Translations under genes and position numbers: made by a program
In this document: positions 1-50,462 of the stretch, in pieces
How positions within the stretch are numbered: position 1 is the first letter of the stretch
Layout: each line of letters opens with the position of its first letter
From: an uncultured Candidatus Saccharibacteria bacterium
GTDB taxonomy: Bacteria; Patescibacteriota; Saccharimonadia; Saccharimonadales; Saccharimonadaceae
Length of the DNA stretch: 50,462 nt
Assembly (NCBI GenBank): GCA_964610655.1
Contig: CAZSYG010000001.1
Span: 1 to 50,462 of the forward strand
Direction of reading: 5' to 3'
Notes under the pieces: model-generated
What the model was told of the DNA's origin: nothing
The model's input: only the letters and a program-made list of their open reading frames with translations
Databases searched by the model: none

Positions 1-61
1 CTGGTAGCTCGTTTGGCTCATAACCAAAAGGTCGTTCGTTCAAATCGAACCCCCGCCACCA
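1..61 (+). tRNA. tRNA-Met(CAT), initiator-like, 5' end cut off by the window edge
   Basis: D-arm CTGGTAGCTCG as in tRNA-fMet; anticodon arm TTTGG-CTCATAA-CCAAA; T-arm GTTCG-TTCAAAT-CGAAC; encoded 3' ACCA. Confidence 0.9.
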
Positions 62-102
62 GATTGAAATAGAAACAAGAGACGAATCTCGCCTCCAATA
101 AC

Positions 103-141
103 GGCGTTAGAATTGCCCCCCCAATTCTAACGCCATTTTTG
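103..141. terminator. Intrinsic terminator hairpin between the tRNA and the convergent CDS
   Basis: GGCGTTAGAATTG (103-115) and CAATTCTAACGCC (122-134) form a perfect 13-bp inverted repeat followed by a T-run. Confidence 0.75.
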
Positions 142-148
142 TTGCTAA

Positions 149-1690
149 CTATTTCCGCCTGAATAGTCCCACTATCTCTGCTCTGTATTGGTATATAATA
201 TATATAACCCCCAGCGCAACTACTCCAATAATCGCGTAGGTCGCAATAAACTTCGACTTTTCCTCAAAAGTCTCGCTTTCTAACGGATAAGCCGCCCCGC
301 TATTATCGACAATTTTCTTACATCTCCCCGTTGCCGGATTCCTTTCGTATCCCTCCGCGCAGGGTTTTAATTCTTTCGCCGCGGTCGTCGCGTAAGATTT
401 ACAACGGTTTGTCAATGGATTCCTATACTTCCCCTCTGGACAGGCTTCCAGCTCTGTCGAAATTTTCGTCTCGTTCACACAATTTCCCGTCTCCTCGTTA
501 ATCACTTTTCCTGCTGGACACGTTTTAAATTTTTGATAATTATTTTCCTCCGCCGGCGTCGGACTATAAGTCTGAAGCCATTGCTCGCTTCCGTCCGCCA
601 CATACCCAAATTGCGCCAGCGCTACTCCTTTTTTCTGTCCCGAATAATAAACTAACTTGTCAACAACCACTCCGTCCGCGTCAACTAACCTTAGTTCATT
701 CGAGCTTGTTGGATTTTTTGTCAACCTAAGCTGAAACGCCAAAAAGGGATAAATCGCGATTAACCCTCCCGCGCTTATCGTTCCCGAAAGCTCATAATCT
801 TTATTTTTATATCTTAAAATACAACCATCTAGATTTACTGCCAACTCCCCATCATTATAAAACTCAACAAACTGTTCGCTCGCTTCCGTCTCAAAATAAG
901 TTAAAATCTCATTAAACCGAATCGCGCGACACTTCGGCTCGATAATTTCCTCTTCCTTTTTTTCTTTTTCGACTTTGACTAGACTCGGCTTCTCCGAATC
1001 GTAATTCGGCGTATAATTTTCTAAATGCTTAAATAAGTCCTCCATCTCTTCTGCTTCATCATCTCGAACTAGCGTCGTCGGTGTTTTTGAATTAAACTTC
1101 AAATAACAAGTTTCTCCGCCTTCCTCTTCTAATCCCCAACATAACGAATCGACCGTCTCGTATTGATTTTCTTCCTCGACTTCCCCTTCCTTAACTAACT
1201 TTAAAATTTTCAGTCTTCCCCCTCCTTGCGCCATATTTCTTGTATAAATTGCGTCCGCAACTTCGCGATAATCTTCGACTGCTTTAACTTCATCCGAACT
1301 TTTTAGCCTAAAAAGGAGAGACTCGCCGACAGTTTCTTCGTCTTCGGAAAATTCATAGACAACATAATCCTTTCCTGAAGCAGTCGTATAAATTATCGAA
1401 AAGCCGGCGAGCGAAAATGAATCCCCCCTGAGTCTAGCCCCAACTTCAAAGAATTCTCCAATTCCTGAATATCCGGGGTTAAATGACTTAATAAAAATCC
1501 TCTCTTGATTTTCCTCTTCTTTCTCCTCTTCCTCTTCTTTCTCCTCAGCTTCTTCCGCAGTATTTTCTCTTTCTACTTCTGTTGTCTCTTCTTCCAAAGT
1601 TTCTTCCGCAAAAACCGCTACCGTCCCGCCAACTACATTTAAAACTAAACTTAATATAATTCCCAAATAAACTAACCTCACTTTTTTCAT
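149..1690 (-). CDS. Surface protein with signal peptide, acidic linker, lamin-tail-like domains, three Cys-pair repeats and C-terminal TM anchor
   Basis: Hydrophobic N-terminus; FNEI...EQFVEFYN...VNLDGCIL (lamin-tail-like); CPAGKVINEETGNC, CPEGKYRNPLTNRC, CAEGYERNPATGRC; TM plus basic tail. Confidence 0.75.
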   Translation of the reverse strand: MKKVRLVYLGIILSLVLNVVGGTVAVFAEETLEEETTEVERENTAEEAEEKEEEEEKEEENQERIFIKSFNPGYSGIGEFFEVGARLRGDSFSLAGFSIIYTTASGKDYVVYEFSEDEETVGESLLFRLKSSDEVKAVEDYREVADAIYTRNMAQGGGRLKILKLVKEGEVEEENQYETVDSLCWGLEEEGGETCYLKFNSKTPTTLVRDDEAEEMEDLFKHLENYTPNYDSEKPSLVKVEKEKKEEEIIEPKCRAIRFNEILTYFETEASEQFVEFYNDGELAVNLDGCILRYKNKDYELSGTISAGGLIAIYPFLAFQLRLTKNPTSSNELRLVDADGVVVDKLVYYSGQKKGVALAQFGYVADGSEQWLQTYSPTPAEENNYQKFKTCPAGKVINEETGNCVNETKISTELEACPEGKYRNPLTNRCKSYATTAAKELKPCAEGYERNPATGRCKKIVDNSGAAYPLESETFEEKSKFIATYAIIGVVALGVIYIIYQYRAEIVGLFRRK

Positions 1691-1749
1691 ACCCTAAGAT
1701 TAGCACTCAATTTTTTATACTACAAGCATAACTGTGATATAATTTAAGT

Positions 1750-2463
1750 ATGAGAAGTTTGCCTGAGCTGGGAATCATCTTTTTCTCCGCGCTTATTTGC
1801 GCTCTCTTTCAGCTATCCCTCGGAACTCTCCTTCTTCTTTATCACTCTTCCCTCGGTCGCTTTGTTAGAAAAAAGACGAAATCTCTCGCCTCCAGTTTTA
1901 TCTCCGGCGTTTGTTTAATGAGCTTTTTAATTCTCGCGACCAACTGTTTCTTGAGTCTAGCTCTCTTAGAGGGAGTTGAAGAAAAATTAGTTTACTCAAT
2001 TTCCGTTGGAATCCTCTTCTCAATTTCTTTAATCATTTTCTTTTTTTATTTTCGCTCCGGAAAGTCCGCTAAAGGTTCAACCGAACTTTGGCTCCCGAAA
2101 AAAATCTCTCGTTTTATCGACTCGCGTGCGAAGTTAACCAACAACAATTCCGAAGCCTTTTCGCTCGGTCTCTTAACCGTCTTCGGCGAACTCCCGTTTA
2201 GTTTCGTCCTATTTTTCCTCGCCGGCAACGAAGTCATAAAACTCTCTAGCGGCTACGAAGTCCTTGCCCTTAGCTTCTTTACTATAATCTCCGTTCTCCC
2301 GTTAATAATTTTACGTTTCGTTATCAGAAAAGGGAAAAACGCTGTCGAGATTCAGCGTTTCCGCGTCAAAAACAAACTTTTCTTCAAGATTCTCGCCGGT
2401 TTTTCGTTTATTATTCTTTCTGCGTTCATTCTAACATTTAAACTTCTCGGAGTTGGTCTATGA
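1750..2463 (+). CDS. Polytopic membrane protein, function unknown
   Basis: About 6 hydrophobic segments; TGATATAAT 6 nt before the ATG. Confidence 0.7.
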   Translation: MRSLPELGIIFFSALICALFQLSLGTLLLLYHSSLGRFVRKKTKSLASSFISGVCLMSFLILATNCFLSLALLEGVEEKLVYSISVGILFSISLIIFFFYFRSGKSAKGSTELWLPKKISRFIDSRAKLTNNNSEAFSLGLLTVFGELPFSFVLFFLAGNEVIKLSSGYEVLALSFFTIISVLPLIILRFVIRKGKNAVEIQRFRVKNKLFFKILAGFSFIILSAFILTFKLLGVGL

Positions 2464-2705
2464 CGAAAAAATCTTTTGAAAAATCCGATTTAATCGATGA
2501 GCTGCGCCGCGAGTCGAAGTCAGTCGGGATTCCTGCCGGCTCCGCCGAACTAATTATTAGAAAAGTTATTGAAGGTATTTGTCCTTGGCTCGAAGAAAGG
2601 AACATGATAACAAAAAGCGATTTAGAAAGGGTCGTCTCGCGTGAGCTTGATAAATATAACGCCGATCTCGCCTATATTTATCGTAATCGTGATAAAATAA
2701 TTTAA
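2460..2705 (+). CDS. Small hypothetical protein
   Basis: ATGA overlap with the upstream gene; operonic spacing. Confidence 0.65.
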   Translation: MTKKSFEKSDLIDELRRESKSVGIPAGSAELIIRKVIEGICPWLEERNMITKSDLERVVSRELDKYNADLAYIYRNRDKII

Positions 2706-2706
2706 A

Positions 2707-4077
2707 ATGTTGAGAAAAAAATTTGACTTTGATTATATCGTAATTGGCTCTGGTGTTGCCGGAACCGCCGCTGCTCTTTCCGCCGCGAAAATGAAGAAAA
2801 AAGTCGCCATCGTCGAGTCAGGCCGTTGGGGTGGCTCTAGTTTAAATTATTCCGATATTCCTGCCCGCGCCGCCTTTAATTTTTCTCATCTCTACATGGA
2901 TTCCGTTCGTGGTTCGCGTTTTGGGATTTCTTCCGCTTCGCTCCGCTATAATTATCCGACCGCTCTAAACTGGATTACGCTCGCCTCTCGTCGCGCCGGC
3001 GCGAACTCGAAAAAGATTTTCGAGGAGAATAAAATCACTTGTTTCTCCGGTTTTGCGAACTTTTTAACCCCATACGAAATCTCTGCCGGAACCTCCCAAA
3101 TCTCCGCGCCGAATTTCCTTATCGCCACGGGCGCAAAACTCTCAAGCGGTAACATTTCCGGCGTCGAAACCGTAAAATGTCTAACCCCCGCGACCGCTCT
3201 GAGTCTAAATCGTCCCCCGAAAAGCGTTTTTATTATTGGCGCCGGCTCGACCGGAACCGAACTCGCGAACTATTTCGCCGAACTCGGCTCCGAAGTTTGT
3301 CTTGGTGAGCTTGCCGGTCGAATCCTCCCGCGCGAAGACGAAGAAGTTGGTCGCGTCCTTGCTCAATATTTTGAAGATAAGCTCCATATTAAAATCTTGA
3401 CCCAGTCGCGCGTCGTCGCAGTCGCGAACGACGCTGGGAAAGTTAAAATAACTTTCCTCCGCGGCGGTCAGGAAAAATTCGTCCGTACCGACGCCGTCGT
3501 TCTTGCGACCGGCTCGGCGCCAAACGCCGACCTCGGTCTGGAAAACGCCGGCGTCGAATACTCTAAAGACGGAATCGACGTTAATAATATGCTACTAACC
3601 TCAATGAAACACATCTCCGCCGCGGGCGACTGTATCGGCGGCGAAAGCTCCCCCGAGCGCGCTGCTTATGAAGGCGCCCTTGCCGCCTCGAACGCTTTTT
3701 CTCGCCAAAAAAATCTTCGCAACTACGAAGGCTTTATCCGCCTAACTAATACTTTCCCCAGCGTCGCTAGCGTCGGTCTAAACGAAGAAGATTCTTTAAG
3801 ATTAAACCTAAAAATTAAAAAATCCGTCCTTCCGCTTTCTAGCGTTTCCGCTTCTAACCTTTTCGACTTCCGTTCTGGTTTCGTCAAAATTATCGCCGAC
3901 CCGAAAGACAAACTTCTTGGCGCGACCGTAATGTGCCCGAACGCCGAGCTCGTTATCCAAGAAGTCGCCCTCGCCGTCCGCCATAAATTCACCATCACCC
4001 AGCTCGCCTCCGCGCCCCATTCTTCCTCCTCTTGGTCTGAACTCGTCCATCTCGCCTGCCGTAAACTCAAAAAGTAA
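2707..4077 (+). CDS. Class-I pyridine nucleotide-disulfide oxidoreductase family protein (LpdA/MerA-like) lacking the redox cysteines
   Basis: FAD motif IGSGVAG, IATGA, NAD motif IGAGSTGTE, AAGD and a C-terminal dimerisation domain. Confidence 0.85.
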   Translation: MLRKKFDFDYIVIGSGVAGTAAALSAAKMKKKVAIVESGRWGGSSLNYSDIPARAAFNFSHLYMDSVRGSRFGISSASLRYNYPTALNWITLASRRAGANSKKIFEENKITCFSGFANFLTPYEISAGTSQISAPNFLIATGAKLSSGNISGVETVKCLTPATALSLNRPPKSVFIIGAGSTGTELANYFAELGSEVCLGELAGRILPREDEEVGRVLAQYFEDKLHIKILTQSRVVAVANDAGKVKITFLRGGQEKFVRTDAVVLATGSAPNADLGLENAGVEYSKDGIDVNNMLLTSMKHISAAGDCIGGESSPERAAYEGALAASNAFSRQKNLRNYEGFIRLTNTFPSVASVGLNEEDSLRLNLKIKKSVLPLSSVSASNLFDFRSGFVKIIADPKDKLLGATVMCPNAELVIQEVALAVRHKFTITQLASAPHSSSSWSELVHLACRKLKK

Positions 4078-4082
4078 TCCCT

Positions 4083-5195
4083 ATGAAATCCCGAAGAGAA
4101 AAAATAATCATCAAAACCAGCCTAATCGGCATTTTCGCCAACTTTATTCTCGCTGGCTTTAAAGCTGCCGTCGGTCTCCTCTCGAACTCAATCGCCATCC
4201 TTTCCGATTCCGTTAATAATCTAAGCGACGCCCTTTCGAGTATTGTTACGATTTTCGGAACCAAACTCGCCGGAAAAGCCCCCGACCGAAACCATCCTTA
4301 CGGTTACGGTCGCGTTGAATATGTCGCTTCGCTTGTCGTCTCCGCGATTGTCTTTTATGCCGGCTTGACCGCCCTCCTCGAGTCTATCGAAAAAATCATC
4401 CATCCCGAAACGCCCAACTATAATTCTTTTACGCTTGTTGTTCTCGTTGCTGCTATTTTTGTTAAACTCGTCTTAGGTTTTTATACCAAAAAGAAAGGGA
4501 AAGACGTAAAATCTGACTCTCTCGTCGCGAGCGGGATTGACGCTTTTAACGACGCGATTCTTTCTATCTCCGTCCTCGCCTCTACGGTCGTCTATCTCCT
4601 TTTTCATCTCAACCTCGAAGCCTACGTCGGCGTTTTAGTTTCGCTTTTTGTTATCAAAACCGGTTTCGAGTTGATTAAAACTTCTGTTGATAGCGTTTTG
4701 GGCTCGCGTGTCGAGGGAAAACTTACCCGCGCCATTAAAAAGGAAGCCTTAAAAGTCCCCAAAGTCGAGGGCGTTTATGATCTAGTTTTAAACGATTACG
4801 GGCCCAATAAATATCTCGGCTCGCTCCATATTGAAGTTGCCGATACTTTAACCGTCGCCGAGATTGATAAAATTTCTCGCAACATTACCAAAATCATTAA
4901 TAAAAAATATGGAGTTTTGCTCCATACCATCGGGATTTATTCAATCAACACTCAAGATAAAAATACCCTTAAATTTAAGCAAGAAATCACGAAAATCGTT
5001 TTCTCGTATGACCATATTCTAGAAATGCACGGTTTTTATTTCGACGAAGAAGAGAAGACGATTAGTTTTGATATAATCATAGATTTTAACGCGAAAAACA
5101 AAGAAGAAATTTACCAAAAAATCTACGACGAAATCCATCAACACTACAAAGACTATAAACTCAACATCACTTTAGACATAGACGTCAGCGATTAA
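4083..5195 (+). CDS. Cation diffusion facilitator (CDF) family transporter
   Basis: SDSVNNLSD, PDRNHPYGYGRVE, 6 TM segments and C-terminal cytosolic domains. Confidence 0.9.
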   Translation: MKSRREKIIIKTSLIGIFANFILAGFKAAVGLLSNSIAILSDSVNNLSDALSSIVTIFGTKLAGKAPDRNHPYGYGRVEYVASLVVSAIVFYAGLTALLESIEKIIHPETPNYNSFTLVVLVAAIFVKLVLGFYTKKKGKDVKSDSLVASGIDAFNDAILSISVLASTVVYLLFHLNLEAYVGVLVSLFVIKTGFELIKTSVDSVLGSRVEGKLTRAIKKEALKVPKVEGVYDLVLNDYGPNKYLGSLHIEVADTLTVAEIDKISRNITKIINKKYGVLLHTIGIYSINTQDKNTLKFKQEITKIVFSYDHILEMHGFYFDEEEKTISFDIIIDFNAKNKEEIYQKIYDEIHQHYKDYKLNITLDIDVSD

Positions 5196-5198
5196 AAA

Positions 5199-5275
5199 TG
5201 GTCGGGGCTAGGAGATTTGAACTCCTGACCTCACGCACCCCATGCGTGCGCGCTACCAAGCTGCGCCAAGCCCCG
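5199..5275 (-). tRNA. tRNA-Pro(GGG)
   Basis: Reverse complement CGGGGCTTGGCGCAGCTTGGTAGCGCG-CACGC-ATGGGGT-GCGTG-AGGTCAGGAGTTCAAATCTCCTAGCCCCGACCA. Confidence 0.95.
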
Positions 5276-5360
5276 ATTCCCTACATTATACCACATTTCT
5301 CCCTCTTCTCAAAAAACTTCCTCAAAAATCTCTCTAAAAATAAAAAATTTTAAAATCTAC

Positions 5361-5418
5361 TTGACAATTTTAATTAGAAAGGCGTATCATTGTATTAAGT
5401 AAATAATACATTAATACA
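5361..5418 (+). promoter_or_regulatory. Sigma70 promoter plus palindromic YtrA/GntR-type operator
   Basis: TTGACA (5361) and TATCAT (5385); palindrome TGTATTA-N6-TAATACA (5391-5410) just upstream of the GntR gene. Confidence 0.7.
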
Positions 5419-5420
5419 AT

Positions 5421-5771
5421 ATGAATTACGTTTTCAATAATAACCAGCCCATCTATCTTCAAATCATCGAACAGCTCGAAAGCGAAATCATTTCTGGCGC
5501 TCGTAGCCCAGGCGAACGGATTGAGAGCGTCCGCGATTTAGCGTTAAAACTTCGCGTAAATCCGAATACTGTCCAGCGTGCCCTTTCTGAACTTGAAGCT
5601 GAAAAACTAGTTGAAACCGAACGGACGAACGGTCGCTACGTAACTAAAAACGAATTAAAAATTAAAAAACTAAAGGAAAAATATTATAAAGAAAAAACAA
5701 AGGAGTATCTAAACGAAATGAAAAAAATCGGTATCGAAATTATCGAAATCAGGAGGAAAGATGAAAACTAA
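5421..5771 (+). CDS. GntR family (YtrA subfamily) regulator
   Basis: PIYLQI...PGERIESVRDLA...VNPNTVQRA HTH; short C-terminus; first gene of an ABC operon. Confidence 0.92.
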   Translation: MNYVFNNNQPIYLQIIEQLESEIISGARSPGERIESVRDLALKLRVNPNTVQRALSELEAEKLVETERTNGRYVTKNELKIKKLKEKYYKEKTKEYLNEMKKIGIEIIEIRRKDEN

Positions 5772-6477
5772 ACTTCCGCTCGTCGAGCTAAAATCTTTAA
5801 CTAAAATTTATGACAACAAAAAAGTTGCCTTAAAAAACGTTAATCTAAAATTAGAAAATAATAAAATCTACGGTCTGCTCGGAAAAAATGGTTCCGGAAA
5901 AACGACGTTAATCAAACTAATTAACGATTTATTAACGCCGAGCGAAGGAGAAGTTTTAATTAAAGGAAAAAAGCCCGATATTGCCTCGAAAAAAATAATT
6001 GCTTATCTTCCCGAGCGAACTTACCTCGATAAAAGTCTGACCGTAAAAACCGCGATTAAAGAATACGCCGAATTTTACGAAGATTTTAGTTTTAAAAAAG
6101 CCGAAAAATTATTAAAAAATCTTGAACTCGACGAAAACCAAAAAATCCTTAAAATGTCGAAAGGCATGCAAGAAAAACTCCAACTTCTTCTCGTCATGTC
6201 CCGAAAAGCTGAACTCTATATTCTTGACGAACCGCTTTCCGGCGTTGATCCCGCGACTCGCGACGAAATCCTCGACCTCATTATCGAAAACTTTGAAGAA
6301 AATTCTAGCCTCTTGGTTTCTACCCATCTCATTTCCGACGTTGAGCGAATTTTAGACGAAGTTATCTTCATTAAAAATGGCGAAATCGTGGAATATTCTA
6401 ACGCCGAAAAATTACGCGAACAAGAAAACGCGTCGATTGATGAAATTTTTAGAAGGAGATTTAAAAATGTTAAATAA
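5761..6477 (+). CDS. ABC transporter ATP-binding protein
   Basis: Walker A GKNGSGKT, signature MSKGM, Walker B YILDEP, STH motif. Confidence 0.95.
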   Translation: MKTKLPLVELKSLTKIYDNKKVALKNVNLKLENNKIYGLLGKNGSGKTTLIKLINDLLTPSEGEVLIKGKKPDIASKKIIAYLPERTYLDKSLTVKTAIKEYAEFYEDFSFKKAEKLLKNLELDENQKILKMSKGMQEKLQLLLVMSRKAELYILDEPLSGVDPATRDEILDLIIENFEENSSLLVSTHLISDVERILDEVIFIKNGEIVEYSNAEKLREQENASIDEIFRRRFKNVK

Positions 6478-7246
6478 ACTAATTAAAATTGACTTACGCT
6501 ATATTTTAAGGCTTACGCCGATTTTCTTTGGCGCGGGAATTTTCTTCGCGCTGGTTTCGCTGGTTTCTTCAAAAATCGAAGGTTCCGCAATCGCCGAAAT
6601 CATTAAAAGGATTTCTGAAAACTTTGCGTTGTCCGCAGTTATTTCCGGAATTATTAACGTTCTTTCCAGAGCAGTCGGCGTTTTTTATAAAAAACTTTAT
6701 GGCGACGAAAGTTACTTAACGCATACTCTACCGATTCCGAAGAAAACAATTTATTTATCAAAAATCTTATCAACGCTTTATAGTTTTCTAATCGCGCTTT
6801 TTATTGGGATTTTAATTTTAGCGATCAACTATAATTTATTCGAAAATTTCGAAACGCTAAAAACGTTTATCGAAACGACGGCAGGAATGACGGGCGGAAA
6901 CGTAACTGAATTTCTCGTCCTAATTATCTTAGTCGGATTTTTCGAAATAACGACCTTAGTCTCACTCATTTTCTTAGTGATGATTATAAAAAATCGAACA
7001 ACCAAAACTAAAACTGCTCTCATCGCGGCGGGAACTTATTTAGCAGCGCAAGGAACGTTTCTTCTAAGCCTCTTCCTAATCGGAATTATAAATCCGGAAG
7101 TCATGGAATTATTTAATTCTGAAATAGTTTCATCAGAAACGATGCGGCTCGTTTTTATCGACGCGATTATAGTTTATTCTGTTGCGACTTTAATTATTAA
7201 CATGGTAAATACGAAACTGCTCGAAAAAGGCGTCAACGTCGCGTAA
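6467..7246 (+). CDS. ABC-2 type permease
   Basis: ATG at 6467 after AGGAG; YLTHTLP...SK motif; 6 TM segments. Confidence 0.8.
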   Translation: MLNKLIKIDLRYILRLTPIFFGAGIFFALVSLVSSKIEGSAIAEIIKRISENFALSAVISGIINVLSRAVGVFYKKLYGDESYLTHTLPIPKKTIYLSKILSTLYSFLIALFIGILILAINYNLFENFETLKTFIETTAGMTGGNVTEFLVLIILVGFFEITTLVSLIFLVMIIKNRTTKTKTALIAAGTYLAAQGTFLLSLFLIGIINPEVMELFNSEIVSSETMRLVFIDAIIVYSVATLIINMVNTKLLEKGVNVA

Positions 7247-7288
7247 AATTTAGTATAATAGTTTCATAAGAATTAAAAAGGAATTTTT

Positions 7289-7891
7289 ATGAAACAAGAA
7301 AAAACTAGAGAAATAGTCTCAGCGGGAGTCCTCTTCTTCGTTGGGATTCTTCTCTTTGCTTATGCGGATAAAATTTTAGATTGGATTTCTGTTATTCTCG
7401 GTGCGCTCGCGATTGCTTATTCGGTCATCACCCTACTTTCTTATATCAGCGCCTCCCCAAAAGACCGTCGCGAGACTTCAATTTTCCTTATCGTCCTCGC
7501 TGCCGCCGCGGGTATTGTTCTGATTTCGAAGTCAACTTTTATTCGCGAAATGATTTCCTTCATCATCGGAATTTATATTATTTTAACTTCCGCTCTCCAG
7601 CTTTCCGCAATCATCGATTTTAAACGTTTAACCGGAATTAAAATTAAATCTGTCGTTCTCCCGATTCTTGGGATTATTATCGGCGCGTTTTGTATTTCTG
7701 GCGATCTCCTCGTTCCTGATGCCATAATTCAATATACCGGCATTCTCCTCTCGGTTTATAGTATTATCGAAATTGCTTCGATTTTATTATTTAGCAAAGA
7801 AGAAAAGAAGGCGAAAAAATCTGCGCCGAAAATCCAAGAAGGCGAAGTTGTTTCTGAGCCTAAGTCCGAAAAGAAATCGACAAAGAAATAA
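7289..7891 (+). CDS. DUF308/HdeD-like membrane protein
   Basis: Six short TM helices in repeated pairs and a charged tail. Confidence 0.6.
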   Translation: MKQEKTREIVSAGVLFFVGILLFAYADKILDWISVILGALAIAYSVITLLSYISASPKDRRETSIFLIVLAAAAGIVLISKSTFIREMISFIIGIYIILTSALQLSAIIDFKRLTGIKIKSVVLPILGIIIGAFCISGDLLVPDAIIQYTGILLSVYSIIEIASILLFSKEEKKAKKSAPKIQEGEVVSEPKSEKKSTKK

Positions 7892-7944
7892 AATTATAAT
7901 ATAATATCCCCTAGAAAATTCTTCTAGAAATAAAAAGGAGTTTT

Positions 7945-9219
7945 ATGGCTAAAAATCCACGTTTAATTTTAATTACCAATCCAGGGTCTTCTTCCCGAAA
8001 ATACGCGCTTTATCGCGAGGACGAACTACTTTGCTCGCTCCATTTCGAGTTCGAGAAAAAGAAAGTTGTCTGCACTCTAAAACGTGCCGACGAAACAAAA
8101 AAGAAAATCTCGACCGAAGCAAAAGATTTAAGCTCGACCGTCGGGATTTTGAATAAAATCTTAACCGACGAGGGTTATCTCGGCGGCGTCTCCAAAATCG
8201 ACGCTATCCTCGCTCGTATTGTTGCAACGGGAGAATATTTTACTCACGACCATCTCGTTGATCAAGAATGTCTCAAAAATCTCGAAATTGCTAAAAAACG
8301 CACTCCGCTCCATGTTCCTGTTGTCGCGAACGAAATCGAAGCGTTTGTCAAAGAGTTTAAAGGAACTCCCGTTATCGCGATTTCTGACTCTGCTTTCCAT
8401 TCCGACCGCCCAGAGTTAATGAAATACTACGCCATCGACAAAGACCTTGCCGACCAAGCCGAGATTAAGCGCTACGGCGCACACGGTCTCTCCGTCGGTT
8501 CAATCGTAAAATATATGGAACGTGAGAAAATTCTTCCGGAAAAATTAATTGTCTGTCATCTCGGCTCCGGCTCCTCAATCACCGCCGTCTATAAAGGCAA
8601 GTCTCATGATACGACGATGGGCTACACCCCGCTCGAAGGTGTTATGATGTCGACTCGAACCGGCTCAATCGACGCGGCCGCCGCGCTCGCGATTAAACGC
8701 GCTCTAAAAATTAAAGACGACGAAGAGCTCGAAGAATACTTAAATAAAAAATGCGGTCTGCTCGGCGTTTCCGGCTCGACCGACGATATGCGCGAAATTA
8801 TTCGTCTTCGCGACGAGGGCGACGACCGCGGGACTTTCGCTCACGCTCTCTTTGTATATCGCATCCAAAGCGCGATTGGCCAAATGGCCGCCTCACTCGG
8901 CGGCGTTGACGCGATTGTCTATACTGCGACTATCGGCGAACGCTCCGACGAAATCAGAAAATGCGTCTCCCAAAAACTCTCCTACCTCGGTTTCGAGCTC
9001 GATAATTCTAAAAACGAATCCGAACTTGAAAATCGTCATGAAAACATCGCGACCGAAAATTCCAAACCGATTTATGTTATTCGCACCGACGAATTTGAAG
9101 AGATGATTCGCCGCGCGAAAGTTGTTCTCGATGGTGAAACTTGCGACTGTGGTTGCGGCGATAACTGCGAGTGCGACGACGATTGTGATTGTAAAAAATC
9201 TTGCGACTGTAAAAAATAA
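7945..9219 (+). CDS. ackA: Acetate kinase with a Cys-rich C-terminal tail
   Basis: NPGSSSRKY, PLH, DSAFH, YGAHGLS, CHLGSGSS, TTMGYTPLEG, TRTGSID, TATIGE, TDE. Confidence 0.92.
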   Translation: MAKNPRLILITNPGSSSRKYALYREDELLCSLHFEFEKKKVVCTLKRADETKKKISTEAKDLSSTVGILNKILTDEGYLGGVSKIDAILARIVATGEYFTHDHLVDQECLKNLEIAKKRTPLHVPVVANEIEAFVKEFKGTPVIAISDSAFHSDRPELMKYYAIDKDLADQAEIKRYGAHGLSVGSIVKYMEREKILPEKLIVCHLGSGSSITAVYKGKSHDTTMGYTPLEGVMMSTRTGSIDAAAALAIKRALKIKDDEELEEYLNKKCGLLGVSGSTDDMREIIRLRDEGDDRGTFAHALFVYRIQSAIGQMAASLGGVDAIVYTATIGERSDEIRKCVSQKLSYLGFELDNSKNESELENRHENIATENSKPIYVIRTDEFEEMIRRAKVVLDGETCDCGCGDNCECDDDCDCKKSCDCKK

Positions 9220-9828
9220 ATGACCGATTCGCTCAGACAAGTTAGCACAAAAGAAACCGAAAAAATTTTAGAATTTGCGCAACTCGCCCTCGATTTTGAG
9301 GGCGACTTCGTTGAGCTGGGTTGTTATCGCGGCGACACGTCATTGCTCCTCGAACGCCTCCTCGAATCAGCCGAAAAGACTAAAAAAATCCCTCAAAATT
9401 CTAAAAACCTTTGGCTTTATGATTCTTTCGCTGGTCTTCCCGAAAAAACTAAAGAAGATTCTTCCGTTGCTGGCGACGAATTTAAAGCGAGCGAACTTTT
9501 TGTTTCGAAGCGCGAAGTCATCGAGCGTTTTAAAAAAGCGAATTTAAAACTTCCGATAATTAAAAAAAGTTTTTTTGAAAATCTAAATCCCGAAACCGAC
9601 CTACCTGAAAAAATTTCTTTCGCCTTTCTCGACGGTGATTTATATTCTTCGATTAAAACTTCGCTCAATCTCGTTGTCCCGAAATTATCCGAGCGGGGAA
9701 TTATTCTTGTCCATGATTATAATAATCCAAAACTCCCTGGCCCCGCTCGCGCCGTTGATGAATTTCTTAAAACTCATCCTACCTTTAAGCTGAGACTTTT
9801 TGAGACGCTTGCTTTCTTATCGCGTTAA
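9220..9828 (+). CDS. TylF/MycF-family O-methyltransferase
   Basis: GDFVELGCYRG, YDSFAGLP, FLDGDLYSS, VHDY. Confidence 0.85.
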   Translation: MTDSLRQVSTKETEKILEFAQLALDFEGDFVELGCYRGDTSLLLERLLESAEKTKKIPQNSKNLWLYDSFAGLPEKTKEDSSVAGDEFKASELFVSKREVIERFKKANLKLPIIKKSFFENLNPETDLPEKISFAFLDGDLYSSIKTSLNLVVPKLSERGIILVHDYNNPKLPGPARAVDEFLKTHPTFKLRLFETLAFLSR

Positions 9829-10696
9829 TTCGTGAAAGTAATAATTTTGTTTCTTTTTCTTCTTCGAGTTTCGTAATCGCGAAACTTCTTTCGCCTGCGT
9901 CTTTGAGCGACGCGCCGATATGATAAAATTCTTTTTTGTCCAAAATCAACAGTCGATCATGAAAATCATTCGTTTTATAAACTTCGAGCTTCGGATATTC
10001 CCCGTTAAACTTCCGAATTTCATTTAACGACAATTTCGTTGATGGCAAAGTCAGCGCGGAGACTAAAACTCCTTTTCGTTTATTTCTTAAAATATCTAAG
10101 GTATTTATATTTATATATCCATCAATCAGGAAAATTTCTTCCTTCGCGCGTTTAATTAAATCGACCAAGAAACTATACGCGTCATAAATCTGACCAGAAA
10201 AGAAAATTTTCTGCGCCGAGCCGAGACATTCATGTTCATCAATATGTTTAAGCAATTTAGAAATTTGCGCGTTCGTTTCTTTTTCAAATTCGAGTTGTTT
10301 TAATTCAATCGAGGAAATCCGCTCGAAAAGTGGCGCGTTTTTCGCGACGAAATTTCTCATCTCGACAAACGCTCGAATCATACTTACGCTAGATTCAACA
10401 TCTTTTAAAGCTAACGCGAGCATCACGATTCCTTGTTCCGTATAAACGTATGGCGGTTTTTCTGTCTTCGCTTTTTCCGGAAAAAGGGAATTAAACTCAT
10501 TCTTCGTTAACTTAAATCTAAAATCACTCGGGAAAAAGTCCGCGCTCCGATTTGCGATTCGGTTTAACTCTCTAGTTTCCATCTTATATAACGACGCCAT
10601 ATCAAAATCAAACACAACCGGCTTTTCGTGGATAATATGGATTAAGCTCGCTATATCAACTTTGCTTAATGGCGCAATATCTCGACTAATACTCAT
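9785..10696 (-). CDS. ORF6N-domain DNA-binding protein with a PLD-like C-terminal region
   Basis: FPSDFRFKLT...PYVYTEQGIVML (ORF6N); FHDRLLILD...YHIGASLKDAG. Confidence 0.8.
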   Translation of the reverse strand: MSISRDIAPLSKVDIASLIHIIHEKPVVFDFDMASLYKMETRELNRIANRSADFFPSDFRFKLTKNEFNSLFPEKAKTEKPPYVYTEQGIVMLALALKDVESSVSMIRAFVEMRNFVAKNAPLFERISSIELKQLEFEKETNAQISKLLKHIDEHECLGSAQKIFFSGQIYDAYSFLVDLIKRAKEEIFLIDGYININTLDILRNKRKGVLVSALTLPSTKLSLNEIRKFNGEYPKLEVYKTNDFHDRLLILDKKEFYHIGASLKDAGERSFAITKLEEEKETKLLLSRINAIRKQASQKVSA

Positions 10697-10750
10697 ATAA
10701 TATATTATACCATAAAAATCTTAAAATTAAAACTGCTAATTACCTCTATT

Positions 10751-10826
10751 TTGGCACTCTTGACATATGACTGCTAGTTTGCTACTATGAATATAGAAAC
10801 TAGCACTCATTTAATAAGACTGCTAA
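10751..10826 (+). promoter_or_regulatory. Two tandem CIRCE (HrcA) operators overlapping the dnaK promoter
   Basis: TTGGCACTC-N9-GACTGCTAG (10751-10777) and CTAGCACTC-N9-GACTGCTAA (10800-10826); TTGACA (10760)-17 nt-TACTAT (10783). Confidence 0.9.
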
Positions 10827-10841
10827 CGAAAGGAGATAAAT

Positions 10842-12719
10842 ATGTCAAAAATTATTGGAATTGACCTCGGAACAACTAACTCGGCGTTTGCTTATATGGT
10901 CGCCGGAAAGCCAGAAGTTATCACCAACAGCGAGGGCGACCGAACTACCCCGTCGGTCGTTGCGGTAACGAAAAAAGGCGACCGCCTCGTCGGGAAAGTT
11001 GCTCAACGTCAGCGCGTTACTAACCCGAAAAATACGATTTACGGGATTAAACGTCTAATCGGGCGTAAATTCTCCGACAAGGAAGTCCAAAAAGACCTCG
11101 ACATCATGCCCTATAAGATTGTCGAAAAAGGTAGCGGCGTTGCGGTTGAGATGGACGAGAAAAAATATACTCCGGAACAAATTTCCGCGATGGTTCTCTC
11201 AAAGATTAAAGCTGATGCTGAGGCTTTCCTCGGCGAAAAAGTGACCGAAGCGATTATTACCGTCCCCGCCTACTTCGACGATTCTCAACGCCAAGCGACC
11301 AAGAACGCCGGTAAAATCGCCGGTCTCGAGGTAAAAAGGATTATTCCTGAGCCAACCGCGGCGGCTCTTGCTTATGGTCTTAACAAAAAAGACGACGAAA
11401 AAATCGTTGTTTTCGACCTCGGCGGCGGAACGTTTGATGTTTCCGTCCTCGAACTCGGCGACGGCGTTTTTGAAGTTAAAGCGACTAATGGCGATACTCA
11501 TCTCGGCGGCGAGGATTTCGATAACATTATCGTCAACTATCTCTGCGACGAATTTAAGAAAGAATCTGGCGTCGATATTAAAGGTGATGCCGCGGCGATG
11601 CAGCGCATTAAAGATGAAGCCGAAAAAGCGAAAAAGGAACTTTCTTCCGCCGTCTCGACTGATATTAACCTCCCGTTCCTAACTGCTGACGCGGACGGCC
11701 CGAAACATTTTGAGCATACTCTAACTCGCGCAAAACTCGAAGAACTCGTCGCGCCTCTTCTCGACCGTCTCGAAGAACCAGTCAAAAAGGCGTTAAAAGA
11801 CGCGAAACTTTCCGAAAAAGATATTAACGAAGTTGTCATGGTCGGAGGTATGACCCGTATGCCGGCGGTTGTCGAAAAAGTTAAAAAGATTTTTGGTAAA
11901 GACCCGATGCAAGGCGTTAATCCCGATGAGGTCGTTGCGGTTGGCGCGGCGATTGAGGGCGGCGTTCTTCAAGGCGACGTTAAAGACGTTCTCCTTCTCG
12001 ACGTTACTCCGCTTTCTCTCGGTATCGAAACTATGGGCGGCGTCTGCACGAAACTAATCGACAGAAACACCACCATCCCGACTTCGAAGTCTCAGGTTTT
12101 CTCGACCGCTGCCGATAATCAGCCCCAAGTCGAAATCCACGTCCTCCAAGGCGAGCGCGAGATGGCAAACGACAACAAATCCCTCGGTCGTTTCATTCTC
12201 GACGGTATCGCTCCTGCTCCCCGCGGTATCCCTCAAATCGAAGTCACCTTTAACCTCGACGCGAACGGCATCTTAAACGTTACTGCGAAAGATAAGGGAA
12301 CCGGAAAAGAGCAGTCAATTACGATTCAAAACTCTGGGAATATGAGCAAGGAAGATATTGAAAAGGCTCAAAAAGAAGCCGAGCTCCACGCCGACGAAGA
12401 TAAGAAAAAACGCGAAGCTATCGACGCACGCAACGTTCTCGAAAATAAAGTCTACCAGTTCGAGAAGATGCCAGACGAATACAAAGACAAAATCTCCGAC
12501 GAGGATAAAGAGACAATCAAAAAGGCTTGCGACGCCGCGAAAGAAGTCTTAAAGGACGAAACCGCGGATAAGGAAAAACTCGAAGCCGCGACTAAAGACC
12601 TCGATTCTCGTATTATGCCCATCGGCGCGAAACTCTATCAACAAACTTCTTCCGACGCCTCTGCCTCTTCCGAAAAGAAAGATGACGACGACGCCGTTGA
12701 AGGTGAGGTGGTTAAATAG
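10842..12719 (+). CDS. dnaK: Chaperone DnaK (Hsp70)
   Basis: [42 protein letters not shown]. Confidence 0.99.
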
Positions 12720-12741
12720 AATAACTTTTAACTTATAATTC

Positions 12742-12779
12742 AAAAAAACAAGGTCGGAATTGACTTCCGCCTTGTTTTT
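12742..12779. terminator. Bidirectional terminator-like hairpin after dnaK, homologous to the hairpin at 31727-31762
   Basis: AAAAACAAGG-T-CGGAA-TTGAC-TTCCG-CCTTGTTTTT. Confidence 0.75.
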
Positions 12780-12792
12780 AATCCCAAACTAT

Positions 12793-13197
12793 AAAAAAAT
12801 CGGGGGGAGAGGGGAACCGAGCTGGAACCCTCTCTCCGGCCAACAGGACTACTACCGAGCCACGCAGCGAACCGCGCGACCGTTGCCCTTACTGTTGTTG
12901 TTCTGTGGGTTGATGTTCGTAGAGTTGAAGTTCAAGTTGCGAGCGTTCGTAGGCGACGAAGCATACGAGGACCAGAAGTTGCCGTTGTTGCCGCGGTTGT
13001 TGAGGCCGCCATTAGGATAATTGTAGTTGCCGCTTCTTATAACTGGAACGAACTATTCCCACAAGGAATCGCTTTATTAACTTTACTTTCGTAAAAGTAA
13101 AACACCCTGACCTTTTAAAAAGGGTATTCCTCGATTTTTATCATTCTACTCCTAGAGATAGCGCCTCTCCCAGCAACGATTTTCTAAAAGTAGATGC
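12793..13197 (-). ncRNA. Putative stand-alone DGR template RNA, cassette 1
   Basis: Minus-strand TATAAT at 13209-13204; structured leader; AAC-rich template repeat; 3' GC hairpin and U-run; near-identical second copy 19,022 bp away. Confidence 0.8.
12852..13040 (-). repeat. DGR template repeat TR1
   Basis: Reads IRSGNYNYPNGGLNNRGNNGNFWSSYASSPTNARNLNFNSTNINPQNNNSKGNGRAVRCVAR*; 18 of 62 codons are AAY; in-frame stop 4 codons upstream and no start codon. Confidence 0.85.
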
Positions 13198-13226
13198 AAC
13201 TATATTATATAATAATCTCCCGCTCT

Positions 13227-14288
13227 CTAAAATTTTACCCGTTTTAGATGTTCTTTCGCTTTCAAAGTTACCATTCTTCCCCTTGGCGTCCTCTCTAACA
13301 TTCCGAGCTGTAATAAGTATGGTTCATAATAATCCTCAATCGTCGAGGGTTCATCTCCCGTCAGCGCCGCAATCGTCGTTAGCCCAACCGGTCTATCTCC
13401 ATAATTCTCCAACATCAACTCCAACATATTTCTATCCGCCGGATCCAACCCCAGCTCATCCACTTCCATCATCATCAGCGCCTCTTCTGCGGTTTTCCTA
13501 TCAACAATCCCGTCTCCGTTGACATCTGCATAATCCCGCACTCGTTTAAACAACCTGTTCGCAATTCGCGGCGTCAACCGCGAGCGTGTCGATAGTAGCG
13601 CCGTCGCTTCTGGCGAAATCTCCGTCTTTAAAATCCCCGCCGTCCGCGTAATAATTTTCTGAATCTCCCCCTCTTTATAATACTCAAGCCGATGAATTAT
13701 CCCGAACCTATCTCTTAGCGGCCCCGCCAGCGCTCCCGTTCGTGTCGTCGCTCCAATCACCGTAAATTTCGGTAAATCTAGCCGAACCGACCGCGCCGCC
13801 GGCCCTTTCCCGATGACGATGTCGAGTTTATAATCTTCCATCGCCGAATATAAAATCTCCTCAACCGTTCGCCTCAACCGATGAATCTCGTCAATAAATA
13901 AAACGTCCCCCGATTGTAAATTCGTCAAAATCGACGCCAAATCCCCCGCCCGCTCAATCGCCGGCCCCGACGTCACCCTTAAATTCGCCCCAATCTCATG
14001 CGCAATCACGTTCGCCATCGTCGTTTTCCCCAACCCTGGCGGGCCATACAACAAAACATGGTCAAGCGCCGACCCATCGTTGCGTTTTTTCACGGCGTCA
14101 ATCGCGAGTTTAAGATTCGTTTTTAGCCGCTCCTGTCCGATATAAGAAGAAAAATCCGTCGGCCTGAGCGAAACCTCAATTTCCCGTTCTTCCGAGTTCG
14201 ATTCATTCAACTCCGAATCAACCAACCTCTCTTTTTTCGCGGAAAAAACCTCTCCTGTCTCCTCGTTAAAACTCCTCTTGATACTCAT
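13227..14288 (-). CDS. ruvB: Holliday junction helicase RuvB
   Basis: [37 protein letters not shown]; start chosen at MSIKR. Confidence 0.97.
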
Positions 14289-14406
14289 TCTGTCTAAAAT
14301 TATACCATAAATTCTTGTCATTTTCCCTCCGCGCTCCAATCACGCCTCGACCCCTGTAAAATGCGTAAAAATGCCTTTAAACTTGTCCGGAAAATTCCGC
14401 CCATGC

Positions 14407-14433
14407 TTGCAATCGGGGGGGGGGTGCTAAAAT
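14407..14433 (+). promoter_or_regulatory. Putative promoter with a G10 tract in its spacer
   Basis: TTGCAA-TC-G10-TGC-TAAAAT upstream of the ClpP-like gene. Confidence 0.55.
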
Positions 14434-14488
14434 TTTAGCTAGCCGGGGCTATAGCTAGCCTATCCCGACGAACTTTTCTAGAAAAGGA

Positions 14489-15145
14489 GTGAGAAAAATG
14501 GCGACGGATTTCCTCGCGAAAATCCCGAATAATCTCCGTGTTAGCTGCGATATCTACGAATATCTCGGCTACCAAGACGTCCTCGACCGCCGTCTCTATC
14601 TGAGCGGCGCGATTTCCTACGACAACGACGCTTTCTCCGACCCCGACGTGATGTCGCCCGAGGACATCGTTCAGTATATCCTCCAGTTCAACCGCGAGGA
14701 TAAGGAGCTCAAGCCCGAAGAGCGGAAGCCCATCCGCCTTTACATCAATTCCCCGGGCGGCGACATCGAACAGGGTTTCCCCATCGTCAGCGCGATTCAG
14801 CTCAGCCGCACCCCCGTCTATACCATCAACGTCGGCGAATGGGCGTCGATGGCTTTCCTGATTGGGATTACCGGCCACCGCCGCTTCTCCCTGCCCTATA
14901 TGCAGTTCTTGATGCACGACGGCTCGAACTTCATTCTCGGTTCCACCGGTAAGGTTCAGGATCAAGCGGACTTCAACAAGCGCTTCGAAAAAGAAGTCGT
15001 CAAGCGCCACGTTCTCTCCCACAGCAAGATTTCCGAAAAGGAATATGACAAGCGTTTCCGCGAAGAGTGGTATATGCTCCCCGAAGACGCCCTCGAAAAG
15101 GGTTTCATCGACCACGTCGTTACCTCCCTCGACGAAATCTTCTAA
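14489..15145 (+). CDS. ClpP-family (S14) protease subunit, divergent
   Basis: [15 protein letters not shown] (Ser), FLMHD (His), [10 protein letters not shown]; AAGGAG upstream, so the start may be ATG 14498. Confidence 0.85.
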
Positions 15146-15150
15146 CTCCT

Positions 15151-15176
15151 ATGCCCCGCTTCTGCGGGGTATTTTT
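15151..15176 (+). terminator. Intrinsic terminator
   Basis: ATGCCCCGC-TTCT-GCGGGGTAT followed by a T-run. Confidence 0.75.
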
Positions 15177-15204
15177 ATGCTATAATAATAAAAAAGGAGT
15201 TTTT

Positions 15205-15747
15205 ATGGAATTAAAGAAAAACAGTAAAACTTGGAAAAATCTCGAATTCGCTTTCGCTGGCGAGTCTCAGGCTTTCACGAAATATAACTATTTCGCCTCT
15301 CAGGCTAAAAAAGATGGCTACGAACAAATCGCCGACATCTTCCTCGAAACCGCCGGCAACGAAAAGGAACATGCCAAGATGTGGTATAAATATCTTAACG
15401 GCGGCAAAGTCGGCTCGACGAAGGAGAATCTAACCGCCGCGATTAACGGCGAGAATGCCGAATGGACAGACATGTATAAACGCTTCGCTGAGGAAGCTCG
15501 CGAAGAGGGTTATGAAGAAATCGCGAAAAAATTCGAGGGCGTCGCGAATGTCGAAAAGGAACATGAAGCTCGCTATCTAAAGCTCCGCGATAATATCGAA
15601 AGCGACGTTGTCTTTAAATCCGATAAAGTTACGATTTGGAAATGCCGTAACTGTGGCGCGATTTATGTCGGCGAAGAAGCGCCGGAACTCTGTCCGGTTT
15701 GCGCCCACCCTCGCTCCTATTTCGAAATAAAAGCGAATAACTACTAA
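15205..15747 (+). CDS. rbr: Rubrerythrin
   Basis: [21 protein letters not shown]-terminal CRNCG...CPVCAHP; AAGGAG before ATG 15205. Confidence 0.95.
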
Positions 15748-15753
15748 AACCCC

Positions 15754-15776
15754 GCCCGCCGAGGCGGGCTTTTTCT
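15754..15776 (+). terminator. Intrinsic terminator
   Basis: GCCCGCC-GA-GGCGGGC followed by TTTTT. Confidence 0.65.
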
Positions 15777-15807
15777 TATCTTGAATTTATGATATAATTA
15801 TCTCAAT

Positions 15808-16509
15808 ATGTCAGGACATTCAAAATGGGCAACGACTAAACGTCAGAAAGCCGTCGTTGACGCGAAACGCGGCGCCCTCTTTACTAAAATCGGCAATCAA
15901 ATTGCCATCGCCGCTCGCGCCGGTACTGACCCCAATATGAACCCTAGCCTCGCGATGGTGCTCGAAAAAGCCCGCCTCGCGAATATGCCAAAAGCGAATA
16001 TCGAACGCGCAATCGCTCGCGTCGCTGATAAATCCGCCGCTACTTTAATCGAAGAAACCTACGAAGCCTACGGCCCAGGCGGAACCGGAATTATTATCGA
16101 AGTTGCGACCGATAACAAAAACCGCACGATGCCCGAAGTTCGCCATACCCTCGATAAAAACGGCGGTCGAATGGCGGAGCCGGGTTCCGTTATGTTCCAA
16201 TTCTCCCGAAAAGGCGTTATTTTTACCCCCGATAAATCCGAAGACAATCTCCTCCTCGCCCTCGACGCTGGCGCCGAAGATGCTGAAGAAGTCGAAGACG
16301 GTCTCGAAATCATCACTTCCGCCTCCGACTTAATGAAAATCCGCGCCGACCTAATCGAAAAGGGAATCAACGTCGAATCCGCCGAGCTAAAATATCTCCC
16401 GACCTCGACCGTCCCTGTTGAGGGCGAAACCGCCGAAAAGCTCGAAAAACTCCTCGACGCGATTGACGACCTCGACGATGTAACCGCTGTTCATACTAAC
16501 GCCGAATAA
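15808..16509 (+). CDS. yebC: YebC/PmpR family protein
   Basis: MSGHSKW, NMPKANIERAI, YEAYGPGG, TDNKNRT, DLDDV. Confidence 0.95.
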   Translation: MSGHSKWATTKRQKAVVDAKRGALFTKIGNQIAIAARAGTDPNMNPSLAMVLEKARLANMPKANIERAIARVADKSAATLIEETYEAYGPGGTGIIIEVATDNKNRTMPEVRHTLDKNGGRMAEPGSVMFQFSRKGVIFTPDKSEDNLLLALDAGAEDAEEVEDGLEIITSASDLMKIRADLIEKGINVESAELKYLPTSTVPVEGETAEKLEKLLDAIDDLDDVTAVHTNAE

Positions 16510-16527
16510 AATAAAAAAGGAGGTAAA

Positions 16528-17106
16528 ATGAAAACTTCTCTCGCCCGCATCCGCCACGCTCGCAGCAAACAGGAGTTTCCCTTTCTCCCTCTCGAAGAGG
16601 GCGAATATGTCGAGCTTTCGATTGAACGCTCGAAGCTCGGCCTCGTCCTAATTTGGGGTGGTAGCCTCGTTGCGATTCTCGGAATCCTCGCTCTCGGCGT
16701 AACTATCTCTAGCTCGCTCTCCACTAAACTCGGCTCCGTTCCAGCTTCGGCGATGCCCTACTTCTATCTCCTAATCATCTCTTTAGTTCTCGTTGTTATC
16801 GTTGCTTGCCTCGTTGGCTCAAAGGTCTATAAAGATAACCATCTCTACATCACCAACAACCGCGTCTTTGAATATGGAACCTCTAGCCTCTTTTCCCGCT
16901 CGACCAACATCATCGAGCTTTACCGAATCGAAGATGTCTCCTTTAAACAATCCGGTATTTTCGACTATCTTTTCCACATCGGAACTATCCGCATGTCGAC
17001 CGTCGGCGACGAAACGACCTATACTTTCCCCTTTGTCGATACTCCGACCGACGAAGTCAATTTCATCGCCCATCTCATCCATCTCGCGAAAGACCGCCGC
17101 GGCTAA
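16528..17106 (+). CDS. Membrane protein with a bacterial PH domain
   Basis: Two TMs followed by YITNNRV...LYRIEDVSFKQSGIFDYLFHIGTI. Confidence 0.75.
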   Translation: MKTSLARIRHARSKQEFPFLPLEEGEYVELSIERSKLGLVLIWGGSLVAILGILALGVTISSSLSTKLGSVPASAMPYFYLLIISLVLVVIVACLVGSKVYKDNHLYITNNRVFEYGTSSLFSRSTNIIELYRIEDVSFKQSGIFDYLFHIGTIRMSTVGDETTYTFPFVDTPTDEVNFIAHLIHLAKDRRG

Positions 17107-17122
17107 ACCTCTCGATTTTCTC

Positions 17123-17151
17123 TTGACAAAACACCCCGCTTATGCTAAAAT
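17123..17151 (+). promoter_or_regulatory. Near-consensus sigma70 promoter with no sense gene downstream
   Basis: TTGACA-17 nt-TAAAAT with an extended -10 TG. Confidence 0.6.
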
Positions 17152-17183
17152 AGACTCAACGACTCCCCGAAGCCGATTTTTTC

Positions 17184-17573
17184 CTAGTTTCGGTTTTTCT
17201 TGATATAATCGTCTTCTTTCTCTAATTCCGCCCTTAAAGTATATTCTTTACATAACCCATCTTTACAATTCGTCGCCTCATAAGAGTACGAACTAAAATC
17301 TGTTCCAATATAAAACCCCAGCGGGTCGGTAAATAACGCCGGATCTATGATGGTTAAAATCTTCTCAGAAATCTCCTCCGGATAGCCATTTTTCGCCGGA
17401 TAATACCCCTCTTCTAACGCATAATACATCGCGTTTATCGCGGCCTTCCTCTTTTCGTCTCTGTTCATCGCGTCTACATTTGACTTTTGCACAAAAAACA
17501 ATATCAGCGCCAATCCAGCGAACGCCCCCACAATAATAATTTCTAAAACCGTAAATCCGCGTTTATTTTTCAT
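17184..17573 (-). CDS. Type IV pilin-like protein
   Basis: MKNKRG|FTVLEIIIV prepilin cleavage motif and a C-terminal Cys pair; the longer ORF-track call runs into the tRNA. Confidence 0.88.
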   Translation of the reverse strand: MKNKRGFTVLEIIIVGAFAGLALILFFVQKSNVDAMNRDEKRKAAINAMYYALEEGYYPAKNGYPEEISEKILTIIDPALFTDPLGFYIGTDFSSYSYEATNCKDGLCKEYTLRAELEKEDDYIKKNRN

Positions 17574-17580
17574 AATTTTC

Positions 17581-17666
17581 TGGCGGAAGGGACAAGATTC
17601 GAACTTGCGAGGCGTTAACCTGCCGGTTTTCAAGACCGGTGCCTTAAACCACTCGGCCACCCTTCC
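17581..17666 (-). tRNA. tRNA-Ser(TGA)
   Basis: GGAAGGGTGGCCGAGTGGTTTAAGGCA-CCGGT-CTTGAAA-ACCGG, variable arm, GTTCGAATC, ...CCTTCCGCCA. Confidence 0.95.
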
Positions 17667-17723
17667 GCTCCTTATTTTACCATATCTCCCATCTCGTGTC
17701 GATAAGCCTAAACTCGGCTCTCT

Positions 17724-18059
17724 CTACTCTTTCTCGCTCCACCCTGCCGCTTTCAACGATTCCCAAGTCTCTTCTTCGCTCATCTCCTCACTCTCGCTCG
17801 CAAAAACCGCATCAACATCCGCGTCCGTCACTCCGTCTTGCCCTCTCGACTCCGAAGTTTCCTCCGTTCCCGAGCTCTCTTCTGTCCCTGAATTTCCTCC
17901 TGTCTCCGAATCCCCTCCCCCTATCTCTTCGCTCCCCCCAAACCAACTAATCTCCCCGCCCTGTCCATTCCAAATCTTCACAAAAAGTACCCCAATCCCC
18001 ACCAACACCACGACCATCACCCCAATTCCAATCTTTAAAGCTAGACTTCCTTTTTTCAT
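17724..18059 (-). CDS. Small membrane-anchored acidic protein
   Basis: N-terminal TM and a G/S/E-rich tail; GAGGAG upstream. Confidence 0.6.
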   Translation of the reverse strand: MKKGSLALKIGIGVMVVVLVGIGVLFVKIWNGQGGEISWFGGSEEIGGGDSETGGNSGTEESSGTEETSESRGQDGVTDADVDAVFASESEEMSEEETWESLKAAGWSEKE

Positions 18060-18067
18060 TTCTCCTC

Positions 18068-18727
18068 CTAACTCTTCCTAAATGTATAAAAATATACGTT
18101 TCTTTTCGCGGCATCTCTCAATGTTTTCCAACTTATCGCTTTTCCACAATACGTACTATCATTCCCGCAATGCGTCGGCGACGAAACTTGAACCGTCCCA
18201 TTCGACTTTGCCGCGTAAATTACCAAATATCTATCTCCATCTCCCTCAAACGGCTTATTCCCTTGCGCTCGCATAATTATCACATATCCACTTTTCAGCC
18301 CACTCGCTATCTTTTTCCAAACCGAATCTGAATTTCCGCTCATCCCAACAACGTCATACCCATATTCCGCCATGATGTCCCAAATAAAATTACGCGGCAT
18401 ACTACCTGATAGATATGCGCTCTTCCCACTTCCCGCAACCGAAGTCCAAATCCCCCAGTTATACGCCGCTTTCGCGACAGTCGACGGGGTAACAGAAAGT
18501 TTATATCGAATCCTCAGCGCCGCCGCGACCGCCGCAATCGACGTCCCATTAAAACACGCTACTCCCCTATATCCATGTCCTCCAGTATCACAAATCCCGA
18601 AATGTCCATTTTTCGTCCCCCAATATCTTGACTTCCACGCAAACGCGTTTTCACTTCGCGCAATCGACCCAACAATCGCCATCACCCCCACCAAGGCTAC
18701 TATGGTTACTTTTTTAAACTTAATCAT
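18068..18727 (-). CDS. Secreted protein, C39 peptidase-like fold (degenerate)
   Basis: Signal peptide ending AFA; ACFNGTSIAAV...VTP, LKSGYVII, YLVIY, VQVSSP spaced like C39-like motifs. Confidence 0.55.
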   Translation of the reverse strand: MIKFKKVTIVALVGVMAIVGSIARSENAFAWKSRYWGTKNGHFGICDTGGHGYRGVACFNGTSIAAVAAALRIRYKLSVTPSTVAKAAYNWGIWTSVAGSGKSAYLSGSMPRNFIWDIMAEYGYDVVGMSGNSDSVWKKIASGLKSGYVIIMRAQGNKPFEGDGDRYLVIYAAKSNGTVQVSSPTHCGNDSTYCGKAISWKTLRDAAKRNVYFYTFRKS

Positions 18728-18786
18728 AATAAAATTATATCATACTTCCTTAAAAACTCCCATTTTTTGTTATAATTAAGCTAAAG

Positions 18787-19518
18787 ATGTCTATTTTCAA
18801 AAAAAATCTCTCGAAAAAAACGAAACTAACCCTTGCTCTCGTCTTTTTTGTTATTTTTCTTCTGACTTTTTATATTATCTGGGACATCAAAACCTCTGGC
18901 CCGCTCACCTCATTCATGACCGACCGCGAAGCCCTTGTCGAAACTGTCGAATCCGTCGGAATTTTCGGCCCCCTCGCCTACATCTTGCTCCAAATCCTCC
19001 AAACCGTCCTCGCCCCGATTCCGGGTGGCGTCATCTCCCCCATCGGCGGCTTTCTCTTTGGCTGGCTCGGCGTTCTCTGGACTTCGATTGGCGCGACCCT
19101 TGGCGCATGGATAGTTTTTTACATTTCCAAAAGATACGGTCGTCGCCTTGTCGAAAAAATCGTCAAAAAAGAAGCCGTCGATAAATTCGATTTTATCCTC
19201 GGTCGTCGCGCCGCTTTGATTCTTTTTCTTCTCTTTTTAATCCCTGGACTCCCCGACGACACAATTTGCTACGTCGGTGGTTTAACGAAAGTCCCCATAA
19301 AAACCCTCCTAGTCATCTTTTTCGTCGGTCGTCTCCCCGCCGTTGTCGTGAATAACTATTTCGGCATGGGATTCAACGAAGGGAACTACCTCGCTCTTGG
19401 AATCTGCACCGCTCTCAGCATCGTCCTGCTCGCCTTTATCTATTGGAAACAAGATTGGATTATCTCCTCTCTGAAGCCTCTAAATAACTCTGAGCCTCCT
19501 AAACCCCCGAAAAAATAG
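18787..19518 (+). CDS. TVP38/TMEM64 (DedA/VTT) family membrane protein
   Basis: LQTVLAPIPG, GFLFG, LFLIPGLPDD..CYVGGLT. Confidence 0.88.
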   Translation: MSIFKKNLSKKTKLTLALVFFVIFLLTFYIIWDIKTSGPLTSFMTDREALVETVESVGIFGPLAYILLQILQTVLAPIPGGVISPIGGFLFGWLGVLWTSIGATLGAWIVFYISKRYGRRLVEKIVKKEAVDKFDFILGRRAALILFLLFLIPGLPDDTICYVGGLTKVPIKTLLVIFFVGRLPAVVVNNYFGMGFNEGNYLALGICTALSIVLLAFIYWKQDWIISSLKPLNNSEPPKPPKK

Positions 19519-19621
19519 CCCCTCTCCTCCTCTCCCTCTTGATTTTTTCTCGATTCTGTGATATAATATAAAGAGGTTTATTTTTGCACCTTTAGAATCA
19601 GTATCAAAGGAGGTAATTTTC

Positions 19622-20179
19622 GTGAGAAAAGTCCTGACCAGAGAAATCGTCGAATCGAAACTCGAAAAGTTTTACGGCGATTTGGAAACCGCGAAGCAAC
19701 AGGTCTTCCGGCTCAACGTTGACTCCATGCGTGGTTTCAACGAAATCGGCAGCTCCGCTTTCAGGGGGTTCGGCAGATTGACCGAGGTAATCATCCCCGA
19801 AGGAATCGAGAAAATCGGCGATTACGCTTTCGCTGAGTGTCCTCGGCTGAAGTTTGTCAAGCTCCCCTCGACTCTCAAGGAAATCGGTGAGCGCGCCTTC
19901 TACCGCTGTCTCCCGCTGTGCGGCGTCGAGTTTCCGGCGGGTCTGGAAAAAATCGGCGACCGCGCGTTTGCCTATACCGACTTCCGCTCCCTCCCCGATC
20001 TCCCCGACAGTTTCCTGAAGAGTCGCAGTCCCTACCTCGAATTTATCTTCAGAAACACTCCCGCCATGATCGAAAACGACTCCAAATTCCTCGCCAAGGT
20101 CTGCCACTGGAACCATTCCCACCATCGTTACTCCCGTCTCCTCAGCTTCGTCCGCCCCATCCGTTCGGCCCATTCCTAA
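19622..20179 (+). CDS. BspA-type leucine-rich repeat (LRR_5) protein
   Basis: Repeats IGSSAF, IPEGIEKIGDYAF, LPSTLKEIGERAF, FPAGLEKIGDRAF; AGGAGG then GTG. Confidence 0.85.
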   Translation: MRKVLTREIVESKLEKFYGDLETAKQQVFRLNVDSMRGFNEIGSSAFRGFGRLTEVIIPEGIEKIGDYAFAECPRLKFVKLPSTLKEIGERAFYRCLPLCGVEFPAGLEKIGDRAFAYTDFRSLPDLPDSFLKSRSPYLEFIFRNTPAMIENDSKFLAKVCHWNHSHHRYSRLLSFVRPIRSAHS

Positions 20180-20191
20180 ATGATACTGACC

Positions 20192-20226
20192 AAAAACCTC
20201 CCCGTAAAAGGGGAGGCTATTTTTTT
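20192..20226. terminator. Bidirectional terminator between the LRR gene and rny
   Basis: AAAAA-CCTCCCC-GTAAAA-GGGGAGG followed by a T-run. Confidence 0.7.
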
Positions 20227-21742
20227 ATTTCGCGTATTCTATCGCTCTTGTCTCTCGAATGACGTTAACCTTGATTACCCCCGGATAGCTCATCGTCGCT
20301 TCGATTTTATTCGCAATATCTCGCGCCAGCTTCAACGCCGTTAAATCATCAATCTGTTTCGGCTCAACAATCACTCTAATCTCTCGCCCCGCGGAAATCG
20401 CATAGGCTTTCTCAATCCCGTTAAAGCTCGTCGCAATATTCTCTAAATCGCGCATTCTTTCCGCGAAGTTCTCCGCCGAAATATTTCTCGCCCCCGGACG
20501 CGCCGCGGAAATCGCGTCGCAGATTTTAACAATAATCGCTTCTGAAGTCGTCGGCTCAATATCATCATGATGTGCCGCCATCGCGTGAACTACCGCGTCG
20601 TTCATACCATATTTCTTCGCCAACTCCGCCCCAATCTCCGCGTGTTTCCCCTCGATTTTATGGGTGACTGCTTTTCCAATATCGTGCAGCAACGTCGCCG
20701 TCTTCGCGACTCGCTTGTCCGCCCCAATCTCTTCCGCGATCATCCCCGCCATATGCGCCATCTCTACGCTATGCAAAAGCACATTCTGTCCATAACTTGT
20801 CCTAAATTTCAACTCCCCCAATAAATGCAACAACTCTCTCGGAATCCCGACCACTCCGACTTCCCTCGCCGCGTCTTCTCCTGCGCGAACGACCTCTTTC
20901 TCAATCTCTCGCTCGGCTTTCGCGACCGACTCCTCGATTGATGCTGGATTTATTCTTCCGTCTTTCATCAACCTCTCTAGCGCGTATCTCGCGACTTGTC
21001 GCCTGATCGGGTCAAAGCTCGACAAAACCACCATCCCCGGCGTATCATCAACCATAATATCTACCCCCGTCGCCCTCTGTAACGCCTGAATGTTTCGCCC
21101 CTCTTTCCCAATAATCCTCCCCTTCATCTCATCATCCGGCAACTTCAACGCCGTAATTGTCCTGTCCGCCGTAACTTCGCTCGACATCCTCTCCATCGCC
21201 GTCAACAAAATCGCCTGCGCCGTCTCGTCAATATCGTGTTTAATCTCTTTCTGTTCTTTCGCGACTAGCCCAACCAAATCCTGTTTGATGTCGTTCTCGG
21301 TCATCATCATCAACTTCTCGCGCGCCTCTTGCTTTGAAAGTCCCGCGATTTTTTCTAGTTTTTCGTGTTGTTTAACTCGAATTTCGCGAATTTCCCCCTT
21401 GAGTTCTTCTAGCTCTTTTTCTTGTTTAGCGACGCGCTCAGTTTTTTTCTCAATCTGGTCGAGTTTCCTATCGAGCGTCGTTTCTCGTTCGGCTAACCTG
21501 TTTTCTGTCCTTTTCCACTCTTTCCTGCGTTCATTTTCTTCCGCCTGCGTCTTTTCGGAAACTTCCGCGGCTTGCTTTTTTGCCTCTAAGACAATATCAC
21601 TCGCCTCGCGCTTCGCCTTGCGGACTAAATCTTCCGCCTTGTCTTTTCCGCCCTTTTCGTTCTTTTTATTGTAAGCTATTACTCCCCCTCCCCCGACCCC
21701 AATTCCAACGATTGCGGCAACAACTAAAACTAAAATGTTCAT
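20225..21742 (-). CDS. rny: Ribonuclease Y
   Basis: N-terminal TM, coiled coil, KH domain (KGRIIGKEGRNI), HD domain (LLHDIGK), ISAARPGAR. Confidence 0.97.
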   Translation of the reverse strand: MNILVLVVAAIVGIGVGGGGVIAYNKKNEKGGKDKAEDLVRKAKREASDIVLEAKKQAAEVSEKTQAEENERRKEWKRTENRLAERETTLDRKLDQIEKKTERVAKQEKELEELKGEIREIRVKQHEKLEKIAGLSKQEAREKLMMMTENDIKQDLVGLVAKEQKEIKHDIDETAQAILLTAMERMSSEVTADRTITALKLPDDEMKGRIIGKEGRNIQALQRATGVDIMVDDTPGMVVLSSFDPIRRQVARYALERLMKDGRINPASIEESVAKAEREIEKEVVRAGEDAAREVGVVGIPRELLHLLGELKFRTSYGQNVLLHSVEMAHMAGMIAEEIGADKRVAKTATLLHDIGKAVTHKIEGKHAEIGAELAKKYGMNDAVVHAMAAHHDDIEPTTSEAIIVKICDAISAARPGARNISAENFAERMRDLENIATSFNGIEKAYAISAGREIRVIVEPKQIDDLTALKLARDIANKIEATMSYPGVIKVNVIRETRAIEYAK

Positions 21743-21831
21743 AAATCGTCTTTCTGTTTAATAAAATATATAAAATTTAATAAAAATCGTATAAAACGTA
21801 TCTAAATTATATCACAATTCTAAAATTACTG

Positions 21832-22182
21832 CTAATTTTTCGCGTCTTCTATCTCTAGATTTTTGATAATTGTTTCGTCTTCTTGGTATAAGAAATATAA
21901 CGCCGCCGCTGCCGAAATCCCCGCAACCGCCAAAAAACTCATCAAAATCGCCAAAACAACCAACCCCGTATTTTTCTTCGGTTTTTGTGCCGCCAAAATC
22001 TCCATCGCCCGTCTTTCCGCTTCCCTCTGGATTTGGAGTTGGCGCAAAGACTCGGTTTCGGCGCGTTTTTTCGCCTCAATCTCCGCCCGCGTTTCCGCAT
22101 AGGAATCGCCCACTTTATTTTTCATTGGCGGAACAATAGTCTGTTCTCTTTTAAAATCTAAAAAGCTCGGTTTATCATTCAT
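21832..22182 (-). CDS. Hypothetical single-pass membrane protein
   Basis: Coiled-coil-like segment plus one TM; same strand as neighbours. Confidence 0.6.
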   Translation of the reverse strand: MNDKPSFLDFKREQTIVPPMKNKVGDSYAETRAEIEAKKRAETESLRQLQIQREAERRAMEILAAQKPKKNTGLVVLAILMSFLAVAGISAAAALYFLYQEDETIIKNLEIEDAKN

Positions 22183-22205
22183 ATACTTCTATTTTAGCAT
22201 AAAAA

Positions 22206-22538
22206 CTATTTTTTAGGACTAGAAATATTTGCTTCTCGCCCATAATCCGGAATCATAATTTTCTTCTTTTCGCCTTTATGATTATAAAGCGGAATCCCTA
22301 ACTGGTCGGCTAAAGTATTTACAATCGCCGCTCCAATCCTCAACCCCGTAAAACTCCCTGGCCCCGAAAAAAACGTAATCTCGGAAATATCTTTAAAATC
22401 CTTCCCGTTTTCCTCTAACTTTTCGTGGATAAATCCGAGCAATTTCTCCGCCATCTCCCTCCCCTCGTTGAACCGATATTCTTTCTCGTCGAGCCTAAGT
22501 ATCGCCTCAAAGTTCGCCGTATCTAAATACATTTTCAT
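22206..22538 (-). CDS. tsaB: Minimal TsaB (t6A biosynthesis)
   Basis: LDTA, GPGSFTGLRIG; ATGA overlap with tsaE. Confidence 0.85.
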   Translation of the reverse strand: MKMYLDTANFEAILRLDEKEYRFNEGREMAEKLLGFIHEKLEENGKDFKDISEITFFSGPGSFTGLRIGAAIVNTLADQLGIPLYNHKGEKKKIMIPDYGREANISSPKK

Positions 22539-22966
22539 TCTAAAATCTCCCTCCCTCCGTCCTCTAGGTAATTTATTTTAATCGTTTTCGTTTCTTTCGG
22601 CAAAATCCCCCTTACACTCTCTCCCCATTCAATCACAACCACCGCATTTTCTTCCCCTAGTGTCTCCTCTAGTTCATTTTTCATCAGCCCGACTTCCTCT
22701 AGCCTATAAAAATCATAATGAACTAGCTCTCCTCCGCGAAATTCTCCCGAACAGGGAATCAAATACCGTTTAGAAATCATAAAACTCGGACTCGTCACCG
22801 GCTCTTTAACCCCCAACCCTTCTGCAATCCCCCGCGTCAGCGTCGTTTTCCCCGCTCCGACGTCCCCGACTAACTCAAAAATAACCGGAAATTTATTTTT
22901 TTCTAAAATTTCTTTCCCCATCTCCCGCCCAAATTCGACCAATTCCTTTTCGCTAGTTATTTTCAT
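22535..22966 (-). CDS. tsaE: TsaE ATPase
   Basis: GDVGAGKTT, VTSPSF, HYDFYRL, VIEW. Confidence 0.93.
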   Translation of the reverse strand: MKITSEKELVEFGREMGKEILEKNKFPVIFELVGDVGAGKTTLTRGIAEGLGVKEPVTSPSFMISKRYLIPCSGEFRGGELVHYDFYRLEEVGLMKNELEETLGEENAVVVIEWGESVRGILPKETKTIKINYLEDGGREILE

Positions 22967-22986
22967 ACATATAATTATACCACATT

Positions 22987-23013
22987 CTAGCACTCTTGCG
23001 TTTTAAGTGCCAA
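22987..23013 (+). promoter_or_regulatory. CIRCE operator upstream of dnaJ
   Basis: CTAGCACTC-N9-AAGTGCCAA. Confidence 0.8.
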
Positions 23014-23031
23014 TTATATATAATAATATAT

Positions 23032-23946
23032 ATGTCAAAACGCGATTATTATGAAGTTTTAGGTGTCGAAAAAAACGCCTCTGATGATGAAATTAAAAAA
23101 GCCTACCGAAAATTAGCGATTAAATACCATCCCGATAAAAATCCGGGCGATAAATCCGCCGAAGAAAAATTCAAAGAAGTTTCCGAAGCCTACGAAGTTT
23201 TGAGCGATAAACAAAAGCGCTCCCGCTATGACCAATTCGGCCACGCTGGCGTTGGCGGCAACGGAAACCCGTTCGGAGCCGGCGGCAATCCTTTCGAGGG
23301 CGGAAACTTTAACTTTAACGGAACGAACTTCAACTTCGACTTCAGTGGTGGCGGTCTCGACGATATTCTCGGGAATCTTTTCGGCTTCGGTGGCGGTCGT
23401 CGTCGCGCCTCTCGTGGCGAAGATTACGAAACTCAAGTAACCATTACCTTTGAAGAGGCTATCTTTGGAACCTCGAAAAAGGTAACCGACCCTTCCTCGA
23501 ATAAAGACATAAAAATCAAAATCCCCGCCGGAATCGACGACGGAATGGCGATTCGTCTCGCCGGAAAAGGCGGCGAAGCTCCCTCTGGCGGCGTGCGTGG
23601 CGACCTCTATGTCCGCATCCGCGTCAAGCCCCATAAACACCTCACCCGTGAGGGAAACATTATTCTCTCCGAAGAAGTCGTCTCAATGGTCGACGCTGCT
23701 CTCGGTTGTGAAATCGACGTCGAAACCGTCGATGGAACCGTTCGGATGAAAGTCCCCGCCGGAACCCAATCCGGAACTCCTTTCCGCCTCTCTGGTCATG
23801 GCGTCCAATTCCGCGCCGACGGCGATCGCGGGCCGCATATCGTCACGATCATCGTCGAAACCCCGAAAAACCTCTCCAAGAAACAAAAAGAGCTTCTCGA
23901 AGAGTTTAAAAACCCGAAAAATAAAAAACGCGGTTTTTGGAACTAG
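23032..23946 (+). CDS. dnaJ: DnaJ-family co-chaperone without zinc finger (class B)
   Basis: J-domain with HPD, G/F-rich region, C-terminal domain, no CxxCxGxG repeats; start MSKRDYY. Confidence 0.9.
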
Positions 23947-24146
23947 AGATACAATTTCCCTAAAACCGCCCCCGAATTATAATCCGTTACCAAAACATCT
24001 ACCCCGTTCGCCGCTTTTTCTAGTCGCGCAATCGCTTTCCCCCGTCGGTCCCTAATTAACCCCTGATTTCGAACCAGCGCGTCGTCTAAAATCCTCCCCC
24101 CTCTTAAATATCCCGCCTCAGCTAACATCTGCTGTAAGAACTCCAT
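23943..24146 (-). CDS. Small hypothetical protein
   Basis: 67-aa ATG ORF filling the gap, with a purine-rich upstream region. Confidence 0.4.
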
Positions 24147-24257
24147 TTTTTAGAACTTTCTTCTCCTATGTTTACTAAATTTCCTTAATTTTACTTGAAA
24201 AACTTAAAATTTCAACCCCCTTGACTATTTACCTTAACCGTGATATAATAAGAGCAT

Positions 24258-24767
24258 ATGTTTAAGAATTTTCAAAAGAGACGTAACCTAGACATCATTG
24301 GCTCAACCGAGCTAGTTTCTCTTGAAAATTTTTCAAACATCCCCGCGAAAATCGATACCGGCGCCGATTCGTCCTCTGTCTGGGCATCAGGAATCAACGT
24401 CGACAAAGATGGCGTTTTGAGTTTCTGTCTTTTTGATAAAGATTCCGAATTTTACACCGGTGAACGTCTTTCGCGCAGAAATTTCCGCGCCCTTGTCGTC
24501 CGTAGTTCTAACGGCGACGAAGAAATCCGTTATCGAACCGAGTTGTCCCTAAAGCTCGGAAAGCGGAAAATTAAAGCCATGTTCACCCTCGCCGACCGCT
24601 CCAAGAACCATTTTCCGATTCTTATCGGCCGCCGAACCCTTAAAAATAAGTTCCTCGTCGATGTTTCTCGTCGCGCCGTCGATAAGGCGAAAAACCCGAA
24701 AACTACGACCCTGAATAAGGAACTTAAAGAAAACCCCTTTAAATTTCATCAAAAATATATAAAATAA
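24258..24767 (+). CDS. RimK-associated retropepsin-like protease
   Basis: AKIDTGADSSS, LADRS, ILIGR; adjacent to rimK. Confidence 0.85.
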   Translation: MFKNFQKRRNLDIIGSTELVSLENFSNIPAKIDTGADSSSVWASGINVDKDGVLSFCLFDKDSEFYTGERLSRRNFRALVVRSSNGDEEIRYRTELSLKLGKRKIKAMFTLADRSKNHFPILIGRRTLKNKFLVDVSRRAVDKAKNPKTTTLNKELKENPFKFHQKYIK

Positions 24768-24794
24768 CCCTATGGGGGATTAAAGGAGAAAATT

Positions 24795-25703
24795 ATGAAT
24801 CTAGCTATTCTCTCTAACGGTAACGCCAACTACTCGACCAAGCGCCTCGTCGAAGAGGCGGAAAAACGCGGTCATAAAGTTAAGGTTGTTAAATATAAAA
24901 ATTGTTATATCTCTCTCGACCAAAAACATCCTGACATCTATTATAAGGGAAAGAAACTTGAAGGTTTTGATGCAATTCTCCCCCGAATCTCTAATAACAT
25001 GACTCGTTACGGTTGCGCTATCGTCCGCCAGTTCGAGATGCAAGGCGTCTGGACTTCCGCGAACTCCGTTTCGATTACTCGCGCCCGCGATAAACTCCGC
25101 GCCGCCCAGATTTTAACGAAATATGGCGTCGATACCCCGAAGACTCTCGTTTCGCGCAACACCGCTGACATCGACGATTTGATTGAACAAATCGGTCTCC
25201 CCGTTATCATTAAGCTCGCGACCGGAACCCATGGCAACGGTGTCATTCTCGCCGATACGAAAAAAGCCGCGAAATCCGCGCTTCAGGCTTTCTACCTCTA
25301 CAACGAAGACGGGACAAACATCCTCCTTCAAGAATACATCAAAGAATCCGCCGGAACTGACATCCGTGCCTTTGTCGTCGGTAGTCGCGTCGTCGCCTCA
25401 ATGCAACGTGCCTCGCTCGACGATGATTTTCGCTCCAACCTTCATCAAGGCGGCGCTGGAACCCCGATTAAACTAACCGACGAAGAAAAGAAAGTTGCCC
25501 TAAAAGCCGCGAAAGCGATGAATCTTCATGTCTGTGGTGTCGACTTAATGCGCTCAAGCCGCGGCCCGCTCGTCCTCGAAGTAAACGCTTCCCCTGGTTT
25601 CGGAATCGAAAAAGTAACCGGAAAGAACGTCGGCGGAAAGATTATCGAATATATTGAACATAACGCCCCGCGTAAAAACTCTAAAGACCGCGTCGGTGCT
25701 TAA
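24795..25703 (+). CDS. rimK: RimK family ATP-grasp ligase
   Basis: YSTKRL, RARDKLR, GTHGNGV, DFRSNLHQGG, EVNASPG. Confidence 0.93.
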   Translation: MNLAILSNGNANYSTKRLVEEAEKRGHKVKVVKYKNCYISLDQKHPDIYYKGKKLEGFDAILPRISNNMTRYGCAIVRQFEMQGVWTSANSVSITRARDKLRAAQILTKYGVDTPKTLVSRNTADIDDLIEQIGLPVIIKLATGTHGNGVILADTKKAAKSALQAFYLYNEDGTNILLQEYIKESAGTDIRAFVVGSRVVASMQRASLDDDFRSNLHQGGAGTPIKLTDEEKKVALKAAKAMNLHVCGVDLMRSSRGPLVLEVNASPGFGIEKVTGKNVGGKIIEYIEHNAPRKNSKDRVGA

Positions 25704-27198
25704 AAGAATCCATCAATCCTCGCTCTTCCTCTCTTTCGTTCTCGGAATTATTTTTGGCACGATTTTCTCGGTTATCTTCCGAATCAACTTTTTCTCCTCC
25801 GCTCTTTGGCTCATTTTCGTCCTCATCTTACTCACATATAGTTTCTTTAATCCCGCTCGCCTCTTTTTGATTCTTATTTTTCTTGCCGGCGGTATTTTAG
25901 CGAATTTTCGCGTCTCGCTTTTTCTAAAAGACGAAGACCCCGTAAAAAACTTAGTTGGCGAATCTCTCGAACTAACCGGTAGAATTTCTGCCGACCCTAG
26001 TCTCTCCGGCGCGAACACAGTTCTAAAATTAACCGACCTAACTTTCTCTTCGTCTAGCTCCGAATTTTCCGAAAAACCTTTAAAATCTCTAATTTATGTC
26101 CAAACTTACGTCCCGAAATCCGAAACCTTAAAGCGCGGTTATTTTATAACCCTAAAAGGAAAATTGACCAACGGCTTCGGCGCTTATTCCGCCTCTCTTT
26201 TTCGCCCCGAGCTCTTAAAAATCTCTCGCCCCTCTGGCGAAACTTTAATCGACTTCCGCGACGCGTTCGCCGACTCCATAAAATCTAACCTCTCCGCCGA
26301 CGAATCTAGCCTCGGTCTCGCCTATCTCCTCGGTCTCCGCAATGGACTTTCCGAAGAACTCGTCGAAATCCTCGCCGCCGTCGGACTTACCCATCTCGTC
26401 GTCGCCTCCGGCACCCACCTCTCCATCCTTATCGAACTGATTAAAAAATTATTCGGTCGCCTTTCCCGTTTTTCCGGTTTTCTCTTTTCGATTTTATTCA
26501 TCTTACTCTTCGCCGAGTTAATTGGTTGGACTGCCTCGATTACTCGCGCCTGTATCGTTTCGCTTCTCTCCCTTTCCGCTTGGTATTCCGGTAGAAAACT
26601 CTCCCCGCTCCGAATCATTTTAATTTCTATGAGCCTAACGCTCCTTCTTGACCCCATGAACTTAACTAACCTCGGTTGGCTCCTATCGTTCGCTAGTTTC
26701 TCCGGAATTTTAATCCTCGCGCCGGCCTTAACTAAATTTTTCTACGAGAAAAAACCAAAATTCCTCTCCGAGATTTTTCTTGCTACTCTCTCCGCGACTT
26801 TAATGACCGCCCCGATTTTACTTTATTATTTCGGTAGTCTCTCGCTCATCTCTCTCCTCGCGAATCTTTTAATCCTCCCAACAGTTTCTCTCGCCATGGG
26901 CTTTACTTTCCTAACTGGAATTTTCGGGCTTCTTCCTGCCTCTAGTTTTCTCGGCGCGCTTCTCTCCCCGCTCAAATTCATCGTTGTAAAAATTACAACA
27001 TTCATCTTGGATTACCATCTCCTCATCATGCGCTTTTTCGGCTCCGAAAAGGTATTTTTAATCACTCTTTCGCCGAACAACCCGCTCGTTTTTCTTCTTT
27101 ATCTCCCGCTCCTGCTTCCGTTCCTCATTCTAGGTCTTAAAAAGTATTTTCATCAAAAATCTCTCCCTTGCCCGACTCCGCGTTATTTTGTCTCTTAG
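25696..27198 (+). CDS. comEC: ComEC/Rec2 competence protein (no beta-lactamase domain)
   Basis: GLTHLVVASGTHL, ASITRA, GWLLSF, ANLL; GTG start assumed. Confidence 0.88.
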   Translation: MLKRIHQSSLFLSFVLGIIFGTIFSVIFRINFFSSALWLIFVLILLTYSFFNPARLFLILIFLAGGILANFRVSLFLKDEDPVKNLVGESLELTGRISADPSLSGANTVLKLTDLTFSSSSSEFSEKPLKSLIYVQTYVPKSETLKRGYFITLKGKLTNGFGAYSASLFRPELLKISRPSGETLIDFRDAFADSIKSNLSADESSLGLAYLLGLRNGLSEELVEILAAVGLTHLVVASGTHLSILIELIKKLFGRLSRFSGFLFSILFILLFAELIGWTASITRACIVSLLSLSAWYSGRKLSPLRIILISMSLTLLLDPMNLTNLGWLLSFASFSGILILAPALTKFFYEKKPKFLSEIFLATLSATLMTAPILLYYFGSLSLISLLANLLILPTVSLAMGFTFLTGIFGLLPASSFLGALLSPLKFIVVKITTFILDYHLLIMRFFGSEKVFLITLSPNNPLVFLLYLPLLLPFLILGLKKYFHQKSLPCPTPRYFVS

Positions 27199-27276
27199 TT
27201 TAGTCGAAAAAACCTCTTTTAAAACCGAAATTTTCTTGTTATGATAGTCTTAGATTATTTAAGAGGTAATATTTAT

Positions 27277-28326
27277 ATGACGACGAAAAAACCGATGGAA
27301 AAAAATGATAAATCCGAATCTAACGCGCGTGCCGATGGAAAGGCTCAGGCTCTAAATCTCGCCATCGCCCAAATTACCAAACAATTCGGCGACGGTTCAA
27401 TCATGAAACTTGGCGACACCAAAAAAATCGACGTCGCTCTTCTTCCTTCCGGCTCTCTTTCGCTCGACCTCGCTCTTGGTGGCGGTTACCCAAGAGGTCG
27501 TATTATCGAAATCTACGGCCCCGAATCTTCCGGAAAAACGACTTTAACTCTCCATGCTATCGCCGAGATGCAAAAATCCGGTGGAACTGCCGCCTTTATC
27601 GACGCGGAGCATGCTCTCGATCCCGCCTACGCGAAACGCATTGGCGTCGATACGAAAAACCTCCTCATCTCCCAGCCCGACAATGGCGAACAGGCTCTCG
27701 AAATCTGTGAAACCCTCGTCCGCTCTGGCGCTGTCGATTTAATCGTTGTTGACTCCGTCGCCGCTCTCGTCCCCCAAGCGGAAATTGACGGCGATATGGG
27801 CGACTCCCAAATGGGTCTCCAAGCCCGCCTGATGTCTCAGGCGATGCGTAAACTAACCGGCATCATCTCGAAATCGAAAGCGACCGTAATTTTCATCAAC
27901 CAAATCCGTATGAAAATCGGTGTCATGTTCGGGAATCCCGAAACAACGACCGGCGGTAACGCTCTAAAATTCTATGCTTCCGTCCGCCTCGACATCCGCC
28001 GCATCGGCCAAATCAAAGACGGCGACAACATCGCCGGCAACCGAACGAAAGTCAAGGTCGTTAAAAATAAAATCGCCGCTCCGTTCCGAACTGCCGAGTT
28101 CGACATTATGTATAACGAAGGAATCTCGAAAGTCGGCGACGTTCTCGACCTCGGTGTCCAATTCGGCATCATCGAAAAAGCCGGCGCATTTCTAAAATAT
28201 AATGGCGAAACCTTGGGCCAAGGCCGCGAAAACGTGAAAAAACTTTTCCGCGAAAAACCGGAACTTATGAAAGAAATCGAAACCAAAGTTCGCGAAAAAG
28301 CCAAAGCCGCGTCCGAAGAAAACTAA
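27277..28326 (+). CDS. recA: RecA
   Basis: [38 protein letters not shown]. Confidence 0.99.
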
Positions 28327-29001
28327 ATGGGGAAAATTACCGCCCTAAAACCCGCCATAAAAACCGAAAATCGCGTCAATGTTTTTCTTGACCATGAATT
28401 TTCTTTTTCGCTCGACCTTACCCAAGTCGTCGACTTTAGCTTAAAAGTCGGAAAAATTTTAACGCCTGCCGAAATCGAAAAACTAAAACGCGCTTCGATT
28501 TTTGGAAAACTTTATACTTCGACGCTCGAATGGGTTTTAACTCGTCCACACTCGACTAAAGAAACTCGCGACTATCTTCATCGTAAACTTTTTCGCCGCG
28601 CTACACTCAACAAAAAACGCGAGCGCGAAAATCTTTCTCCGTTTGAACTTTTTTCTGAAGAAGATATCGAAAGCGTAATCAAAAAACTAACCGAAAAAAA
28701 TTATCTGAACGATGAAAAATTCGCGAAGTTCTATGTCGAAAATCGTAATTTTAAAAAAGGAATTTCCGCACGCCGCCTTCGCGAAGAGTTAGGAAAAAAG
28801 GGAATCGCTCCCGAAATTATCAATCTCGTTCTCGAAACTTCTGCGCGTAATCAGGAAACAGAAATTGAAAAAGTCATCGAGAAAAAAGGCAAAAAATACA
28901 ACTCTCCCGAAAAACTACTCGCCTATCTCCTCCGCCAAGGTTTTCCCTACGACCTCGCAAAATCTAAAGTTAGCGAACTAAATCTTCCGCCCGCGCTTTA
29001 A
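28327..29001 (+). CDS. recX: RecX
   Basis: Immediately after recA; RPHS..E, YLNDEKFA, YLLRQGF. Confidence 0.88.
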   Translation: MGKITALKPAIKTENRVNVFLDHEFSFSLDLTQVVDFSLKVGKILTPAEIEKLKRASIFGKLYTSTLEWVLTRPHSTKETRDYLHRKLFRRATLNKKRERENLSPFELFSEEDIESVIKKLTEKNYLNDEKFAKFYVENRNFKKGISARRLREELGKKGIAPEIINLVLETSARNQETEIEKVIEKKGKKYNSPEKLLAYLLRQGFPYDLAKSKVSELNLPPAL

Positions 29002-29473
29002 TTTTTTCGTTAAAAATTTCGGTTATTTTTTCCGAAACCATGTTCGCCTGAATTTTTATTTCGTTATATTTTTCCGCGATTTCATTATTGTCTTCGCTCG
29101 TTTTATAAAATTCCAAAAACTCCGCGAATTTATTTTTAAAATTTTCTAACTCAACTTTAACTTTCTCAGCTTTAGTTTCGTTAATTAAACTTTCTAATTT
29201 TCCGATATAATTATTAAACCCTTCTTCGTCCGCTTCTTCCGGAATTTCGTTTAAATTTTCCGAAACTAATTTTAAAAATTCCGTTTTTTCTAAAACCGCC
29301 GCGCTAAGAGCCGTTAATTTTTCTTCGGTTTCAGTTTTAAAACTTTCTCGTCCGTCCTCGACACCTTGATGATAAATAAATTTAGTTCCATAAAACCCGC
29401 CAACAATTAAAACAACCAACAATAAAACTATAATAATTATTTTTCCGTTTTCTTTTTTCTCGTGCTTTTTCAT
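28970..29473 (-). CDS. Membrane-anchored helical hypothetical protein
   Basis: N-terminal TM; GGAGG upstream. Confidence 0.65.
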   Translation of the reverse strand: MKKHEKKENGKIIIIVLLLVVLIVGGFYGTKFIYHQGVEDGRESFKTETEEKLTALSAAVLEKTEFLKLVSENLNEIPEEADEEGFNNYIGKLESLINETKAEKVKVELENFKNKFAEFLEFYKTSEDNNEIAEKYNEIKIQANMVSEKITEIFNEKIKARAEDLVR

Positions 29474-29483
29474 TTTTCCTCCT

Positions 29484-30146
29484 TTATCTTAATGTCCAAA
29501 GTTCAGAATCCAGCGGCCAAGCATTAAACGAGTCGCACCCTCTCAGTCCCGTTGATTGCTGAAGCATTATCGGCGCCGGTCCGCCGTTTTCGCAACTCGT
29601 TTCGTGATTATAATGTCCGAGCCAATGCCCGACTTCGTGATTAACAACCATGTGTTGATAATCTCGCTGACCCATTCCCGCGCTTCGACTCGCCTCCGTC
29701 CCCTCGCGCCACCTTTCGTCGTTAATGATTACTTCATTATTCCACGTCGTGCAAGATAAATCTCCCGAACATCCTGCCGTCGCGTCGAGCGACGCCGCGT
29801 CTGAAAGAATAATGTTTAAATCTTGCCCCGATTTAACTTCAACAAATTTTAATCCCGCCCGTTTCCATCCTCTCGCGTCGTTTAGTGTCTCGCTAACCTT
29901 TCCTTTAAAATCGGAAAAATCTGCCACGACCGTCCCCCAAGTCAGTGTCTTATAATAAATCACTTTTTCGCCGTTAACCTCGTGCGCCTTCGCCGTCCCC
30001 GTCGAAAGCGTGTTCGTCCCGTTTGGATTCTGCGCGACCGAAACTTTTACTAAAATTTTTTCCTTAAATCTTTCCGGAACCGGAATCGAAACGACTTCGC
30101 TCGTTGCCTCAGCGATAAAACTTTGCGCGTCTATATTAAAAATCAT
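29484..30146 (-). CDS. DUF3152-like zinc metalloprotease
   Basis: LNDARGW, INDERW, NHEVGHWLGH, APIMLQQS. Confidence 0.8.
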   Translation of the reverse strand: MIFNIDAQSFIAEATSEVVSIPVPERFKEKILVKVSVAQNPNGTNTLSTGTAKAHEVNGEKVIYYKTLTWGTVVADFSDFKGKVSETLNDARGWKRAGLKFVEVKSGQDLNIILSDAASLDATAGCSGDLSCTTWNNEVIINDERWREGTEASRSAGMGQRDYQHMVVNHEVGHWLGHYNHETSCENGGPAPIMLQQSTGLRGCDSFNAWPLDSELWTLR

Positions 30147-30168
30147 ACTTTTATTATATAATGAAATT

Positions 30169-30765
30169 ATGCTAATGAGTGGACTAAACCTACTTAACTT
30201 TCCAGTTTTAAGTCTTCATGTCGGTGGCCCTATCGCGAAAACTTCTCGCGCCGTTATCGACCCAGATACCCTTAAAATCATCGCCTACGAAGTCCTCCCG
30301 ACCAATCTTCTCGACGAAGAAGCCGGCAACATTCTCGAAACTCGTGATATTCGCGAATTTGCGAATATCGGAATGATTGTTGACTCTAGTGACACCTTTG
30401 TCGATCGCGGCGATGTTATAAAACTTGATAAAATCCTCGATTTAAACTTTGACTTAATCGGCCTCAAGGTTGAAACAAAAAAGGGAACTAAACTCGGAAA
30501 GGTAATCGACTATACCGTTAATACCGACAATTTCTCCATCCCTCAATTCATCGTTAAGCGTCCTGCGATGAAATCGCTAATTGACCCCGAACTCGTTATC
30601 TCCCGAAAAGAAATTGTCGAAGTGACCGACTACAAAATCATCGTTAAAGACGAAGAAGAAAAAATAAAGCAACGCGCCCTAAAAGAAGATTTTATCCCGA
30701 ACTTTGTCAATCCTTTCCGCGAGCCCGACTTCTCCGCCTCACGTTTCAAACACGAAAAAGACTAA
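30169..30765 (+). CDS. PRC-barrel domain protein
   Basis: LIGLKVETKKGTKLGKVIDY; TATAAT 6 nt before the ATG. Confidence 0.75.
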   Translation: MLMSGLNLLNFPVLSLHVGGPIAKTSRAVIDPDTLKIIAYEVLPTNLLDEEAGNILETRDIREFANIGMIVDSSDTFVDRGDVIKLDKILDLNFDLIGLKVETKKGTKLGKVIDYTVNTDNFSIPQFIVKRPAMKSLIDPELVISRKEIVEVTDYKIIVKDEEEKIKQRALKEDFIPNFVNPFREPDFSASRFKHEKD

Positions 30766-31653
30766 TTATAATCTAAATTCATTTTTGTTGAGTTTAACTA
30801 ACTTATCTTCTGGTAAGTTAAACTTTTTTCCGCTCCGATAAGTTTTAATCGCGTTCAGAAAATCCATTAGTTGCGGTCGCGTGGCGGAAATGTTGGCTCT
30901 TATGGTTATGTAGCGTAAAAACTCAAGACTTGACTTTTCGTCGAGACTATGGAACCAATTTCGTTCATAAACTCGATTTTCCGGCAAAATACTTTCTAAA
31001 ATTTTTTCAACTTCTCGTTTAATTTCTTTTTCTTGAACCCAAAGTTGAAAAACTTGACCTTTAGTTTTAAAATCTAGACTTCGTGTTTTTTCGCGGAGTC
31101 GATTACGCAGATAATCGTCCGAAGAGTTCGTCGGGTCTTCTCGAAAAACAATTTTTTTCTCCGCCGCGTATTTTAAAATTGCTTTTTTATCAAAAAGTTT
31201 AAATCCAAATTCTTCTGGGCTAAAAAATCCATCAATCAACGGTCGTCGAATCCCGAAGCTAGAAAAAGACGCGAGCCCTCGCCAACCCGTCCCGCGTAAA
31301 AAATTTATCGCAATCGTTTCGATTAAATCGTCTAAATGGTGCGCCGTAAAAATTTCCCCGCGTTCTTTAAATGCAACTTCGCGCAAAAATTTATAACGCT
31401 CCTCCCGCGCTTTTTCTTCCGAAACTCCTGCGCCCAATTTCGCTTCACCATAATAACTTTTAATCCCGTTTTCTTTCGCTTTTTTCAGAACAAATTCCGC
31501 ATCTGTCTTCGCGCTCTCCCGCGTTCCGTGATTAAACGTTGCGACGACTAGCTCATCTCGCTTAATTTTTCCCGCCAAAACTTCGCCCAACATCATATCG
31601 AGCATCACCATCGAATCCATCCCCCCGCTCACTGCTAAAACTTTTTTCACCAT
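30766..31653 (-). CDS. tilS: tRNA(Ile)-lysidine synthase
   Basis: AVSGGMDS, NHGTR, AREERY, TAHHLDD, RPL, EDPTN, RNRLR. Confidence 0.95.
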   Translation of the reverse strand: MVKKVLAVSGGMDSMVMLDMMLGEVLAGKIKRDELVVATFNHGTRESAKTDAEFVLKKAKENGIKSYYGEAKLGAGVSEEKAREERYKFLREVAFKERGEIFTAHHLDDLIETIAINFLRGTGWRGLASFSSFGIRRPLIDGFFSPEEFGFKLFDKKAILKYAAEKKIVFREDPTNSSDDYLRNRLREKTRSLDFKTKGQVFQLWVQEKEIKREVEKILESILPENRVYERNWFHSLDEKSSLEFLRYITIRANISATRPQLMDFLNAIKTYRSGKKFNLPEDKLVKLNKNEFRL

Positions 31654-31677
31654 ATATTATATATATTATTATAAATT

Positions 31678-31740
31678 ATAATCCAAAATCAAAATCCGCC
31701 CCACTATAATTTTTGACTCATAATCCAAAATCAAAATCCG
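31678..31740 (+). repeat. 21-bp direct repeat ATAATCCAAAATCAAAATCCG
   Basis: Exact copies at 31678-31698 and 31720-31740. Confidence 0.85.
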
Positions 31741-31816
31741 AATTCACTTCGGTTTTGATTTTAATCCTAAAGTTCTTTCGTTGGGACTTTCTTTCTAAGA
31801 AAGTCCCAGACTCTTT

Positions 31817-32229
31817 AAAAATCGGGGGGAGAGGGGAACCGAGCGGGAACCCTCTCTCCGGCCAACAGGACTACTACCGAGCCACGCAGCGAACCGCGAA
31901 CCCGTTGCCCTTGTTGTTGTTGTTCTGTGGGTTGAGGTTTCTGCCGTTGAAGTTCAAGTTGCGAGCGTTCGTTGTGGATGAAGCATACGAGGACCAGAAG
32001 TTGCCGTTGCTGCCGCGATTGTTGAGGCCGCCATTATTGAAGTTGTAGTTGCCGCTTCTTATCTCGCGACAGGGTAGAGCCCAAGGAACATCTTTACTAA
32101 TATTTTTCTCGTAAGATAAATATAGATATGGTCTTTATTTCTTAAAAGAGTGTTCCGCGATTTTTATCATTCTACCTTTAGAGTTAGCGTTCTCTCACCG
32201 GATTAAAACGATTTTCCAAAAGTAGATGC
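31817..32229 (-). ncRNA. Putative stand-alone DGR template RNA, cassette 2
   Basis: Minus-strand TATAAT at 32241-32236; same leader stems, template repeat and 3' hairpin as cassette 1. Confidence 0.8.
31874..32062 (-). repeat. DGR template repeat TR2
   Basis: Reads IRSGNYNFNNGGLNNRGSNGNFWSSYASSTTNARNLNFNGRNLNPQNNNNKGNGFAVRCVAR*; 19 of 62 codons are AAY; no ATG/GTG/TTG between it and the upstream in-frame TAA. Confidence 0.85.
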
Positions 32230-32293
32230 ATATATATTATAACTCTACTCGTCTCCCTTTTTAAACCTCTGTTTTTATGCTATAATATATATT

Positions 32294-34075
32294 ATGGATC
32301 TCTCGAAAATTCGTAATTTTTGTATTATTGCCCATATTGACCACGGAAAATCTACTCTCGCCGACCGCATGATGGAAATCACCGGAACTGTCTCGAAACG
32401 CGAAATGAAGGCCCAACTTCTCGATTCAATGGATTTGGAGCGCGAAAAGGGAATCACCATTAAACTCGCGCCAGTCCAAATGTCCTATAAGGGTTACGAA
32501 TTGAACTTAATTGATACTCCGGGTCATGTCGATTTTAGCTACGAAGTTTCTCGCTCGCTTCAAGCTGTCGAAACTGCGATTCTCGTCGTTGACGCGACTC
32601 AAGGAATTCAGGCCCAAACTCTCGCGAACGTCTATCTCGCGCTTGAACAAGATTTATATATTATCCCCGTCATCAACAAAATCGACCTCCCCGCCGCCGA
32701 CATCGAAAAAGTTAAAAAAGAAATTATTAACCTCCTCGGTTGCTCCGAATCCGACATCATCGGCGTCTCCGCGAAGACCGGCCTTAACGTCGAACGTGTC
32801 CTCGACGCCATCATCGAAAAAAGCCCTTGCCCTAATGCAACCGCAAGGCGCAATGAACTAAGAGCTCTCATCTTCGACTCTTATTTCGATGACTACCGCG
32901 GCGTCGTTCTCTACGTCCGCGTCTTTAACGGCTCTCTCCCGAAAAACTCCGAAATCCATATGCTCGCCAACAACTCCAACGGTCTTGCTCTTGAAGTCGG
33001 AAAACTTACCCCGAAAATGTCCCCGAAAGATTCTCTAAACGAAGGCGAAATCGGCTATATCGTCACGAACTTAAAAACAACTCGCGAAGCCAAAGTCGGC
33101 GATACCGTAACTTTAAAAAAATCTCCCGCGGCCTCTCCGCTTTCCGGCTACAAAAACGTCCTCCCGTTTGTTTATGCCGGTTTCTTCCCCGTTTCTAATG
33201 ACCAATATAAAACCTTAAAAGACGCAATCGAAAAACTTGCCCTCTCCGACTCTGCTCTCGCTTTCGAGCCGGAAAACTCTCCTGTCCTCGGTTTTGGTCT
33301 CCGTATTGGTTTTCTAGGATTGCTTCATATGGACATTATTCGCGAGAGGCTAGAGCGCGAATTTAATCTCGACTTAGTCATCACGAACCCCTCGACCAAT
33401 TACCAAGTCATCCTAAATTCCGGCGAAGAACTCGAAATCAAATCCGCCGCCGATCTTCCTGATATGAGCGAAGTTCTAGAAATTCGCGAACCTTGGGTTA
33501 AAGGCGAAATTATTTTACCAAAAACCATGATTGGCGGAGTTTTAAACTTAATTGTCGAAAAACGTGGCGTCCAAAAAAACTTGAGCTATCTCGAAGACCG
33601 CGCGATTATTGATTTTGAGGCGCCCATGGCGAATCTCCTTACCGATTTTTATGACCAACTAAAATCTATTACCTCCGGCTATGCTTCCTTTAACTACGAG
33701 CTTGCGGATTATCGTGCCGAAGACCTTGTTCGGGTCGATTTTCTCGTTTCGGGTCAAAAAATTGACGCGCTCGCGATTATGTGTCATCGTTCCGAAGCTG
33801 ACGCGATCGGTCGAACCGTAACGAAAAAGTTAAAAGAAGTTATTCCGCGCCAAAATTTCGAGGTCGCTCTCCAAGCCGCTATCGGCTCTCGGATTCTTGC
33901 CCGCGAAACTATCGGCGCCTACCGAAAAGATGTTACCGTAAAAATCCATACCGGCGACCGCGATCGCAAAGCGAAACTCCTCGAAAAACAAAAACGCGGC
34001 AAAGCTCGCATGAAACGTTTTGGTAAAATTGATATTCCGTCCGAAGCGTTTACGGTTATGCTAAAGCGCGACTAA
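32294..34075 (+). CDS. lepA: Elongation factor 4
   Basis: IRNFCIIAHIDHGKSTLADR, DTPGHVDF, GFLGLLHM, KLLEKQK. Confidence 0.98.
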   Translation: MDLSKIRNFCIIAHIDHGKSTLADRMMEITGTVSKREMKAQLLDSMDLEREKGITIKLAPVQMSYKGYELNLIDTPGHVDFSYEVSRSLQAVETAILVVDATQGIQAQTLANVYLALEQDLYIIPVINKIDLPAADIEKVKKEIINLLGCSESDIIGVSAKTGLNVERVLDAIIEKSPCPNATARRNELRALIFDSYFDDYRGVVLYVRVFNGSLPKNSEIHMLANNSNGLALEVGKLTPKMSPKDSLNEGEIGYIVTNLKTTREAKVGDTVTLKKSPAASPLSGYKNVLPFVYAGFFPVSNDQYKTLKDAIEKLALSDSALAFEPENSPVLGFGLRIGFLGLLHMDIIRERLEREFNLDLVITNPSTNYQVILNSGEELEIKSAADLPDMSEVLEIREPWVKGEIILPKTMIGGVLNLIVEKRGVQKNLSYLEDRAIIDFEAPMANLLTDFYDQLKSITSGYASFNYELADYRAEDLVRVDFLVSGQKIDALAIMCHRSEADAIGRTVTKKLKEVIPRQNFEVALQAAIGSRILARETIGAYRKDVTVKIHTGDRDRKAKLLEKQKRGKARMKRFGKIDIPSEAFTVMLKRD

Positions 34076-34077
34076 CT

Positions 34078-34749
34078 TTAGAAAAATCTTTCCTCGTAGC
34101 CTAAGTTTCTCGCTTCCATAATTTTCCTTTGGGAAAAATCATACAACCGGTTAATTAGTTCTATATAAACTTCCTCTTTTTCCATATCCGCTTTAACTTC
34201 AACCAAAAGTCCCAACTTTCGATACGTCAAAAGAACCGGCAAAGTTTTATTCCTAAATTCCTCGATTCGCGTTTGGAAAATTTCCAAACTCGAATCGTCT
34301 TTTCTCTCCCCGCGGTCATTATTAAATGAAACCGCCTGAAATCTTTTTGTGACATCCGCTTCCGAGACGTTTAAAATAATCGCTACCTTAATCTCATGCC
34401 CAGCCTTTTTTGCGGTCTCAATTACAGTTTCTTCCTCTCCGCTCCATCTCCCAATCGACGACAAAACCAACGGAAAATCTTTTAATTCCGGTTTAGAAAA
34501 ATACGGTAAAATCCATTTATAAAAAATATCCGAGTCGATTAACTTTCCCTCGCCAGTTAAATCCTTATTCTCTAGCGCTTCCATCGAGCGAATAATTAGC
34601 CCGCTCGATAAAAATTTTCCCTCTAAAGCCTCAGCTAACTTTACTCCGACCGTATCTTTTCCCGACATCGGCAGCCCAAACACATTAACGGATCCCGTCC
34701 CCAACCAATTTCTAATTGCTAAAATTTTCTGCGCTAAATCACTATTCAT
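34078..34749 (-). CDS. adk: Adenylate kinase-like NMP kinase
   Basis: P-loop GLPMSGKDT, SSGLIIR, RKDD, no zinc lid. Confidence 0.75.
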   Translation of the reverse strand: MNSDLAQKILAIRNWLGTGSVNVFGLPMSGKDTVGVKLAEALEGKFLSSGLIIRSMEALENKDLTGEGKLIDSDIFYKWILPYFSKPELKDFPLVLSSIGRWSGEEETVIETAKKAGHEIKVAIILNVSEADVTKRFQAVSFNNDRGERKDDSSLEIFQTRIEEFRNKTLPVLLTYRKLGLLVEVKADMEKEEVYIELINRLYDFSQRKIMEARNLGYEERFF

Positions 34750-35063
34750 ATATATAATATATCATATTTAGTAACGTATTCGACTACCTGCATCTCTCTA
34801 TAACTAAAAATAAACCCATAAGGGTTTATAATCTTATCGCTAAATCTGGCAAAGGACGTCACTTTTGAAACATGTTAACGCTTTCCTCTCTCCTGTGTTA
34901 TTTTATTTTTACCGTGTATGCAATCTTTCCCGCGTAGCGGTTGGTGTTGAGTTGGTGAAGGGCGTCCCATATGAACCGTACTGAACCGTACCCTACATTT
35001 CGGACATTTTCCACACGGTGTACCCCATTTTTCGGACACTTCAGTTTTCGCTTATATATGATT

Positions 35064-35966
35064 CTAATTCCTCTTTCCTAGAATAAAGGTGATAGAAGGA
35101 AACAAGCTTGTCTTGTCACCAGTTTGTGGATAGAGAAGTTTAGCCTCATTCCGGAGATAAACAGTTATAAGCAAAATATATAATACGATAATAAAATTAT
35201 AATCCGTAGTTAACTGCAGCAGGACCATTGGTTTCAATATATTCTCATTTGGGAATAGGATGATTACTACACAATTAATGAGAAGGATTACAATGGAATA
35301 GAAATTCCATTTGACATTATTCCATGTTAAACAAAACAATTCTTTTGCTGCTTGCGAATTATTATGTTTTGATCGTTCAATTAGTTTTGCAAGGAAGAAA
35401 CGCTTGTCGCGATAATAACCAGCCTTATTCCATATATAACCTAATACAAAGCCAATTACTGTGATAACCGCGATAAACGAAATCCAGTTGTTAATACTCT
35501 TTGTATATGCAATGGACAAATAAATAGAAATTGCTATAGGTAGGATGGTATAATAACGACGTCCTGCAACATGGATTTTCTTTAAAGCGTCAATCAATTC
35601 GCCCTTATTTGAAATGAGGTCTTGAATTTTGTCGTCTGTAGATTTAGAGTAATCCTGCACCCAAAAAAGAAAAAGTCTAATGAAATGCAGTATAAAGTAT
35701 AATGTAACAAGTATTACCAGAAAACTTGGGAGAAAAATTAATAGTAAAGGATTTTGTATTTTTGTTATATCTTTGATGAAAAATCTAGAAAGCATCGCGA
35801 TTAGTTCCATAGAATAGACTGTGATAGCACACTCAAACAATATATGAAAAATGGCTTCTTTAGCAAAGCCTATATACATGCCGAGATCTCCTTGAGTACG
35901 CATCTGTTCGAGCAAATCATATGTTGTAAGGCGCTTATGCTCGCACTCGTTCTTTATATTATCCAT
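35064..35966 (-). CDS. AT-rich multi-pass membrane protein (cargo)
   Basis: About 6 TMs; GAGG upstream. Confidence 0.7.
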   Translation of the reverse strand: MDNIKNECEHKRLTTYDLLEQMRTQGDLGMYIGFAKEAIFHILFECAITVYSMELIAMLSRFFIKDITKIQNPLLLIFLPSFLVILVTLYFILHFIRLFLFWVQDYSKSTDDKIQDLISNKGELIDALKKIHVAGRRYYTILPIAISIYLSIAYTKSINNWISFIAVITVIGFVLGYIWNKAGYYRDKRFFLAKLIERSKHNNSQAAKELFCLTWNNVKWNFYSIVILLINCVVIILFPNENILKPMVLLQLTTDYNFIIVLYILLITVYLRNEAKLLYPQTGDKTSLFPSITFILGKRN

Positions 35967-36013
35967 TTGAATTGACCTCTCATGTTTATTGCATCTATAA
36001 TCTTGTCAACTTG

Positions 36014-36976
36014 TCACTTTGTCAATCTCCAGTAGGTAATACCACCTTTGGAGAATGAGACCGCTCCGATTTTCTTCATCGCCCGACGTACCGTCCGATC
36101 TCCGATGCCCTCGGCTTCACACTCCACAAATATATCCTCTATCGGCATCGGCCCATTCTCCAGCATATCCCTTAGAATCGACGATGCTTGCTCAAGCTTC
36201 GTCTGGAAGGGACATTCCTCCGTTTCCAATTCATCGCACTCCTCGAAGGATAGAACGCGGTTTTCGTCCAACACCAGCGCCAGCGGCGTATAGTCCGCCT
36301 CATCGAAGTTGCTCTTGATTGCCCGAAGATACCGTCTCGCCCGGTCGTTTTTATCCATCCCGACCAGCAGGATTGAACGAACAGAGGCGGCGATGTCGGC
36401 AGATCCGAGTCCTCGGTGGATATCCTTGCTGGCTTCATTTTTGTTGAGATGACCGACGAGGACGATAGCACAACCAGTATTCTTCGCTACATTGGAAAGC
36501 ATCGTAAATATCGCCCTCATCTTCGAGACGTTACCCATGTGAGTCCCTGATGGCAGAAAGGATTGGAACGGATCAATGATAAAGAGTCGGGCTTTCGTCT
36601 CCGATATGATCGCCGTCACTTCTTCTTCGTTTAGGGTAATATGATGCTCCAGTTCGCCGCTATAAGCGAAGCGATTGATATCCCCGCTATTGCGGAGGAA
36701 CCGAGGGATGGTGGAATCGGCAATCTCGTCCTCATTTGAGGCATAAAATATCGTAATCGGCTCGACTCGCTGTTCTTCCAGCAAATGACCGTTCACCAGA
36801 GCCGGAGGTTGGATTCCCCGCGAAAGCATAGCGGCAACAGCCAAGATTGCCGTCGTCTTCCCCTCGCCACCGTCTCCCTCTATGATAGTCACCTTCCCAT
36901 AGGGGATAAAAGGTTTCCAGAGCCAATCAACCGTTCTAATCTCGGTTTCTCTCGCCCACCGAACTACATGCGCCAT
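36014..36976 (-). CDS. AAA_25/RepA-like RecA-fold ATPase with C-terminal wHTH
   Basis: VDWLWKPFIPYGKVTIIEGDGGEGKT, IIDP, GHLNK, GSADI. Confidence 0.85.
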   Translation of the reverse strand: MAHVVRWARETEIRTVDWLWKPFIPYGKVTIIEGDGGEGKTTAILAVAAMLSRGIQPPALVNGHLLEEQRVEPITIFYASNEDEIADSTIPRFLRNSGDINRFAYSGELEHHITLNEEEVTAIISETKARLFIIDPFQSFLPSGTHMGNVSKMRAIFTMLSNVAKNTGCAIVLVGHLNKNEASKDIHRGLGSADIAASVRSILLVGMDKNDRARRYLRAIKSNFDEADYTPLALVLDENRVLSFEECDELETEECPFQTKLEQASSILRDMLENGPMPIEDIFVECEAEGIGDRTVRRAMKKIGAVSFSKGGITYWRLTK

Positions 36977-37011
36977 ATTGTTTCCCCCAAGAGAATATCA
37001 GCTTGTACTGC

Positions 37012-37070
37012 TGATATTATATCAGAAATCTGGCCCAAAAGCAAAAATAGCCGGGGTTCTGTCGCCCGGC
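37012..37070 (-). promoter_or_regulatory. Terminator-plus-promoter module, copy A
   Basis: Minus strand GCCGGG...CCCGGC hairpin and T-run, then TTGCTT-17 nt-TATAAT. Confidence 0.7.
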
Positions 37071-37108
37071 ATACTTGTAAGTGCTAACCGTCTATTGAAT
37101 TAATACTA

Positions 37109-40100
37109 TTACTGATTGCCCTTGTGGTCTTTTTTTCTACTGTTTCGATCTGAAGCTAATCTCGCCGCTTCAATATTCCGGGTTCTTGCGTGATTTTTAC
37201 TTTTCTTCTCCGTATGATAGCTTGCGCCGTTCATTCTCAGAATTTCCGACAACTTCGACTCTTGGATAATCGCACCAGAGAAATCGCAATCCAATAAATT
37301 GATATACGGAATAGAAATAAACCCAGCGACTGACTTCCTTCGAACGGAAGAAGCGTTTGTCACGTCCCATATTAATATGGTGCCGTCACTTGAAGCGCTG
37401 GCAGCATAGCATCTTCCGTTGATCGCTGGGCTCGCGCTTACATTCCACACAAAGCTCGAATGTTCAGTTTTTACCTCCAGCTGTTTTTTCTGTTGCAAAT
37501 CCCATATACCAATTAGCGCATCCGTTGTGCCGCTGACGAGAAACTGGCCGTTTTGCGATAATGCTGCGCCATAAATAAAATCGGTATGGCGGTTTGGAAA
37601 GTATGCCGGAACTCCTGTAATATTCTGCGTTTCTTTGTCAAATCTATGAGATATTATTCCTCCATCATTAGACGTTGTGATAATCTCATTGCCGTCTTCA
37701 GTCCATAATACTGTGCGGATAGGTTCGCTATGGCCACTTTCAGCTATTTGAATTGAATCGAGCGCCAGCAAATCCCAAAGCACAATTGTGCGGTCATTTC
37801 CGCCACTGACCAGAAAGTATTCGTCTGGAGACACGGCAAGGCTGTAGATTCCTTTGCTGTGACGGGTGGGCAACGCGATCTGAGTATCTGCCTTTCTCTC
37901 CCAAAGAACTAACGTACAATCATCAGAGCCACTCACTATCCTGCCATCCTTCAAACAGACGACCGCGTTCACTGAATCGGTATGCGCATTATGAGACGCT
38001 ATGCATGCTTCGCTTTCATCAGGGCAAGTCGTATCCCAAAGCCGAACAGTCCTATCGTCCGATCCGGATATCAGATGAGTATTATCGTTCATCCACGCGA
38101 CACATTTGACGCTATCCATGTGACCTTCGATTATATTGACGCATCTTTTTGAAGCGGTATCCCATATGCGTATACTCCCATCGTCATATCCAGCGGCTAA
38201 TCTGGAGCCGTCCTTTGACCAGCTGGAGCATCTGGCAGTATTAGGGCATTTGTCGCCAAGCAGAGCGCTTGTAATCTGTTCTCTATTTTCTTCAACCACA
38301 TCAATTGTTATGCGGCAGACTGTCCCGTCCCGGAAACCGCAAATGAGTTCTGTCGCGTCACGATTCCAGCATGCGTTGACAACACGCTGTTTTGAGTAAT
38401 CCAGCAGTCCGTGTGTCCCAATAGCCGCCATTTGGTATCCGTTGTCTACAATAAAACCAGTCTGCATCTCTACCACATTATTGTAGAACAAAGCGATTTT
38501 GTCGCCCTGGGTATCCGAATGCCCAATCGCAACTGCCGAGATATTATTACGACATAAGGGTGGAGCTACTAAAGGCGCGGCTTCCAACTTCATGTCTCCC
38601 GCCATTTCTTTCAGATGGTTCCAGTCAAGCAACCGCAATTCATCTCGTGTAGACACGGCTATAATATAATTATTTATCCAATTCAAAGATGTAATCTCGT
38701 TACTGTCAGCTGAAATCGTACACATGGGCTTTTTTGCTCTCGCGTCCCATATGCATACCAACCCGCTTTTATCCACAGTTGCCAATATACCGAATGATCC
38801 TGGATTCCAGTCGGCAAAAATGACACGATTTTGATGGATTTTTGGAAGCTCTATAGAATTGGCTTTTTGATAAAACAGCTTGACGATCCCTTCCTCGTCG
38901 CCACAGGCAATAGCCCTCCCATCATGGGACCAAGCCATACATCTTATCCAGTGAGCGCAACTGCCTTTTATTTCGGGCTTCCAGCGAGAGGTCTTACTGT
39001 TATACTGCCAAACGCAAAGTTTCTTGTCGTCTCCGGCGCTGGCGATTATATTGTTTTTCGTAGGATGCCACTCCGCACATCTGATATAATGCTGATGGAA
39101 ACGCTTGAGTACAATATTCTTTTCAGAGAGGCGATCCCAAATCCGAATTGAACAGTCGTATGACGCGCTGAGATAACGATTCCCGTTTGGACTCCATGAG
39201 ATTGCCGATACATTCATTCTATGGCCTTTGCCAAAGAAAGTGTTCGACGATAGTTTGCATCCAATAAAGTGGCCTTTGCTATTCCGTAGATCGAGATTGA
39301 TCAATGGTACGTTTGATAAATCCAGCCCACTGAAATTGATCGAATCGGCATTTCTGCCATAAGCCATTCTATACATTTCCAGCATTTTCAGGATAAACTT
39401 CGTATCATGGTCTGTTGCTTTTCGGTGGAGCTCCCACAATTTCTCCCAAACAGTTTCTTTATCTGAAAATCGCGGTTCAGTTTCGAGAAGATTGGCCACA
39501 AAGCCCATGATGTACTGATCAAAGGGTAAAGTCCATTCCACAGGAATCGCTTCATCGGTACTGGTTTCAGCAAGGTTGTAAAGATAAATAGCGGCAAGAC
39601 AGTCCCTGAAATGCTGGTGGACCAGTTGTACTTGACCATCATTGTCATAAAAAAGGCAGAGCGTTTTTACCAGGAGATTATACATATTGTCCCGCAAAAT
39701 AGCATCGGAACCGTTTTGATATTTCATTTCTTGAATATGTAAAGGCAATCGATTATTCTTCGAGTGCGCTTCATATAAATCACAGGCACTGTTGACATAG
39801 GCAATAAAGTCCCTATGGCTTATTATGAATTGATTGTTCTTCGCCATTTCATAGCAAATATACGGAGCGACAAACTCCGCCGCGACACAATAGTCGTAGT
39901 TTCCCGCCTCCGTTTGGTCCCGCAAATAGCTCTCACTTTGGATATAATTCCAGATTATTGAACCGGGGTTTTTGTTTTCCCTCCAGTCGCCGGTAGTATG
40001 CTGATATTTTTGCTTGAAGGCTTCAAATTTTGCAAAGAGTATAAGCATGAGTGGCGTGTCGATAACGTTCCACAAATTGTCCTGCGGTGGAGGAAGCATA

Positions 40101-41314
40101 ATGCTGTTTTGCTTCAAAAATGACTCTATGGTTTTCCGATCCAGTGAATCGGCGTGTACTTGCAGTGGAGCGTGGAATTCACTTTGAAGCTCTGAAACCG
40201 TGTTGTTGCGCGAGGCGAAAAGTATTTGGATGTTTCTCATGCCGCTCCAGTCTGTTTTAACTTCGTGCATGACCACGTTTTTTAGGGCATTGTCCAATTC
40301 GTTCACGCCGTCCAGGATAAGCAAAAGGGAGGGCTTTCCGAAGGAGGGCTGTTCGCACATAGCAAAGAGATCCTTCATCAGCGTGGTATCGTGATGCAAG
40401 GTTACGGCTTCGATATAATGCTGAATCGGCGTTGTGGACGTATGCAACCGTCTTAATGGAATATAAATAATCGAGGTGTCAATCGCAAGCGACAACAGTG
40501 ATATTGTCTTTCCAATACCCCCTATGCCAAATAGTGATATATATTTCACGGGCTCTCCATTGATATTCCAGCTTCTCTCTATAATATCCGGCAGGGGCAT
40601 GGAAATATCCTCTATATCACGGTTGCCGCCCATTACATGATAATTTTCCAGAATACTGCCTTTGATGAGAATCTCATCGCTGACGCCGATGCTATCGTAG
40701 CTTGGGTTCTTATCCTTTTCTTCGAGGTATCCAGCCTTAAGCGCTTCACGAAGACAATCATATTGGCTGGACTGATTTAGAACGGCCTTTTTTTCTTCGT
40801 TTTGCGCATGAGATGGGCTCTGTAATTGTCTGATAGCATTTATCATGCACACCTGTTCAAAAGACAGATATGAGTTAGATTTTTCCTCAACCATTTCCTG
40901 AAACGACAGAAAAAACTGCTGAATCAATGACTGATCGGTTCCATTCAGTTTTGGTTTGTCTGCTTGCGACAATATTTGGTTAACCCTATCAATAGCTTTT
41001 TCCTTGACTTCGCAGATAAATTCATTCCGCGGTTTGCTATTCTGATTTGGATTAAGCACGTATTGAATAATTTCTTCGCACGGCTTGTGGTTTTCGAGAT
41101 ATTGGTAAAAAGCATTCTCAGACAGTATGCTTCCGTCATTCTGTTTTGCTGCGTCAGTTAAGAATTGCTCAATGGATTTCATCAGCATGTTTTTGAAATC
41201 ATTTTTCTTCTTTTCGTCCATGAAGTTGGTCTGCTTATTCAGCATAGGCACAGCTGCAAGGCTGGCAAAAATACTATTAAGTATACTCTTCCATTCAAAG
41301 ATAATCATGATCAT
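37109..41314 (-). CDS. STAND/NACHT-like NTPase with C-terminal WD40 repeats (NLR-like)
   Basis: Walker A GIGGIGKT, Walker B LLILDGVNE, TPLML, HQHFRDCLAA, pentapeptide-like FSGLDLSN, many GH...WD repeats; the start may be a few codons downstream. Confidence 0.88.
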   Translation of the reverse strand: MIMIIFEWKSILNSIFASLAAVPMLNKQTNFMDEKKKNDFKNMLMKSIEQFLTDAAKQNDGSILSENAFYQYLENHKPCEEIIQYVLNPNQNSKPRNEFICEVKEKAIDRVNQILSQADKPKLNGTDQSLIQQFFLSFQEMVEEKSNSYLSFEQVCMINAIRQLQSPSHAQNEEKKAVLNQSSQYDCLREALKAGYLEEKDKNPSYDSIGVSDEILIKGSILENYHVMGGNRDIEDISMPLPDIIERSWNINGEPVKYISLFGIGGIGKTISLLSLAIDTSIIYIPLRRLHTSTTPIQHYIEAVTLHHDTTLMKDLFAMCEQPSFGKPSLLLILDGVNELDNALKNVVMHEVKTDWSGMRNIQILFASRNNTVSELQSEFHAPLQVHADSLDRKTIESFLKQNSIMLPPPQDNLWNVIDTPLMLILFAKFEAFKQKYQHTTGDWRENKNPGSIIWNYIQSESYLRDQTEAGNYDYCVAAEFVAPYICYEMAKNNQFIISHRDFIAYVNSACDLYEAHSKNNRLPLHIQEMKYQNGSDAILRDNMYNLLVKTLCLFYDNDGQVQLVHQHFRDCLAAIYLYNLAETSTDEAIPVEWTLPFDQYIMGFVANLLETEPRFSDKETVWEKLWELHRKATDHDTKFILKMLEMYRMAYGRNADSINFSGLDLSNVPLINLDLRNSKGHFIGCKLSSNTFFGKGHRMNVSAISWSPNGNRYLSASYDCSIRIWDRLSEKNIVLKRFHQHYIRCAEWHPTKNNIIASAGDDKKLCVWQYNSKTSRWKPEIKGSCAHWIRCMAWSHDGRAIACGDEEGIVKLFYQKANSIELPKIHQNRVIFADWNPGSFGILATVDKSGLVCIWDARAKKPMCTISADSNEITSLNWINNYIIAVSTRDELRLLDWNHLKEMAGDMKLEAAPLVAPPLCRNNISAVAIGHSDTQGDKIALFYNNVVEMQTGFIVDNGYQMAAIGTHGLLDYSKQRVVNACWNRDATELICGFRDGTVCRITIDVVEENREQITSALLGDKCPNTARCSSWSKDGSRLAAGYDDGSIRIWDTASKRCVNIIEGHMDSVKCVAWMNDNTHLISGSDDRTVRLWDTTCPDESEACIASHNAHTDSVNAVVCLKDGRIVSGSDDCTLVLWERKADTQIALPTRHSKGIYSLAVSPDEYFLVSGGNDRTIVLWDLLALDSIQIAESGHSEPIRTVLWTEDGNEIITTSNDGGIISHRFDKETQNITGVPAYFPNRHTDFIYGAALSQNGQFLVSGTTDALIGIWDLQQKKQLEVKTEHSSFVWNVSASPAINGRCYAASASSDGTILIWDVTNASSVRRKSVAGFISIPYINLLDCDFSGAIIQESKLSEILRMNGASYHTEKKSKNHARTRNIEAARLASDRNSRKKDHKGNQ

Positions 41315-41408
41315 TCTCCCATGTTTTTCAGCATATTGCTTTAATACTACATAAAGTATAAGCTTGTTAGCTCAATTAGTCAACGATTTCAATATCGCAT
41401 TATATTGG

Positions 41409-41468
41409 TGATATTATACCAGATAATCAGCCCAAAAGCAAAAAAGCCGGGTAATTATTACGCCCAGC
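41409..41468 (-). promoter_or_regulatory. Terminator-plus-promoter module, copy B
   Basis: Homologous to copy A, directly downstream of the recombinase stop codon. Confidence 0.7.
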
Positions 41469-41480
41469 AAAATGATATGA

Positions 41481-43076
41481 TTATTTGTCGATTATCTCAG
41501 TAATCTCTGTTCCGTCCGTAAAGCAGAATACCAGCTTGCCCTTTTCGCCTTTCTCAACCAGGATTCGGTCGATAGCGAGGGTGAACACATCATCACGGAA
41601 TTCAGTCATCTCCCCCTCGCACATTGCCAGCACTCTCATGAACCGACGCAACTTCTCTTTCTTCGCCGTCTGTGCGAGGATTGCCTTTTTCGCGGCTTCC
41701 AGCAGCTGCTTCTTTTCATCGACGACGTCCTTCTGCGCGTTATACTTCATCAGGTACACATTCTGATCCTGCTTATATTGTGTGTTCTCTTTGATGATGC
41801 CCTGAAGCGAGTCCAGCGCGTTTTGCAGAGCATCCTCTGCTTGAGCGCGCTGACGTTCCAATTTGGTCGTATTTGATAGTATCTTCAATTCCGATTCGTA
41901 AATGGCTTCATATGCGGTCTTGTTTTTCAAGACTTTGTTGAGGGCAGTGAGGAATGCCTTTTTGATGGCGTATTCCCTCAAGAGTGGCGTTTCGCAAACC
42001 TTATCGCCGTTGTAACGCTGATTGCAATACCAGACGTCGGTTCGGAACTTATCCTTGCCGTGGAACACCTTGTGGCCGAAGTAACCACCGCAGTCACCGC
42101 AGACCAGCTTTGCCGTTAGCACGTTTTTTCCGCTGAGCTTTGACCCATGTCGGCTCCGCCTCTCCAGTTCAACCTGAACGAGATCGAATTGATCAGGCGG
42201 TATGATGGCCGGATGCGAGTTGCTGATATAATACTGTCTGGCATCGCCCTCGTTTTTCTTCACCTTCTTGGTCAAGTAGTCCACTACGATGGTCTTCTGT
42301 AGCAGAGCGTCACCTTTGTATTTCTCATTCGACAGGATGCTTTTGACCGTAGAGACGGCCCATTTGTGCTTTCCGGCTGGAGTGGGAATACCCTCTCCAG
42401 TTAAAGTATCTGCTATATATCGGATGGTCTTCCCGTCGAGGAACATCTCGTATATCCTGCGGACGATTACTGCTTCTTTCTCGTCAATTTCCAGCTTCCC
42501 ATCGGCGCCTTTCCTGTAGCCCAAAAAGTGCTTGTACCCCACAGACACCTTCCCGTTCTGCATACTGCGCTGGCGTCCCCAACGTACGTTCTCGCTGATT
42601 GACCGGCTTTCCTCCTGGGCCAGCGAGCTCATGATTGTCAGCATGACCTCACATTTGGGGTCGAGGGTATTGATATGCTCTTTCTCGAATCTCACCTCAA
42701 TGCCTTTAGCTTTAAGCTCGCGTATCGCCTGAAGCGTATCGACCGTATTGCGAGCGAATCGGGAAATAGACTTGGTTAGGATCAGGTCGATATCTCCATT
42801 CAATGCCGCTTCCATCATACGGTTGAATCCATCGCGCTTTTTGGTATTCGTTCCCGATATACCCTCGTCGGCAAAGACGCCCGCGGATTCCCAATCGGGG
42901 TTAGCCCCTATAAATTGAGTATAGTATTTAACCTGTGCCTCGTAGCTGTTCTGCTGCTCGTCCTGTTCAGTTGAGACGCGGGCGTAAGCAGCAACCCGCA
43001 GCTTCTTAGGCTGGAAGGTATTACTGTCCACAATGAGCCTTTGGATGACTGGCTCAATTACTGTTACTTTAGCCAT
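41481..43076 (-). CDS. Large serine recombinase
   Basis: AAYARVST, DEGISGT, TKSISRFARN, recombinase domain, Zn ribbon CGDCG, coiled coil. Confidence 0.95.
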   Translation of the reverse strand: MAKVTVIEPVIQRLIVDSNTFQPKKLRVAAYARVSTEQDEQQNSYEAQVKYYTQFIGANPDWESAGVFADEGISGTNTKKRDGFNRMMEAALNGDIDLILTKSISRFARNTVDTLQAIRELKAKGIEVRFEKEHINTLDPKCEVMLTIMSSLAQEESRSISENVRWGRQRSMQNGKVSVGYKHFLGYRKGADGKLEIDEKEAVIVRRIYEMFLDGKTIRYIADTLTGEGIPTPAGKHKWAVSTVKSILSNEKYKGDALLQKTIVVDYLTKKVKKNEGDARQYYISNSHPAIIPPDQFDLVQVELERRSRHGSKLSGKNVLTAKLVCGDCGGYFGHKVFHGKDKFRTDVWYCNQRYNGDKVCETPLLREYAIKKAFLTALNKVLKNKTAYEAIYESELKILSNTTKLERQRAQAEDALQNALDSLQGIIKENTQYKQDQNVYLMKYNAQKDVVDEKKQLLEAAKKAILAQTAKKEKLRRFMRVLAMCEGEMTEFRDDVFTLAIDRILVEKGEKGKLVFCFTDGTEITEIIDK

Positions 43077-43079
43077 TGA

Positions 43080-44408
43080 TTATTCCTCCTCTCCTTTTCG
43101 CTTTCTATGTTGTTCAAGACTTTTTTGCCTTGCTCGTTCTCTCATCTCCGGTGTCCAGCTTTTGCTGCGCGATGGGTTTTCCCACTTAACCGTCTCAATA
43201 CAACCATCCTTCAAATAATAGCGAAGCAAATTGTGCTCTGGTACTTCAATGCGCTTGATTTGTTTAGCAATCAATTCGTCGGTCAGTTCCTGCTCTTCTT
43301 GTAGATCCAGCACTGCACGGGTTTTCTCGATCAGGATATCTTCGCGTATTCGCTGAGATGAGCAATACCCTTTGCCTAATTCATCAAAGGTGCAACACAT
43401 CCAAACGGGGAATCGTCGTTTTTGCGAGGTTGGAGCATTTTTCCGAACATATGTTGAACCGCAGTCACCGCAGTATATCAAACGACTGAATAAGTGGCCT
43501 TCTGTTTTGTGTTTTGATTCGTACAGTTTTTCCCGTCGAACAATTTCCTCTTGGACCTGACGAAATAGCTCAGGAGAAACAATCGGCTCATGGCTCTCTT
43601 CGACATAGTACTGTCGTCGCTCGCCGCGATTTCGTCTTTGCTTTTTTGTTCGGAAGTCTTCGACATATTTCTTCTGAAGCAGCATATTACCAGCATATTT
43701 CTCATTCCTGAGCAGATCATAGATATGAATTGGTTTCCATGCCTTTTTATCGAATAGCAATCCATCATCATTGAGTTTTCTAGCAATAGCCTGAGTTCCC
43801 ATTCCTGCCAGATAATCGTTGAATATTCGACGTACTACCACAGCCTCTTCTTCCACAATTTGCAGCTGACTGTTGACCATTCGATAGCCGAAAAGATTAT
43901 GCCACGTCGGAATTCCTTCCTCAAATTGCTTTTGTATCTGCCAGCGCTTGTTCTCAGAGGCTGACCGAGCTTCCTCCTCGGCAAACATAGCGATTAGCGA
44001 CAGCATCAGGTCTCCATCTGCGCTGAACGAGCTCATGTTCTCTTTCTCGAACAGTACCTCAATCCCAAGCTCCTTCAGCTCCCTGACCGTCTTCAGCAGC
44101 GTGACAGTGTTGCGGGCAAAGCGAGTAATCGACTTCGTAATCACGACATCGAACTTCCCTGCGCGAGCGTCCGTCAACATCCGCTGGAATTCTGGACGGT
44201 TCTCCTTGGTTCCCGACAAACCGTAATCAGCATAAACCCCGGCGAATAGCCAGCCGGGGTGATTGCCGATATAGTCGTTATAGTAGCTAACCTGATTGGA
44301 AAGGGAATCCAGCGCCGCTTGCTTCTCTACAGAAACGCGGGCATATGCCGCCACCCGTTTGAACGCGGGGGCGACTATTATGGTGGGTTTGATTTCTCTT
44401 ATTTGCAT
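43080..44408 (-). CDS. Large serine recombinase
   Basis: AAYARVS, DYGLSGT, TKSITRFARN, CGDCG. Confidence 0.95.
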   Translation of the reverse strand: MQIREIKPTIIVAPAFKRVAAYARVSVEKQAALDSLSNQVSYYNDYIGNHPGWLFAGVYADYGLSGTKENRPEFQRMLTDARAGKFDVVITKSITRFARNTVTLLKTVRELKELGIEVLFEKENMSSFSADGDLMLSLIAMFAEEEARSASENKRWQIQKQFEEGIPTWHNLFGYRMVNSQLQIVEEEAVVVRRIFNDYLAGMGTQAIARKLNDDGLLFDKKAWKPIHIYDLLRNEKYAGNMLLQKKYVEDFRTKKQRRNRGERRQYYVEESHEPIVSPELFRQVQEEIVRREKLYESKHKTEGHLFSRLIYCGDCGSTYVRKNAPTSQKRRFPVWMCCTFDELGKGYCSSQRIREDILIEKTRAVLDLQEEQELTDELIAKQIKRIEVPEHNLLRYYLKDGCIETVKWENPSRSKSWTPEMRERARQKSLEQHRKRKGEEE

Positions 44409-44430
44409 AAGCGTTACCTCCTACCCTCCA

Positions 44431-44805
44431 TCAATCCCTCTTTTGGGGCAGGAAGTCCAGCGTTTTCTGCGGTAAATTTTCGCGTCGCTGGGCAGGAATA
44501 TGGCCCATAATCCGCCTTTCCCGGTTCCACCAGGAATAGCGGCATTTATCGGAACAAAATGTCTTGCCTACGCGATTCCAAGGATTGTCCATAGTCCTTC
44601 CGCAGAATTTGCAGCGAGGCAGCTGCTCAATCTCCACTGCCTTATTGATGTTCTTTTGAGGTGTGTTCTCTCTGGGCATGAACTCATACTTCCGACATAC
44701 GGATTTGATTGTGTTCGGTGATATTCCCAGCGTCTTTCCGATGCTGGCATAGGTATAATTGTCGGCGCGTAGTTGGCCGATGGTCTCAATCTGCATTTCG
44801 TTCAT
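44431..44805 (-). CDS. Small HTH plus Cys-motif protein next to the recombinases
   Basis: IGKTLGISPNTIKSVCR, CKFCG...FCSDKCRYSWW; AAAGGAGG before ATG 44805. Confidence 0.75.
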   Translation of the reverse strand: MNEMQIETIGQLRADNYTYASIGKTLGISPNTIKSVCRKYEFMPRENTPQKNINKAVEIEQLPRCKFCGRTMDNPWNRVGKTFCSDKCRYSWWNRERRIMGHIPAQRRENLPQKTLDFLPQKRD

Positions 44806-44960
44806 CTTGCGCCTCCTTTCATTCTTATTGGCATTCCCCCTCATAGCAAATTGACTTAATAAGGTATATTGTTGGTACCCCTCATTGGGGCATATGGATA
44901 ACCGGCCCGCGCTGTGGCGGACCGGAAATGTGTTGAGTGGTATAGCTGATTCTGCAGCTA

Positions 44961-45191
44961 CTACAGTTTGCGCACTTCGTCTTCACCGGGAATCATCCCC
45001 AAGCCGGAACCATTGTCCCAGCTGATCTGGATCGTTCCCGCGTCATCCACGAACTCCACTGTGCCCTTCGTGCCGGGCATCAGCTTCGTATAAGGGTCGC
45101 TGGTATGCACCAACTCTACTCGGGTCCCTTTGGGGTACTGAGCGCGGAGCATGTTGATCCTCGCTCTCGACGGGAAACCATTATTCCTCAT
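44961..45191 (-). CDS. DUF4314-like protein
   Basis: YPKGTRVEL, GTKGTVEFVDDAG, WDNGSGL. Confidence 0.8.
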   Translation of the reverse strand: MRNNGFPSRARINMLRAQYPKGTRVELVHTSDPYTKLMPGTKGTVEFVDDAGTIQISWDNGSGLGMIPGEDEVRKL

Positions 45192-46362
45192 CGTCAGATT
45201 CCTCCTCTTCATCTCCAACGTCCGTTTCTTCCTCTTCCGGCTCCGGGTCAGACTTGACCGGCTCTTCCGGCGTGCTCACAGCCGGAGCCACCACGGTCGG
45301 CATCTCAAGGTCGAAGCTGCTGGCATCCGGCGCGTTGCCGTATCGCCACGCTCCGTTGCCCTCCAGATTCCTGATCAGGAACCGCCGAGCGAACTTGAAC
45401 TCTTCGCCCTTGAACCCCAGATTGTTGAGGAACAGGCGCATCGTGAACTTGTCGTTGTCGGTCGGTTTTTCCGTCGCGCTGATCCGCGAAGAGGTCAACG
45501 CCCTCATCGCAATGGCGTAAATGAACTTCGCATAGGCATCCACTTCGCCATCCACGCCCTGAAGCGTGAACCACGGGAACTGGATCTGATCGTCCGTTAC
45601 GACAATCGGCAACTCCTGCGCGTCGAACACTTTCTTCAAAAGCGTCTGCTTACTGGAAACCAGCGCTCTCAGGCGTTCAATCGCGGCGGGGGAGAACTTG
45701 TCTTTCGGCAGGGAAAGGGTCAGCCGGGAATCGTCGGAATCCTCAGCCTCATCTATGGCTTCGGCCTCCTCGGTCTCCTCGGCGCTTTCCGCTGCCTCGC
45801 CCTCGACGGTTTTCTCGCCCTCGTCGGGCGCGGATTCGCCGCTTTCCGGGGCTTTCTCGGCCTCCTCGGTATCGTCCTCGCTGGCCGGGGAATCCCCGCC
45901 CAAAGGGGCGATTTCCGGGGCGTCGTGCGCTTCCGGTTCCGGCTCCTCCGAGCCTTCCGCTTCAGGTTCCTCATCGGCATCCTCAGCTTCATCCTCGATC
46001 CCGTCGTCCTCGCGCTTTTCATCGTCATCAGAACTCTCGGCCTCATCAGCCTCCGGCTCTTCCTCTTCCGGCTTAACATCCGCTTCCTCGGAATCGGTTT
46101 CCTCATCGGGAAACAGCTCCGACAGCGATTCCTCCGGCTTGTACTCGTACTCAGCGTACAGAGCGTCAACCAGCCGGAAAACATCATCCGTCGTGGCTTC
46201 GTCCGGAGTGATCAGATTGCCGTTCCTGTCGACAATGTAACCGCCAATGTTATAGGCGTAGCTGGGCGGCCCCTGATAAACAGAGGCGACGGCCAGCAGG
46301 TGGGCGATAGCTTTGACAAGTTCCTTGCGGGCGGGTCCAGTGACGTTATAGGTGATTTTCAT
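45181..46362 (-). CDS. Prophage/ICE-associated protein with a long acidic insertion
   Basis: RKELVKAI...YQGPPSYAY N-domain; FPWF, NDKFTMRLFL..LGF...RNLEGN C-domain. Confidence 0.75.
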   Translation of the reverse strand: MKITYNVTGPARKELVKAIAHLLAVASVYQGPPSYAYNIGGYIVDRNGNLITPDEATTDDVFRLVDALYAEYEYKPEESLSELFPDEETDSEEADVKPEEEEPEADEAESSDDDEKREDDGIEDEAEDADEEPEAEGSEEPEPEAHDAPEIAPLGGDSPASEDDTEEAEKAPESGESAPDEGEKTVEGEAAESAEETEEAEAIDEAEDSDDSRLTLSLPKDKFSPAAIERLRALVSSKQTLLKKVFDAQELPIVVTDDQIQFPWFTLQGVDGEVDAYAKFIYAIAMRALTSSRISATEKPTDNDKFTMRLFLNNLGFKGEEFKFARRFLIRNLEGNGAWRYGNAPDASSFDLEMPTVVAPAVSTPEEPVKSDPEPEEEETDVGDEEEESDDEE

Positions 46363-46415
46363 AGGGAAACTCTCCTTTCTTATATTGGCATCCAGCTCAT
46401 GTTGGAATTGACCAG

Positions 46416-47015
46416 TCAGGTATGAACCTCGAATCGGTAGTAGTGATGGCCGTTGCGCTCTCCCTCATGGAGAATCAAACCGCCGTTCTTCGGGCATCCG
46501 CTTTTCGTGACAAAATAAAAGCCGTAACCCATGTCGTTATACAAGGTTACAACTTCATTCGGCCACTTGAAGCAATCCCGCATCGCCTTTATTAAGGCTC
46601 GGCGTTTGTGCCTGTTCTCCAGCATCTTGGAGATCGTTGCGTTGGCATCGGTCGTGATGATCTGTGTGTTCGGCCTCTCGGTCTGGTACAGCAGCTTGAC
46701 TCGCCCGATCTTCGGGAGAATCCGCTTCAGGTACTTCTGGGGAATCTTGATGTATTGCTTGAACCCCCAAACCTGTCTGTCACTCGACTCGGAAAGCCAG
46801 GTGATGCGAACCCACAGATCGTATCCCACATGCCACAGCTCGGCAAAACAGCCGCAGTCCATGTCAAGGGTTACTTTCTGTTCCGGCTCTAACATAGCGT
46901 TGATTATCACAACGCGGGCAATCAGAAATCGCCCTCTTGCGCCGTGCTTCCGGTCATAGGTTCTGATGCCGATATAATCGCCATCATTACTCAGTTCAAC
47001 CTTAACGCTATCCAT
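46416..47015 (-). CDS. Hypothetical protein
   Basis: 199-aa ORF with TGATG coupling to the upstream gene. Confidence 0.7.
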   Translation of the reverse strand: MDSVKVELSNDGDYIGIRTYDRKHGARGRFLIARVVIINAMLEPEQKVTLDMDCGCFAELWHVGYDLWVRITWLSESSDRQVWGFKQYIKIPQKYLKRILPKIGRVKLLYQTERPNTQIITTDANATISKMLENRHKRRALIKAMRDCFKWPNEVVTLYNDMGYGFYFVTKSGCPKNGGLILHEGERNGHHYYRFEVHT

Positions 47016-47152
47016 CAGATCTCATCTCCTTCCTCGATTTCCATCGTGCAGAACGGGAACACGTCCCAATTGCAGTTGTCGCCGAGCTTGTCCAGAATTT
47101 CCTGCTGCTTATTCTCAGTCAGGTCTTTCCAGTAGAACTCAATGGTAATCAT
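47015..47152 (-). CDS. 45-aa hypothetical protein not in the ORF track
   Basis: GGAGG SD; MITIEFYWKDLTENKQQEILDKLGDNCNWDVFPFCTMEIEEGDEI*; TGATG overlap with the next gene. Confidence 0.7.
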   Translation of the reverse strand: MITIEFYWKDLTENKQQEILDKLGDNCNWDVFPFCTMEIEEGDEI

Positions 47153-47157
47153 CTGAA

Positions 47158-47427
47158 TCACCTCCAGAAGCGGTGCTTGATCCGCAGGAAGAAGAGGCGC
47201 AGCTGGCTGTAATCCTGACAGATTAAGTGGTAGATGGTATCGTAGAAATCCTCTGCCTCATAGGGCAGCGGCTCAACACCGTGCAACCGATCTATCAGAA
47301 TCTGGTCGGCCACGACCTCTTCGGCATCCTTGCGGCACCAGTGGGTGACATCGCGCTCATCCATCGCGTCATAGACTTTCAGGATGATGCGCATAATCGC
47401 TTGCGCGTCAGAAAGACAGGCTTGCAT
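47158..47427 (-). CDS. Hypothetical protein
   Basis: AGGAGGAGG SD before ATG 47427. Confidence 0.65.
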   Translation of the reverse strand: MQACLSDAQAIMRIILKVYDAMDERDVTHWCRKDAEEVVADQILIDRLHGVEPLPYEAEDFYDTIYHLICQDYSQLRLFFLRIKHRFWR

Positions 47428-47440
47428 ATAGACCTCCTCC

Positions 47441-47782
47441 TTACATGATTGTGTCGGCGGGCAGATTCTCAAAATATTCAACCAGAGTATCGAGAATCAA
47501 CTTGTGCTCTTCCGTTTCCGGCTCAATGTCCCAGCCACGATCATAGTTAATGATGTATCGGGAAACATCGGTCAGGCTTTCCAGCTTGTGACGGACAGTG
47601 AGTTTGCTGATTCTCCCTTCGTTGATTCCGTACTTGGAACCAATCTGGAAAACCAGCGCGAAGAACTCGTATCCGTCAATGGTGCCTCTTAGCCATCTGC
47701 CGTCCATCTGGACGGTCATGGTCTCAAGCAGCTGCATCTGCCTCTCGGTATGCTTCTCAGCGTCAAATGCCGTCGAGTTCAT
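47441..47782 (-). CDS. Hypothetical mobile-element protein
   Basis: GGAGG SD; SKYGINEGRISKL...NYDRGWD. Confidence 0.7.
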   Translation of the reverse strand: MNSTAFDAEKHTERQMQLLETMTVQMDGRWLRGTIDGYEFFALVFQIGSKYGINEGRISKLTVRHKLESLTDVSRYIINYDRGWDIEPETEEHKLILDTLVEYFENLPADTIM

Positions 47783-48668
47783 AGATCTCAGCCTCCGTTT
47801 CCCATGCGTCGGTCAAACCGACAATGATCGGACCGAACCTGACGTACCCATAGGTATCATCATAGTCACGGGCATCGATATCCTCCGCGAACTCATTCAG
47901 CGGCCTGTGGATCAGCGTCCGGGAATCGTAGATCGTAGAAAACCCACGTTCCATCGCTTCCACACAGACATCGTAAAGTGGCAGCGGATGGAGATGATAC
48001 GGGTCGGCATACTTCTGCTTCGCAGCCGGAGGAGCCTCGGTCACTTTGGTCAGTTTCGCGGTGAAGACATACCTCTGATCCTTGTCCTCACAGGAGATAT
48101 ACTCCTCCGAGAAAACGCAGACCAGCGGCTCATCATCCAGCATATAGTTGTTGATAAACTCCTTCATGCCAGCTTCAACCTGCTCCCGCGTTTTTACACA
48201 GTAAAGGGACGGGACGGTGCCTTTATAGACCTCGGCCACCACCCACAGCGTCGGTGCCTTGAGCAGCGTGGATCTGTCAGGCTCAATGGGTATGGTCGGT
48301 TCGGACGCTTTGTCCTCTTCGACCTCCCAGCCCTCCATGTCTCCACACTTGTCATAGCCATCGGCGACGCTTTCCAGCCACTTTTCCATCTCTTCTAGAC
48401 TGTCGCCAGTCCAGCGCGGTCCGCCATAAGGCGCAACCGCCGAGCCGTCTCCATATTCGGTCAGCTCCAGCGACTCGTCGGTCGCCACGAACTTCCCCTT
48501 GTAGATGTAAAGCTGGATCGTATCGTCAAAGTAGTTGATGACCTTCCAAGCCCTATCGCTGAAGGTTTCCGGGAAACGAATCTCAACCGCAGTCGCCGCG
48601 CCGACCGGATCGTTCCGATCGGTCGGCGGGTTGCTCTGATTCTCATAGGGACTAATGATGTGTTTCAA
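47763..48668 (-). CDS. Hypothetical protein
   Basis: TTG start after AAGGAGG; the 5' extension in the ORF track overlaps the next gene. Confidence 0.65.
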   Translation of the reverse strand: MKHIISPYENQSNPPTDRNDPVGAATAVEIRFPETFSDRAWKVINYFDDTIQLYIYKGKFVATDESLELTEYGDGSAVAPYGGPRWTGDSLEEMEKWLESVADGYDKCGDMEGWEVEEDKASEPTIPIEPDRSTLLKAPTLWVVAEVYKGTVPSLYCVKTREQVEAGMKEFINNYMLDDEPLVCVFSEEYISCEDKDQRYVFTAKLTKVTEAPPAAKQKYADPYHLHPLPLYDVCVEAMERGFSTIYDSRTLIHRPLNEFAEDIDARDYDDTYGYVRFGPIIVGLTDAWETEAEIYELDGI

Positions 48669-48693
48669 GGTAAAAGCCCTCCTTCTATATGTA

Positions 48694-49122
48694 TTATTGG
48701 AACAAGAAATCATCATCGTCGTCATCGTCACAGGAATCGTCAACATCCTCCCGTTCATCGGCATAACTCCACATGTCCTCGGTTGGCTGCTCTCGCAGTT
48801 CAGGATGATCGTCGATGTAATCGGCCACCATCTCAGCCAACTTGTCCAGCAGTGTCTCATAGGAATCCTTTCGGTATACTCCCCACAGCGCCCAGACCAT
48901 CGAGGTAATCGCCTCATCAGCCTTGGCGGCGAGGAAGCGTCCGGCGGGATTACAGGTCTCTTTGCCATAGCCGATTCCCAACTGATCGCCGTCGTTATAG
49001 AAACGATAGCCGATCCGGGACATGGCCCTGACAATTTCCCCAGCGAGGCTTTCTGCCTTGCCCTCCAAGGGGACCAGCGCTTCGAACTGTTTGCTCAAAC
49101 GATCATTAACCGCTTGGTTCAT
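48694..49122 (-). CDS. Hypothetical protein
   Basis: AAGGAGG SD; GEIVRAMSRIGYRFYNDGD. Confidence 0.7.
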   Translation of the reverse strand: MNQAVNDRLSKQFEALVPLEGKAESLAGEIVRAMSRIGYRFYNDGDQLGIGYGKETCNPAGRFLAAKADEAITSMVWALWGVYRKDSYETLLDKLAEMVADYIDDHPELREQPTEDMWSYADEREDVDDSCDDDDDDDFLFQ

Positions 49123-49126
49123 GGAA

Positions 49127-49447
49127 TCATCCCTCCTTAGTCTTGTCGCTTTCCTTTTGGTATTCTTCCTTCCAGAACTGCGAGCTGCTTTCCAGTGCGG
49201 AAAGCTGCCGCATCAACCAGTCAGCAAGGCCGCGGGGAATCGCAATGAGTTCGTCCTGTCGTCTGCGGCTGCTGGCGATGCGCCCGATCCTGGGCGCATG
49301 CCATACCGCCTGTGTGATCTCGAAGATCTCATCGTGATTGAGGTTGCGTTCACCCGGTGGGAAATCGTACCGAGGCTTCTTGTCCTCGGTTATGTAGCGC
49401 TGATGGAGCTGCAAAAGCTCCGCGCCAGCATCAATCGGTTTCTTCAC
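49127..49447 (-). CDS. Hypothetical protein
   Basis: GTG start 9 nt after GAGGAGG; start uncertain. Confidence 0.5.
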   Translation of the reverse strand: MKKPIDAGAELLQLHQRYITEDKKPRYDFPPGERNLNHDEIFEITQAVWHAPRIGRIASSRRRQDELIAIPRGLADWLMRQLSALESSSQFWKEEYQKESDKTKEG

Positions 49448-49655
49448 GGGTCCCATCCTCCTCGTCCTCGATGTTCGCCTCTCCCGTGATAATGAAGTGG
49501 GCATAAGCGCCGTGATTCTTCTTCTCAGCGAGAAAGTTGACCAGCTCGAACAGGCTCAGTCTGTACGCAACGGTCTGCACGCCGTTAATATCGAACATAT
49601 TGACAGCGCCGGTGTCGCGGACTTTGAGAATCTGCTCTCGAACCTTACTCGTCAT
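49431..49655 (-). CDS. DUF5049-like protein
   Basis: VREQILKVRDTGAVNMFD...YAHFIITG. Confidence 0.75.
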   Translation of the reverse strand: MTSKVREQILKVRDTGAVNMFDINGVQTVAYRLSLFELVNFLAEKKNHGAYAHFIITGEANIEDEEDGTREETD

Positions 49656-49899
49656 CGTGGGTTTCCTCCTTTCCAAATTCGGCATCAAGCCAGTCGAGAT
49701 ACTGTTCATCGTTCAGATCGCCGGAATCCATCGTGATCAGGAATGCTCCTGATACGCCATAGGAATCCAGCTTCTCTTCCACCTTCCGCTGGAATTCGAG
49801 TGCCTGCTCTCTGGTTGAGAATAAACTCACCCAAGGCGTGCATTCGGGATCACAGCGGCTGATACAGATAGTCGTAATGCGCGGCGGTTTGTCGGTCAT
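49645..49899 (-). CDS. Hypothetical protein
   Basis: AGGAGG SD and ATGA overlap. Confidence 0.6.
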   Translation of the reverse strand: MTDKPPRITTICISRCDPECTPWVSLFSTREQALEFQRKVEEKLDSYGVSGAFLITMDSGDLNDEQYLDWLDAEFGKEETHDDE

Positions 49900-50267
49900 A
49901 TGGAAACGACCTCCTGTTCGCCCTTGGCATTGATGGCGACGATCCCTTTCGGGGAACGCAGAAACACCTGCGGGTAGTAAAACAGCTTCTCGTACTTATC
50001 GGCCAAATCGTCGGGGAGGTCGGTAAAGTCCTCCGCGCCAAGTCCGCATACAAAAAACGTCCCCGCGATGATGTCTACGTTCGGAATGTAACGGTTCAGG
50101 TCATAGCCCTTGAGCTTACCCTCCTCGTCACACACCAGCGCCACCGGATCGTCATACGGGTATATCGCTTGGATATACCCGCCGACAGTCTGCTGCATCG
50201 CGTCCAATGCGTGCGGAATCTCCGCTCGCCTCGGACGGCGATTGGGTTCAACGATCAGAATCTTCAT
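49896..50267 (-). CDS. DUF3846-like protein
   Basis: MKILIVEP, MQQTVGGYIQ, CDEEGKL, IAGTFFVCG. Confidence 0.8.
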   Translation of the reverse strand: MKILIVEPNRRPRRAEIPHALDAMQQTVGGYIQAIYPYDDPVALVCDEEGKLKGYDLNRYIPNVDIIAGTFFVCGLGAEDFTDLPDDLADKYEKLFYYPQVFLRSPKGIVAINAKGEQEVVSI

Positions 50268-50462
50268 GGGGAATGTCTCCTTTCTCACAGTCAAAGTGGC
50301 TGGGAATCACGCGCTCGTCGTCAGCTTCATTGTGGATATAAACAATGCTCATACCGGCAATGCGCTGTACGGCAATCGTCCAGATCTCTCCGGTCAGCGC
50401 GTGCAGGGCGGTAAGCATACCGTCCAGACGCGCTCGGTAGATCGTCCTGACAGGGTCCTTGG

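Follow-up and report, generated by a model that had tools for sequence, protein, structure and literature searches.

The two repeated cassettes in the window (the whole stretch of 50,462 nt that was analyzed) are free-standing DGR templates, and they are likely used in trans by an RT-Avd pair on a different contig, C44, acting on the tip of one Fib_succ_major surface protein. The repeats align without gaps between positions 12795-13040 and 31817-32062 (offset 19,022; 23 mismatches over 246 nt), figures for which our recount was identical to that of an earlier note on this DNA. No other long direct repeat occurs in the window, where the second-longest among the matches listed measures 54 nt. 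Read on the minus strand, both repeats form the start-less, AAC-rich frames that had been described, with 18 and 19 AAY codons out of 60, and both end in VRCVAR-stop. Their placement in the dnaK/ruvB and tilS/lepA gaps was borne out by all four flanking genes scoring above the NCBIfam cut-offs. The claim that the window lacks an RT, an Avd, and a VRCV-ending target also stood: no RT- or Avd-like match was found within the 50,462 nt, and the two TRs were the only minus-strand frames of the VRCV type. A conserved leader lies upstream of both repeats (13209-13113 versus 32241-32139, 79% over 103 nt). The stem-loop and C-tract of the TR-A tail also occur with VR copies on contigs C16, C27, C44, and C2. 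The usual layout, in which TR and RT share one cassette, is absent for these TRs, with the nearest contig ends 12.8 and 18.2 kb away. The features of the two cassettes are as follows.

10842..12719, plus strand: dnaK, flank of cassette A (NCBIfam match)
12740..12780, unstranded: bidirectional terminator-like hairpin between cassette A and dnaK, stem 12755-12769
12795..12851, minus strand: TR-A 3′ tail with stem-loop, C-rich tract, and closing-duplex 3′ arm (12802-12795)
12852..13040, minus strand: template repeat TR-A, 63 codons including the stop, 53 adenines; cognate VR at G000:C28:5-220
13041..13198, minus strand: structured 5′ leader of the predicted TR-A RNA, with 5′ hairpin and closing-duplex 5′ arm (13139-13132)
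13131-13126 with 13069-13064, minus strand: helix in the TR-A leader, supported by covariation
13204..13231, minus strand: promoter-like site of cassette A (-35/-10, 10/12 consensus matches)
13227..14339, minus strand: ruvB, flank of cassette A (NCBIfam match)
30766..31653, minus strand: tilS, flank of cassette B (NCBIfam match)
31738..31806, unstranded: extra hairpin plus bidirectional terminator-like hairpin between cassette B and tilS, stem 31738-31752
31816..31873, minus strand: TR-B 3′ tail with stem-loop, C-rich tract, and closing-duplex 3′ arm
31874..32062, minus strand: template repeat TR-B, 63 codons including the stop, 57 adenines; cognate VR at G000:C16:7145-7384
32063..32230, minus strand: structured 5′ leader of the predicted TR-B RNA, closing-duplex arm 32166-32158
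32236..32265, minus strand: promoter-like site of cassette B, divergent from lepA (consensus match only)
32294..34075, plus strand: lepA, flank of cassette B (NCBIfam match)

Sequence comparison confirmed that both window repeats are DGR template repeats. Remote VRs that differ from a TR almost exclusively at its adenines, which the earlier note had named as the support to look for, were found on C28 and C16. All 13 mismatches between TR-A and the VR on C28 (VR28) were located opposite TR adenines (208 nt, P ~1e-8), as were 18 of the 19 between TR-B and the VR on C16 (VR16; 240 nt, P ~4e-11), where the sole exception sits in the 3′ loop; the coding part of both VRs displayed zero non-adenine drift. 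The cross pairs fared far worse, with 19 of 38 mismatches at adenines for TR-A versus VR16 and 19 of 33 for TR-B versus VR28. In a sister species (G144), TR-B compared with that species’ own VRs yielded 15/17 and 26/34 mismatches at adenines, in windows that include flank. The cognate adenine-specific VRs, together with the conserved leaders, rule out that the repeats are broken 3′ ends of ordinary genes. Two other candidates were rejected as well: the TR on contig C43 (TR43) as the origin of VR28 and VR16 (77 and 74 mismatches, mostly at non-adenines) and a 1,222-aa FISUMP gene on C15 as a present target (66-93 mismatches to the three TRs). In contigs of four sequencing runs, VR16 displayed 2-23 differences, a range confounded by TR contigs; the 13 listed differences inside VR16 all match the TR-B letter, and TR contigs may be their source.

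The genome (G000) contains two RVT_1 matches over cut-off, one on C44 (RT44) and one on C43 (RT43). RT44 carries a YVDD motif and has the DGR RT of Bordetella phage BPP-1 as its best PDB match (E 2e-23), compared to E 1e-4 only for a group II maturase. C44 reads, in order, a 3′ tail as in the window TRs and VR16, then Avd, RT, and HTH-murA, without a TR. Searching by sequence returned no Avd match for the RT44 partner, but its predicted fold is structurally Avd-like: residues 177-294 of the predicted Avd44 structure superpose on Avd (Z 14.8-15.1, rmsd 1.8-2.8 Å, 106-118 residues), and the predicted C-terminal domain (pLDDT 89) aligned to 4DWL and 8UB7 with TM scores of 0.83-0.87 by target, at a Foldseek E of only ~0.01. 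These fold searches scarcely probed the N-terminal domain. A distant Avd-RT pair of DGR type, without an adjacent TR, was thus found on C44, as the earlier reading anticipated. C43, by contrast, carries another DGR, complete in itself with a TR and a target. The proposal of a distributed DGR stood, upheld by the cognate remote VRs and the TR-less Avd-RT pair, with the correction that the genome has two DGR RTs; since the C43 RT has its own TR and target, that a single remote RT serves the window TRs is something that we infer. TRs, VRs, and the Avd-RT pair were all present within the one genome.

Each window TR is likely a separately transcribed small RNA gene, and independent transcription of the cassettes is predicted from promoter, terminator, and RNA-structure signals. 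The cassette A promoter is a consensus match only, with 2 sites found versus 0.7 ± 0.7 in shuffles. Across eight cassettes, 94.6% of the cells in the leader helix were paired and four of its seven pairs displayed two-sided change, while slid controls were all lower; the closing duplex displayed one A-U to G-C double change. The distal duplex and the downstream stem-loop around the TR are predicted and partly covarying, in few independent lineages. Testing the closing duplex across the genus gave a weak result (C-tract in 35 of 81 rows, duplicates included; median of 8 bp versus 6.3 bp in controls). An Rfam search over the window returned three tRNAs only, with the cassettes nowhere near the gathering threshold, and a scan of JGI metagenomes for the leader motif gave one match, which was unrelated.

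Both cassettes occur at identical sites, ruvB/dnaK and lepA/tilS, in the sister species G144. Both species retain seven differences between TR-A and TR-B, 14 species-specific positions are common to both paralogs, and a VR copy at the rmuC site is A-type in G000 and B-type in G144. In the RT44 clade, the TR was remote in four of seven genomes; TRs were not found in the incomplete assemblies G106 and G151. The genus norm is the linked form, with an AAC-rich TR within 1.5 kb in 28 of 34 RT loci. Because the RT tree leaves the interior of the murA-linked clade unresolved, the order of TR moves is not readable from it.

The earlier note had also proposed remote Fib_succ_major-like target genes. 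The VRs are indeed remote and one full-length candidate exists, but both assembled VRs (C28 and C16) are start-less 3′ gene fragments, i.e., tails rather than genes. Their frames match Fib_succ_major/FISUMP below cut-off. The one full-length matching gene that is visible (~1,000 aa) lies on C35. It shares a 55-nt overlap with the C28 fragment, its own VR is unassembled, and it is cut short by a gap in the assembly, one that synteny puts before the Avd-RT of C44. This C35-C44 join is supported by G050 and G106, where the C35 genes parA, parB, relA, rnhA, and CYTH adjoin Avd-RT-murA. The G000 assembly consists of 58 contigs, and a third TR may lie within the C35-C44 gap.

Two readings bear on which enzyme uses the window TRs and on whether the system still works. 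That the C43 RT-Avd serves them in place of RT44, or that both RTs do, would fit with RT43 being intact and 61% identical to RT44, and with TR43 resembling them in its C-rich tail and having a closing duplex of 12 bp; yet RT43 has its own adjacent TR and target, which differ at 16 positions in their homologous stretch, all at adenines, the TR43 leader does not match the leaders of cassettes A and B, and the tail upstream of Avd44 is that of TR-A and TR-B. Moreover, G050 contains a single RT match, of RT44 type, and a single TR on another contig, such that an RT44 orthologue is the only candidate enzyme found there. We thus regard a role for C43 as very improbable. Alternatively, the cassettes might be inactive remnants of a DGR that was formerly linked, with the VRs as frozen products of past activity. 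No RT was found in the 90% complete G144 assembly, and at G359:C44 Avd adjoins murA without an RT between them, which indicates that such systems decay. However, TR-A has diverged from its G144 orthologue (37 of 187 positions) while the VRs of each species track their own TRs, hence rewriting went on after the species split; the coding parts of VR28 and VR16 are free of non-adenine drift, both RT44 and Avd44 remain intact, and there is covariation in the leaders. A relic state accordingly strikes us as very improbable.

The start-less VR copies raise two further questions, namely whether they are real and whether they do anything. Such copies number 20-40 in some RT44-clade genomes, and we examined 36 in G050, 20 in G173, and ~20 in G030; G000 has at least three. 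That they are artefacts of metagenome-bin assembly, with several full-length genes as the true targets, is suggested by the fragmentation of the genome, whose contigs break at these repeats, and by the whole C16 site being spanned by none of the contigs examined. On the other side, the independently assembled G144 has start-less copies at the same rmuC and tRNA-Gln/valS sites, contigs from two studies extend out of fmt to reach 30 and 37 letters into the repeated portion of the C16 copy, and dozens of copies lie within long contigs of G050 and G173; we give the artefact reading hardly any credence. It is a much closer call whether, in a real distributed DGR, the copies lack any function, having arisen as by-products of ectopic recombination or repair and been homogenized passively, a reading to which we assign almost an even chance. 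Private missense changes in the copies are near neutral (ratio ~1.0), copy number is erratic across genomes (~3 to ~40), decayed remnants occur in G000 (38 nt on C3 and 59 nt on C2), and segments shared between copies are rare (2/496 pairs in G050 and 1/91 in G173). Against it, stops were absent from all 32 DNA-detected copies in G050, against an expectation ranging from 3.8 for private changes (P 0.017) to 13 for all changes, and from all 20 copies in G173 (expected 4.0-12.5), although depletion in G030 was not significant (1/16). All four indels noted in G050 and G173 are multiples of three, the 5′ arms are uniform and the ends sharp, and three copy sites are common to G000 and G144.

Support for purifying selection on cassette missense changes disappeared after removing recurrent changes, and segmental shuffling among cassettes found little support given the rare shared segments. 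An origin of the cassettes as RT copies of target mRNA was rejected, as the 5′ arms are not adenine-mutated (changes at 4/216 adenine versus 49/828 other sites in G050, and 5/100 versus 30/500 in G173). The non-TR arms are homogenized within species, so DNA-level exchange does occur.

In the explanation that we favor, free-standing templates used in trans by the C44 pair, separately transcribed TR RNAs would reach the distant RT44 and Avd44, which would rewrite the tip of one C-type-lectin-like surface protein. Each ~400-nt RNA would fold such that a 5′-3′ duplex and the 3′ stem-loop load it on RT-Avd, as for the BPP-1 RNA. A single 3′ end is common to the two TRs and the targets, so either template could presumably write the same target. 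At two codons, TR-A and TR-B specify different residues between which adenine mutagenesis cannot switch, and they open different positions to change; the cell would therefore hold two alternative libraries for one binding site. The expressed target would be the C35 gene, directly upstream of Avd-RT, and the start-less VR copies would be DNA-level copies of mutagenized gene tails, kept in step with the gene. These headless tails may serve as a variant store; that they also act as donors back into the expressed gene we put slightly below even. Rather doubtful, if possible, is a full two-tier variation with memory, in which the murA-side Avd-RT, alternative template-RNA scaffolds, and an archive of up to ~40 silent stop-free cassettes recallable by recombination would act together.

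The BPP-1 template RNA is part of the avd-TR-brt transcript. With the BPP-1 DGR (mtd VR, avd, TR, brt; PDB 8UB7 and 4DWL), the present system shares a DGR-type RT, the Avd fold, an AAY-rich TR, adenine-specific TR/VR mismatches, a candidate C-type-lectin-like C-terminal target, and, as predicted here, an upstream-downstream duplex around the TR with a downstream stem-loop, elements that one report predicts in 207 of 278 Avd-bearing DGRs (bioRxiv 10.1101/2023.10.23.563531). It differs in that its two TRs stand as units of their own, tens of kb away from the RT, that Avd44 has 294 aa with an extra N-terminal alpha/beta domain whereas solved Avd chains have ~110-120, and that TR and VR are followed by an identical 3′ tail. 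In passages of Wu et al. 2018 (PMC5758913), the CPR architectures are all cassettes defined by how TR, RT, and accessory genes are arranged, with the TR of B3 on the opposite strand; a TR transcribed apart from avd-RT, as predicted here, is shared with B3, and the linked form also occurs on C43, but here the TR lies outside the cassette and is duplicated, and the copies have diverged. The same source states that avd, TR, and brt function in trans, so the one-cassette layout is usual but not a mechanistic requirement. Trans action on VRs distant from the RT is also found in DGRs with remote targets, described for Treponema denticola, Trichodesmium, Nostoc, and DUSEL4 Nanoarchaeota (PMC5758913, PMC4891356, PMC8867640, PMC7517822, PMC4372165). 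In those systems, full-length genes at a distance depend on a single linked TR; in the present one, it is the templates that are remote, and most of the VR copies lack a start codon or gene body.

Silent-cassette antigenic variation is known from Neisseria pilS and Treponema tprK. Like the present system, those of the vls/pilS type combine one expression site with numerous near-identical but incomplete cassettes of its variable part, whose flanks are conserved, but here the cassette diversity carries the DGR adenine signature, the cassettes are dispersed or in short arrays, and segmental mixing is rare. The Borrelia vls/vlsE system (PMC11499132, PMC2632889) is of this silent-cassette kind. In the literature searched, we found neither remote DGR templates nor a link between DGRs and silent cassettes. 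One DGR detection approach misses remote targets (PMC8144416), and detection generally wants repeats beside the RT, such that remote-template systems were likely missed or filed as broken. If true, natural DGR template RNAs would work as modular guides under promoters of their own, several of them supplying a single RT and a single target, which would have direct bearing on programmable hypermutation tools. For this tiny gut bacterium, an ultra-small epibiont, the arrangement would offer a testable route to surface-protein variation, and it might connect DGRs with antigenic variation of the silent-cassette type.

The two repeats in the window, 12795-13040 (dnaK/ruvB gap) and 31817-32062 (tilS/lepA gap), hold TR-A (12852-13040, minus strand) and TR-B (31874-32062, minus strand); they align as the earlier note had described, i.e., without gaps over 246 nt at an offset of 19,022 with 23 mismatches, and on the minus strand both read as AAY-rich frames that lack a start and end in VRCVAR-stop. 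Within the window, we found no reverse transcriptase (RT), no Avd-like gene, and no further frame of this kind. The adenine-specific remote variable repeats (VRs) expected of template repeats (TRs) in a diversity-generating retroelement (DGR) were found elsewhere in the genome (G000; 721 kb in 58 contigs, rated 98% complete, the window being contig C1). TR-A differed from C28:5-220 at 13 positions over 208 nt, with 13/13 opposite TR adenines (P about 1e-8), and TR-B differed from C16:7145-7384 at 19 positions over 240 nt, 18 of them at adenines (P about 4e-11), whereas crossing the pairs raised the mismatches to 38 and 33, roughly half of them at A. These alignments establish two cognate TR/VR pairs whose partners lie remote from each other. 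The sequencing runs that contain the window DNA are animal gut metagenomes. Separately, the window carries a likely mobile island at 35064-44408:

36014-36976, AAA_25 ATPase
36994 and 41391, two occurrences of a 54-nt repeat
37109-41314, WD40-repeat protein of 1,401 aa
41481-43076 and 43080-44408, two serine recombinases

The proposal that the VRs lie in remote surface genes held only in part: both assembled VRs are located outside genes, but one full-length gene with a matching arm is present on C35. The C28 copy (VR28) is a ~400-nt tail that begins immediately next to the promoter region of its neighbor gene, which we take to be rmuC, while the C16 copy (VR16) lies between a neighbor gene, presumably fmt, and a tRNA. 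Upstream of the TR homology, both copies carry an identical 93-nt arm that is part of the C35 gene, which continues over 899 codons until its contig stops and shares a 55-nt overlap with the C28 fragment. Ends of C11, C13, C27, and C44 enter or leave the same VR repeat, and remnants of it occur on C2 and C3; judged from the assembly, the simplest count would be four copies, namely one gene and three start-less tails. Upon aligning contigs from four runs of two studies at the C16 site, some pieces differed at 2-23 positions over the VR, and pieces from the putative fmt extended into the repeat by 30 and 37 letters, with none spanning the whole site; among the differences listed, all 13 inside VR16 equaled the TR-B letter. 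The other two FISUMP genes of this genome (L252, G000:C15:250-760; L253, G000:C21:11850-12400) have in common a conserved noncoding leader of ~100 nt that contains inverted repeats and has no Rfam match.

A single remote RT had also been suggested. A DGR-type RT is indeed encoded far from the window templates, but G000 holds two such enzymes. One belongs to a complete DGR on C43 (target, Avd-like gene, RT, and inverted TR), where VR and TR differ at 16 positions within the homologous stretch, 16/16 at adenines. The other, RT44, lies on C44 in the order 3′ tail typical of TR-A/B targets, 294-aa gene, 380-aa RT, and HTH-murA, and no TR was found on this contig. The best solved relative of RT44 is BPP-1 bRT, and the closest named RT relatives are Saccharibacteria. 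The 294-aa protein (Avd44) had no match in sequence searches, but in its predicted structure the C-terminal four-helix domain can be superposed on Avd. Avd-like proteins of the genus measure 250 to 300 aa (L001:198-1079, G000:C44; L002:2298-3140, G000:C43), and in them the Avd fold follows an alpha/beta domain, predicted well at about residues 60-150, to which fold searches gave no identification.

The C35 gene probably joins C44, a connection supported by two other genomes of the genus, G050 and G106, where C35-type genes sit directly upstream of Avd-RT-murA. Alternatively to a TR-less Avd-RT pair, a TR may be hidden inside the C35-C44 assembly gap. Among seven genomes with Avd-RT-murA (a close Avd44 match occurs in 10 of 369), four (G000, G050, G173, and G345) have the TR on a different contig and one (G030) has it linked, and no TR was found in G106 and G151, the latter apparently identical to G165; G050, the sole genome so checked, has no RT match besides one. 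Across the genus, 91 of 151 genomes encode DGR-type RTs, and an AAC-rich TR lies no more than 1.5 kb away at 28 of the 34 RT loci studied, the other six being murA-linked (three), cut by contig ends (two), or unclear (one). In the RT tree, a single supported group unites the murA-linked RTs with three that are TR-linked, and the tree does not resolve the order inside it.

At L207 (G359:C44:1623-4304), Avd adjoins HTH-murA directly with no RT between, which suggests that the RT was lost. One RT subgroup (G078:C5, G036:C31, G037:C6, G023:C22, G057:C2, G102:C3, G069, G120:C22, G148:C35, and G035:C16) aligns to RT44 as two segments that share a single open frame, which points to an insertion near residue 178. 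At L123 (G078:C63:1-5619), at least seven distinct AAC-rich TR-like units follow one another in tandem, possibly as a multi-template library; in most units a promoter-like site, a leader, and a 3′ tail recur. L210:520-760 (G173:C4) is a TR cassette whose leader and tail are intact but whose template core is deleted; it lies between a VR and the intact TR.

Each window cassette (TR with leader and 3′ tail) has, by consensus match only, a promoter-like site just 5′ of the conserved leader and, downstream, a hairpin resembling a terminator. In the predicted fold, a 5′ hairpin is accompanied by a closing duplex of 8-9 bp that pairs the leader with the 3′ end, by a further helix in the leader, and by a stem-loop on the 3′ side that precedes a C-rich tract. 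A similar arrangement, with a distal duplex and a stem-loop downstream, is likewise predicted for 207 of 278 Avd-bearing DGRs in bioRxiv 10.1101/2023.10.23.563531; Rfam gave no family match for the cassettes. One base pair of the closing duplex has changed on both sides between G000 and its sister species G144, and VR copies on C16, C27, and C44 lack the 3′ arm of this duplex. Over eight cassettes from six genomes, 94.6% of cells in the leader helix were paired (41-61% in slid controls), with two-sided changes in four of seven pairs; because the sequences are related and the helix was picked by eye, this covariation is support rather than proof.

Among 150 genus genomes, only G144 matched cassette plus leader, and it carries both cassettes at the same two sites. 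Fourteen species-specific positions are common to both TR paralogs, which are therefore homogenized, while seven A/B differences are retained in both species. TR-A and TR-B differ in 14 codons, two with disjoint reachable residues, and each template allows about 1e29 theoretical protein sequences. One VR site is A-type (matching TR-A) in G000 and B-type in G144, as expected if either template can reach any copy; G144, at 90% completeness, yielded no RT.

Start-less copies abound in G050, where a DNA search with the single TR of that genome gave 42 matches, one of them the TR itself. Thirty-six copies were examined, and 32 passed a filter of ≤20 non-adenine changes (four dropped). Each carries a gene-derived 5′ arm, mostly ~40 nt, and an individual adenine pattern (median difference between copies, 26 of 52 sites). 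Over 62 codons, all 32 are free of stops, where 3.8 would be expected if private changes are counted (P 0.017) and 13 if all changes are; in one copy a stop follows just beyond this stretch, and private missense changes look neutral. The pattern recurred in G173 (0 of 20 copies with a stop, two 3-nt deletions) but not in G030 (1 of 16, not significant); both sets came from protein searches plus anchors, an approach biased to intact reading frames. Where the C-rich tail is present, copies had no non-adenine change (3/3 in G050, 3/3 in G173), whereas those that lack it drift, with a median of 9 such changes in G050; a few tail-less ones, in G030 and as VR28, have only 0-1 and are read as recent. 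Since the 5′ arms are not adenine-mutated, the copies were made at the DNA level, and since segments common to several copies are rare, they look like whole snapshots, in contrast to the mosaics of vls-type systems. Three copy sites are common to G000 and G144. That the silent copies serve as donors is a reading to which we give slightly less than even odds, the alternative being by-products. At L115 (G050:C7:15500-29000), ~15 cassettes in both orientations lie within 10 kb, and several have inverted segments of the upstream arm of the gene at their borders, a pattern suggestive of inversion or of site-directed recombination.

Remote targets, opposite-strand TR and RT, and supply in trans on plasmids are described in PMC5758913, and remote targets also in PMC4372165, PMC4891356, PMC7517822, PMC8867640, and PMC8632793; PMC8144416 states that its own method misses them. 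A term search of bioRxiv 10.1101/2024.11.15.621889 returned none of the relevant terms. The literature searched contained neither chromosomal templates remote from the RT nor DGR-made silent cassettes, although earlier cases of either may stand in the principal survey of CPR DGRs (Paul et al. 2017) or in supplements, both outside that literature. In the mechanism that we propose, the TR cassettes would be transcribed separately and used by RT44, TR-A and TR-B would be interchangeable, and the C35 gene would be the putative expressed target. The system as a whole is a genuine DGR with a split architecture, in which two free-standing templates serve as alternatives and copies of the VR are silent.

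Follow-up and report, generated by a model that had tools for sequence, protein, structure and literature searches.

Diversity-generating retroelements (DGRs) are usually described with one template per reverse transcriptase (RT), and the number and place of their targets vary. Antigenic variation from silent cassettes is known from Neisseria pilS and Treponema pallidum tprK. In Borrelia vls, as far as the accessible description goes, one full-length gene is accompanied by many shortened versions of its variable end, which are in frame and flanked by conserved sequence (most papers cited here were accessible in part). DGR components act across loci in Treponema denticola, Thiohalocapsa PB-PSB1, and cyanobacteria (PMC5758913, PMC10907252, PMC7517822). 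The accessible sections report remote targets with TR, avd, and brt working in trans from a plasmid (PMC5758913), trans activity (PMC10907252), and remote paralogues (PMC7517822), with one template repeat (TR) for many genes. Template variants between strains and leftover variable regions (VRs) have also been described (PMC4891356). Some DGRs have more than one TR, including that of Stenotrophomonas SKA14 with two TRs and six VRs, which lie in different ORFs as described; free-standing templates, a shared target, or silent cassettes do not appear in the accessible part of that report (PMC6642488). A survey rule places the repeat within 1 kb of the RT (PMC8144416). The accessible part of 10.1101/2024.11.15.621889 held nothing relevant. 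In a literature set that excluded a dedicated CPR DGR study and supplements, we found no paper on free-standing multiple DGR templates or DGR-derived silent cassettes.

The window analyzed here, a stretch of 50,462 nt from a Candidatus Saccharibacteria genome, carries two copies of a repeat, TR1 and TR2. Like the Bordetella phage BPP-1 DGR (mtd, avd, TR, brt), this system has an AAC-rich noncoding TR, an adenine-only VR at the 3′ end of a gene with a putative C-type-lectin (CLec) fold, an Avd-fold accessory protein, and a predicted leader-trailer RNA duplex. Unlike in BPP-1, the TR lies outside the cassette, there are two TRs and an empty unit, IMH equals IMH* with a predicted hairpin in both, and Avd carries an additional alpha/beta domain at its N terminus (294 aa in total). 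The trans-acting DGRs above have remote targets and one TR for many genes, whereas here the templates are remote, several of them for a single scaffold, and the VRs at remote sites are truncated fragments. More than one TR per RT recalls SKA14, and the truncated in-frame copies recall vls; unlike in vls or pilS, the diversity of the cassettes comes from DGR adenine mutagenesis. By its core features this is a real DGR, but its layout is noncanonical, with two free-standing templates and an empty unit, a single likely RT, a single target scaffold, and VR copies that are truncated.

Results

TR1 and TR2 are different templates

Both templates are at housekeeping-gene sites. The features of the two units are listed below; gene names are those that we presume from sequence resemblance.

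10842..12719, plus strand: dnaK (presumed), flanking TR1
12755..12769, no strand assigned: bidirectional terminator-like hairpin shared by the TR1 unit and dnaK
12795..12851, minus strand: TR1 trailer, with an IMH extension common to VRs, a predicted hairpin (12828-12837/12806-12814), and a TR-specific predicted duplex strand (12795-12802)
12852..13040, minus strand: TR1, template repeat of 62 codons plus TAG, 18 Asn codons; cognate VR C28:31-219(-)
13041..13203, minus strand: TR1 RNA leader, sharing homology with the leader of TR2 and with the empty unit of contig C2; predicted duplex strand 13132-13139 and predicted stem 13126-13130/13064-13069
13204..13231, minus strand: TR1 promoter-like site from a consensus scan, TATAAT at 13209-13204 and a -35-like hexamer from 13231
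13227..14339, minus strand: ruvB (presumed), flanking TR1
30766..31653, minus strand: tilS-like gene (presumed), flanking TR2
31738..31807, no strand assigned: 3′ end of the TR2 unit, with an extra palindrome (31783-31807) and a bidirectional terminator-like hairpin (31738-31752)
31817..31873, minus strand: TR2 trailer, with a predicted hairpin (31850-31859/31828-31836) and a predicted duplex strand (31817-31824)
31874..32062, minus strand: TR2, template repeat with 19 Asn codons; cognate VR C16:7196-7384(-) and database protein P0001
32063..32235, minus strand: TR2 RNA leader, with predicted duplex strand 32158-32165 and stem 32151-32156/32085-32090
32073-32082/31868-31878, minus strand: predicted stem enclosing TR2
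32236..32265, minus strand: TR2 promoter-like site, TATAAT at 32241-32236, in the same register as in the TR1 unit
32294..34075, plus strand: lepA (presumed), flanking TR2

A preliminary description had counted 22 mismatches between the copies and concluded that they were not a TR-VR pair. Our recount gave the same figures: 22 of 189 nt differ. Copy 1 has the A at 3 of these sites and copy 2 has it at 7; the other 12 lack A in both copies. A TR-VR relationship is ruled out by the 12/22 non-A differences, and neither copy is the A-mutated product of the other. Seven of the 12 non-A differences are third-position changes. The reported 18 and 19 Asn codons were also found (16 AAC plus 2 AAT in TR1, 16 plus 3 in TR2). 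Codons 7, 8, 9, 15, 18, 28, 29, 30, 40, 41, 43, 50, 54, and 55 differ; the preliminary list overlooked 15 and 18. The mismatches cluster at the nucleotide level (14 neighbors at most 3 nt apart versus 7.4 expected; P = 0.00065), and clustering is borderline at the codon level (P = 0.058). The 3′ segment is invariant in both copies, as described, and the match continues for 52 nt beyond (51/52). This segment had been called IMH*-like, a label that cannot tell a template from a target because the segment is identical in the VRs. TR1 and TR2 sit in a 259-nt direct repeat, and with gaps the homology covers about 440 nt (13209-12782 and 32241-31804), not 186. It had also been said that neither copy is in an ORF. 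The minus-strand frames are stop-free but have no in-frame ATG; the plus strand opposite TR1 and TR2 contains TTG-started antisense ORFs of 86 and 111 aa, which are probably shadows.

The proposal that each template fixes or frees different positions was borne out. The set of reachable amino acids differs at nine codons, and the two sets have no member in common at codon 40 (S or G) or codon 55 (R or F). By computation, each library holds about 1e29 sequences, and the libraries do not overlap. The benefit of the second template is a second scaffold, not a bigger count. A further proposal, that the clustered patches came from recombination with mutated VRs, fared less well. Codons 9, 18, 30, 43, and 55 are compatible with an origin from A-mutated codons of Asn type or containing A; however, 12/22 differences are non-A and no donor was found. 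Block exchange with VRs or other TRs is a plausible origin. Pure self-homing as the source of TR divergence is unsupported in two-template genomes (non-A differences 12/22 here, 8/13 in G010, and 6/10 in G024). In template arrays of relatives, differences are enriched at Asn codon positions 1 and 2 (18-22% versus 6-7%) by a test that is partly circular.

Each template has its own variable region

The source genome (G000; 721 kb, 58 contigs, 98% complete) contains a cognate VR for each template. The VR at C28:31-219(-) has 13 differences from TR1, 13/13 at TR1 adenines (hypergeometric P = 2e-8), and 0 non-A differences over 136 non-A sites; it has 14 non-A differences from TR2. The VR at C16:7196-7384(-) has 18 differences from TR2, 18/18 at TR2 adenines (hypergeometric P = 5e-11), and 19 non-A differences from TR1. 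TR1 and TR2 are therefore distinct DGR templates: for each there is a cognate VR in agreement with it at every non-A site. The diagnostic sites assign C28 to TR1 and C16 to TR2, and the alternative that all VRs match one TR is false. Mosaic VRs, which the preliminary description had advised looking for, were not found (0/2 at the DNA level and 0/1 at the protein level [P0001], with partial read-derived alleles too short for inclusion).

Both variable region types share one target scaffold

The preliminary description had suggested that two templates could serve shared targets or different paralogues. The shared target is favored and the paralogue branch disfavored, because the constant sequence upstream of the C28 and C16 VRs is the same (93 nt identical). 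Both VR copies are 5′ truncated, with 125 (C28) and 107 (C16) open codons and no in-frame ATG (one TTG in C28), and the trailer of the C28 cassette stops after 18 nt, without the trailer hairpin. Their parent gene is an 899-aa open frame on C35 that leaves the contig end inside the constant region. Database protein P0001 (1006 aa) is identical to it over 899 aa and ends in a VR. All 62 residues of this VR are reachable from TR2 by A-mutation, and 5 are unreachable from TR1. Therefore, the only full-length allele is TR2-type, and it copies neither the C16 allele nor the C28 allele. P0001 and G000 may share a source sample, which makes P0001 a completion of the gene rather than a replication of the finding. 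Among the alleles seen, there was no TR1-type allele of the full-length gene. In all, G000 has one C35 gene, cassettes on C28, C16, and C11, and a 38-nt remnant of the constant region on C3 (C3:23623-23660), beside a tRNA gene. Upstream of the junctions at C3, C16:7477, and C11:44 there is a common short motif rich in pyrimidines, which may reflect an insertion preference.

The Fib_succ_major match in P0001 was below the cut-off. A model of the paralogue on C43 (pLDDT 56) matched TvpA (Z 6.4, rmsd 4.8, 162 aligned) as well as Mtd (Z 5.7); its matches listed were mostly to CLec/FGE-type folds, all with Z below 8. Judged on this paralogue, we assign the target a CLec fold with moderate confidence. 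A hydrophobic N-terminal stretch in the target suggests a surface anchor, and the target is likely a surface protein.

The likely Avd-RT partner is on another contig

The canonical arrangement, with the TR in or beside the RT cassette, is absent here. No RT is encoded on the 50-kb contig, where TR1 and TR2 are 12.8 and 18.4 kb from the nearer contig end. G000 has two PF00078 matches over the cut-off, on C44 and C43. C44 starts with the TR1/TR2 trailer, followed by a 294-aa Avd-fold protein (C44:198-1082) and a 373-aa RT, and has no TR. The model of the C44 accessory protein (pLDDT 90) matches Avd 4dwl (Z 14.6, rmsd 1.8, 106 aligned, TM 0.86) and 8ub7 over residues 177-294. This protein and its counterpart at C43:2295-3140 are Avd fused to an N-terminal alpha/beta domain, which we take to resemble MutS domain I (MSL accessory genes). 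A Pfam bAvd search of G000 gave no match, Foldseek gave none at E ≤ 0.001 for the accessory or target-paralogue model, and Atlas and PDB sequence searches with the accessory protein gave nothing informative.

The C43 system (G000:C43:923-4808) is a complete DGR in its own right and consists of a target, the Avd fusion, an RT, and then TR3 on the opposite strand. TR3 and its VR differ at 16 positions, 16/16 at adenines; TR3 has a 12-bp leader-trailer duplex and a trailer unlike that of TR1 and TR2. TR1 and TR2 were ruled out as templates of the C43 or C15 genes (37-52 non-A differences). The C15 gene (G000:C15:583-4248) encodes a 1221-aa paralogue with two FISUMP-like domains and matches none of the three TRs in the assembly.

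The C44 Avd-RT pair is the likely partner of TR1 and TR2, an assignment that is indirect because the C35-to-C44 join is unassembled. In G074 the C35 gene block adjoins avd-RT, and in G145 and at L196 a VR is directly upstream of avd-RT. These gene orders support a C35-C44 join in G000. A FastTree of 41 RTs groups the C44 RT with those of G030, G074, G130, G145, and G088 (support 0.995). Its closest named relatives are from Ca. Saccharibacteria of the ruminant gut (62-76% identical), whereas viral relatives are only 32-36% identical. DGR-type RTs are present in 80/121 sampled genomes of the genus.

TR1 and TR2 units are predicted stand-alone RNA genes

The homology of the two units starts at a TATAAT hexamer in each (13209 and 32241), and a terminator-like hairpin is at the end. 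Promoter scans found 2 sites for TR1 (0.7 in shuffles) and 7 in the TR2 region (1.6 in shuffles). Between the units, 122/181 aligned columns of the leader are conserved, compared with 167/189 for the TR and 51/52 for the trailer. The VR trailers equal the TR trailer, and thus IMH equals IMH*, over 51-53 nt past the stop; divergence begins at the TR-specific strand that is complementary to the leader. Identical IMH and IMH* are described for some DGRs in the accessible text of PMC5758913.

Leader-trailer duplexes are a conserved DGR RNA element, according to the accessible part of 10.1101/2023.10.23.563531. Among the relatives' loci, a perfect leader-trailer complement of at least 9 bp was found in 17/44 TRs and 1/24 loci classed as non-TR. 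That single locus has 13 Asn codons and is in fact a template from an array. Shuffle means were 6.9. For TR1 and TR2 the longest-match test did not choose the proposed duplex, which is only 8-9 bp and A/U-rich, and RNA folds placed it inconsistently, so here the duplex is a prediction. An Rfam search gave no credible match. With TATAAT box, terminator, and putative duplex, TR1 and TR2 are each predicted to be a stand-alone RNA gene. The empty unit (G000:C2:22387-22560, minus strand; L037) has the leader motifs and full trailer with a 5-nt loop instead of a TR, and one compensatory change within the predicted leader-trailer pairing.

Genome G067 has neither template at these sites. Its dnaK orthologue is 97% identical and has no TR downstream, its lepA and ruvB are 92% identical, and its tilS-lepA gap is about 46 nt versus 640 nt in G000.

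Other parts of the window and genome were noted in passing. The palindrome of the TR2 trailer (31783-31807) is found again downstream of another gene (G000:C21:4467-4563), which suggests a small repeated element. Positions 37000-50462 have another codon style and encode what we take to be two large serine-recombinase-like proteins (41481-44408), a 1401-aa WD40-like protein, and an AAA-type ATPase; the region is probably an integrated mobile element. Presumptive ClpP-like (14489-15145) and leucine-rich-repeat-like (19622-20179) genes have atypical composition and were possibly acquired horizontally.

TR2-type alleles vary between samples

We compared the C28 cassette with assembled read contigs from four runs of one study (X1-X4), which may include the source sample. 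TR1 and TR2 contigs were in 4/4 runs, with difference counts as expected (8/5/13 and 23-24). Depth at TR1 and TR2 was 13.3 and 13.8 in X1 (single-copy flank, 20.7) and 4.0 and 4.5 in X4 (flank, 5.4). Separately assembled run contigs again contained the 5′ junctions of the cassettes on C28, C16/C11, and C3, and the depth of the constant region fits two to three copies, not more.

Among the pieces listed, and leaving out two gap-adjacent places in X4, TR2-type VR pieces differed from TR2 at adenines, with 1 difference in X1, 5 in one X2 piece, 4 in the other, and 5 in X4; the X2 pieces had one additional, gap-adjacent non-A difference. The adenine differences occur in different combinations in X1, X2, and X4. 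This gives indirect support for retrohoming and favors current activity of TR2. The TR1-type allele was unchanged over 124 nt in X1 and X3 (the 3′ part is the same as in G000); current use of TR1 is therefore only presumed.

Runs X1-X3 also contain an extra TR-like contig and a second constant region, both absent from G000. A related population in the same samples has its own TR type and a 1063-aa target seen as three alleles that vary in the VR (P0002, P0005, and P0006), and the extra TR-like contig fits a P0002-type relative. A 24-nt pattern scan of metagenome contigs found one short contig. When 301 genomes of the family were searched at the DNA level, G145 alone matched in addition to G000.

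Remote templates, template banks, and cassette sets recur in relatives

Remote templates are a minority state because the TR adjoins the RT at 25 of 30 RT loci retrieved (a contig end truncates L063). Even so, the G000 architecture was found again in G074, G145, G030, and G437. G074 and G145 have one remote TR each. G030 has a TR beside the RT, with leader and trailer motifs as in TR1 and TR2. G437 (RT 76% identical) has six VRs of two types, three each, behind one constant leader, and its incomplete assembly yielded no templates. G130 yielded no TR or VR match.

A second RT clade (G010, G102, G036, and G078; support 0.996) holds template banks, and G010 has two TRs for one RT. The banks are tandem and dispersed:

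G102:C63 (L134): at least 7 template units in the regions fetched
G029:C10 and C31 (L137, L139): at least 12 units
G036 (L145-L150): at least 6 units

Units in these three genomes have a conserved leader-trailer complement and differing fixed residues. In the G029 array 2/12 units contain stop codons, so some extra templates may be decaying. The RT of G102 and G036 is a single frame with an insertion of about 29 aa.

VR-like profile matches numbered 51 in G074, 83 in G078, and 28 in G030. More than 50 each were also seen in G087, G093, G131, and G138, and G087 gave no match to the C44 RT query. The G074 cassettes lie in mixed-orientation clusters:

G074, contigs C7, C15, C2, C8, C11, and C3 (L102-L115): VR cassettes

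G074 has at least 37 in-frame truncated VR cassettes, one parent gene (broken at a contig end), and one remote TR. The cassette boundaries are sharp (-42 and +176): most cassettes extend from 41-43 nt before the TR-homologous start to about position 176. When the 33 gap-free alignable cassettes were compared with the single TR, 41% of adenines and 7% of other sites differed. All 37 complete cassettes found by anchors are in frame (one has a stop in its boundary codon), in regions picked from profile matches, so that broken cassettes elsewhere could escape. Stops were depleted (0 versus 11.7 expected; for private changes, 0 versus 4.1, P = 0.015), and an excess of synonymous changes came from recurrent changes only. 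The stop depletion could reflect selection inherited from the parent. In G030 the adenine bias was 51% versus 3% (15/27 matches), and the selection signal was not significant (P = 0.077). An origin of the cassettes as RT copies of the target mRNA was ruled out in G074, where the constant leader has no adenine bias (3% at A versus 3-6%). Flank sharing as proof of rewriting in place was dropped because neighboring cassettes confound it. We suggest that truncated cassettes may act as donors.

Discussion

Our favored explanation, which we consider somewhat better than an even bet, is that TR1 and TR2 are alternative DGR templates, predicted stand-alone RNA genes that are likely read in trans by one Avd-RT pair and likely rewrite the same CLec-fold tip. 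Transcription of each unit would start at its own TATAAT box and stop at its terminator, and the RNA would fold into a shared scaffold. The C44 RT and Avd would then copy either RNA with errors at adenines, as the shared trailer, synteny, and relatives indicate. The cDNA would replace the whole VR, so that all diagnostic sites switch together, which is the pattern seen in the VRs. The recipient would be the 1006-aa FISUMP/CLec gene that starts on C35, together with the 5′-truncated copies that share its scaffold. One protein allele places TR2 as a writer of the full gene, and TR1 presumably writes it too. TR1 and TR2 would in this way supply the two computed libraries. The truncated cassettes might be DNA-level snapshots of earlier alleles and possible donors, the weakest step of this scheme. 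Saccharibacteria live as epibionts. From this lifestyle, the likely benefit would be retuned adhesion to bacterial hosts or escape from phages.

TR1 could instead have been used until recently and then replaced by TR2, leaving the C28 cassette as a fossil of the TR1 period. Every varying allele and the single full-length allele are TR2-type, and the one TR1-type VR is static in G000, X1, and X3 and lacks the trailer hairpin. The empty C2 unit shows that such units can lose their template, most G074 cassettes share non-A states unlike the current single TR (21/33 at position 162), and T. denticola retains VRs of a lost TR type, as the accessible part of PMC4891356 describes. However, TR1 itself has not decayed: it has 0 non-A differences from its VR over 136 sites, 18 Asn codons, and an intact TATAAT, trailer, and terminator. 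The TR body is also conserved far beyond the leader (167/189 versus 122/181), and arrays of 6-12 intact units in another RT clade indicate that multiple templates are maintained. We therefore regard replacement of TR1 as improbable, though with a real chance of being right.

Two further explanations turn on the assembly. With 58 contigs that break at VRs, and with the further TR-like contig and second constant region of X1-X3 not in G000, TR1 might serve a separate full-length paralogue or RT cassette missing from the assembly, in a parallel, unshared system. This we find quite unlikely, given only two RTs in a genome rated 98% complete, a constant-region depth that fits two to three copies, and repeat entries (C28, C16, C11, and C35) that balance exits (C13, C16, C27, and C44), four each; the additional TR-like contig fits the P0002-type relative. 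TRs or cassettes could also have come from different strains or from mis-resolved repeats, since this is a metagenome assembly with 55-nt overlaps and the shared repeat is longer, no read-contig piece covers the entire C28 cassette, and all four runs are from one study that may include the source sample. But both TRs are within one 50-kb contig with distinct unique flanks, their contigs recur in 4/4 runs at a depth near that of the single-copy flank, the cassette junctions recur, and four relatives have the same architecture. An artefact of this kind is very unlikely.

The favored explanation, alternative templates for one target, can be extended to a three-tier adaptive library in gut Saccharibacteria. 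The template bank would act as germline segments, and one RT would mutate a chosen template into a single lectin-fold adhesin. Alleles that succeed would be archived as sharply delimited, in-frame silent cassettes for recall by gene conversion, the bank would take up selected VR residues, and the C2 unit would be a decoy or acceptor. We put this forward tentatively and think it doubtful as a whole.

The template side of this DGR is modular, in that separate RNA genes provide different fixed scaffolds for one target. Modular templates escape the limit of varying template adenines only. Surveys that require a repeat within 1 kb of the RT would overlook such elements. Tools for multiplexed targeted mutagenesis could also draw directly on a natural DGR RNA scaffold that acts in trans and comes with several templates. 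The G074 cassette set merits its own study; if cassettes are donors, then retrohoming and silent-cassette conversion, which have been thought separate, would be coupled. With DGR-type RTs in two-thirds of the sampled genomes of the genus, a host-dependent lineage with 0.7-Mb genomes invests heavily in this kind of diversification.

Follow-up and report, generated by a model that had tools for sequence, protein, structure and literature searches.

Two template repeat (TR) cassettes of a diversity-generating retroelement (DGR), a type of hypermutation system, stand alone in an uncultured Candidatus Saccharibacteria bacterium, each behind a predicted -10 box, and their leaders probably hold a primer strand and a stop duplex on the 5' side of TR, an arrangement that corresponds to a circularly permuted BPP-1 RNA. 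DGR priming is known to us from one system, BPP-1. The reading proposed here is carried by adenine-specific TR/VR pairs, by covariation in the leader helices P2 and P4, by a long-range helix joining the leader to the 3' end of its own cassette, and by a better match of the leader strand to VR in most relatives.

The window, meaning the whole stretch of 50,462 nt that was analyzed, belongs to a genome of 721 kb in 58 contigs. The two cassettes, A and B, are RT-less, stand-alone DGR template repeats in a tiny gut bacterium, and no RT was found within the 50,462-nt window. A 259-nt repeat common to the two is 90% identical, and the leader, which has diverged further, begins in each case at its own -10 box, 3' of ruvB in cassette A and divergent from lepA in cassette B. 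The leader belongs to no curated RNA family, as Rfam 15 at gathering threshold returned only tRNAs in the window and in 16 related loci. The relatives of the RTs of this genome carry the labels Candidatus Saccharibacteria or "Ca. Nanosyncoccus". The end of the window (35064-50462) differs from the rest of the contig and may be an integrated element or a mis-join; ORFs labeled by eye in this block include two serine-recombinase-like ORFs (41481-44408), a 1401-aa WD40-repeat ORF (37109-41314), and small mobile-element-like ORFs.

Over 188 nt, all mismatches between TR-A and the VR on contig C28 (13/13) and between TR-B and the VR on C16 (18/18) fall at TR adenines. The VR targets of both cassettes lie on other contigs; those on C16 and C28 are fragments of genes, and the gene upstream of C44 is absent from the assembly. 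Run X2 contained one contig with a second VR-B-like allele that has extra changes at TR-B adenine positions, an observation made on contigs only. Fragments of target-gene 3' ends occur at C16:7145-7480, C28:5-345, C3:23623-23660, C11:1-55, and the ends of C13 and C27; they begin and end at varied points, in genome G367 as here, and are possibly integration by-products or recombination scars. Two further VR-like gene ends, at C15:2746-2946 and C15:4015-4242, have no close match to the three assembled TRs.

The genome contains two RVT_1 genes, on C44 and C43, both free of internal stops. The DGR on C43 is complete, including a TR of its own, and differs at its 3' end. On C44 there are an accessory gene and an RT but no TR, and at its start this contig has the 3' hairpin end found in cassettes A and B; this common end makes C44 the likely RT partner of the two. 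The structure predicted for the C44 accessory ORF (L001:198-1082) has a pLDDT of 91.8, and its ~110 C-terminal residues superpose on Avd (TM 0.83-0.86, with a weak E of 0.011-0.014), so that in the model the protein ends in an Avd fold. It has no Pfam match. The ~175-residue N-terminal part fused to this fold contains a small alpha/beta domain and has no clear match in the PDB. Among the 80 RT loci, 72 related ORFs show conservation of the accessory gene. The gene order is target, accessory, RT with a convergent TR in 39/48, or the TR is remote. Two RTs of the clade (L171 and L182) come from records labeled Deltaproteobacteria and Clostridiales, through mis-binning or transfer, and L182 also has a leader match.

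A first-pass annotation had proposed that each TR follows a dedicated promoter and a structured leader whose fold is kept while its sequence drifts. The elements it listed are present in both copies at the positions in Table 1: a TATAAT box with G13197 or G32229 as the seventh base after it (a 6-nt gap), an outer 11-bp stem in which the minus strand pairs 11/11 with G-U pairs at differing positions, a second stem that reads GGAAT/ATTCC in one copy and GGAAC/GTTCC in the other, and a hairpin with a UACG loop. With 986 occurrences of TATAAT in this genome, the two boxes taken by themselves are weak evidence. The genome-wide spacing from TATAAT to ATG has its peak at 6-7 nt, in agreement with the predicted starts; 133/986 have an ATG 6-7 nt downstream, suggesting many leaderless mRNAs. 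A -10 box lies 45-150 nt 5' of P2 in 59/68 leaders (at 78-115 nt in 57/59), compared with 14/68 on the opposite strand. The promoter proposed for each TR is thereby supported as a predicted one.

These leaders, which occur across the genus, have a common layout: after the -10 box come the long stem-loop P1, a short strand of 8-9 nt, and then P2, P3, and P4, followed by an A-rich linker, the other strand of P2, and TR. P2, P3, and the YANG hairpin P4 form a three-way junction. Two copies alone are weak evidence for such a fold, and their folding z-scores are modest (-1.41 for A and -1.35 for B); it is the wider alignment that settles the structure. When 28 leader cores are aligned by sequence only, pairing in P2 and P4 reaches 89.5%, with two-sided changes at all 14 of 14 pairs, which bears out a structured RNA domain kept under sequence drift. 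The covariation score of P2 and P4 is 0.879, compared with 0.296 for shuffled and at most 0.21 for slid alignments; the 28 cores were cut by the P2 call, so that P2 is partly selected, and P4 is free of such selection. Among 74 P4 loops, UACG is the most frequent (28), followed by CAAG (10), CACG (9), and UAUG (7). For P1, RNAalifold gave no consensus on eight MAFFT-aligned regions; by eye, the outer stem in the four closest copies pairs at 11/11, 11/11, 9/11, and 9/11, with one U-A/U-G/C-G column.

A covariance model of the leader, R1, was built from the 28-core alignment and contains no 3' sequence. In this genome its matches number exactly four, namely A, B, the one at the complete DGR on C43, and a TR-less copy on C2. 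Across 88 sources, training loci among them, there are 84 matches. The 80 RT loci hold 39, spread over 37/80, so the motif does occur beside RT genes, a point that the first-pass annotation had put up for checking. Matches per genome reach 21 in G318, 15 in G029, and 8 in G307, and G318 and G307 have one RT each of this clade. The TR pattern itself was matched in 47/369 genomes of the genus. With strict filters, R1 gave zero matches in 150 other genomes of the order; any claim of wider reach therefore rests on the joint and mirrored tests and the folds of distant CPR loci described below, not on R1.

Table 1. Features of cassettes A and B, in window coordinates
Feature	Position	Strand	Remarks
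Copy A -10 box	13204..13209	-	Predicted +1 at 13197, backed by TATAAT-to-ATG spacing control
Copy A P1 stem-loop	13141..13197	-	Outer stem formed by 13194-13184 and 13155-13145
Copy A predicted primer strand	13132..13139	-	Helix with 12802-12795; priming predicted from G13132
Copy A P2 5' strand, predicted stop duplex	13126..13131	-	Covariation
Copy A P3 hairpin	13111..13123	-	Fold prediction alone
Copy A P4 hairpin, UACG loop	13082..13101	-	Fold and covariation
Copy A P2 3' strand, avd-strand analogue	13064..13069	-	~21 nt 5' of TR; covariation
TR-A	12853..13040	-	VR match on contig C28: 13 adenine and 0 other mismatches, 188 nt
Cassette A 3' hairpin, common to TRs and VR ends	12806..12837	-	TR/VR comparison
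Copy A template strand of primer helix, IMH* position	12795..12802	-	TR/VR-end identity ends here
Core of bidirectional terminator-like hairpin, cassette A/dnaK interval	12755..12769	.	
Copy B -10 box	32236..32241	-	Predicted +1 at 32229
Copy B P1 stem-loop	32167..32229	-	Outer stem formed by 32226-32216 and 32181-32171
Copy B predicted primer strand	32158..32166	-	9-bp helix with 31824-31816; priming predicted from G32158
Copy B P2 5' strand	32151..32157	-	Covariation
Copy B P3 hairpin	32132..32149	-	Inferred from alignment with other copies
Copy B P4 hairpin, UACG loop	32101..32122	-	Covariation
Copy B P2 3' strand	32084..32090	-	~23 nt 5' of TR; covariation
TR-B	31875..32062	-	VR match on contig C16: 18 adenine and 0 other mismatches, 188 nt
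Cassette B 3' hairpin, common to TRs and VR ends	31828..31859	-	TR/VR comparison
Copy B template strand of primer helix, IMH* position	31816..31824	-	
Core of terminator-like hairpin 3' of cassette B	31738..31752	.	

A long-range helix links the strand abutting the 5' side of P2 to the 3' end of its own cassette. With P2 placed by R1, swapping in foreign 3' ends leaves the own end within the top 5% for 50/70 cassettes, including 28/40 outside the training loci and 23/43 outside the largest subfamily; counted by distinct 8-mer, the result is 17/28. The cassettes are related to each other, one same 8-mer being present in 30/70, and this kinship inflates the counts. In 48/50, the gap between the strand and P2 is zero. 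The minimum free energy structures of A and B include the helix, and equally good pairing was obtained with 3/67 foreign 3' ends for copy A and 2/67 for copy B. Compensatory change within one genome or array was seen between the TR copies and the TR-less copy of G367 and in L078. The strand 3' of P2, tried as a primer duplex with bases past the TR stop codon, reached the top 5% in 7/70 cassettes (median rank, 0.60) and was rejected as a general feature. An unconstrained two-helix search was noisy, and automatic P2 calling, which found 53/74 with several mis-calls and placed 29/53 in the top 5%, was replaced by the covariance model.

The same strand fits VR DNA. It pairs with VR over 7-10 contiguous bases in 13/19 TR/VR rows, and in 10 of those 13 the pairing with TR spans 1-3; over the 19 rows, pairing is better with VR in 11, equal in 2, and better with TR in 6. 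A model-free search for a perfect complement of at least 8 nt to the VR boundary found one upstream in 25/56 TR/VR pairs (one duplicate row included), compared with 3 in the control window and 0/56 downstream of TR, and these upstream complements extend 10-13 nt into DNA that is absent from TR. A generic detector called 15/49 upstream, 1 downstream, and 3-4 in controls. A chance 9-mer occurs upstream in BPP-1 too, and single loci therefore prove little.

The long-range helix also marks a boundary of the cassette. TR/VR identity stops at it, and the segment from the TR end motif to the helix is adenine-poor (64/671, compared with 441/1214 immediately 3'). On the other side, TR mostly starts 17-27 nt 3' of P2 where P2 is correctly called. 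In tandem arrays, 9 of the 26 cassettes listed have the next -10 box only 8-17 nt past their template strand, which leaves no space for a 140-nt Spacer. An alternative would retain the BPP-1 order in compact form, with the long-range helix as the analogue of the cPRT-stop duplex (like avd:Sp) and the 3' hairpin common with VR as the priming element. In A and B this hairpin does directly precede the paired strand, giving the order primer and then stop strand, and stop duplexes of such a kind are predicted widely in the available text of Handa 2024 (10.1101/2023.10.23.563531). We consider this alternative unlikely: the largest subfamily is without the 3' hairpin and has its paired strand 12-13 nt after the TR end motif, the start of TR follows P2 and lies ~90-130 nt from the long-range helix, and a stop duplex would have no reason to fit VR DNA better than TR.

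The weak pairing of many TRs with the strand, by 1-3 contiguous bases, would suit a role for the strand as a homing guide or clamp on the target IMH, with the cDNA primed otherwise, by the RNA 3' end, target DNA, or protein. The BPP-1 primer is just as weak on its own TR, however, and the strand always adjoins P2; in this genome it fits TR and not VR, and copies that have no TR retain it, all of which makes a guide without priming improbable. A leader that serves only to stabilize or process the transcript, taking no direct part in the RT complex, would agree with the modest folding z-scores and with leader-protein binding being a prediction. It would leave unexplained why the leader covaries with the IMH and IMH* ends, why P2 keeps a fixed distance to TR, and why distant CPR DGRs have the same topology, and is very improbable. 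A primer strand and stop duplex 5' of TR, the preferred reading, is accordingly set beside the BPP-1 RNA below.

The BPP-1 RNA, as far as the available text of Handa 2024 describes it, comprises 20 nt of avd, TR, and a 140-nt Spacer, in the order TR, Avd stem-loop, primer strand, stop strand, short stem-loop, A-rich ring, and RT-binding stem, with the second stop strand just 5' of TR; BPP-1-like downstream elements are reported there in 207/278 DGRs, a set that includes CPR. The BPP-1 primer pairs with IMH better than with IMH* according to the part of Naorem 2017 (PMC5703328) that deals with it; recomputed from the BPP-1 record, it forms 9 Watson-Crick pairs and 1 G-U pair with VR and 2 contiguous pairs with TR, and its Avd stem is capped by a UACG loop, like P4 here. 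The order in the cassettes is instead P1, primer, P2 5' strand, P3, linker, P4, P2 3' strand, TR, and template strand. By analogy, this is the same circle as in BPP-1, cut at the TR/Spacer boundary. The first-pass annotation had supposed that the leader may replace the avd-derived 5' segment, which is right for the P2 3' strand, the equivalent of the 20-nt avd segment, and too narrow otherwise: because the leader also has a strand like the BPP-1 primer, it likely replaces most of the 3' Spacer too.

Both systems have adenine-specific TR/VR pairs, a DGR-type RT, an Avd-fold protein, a UACG-capped hairpin, a primer strand that at the family level fits IMH better than IMH*, and an adjoining stop-like duplex whose other strand lies just 5' of TR. 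Unlike in BPP-1, the predicted primer and first stop strand here are 5' of TR and not 3', the RNA has its own predicted promoter, no avd-derived part, and little or no 3' spacer, the templates are detached from the RT and number up to 21 per genome, and the accessory protein has ~175 extra N-terminal residues.

In the proposed mechanism, an RNA of ~400 nt starting at 13197 or 32229 would be bound in trans by the C44 RT and its Avd-fold accessory protein. The cDNA would be primed by the last base of the leader strand (G13132 or G32158), stacked on P2; a priming base beside P2 would parallel Sp56 beside the cPRT-stop duplex in BPP-1. The RT would then copy the 3' hairpin, followed by TR with adenine errors, and would halt near P2, whose 3' strand ends ~20 nt 5' of TR. 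The RNA primer with its attached cDNA could then anneal to VR. The order of primer and then stop is well supported. As for which of P1 and P4 is bound by the RT and which by the accessory protein, analogy with BPP-1 points both ways: the order favors P1 as the Avd stem, and the UACG loop favors P4.

The last step of this scheme does not fit the VR ends of this genome. Primer pairing with IMH is better than with IMH* in the family overall, but not at these ends: those on C16, C27, and C44 form just 2 bp with the primer strand, and the C28 VR ends before the helix. Pairing of 2 bp means that primer-IMH pairing cannot explain homing in this genome, and homing here would rely on the ~60-80 nt of common 3' sequence, or else some VR ends would no longer be used. 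The G367 VR end forms 4 bp with the primer strand.

The TR-less copy on C2 (C2:22395-22632, L033) is a leader fused to the 3' hairpin, with TR absent. Genome G367, in which no RT was found at 90% completeness, has the same three cassettes in the same gene neighborhoods, and its TR-less copy, on its contig C1 (L308), retains P2, P4, and the primer helix despite sequence changes. On comparison of the two sequences, retention of this copy points to selection; roles of the TR-less RNA as a decoy or in 3'-end repair are guesses. The loop base of the C2 copy hairpin is that of the C16 VR and not that of TR-A or TR-B. A further locus of the TR-less or TR-shortened type (L054:572-660) keeps the leader, the 3' hairpin, and the primer helix. 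In the template arrays L084 (G318:C14), L026/L077 (G029:C10), L075 (G307:C63), and L078, cassettes follow one another at intervals of ~400-650 nt, and every one has a -10 box and a leader of its own; G318 has 21 cassettes and one RT of this clade.

Signs of the same layout were sought in 40 further CPR RT loci and 80 viral loci. Raw match length was strong just in one group of near-identical phages and gave no excess over the control in distant CPR loci (5 versus 5 of 21). Tested jointly, a primer helix with an adjoining stop helix ranked ≤1 of 40 in 7/18 distant CPR, 5/16 nearer CPR, and 4/28 viral loci, and under this strict joint test most loci were without signal. In the mirrored joint test, BPP-1 was called downstream (rank 0 of 30), and three CPR sets were called upstream in 14/48, 7/16, and 8/18, compared with 3, 1, and 3 downstream; viral loci were mixed, with 7/28 upstream and 3 downstream. 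Several distant CPR leaders have a 12-13 bp helix directly 3' of the primer in a P1-primer-P2-P3-linker-P4 fold. This helix, together with a recurring A-rich linker from P3 to P4, was noted in L279, L281, L288, L289, L291, L292, L296, L298, and L302. TR is ahead of the RT in 18/18 distant CPR loci, and in at least 6 of these, by eye, an Avd-like ORF lies on the opposite strand in the TR-RT interval, which fits the B3 architecture of Wu 2018. Several phage leaders have a UACG hairpin 5' of the primer. Phage DGRs with only ~40-110 nt from TR to RT (L190, L191, L197, L201-L256, L204, L240, and L255) have the IMH complement 50-75 nt upstream of TR, often preceded by a UACG hairpin. In a quick unrooted RT tree of 52 selected rows, those with the upstream signal fall in three separate groups and BPP-1 sits on a long branch; an unrooted tree with such a branch says nothing on the ancestral form.

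Parts of this arrangement have precedents. In the available text of Wu 2018 (PMC5758913), architecture B3 makes up 90% of the study's CPR set, and TR and RT may be on different strands, so that, as here, TR is transcribed apart from avd or RT; that text covers gene order and remote targets, and RNA structure and remote templates are the features here. A TR RNA with its own start site, as predicted here, is reported in Trichodesmium (PMC4143802), and the trans-acting DGRs of Thiohalocapsa (PMC10907252) have remote targets with RT and/or TR in trans, as here. A difference from the cassettes here is the use of one template, adjoining its RT, for 12 targets, and the accessible parts of the two reports describe no 5' primer. 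No 5'-primed or permuted DGR RNA was found in the literature to the extent that the texts were available; the CPR predictions of Handa et al. may bear on novelty. The 5' primer and stop layout is thus likely what is new here, a TR RNA with its own start and trans action being already known.

It is quite possible, as a tentative extension, that a circularly permuted RNA in which the entire Spacer precedes the template on its 5' side is used by a large share of DGRs, among them those of the dominant CPR architecture and some from gut phages. Templates would then be self-contained genes, with one RT reading a library of up to ~21, each addressed by an RNA guide of 8-13 nt, and conserved template-less RNAs would serve as decoys or in 3'-element repair. 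The 5'-primer form, if true, would show that the DGR RNA is modular and would explain CPR templates that are antisense to or far from the RT. The dozens of natural primer/IMH pairs offer comparative support for a proposed, unproven homing step in which the primer RNA anneals to IMH, and for targeted mutagenesis tools, stand-alone cassettes that each carry a promoter suggest a simple design with several templates.
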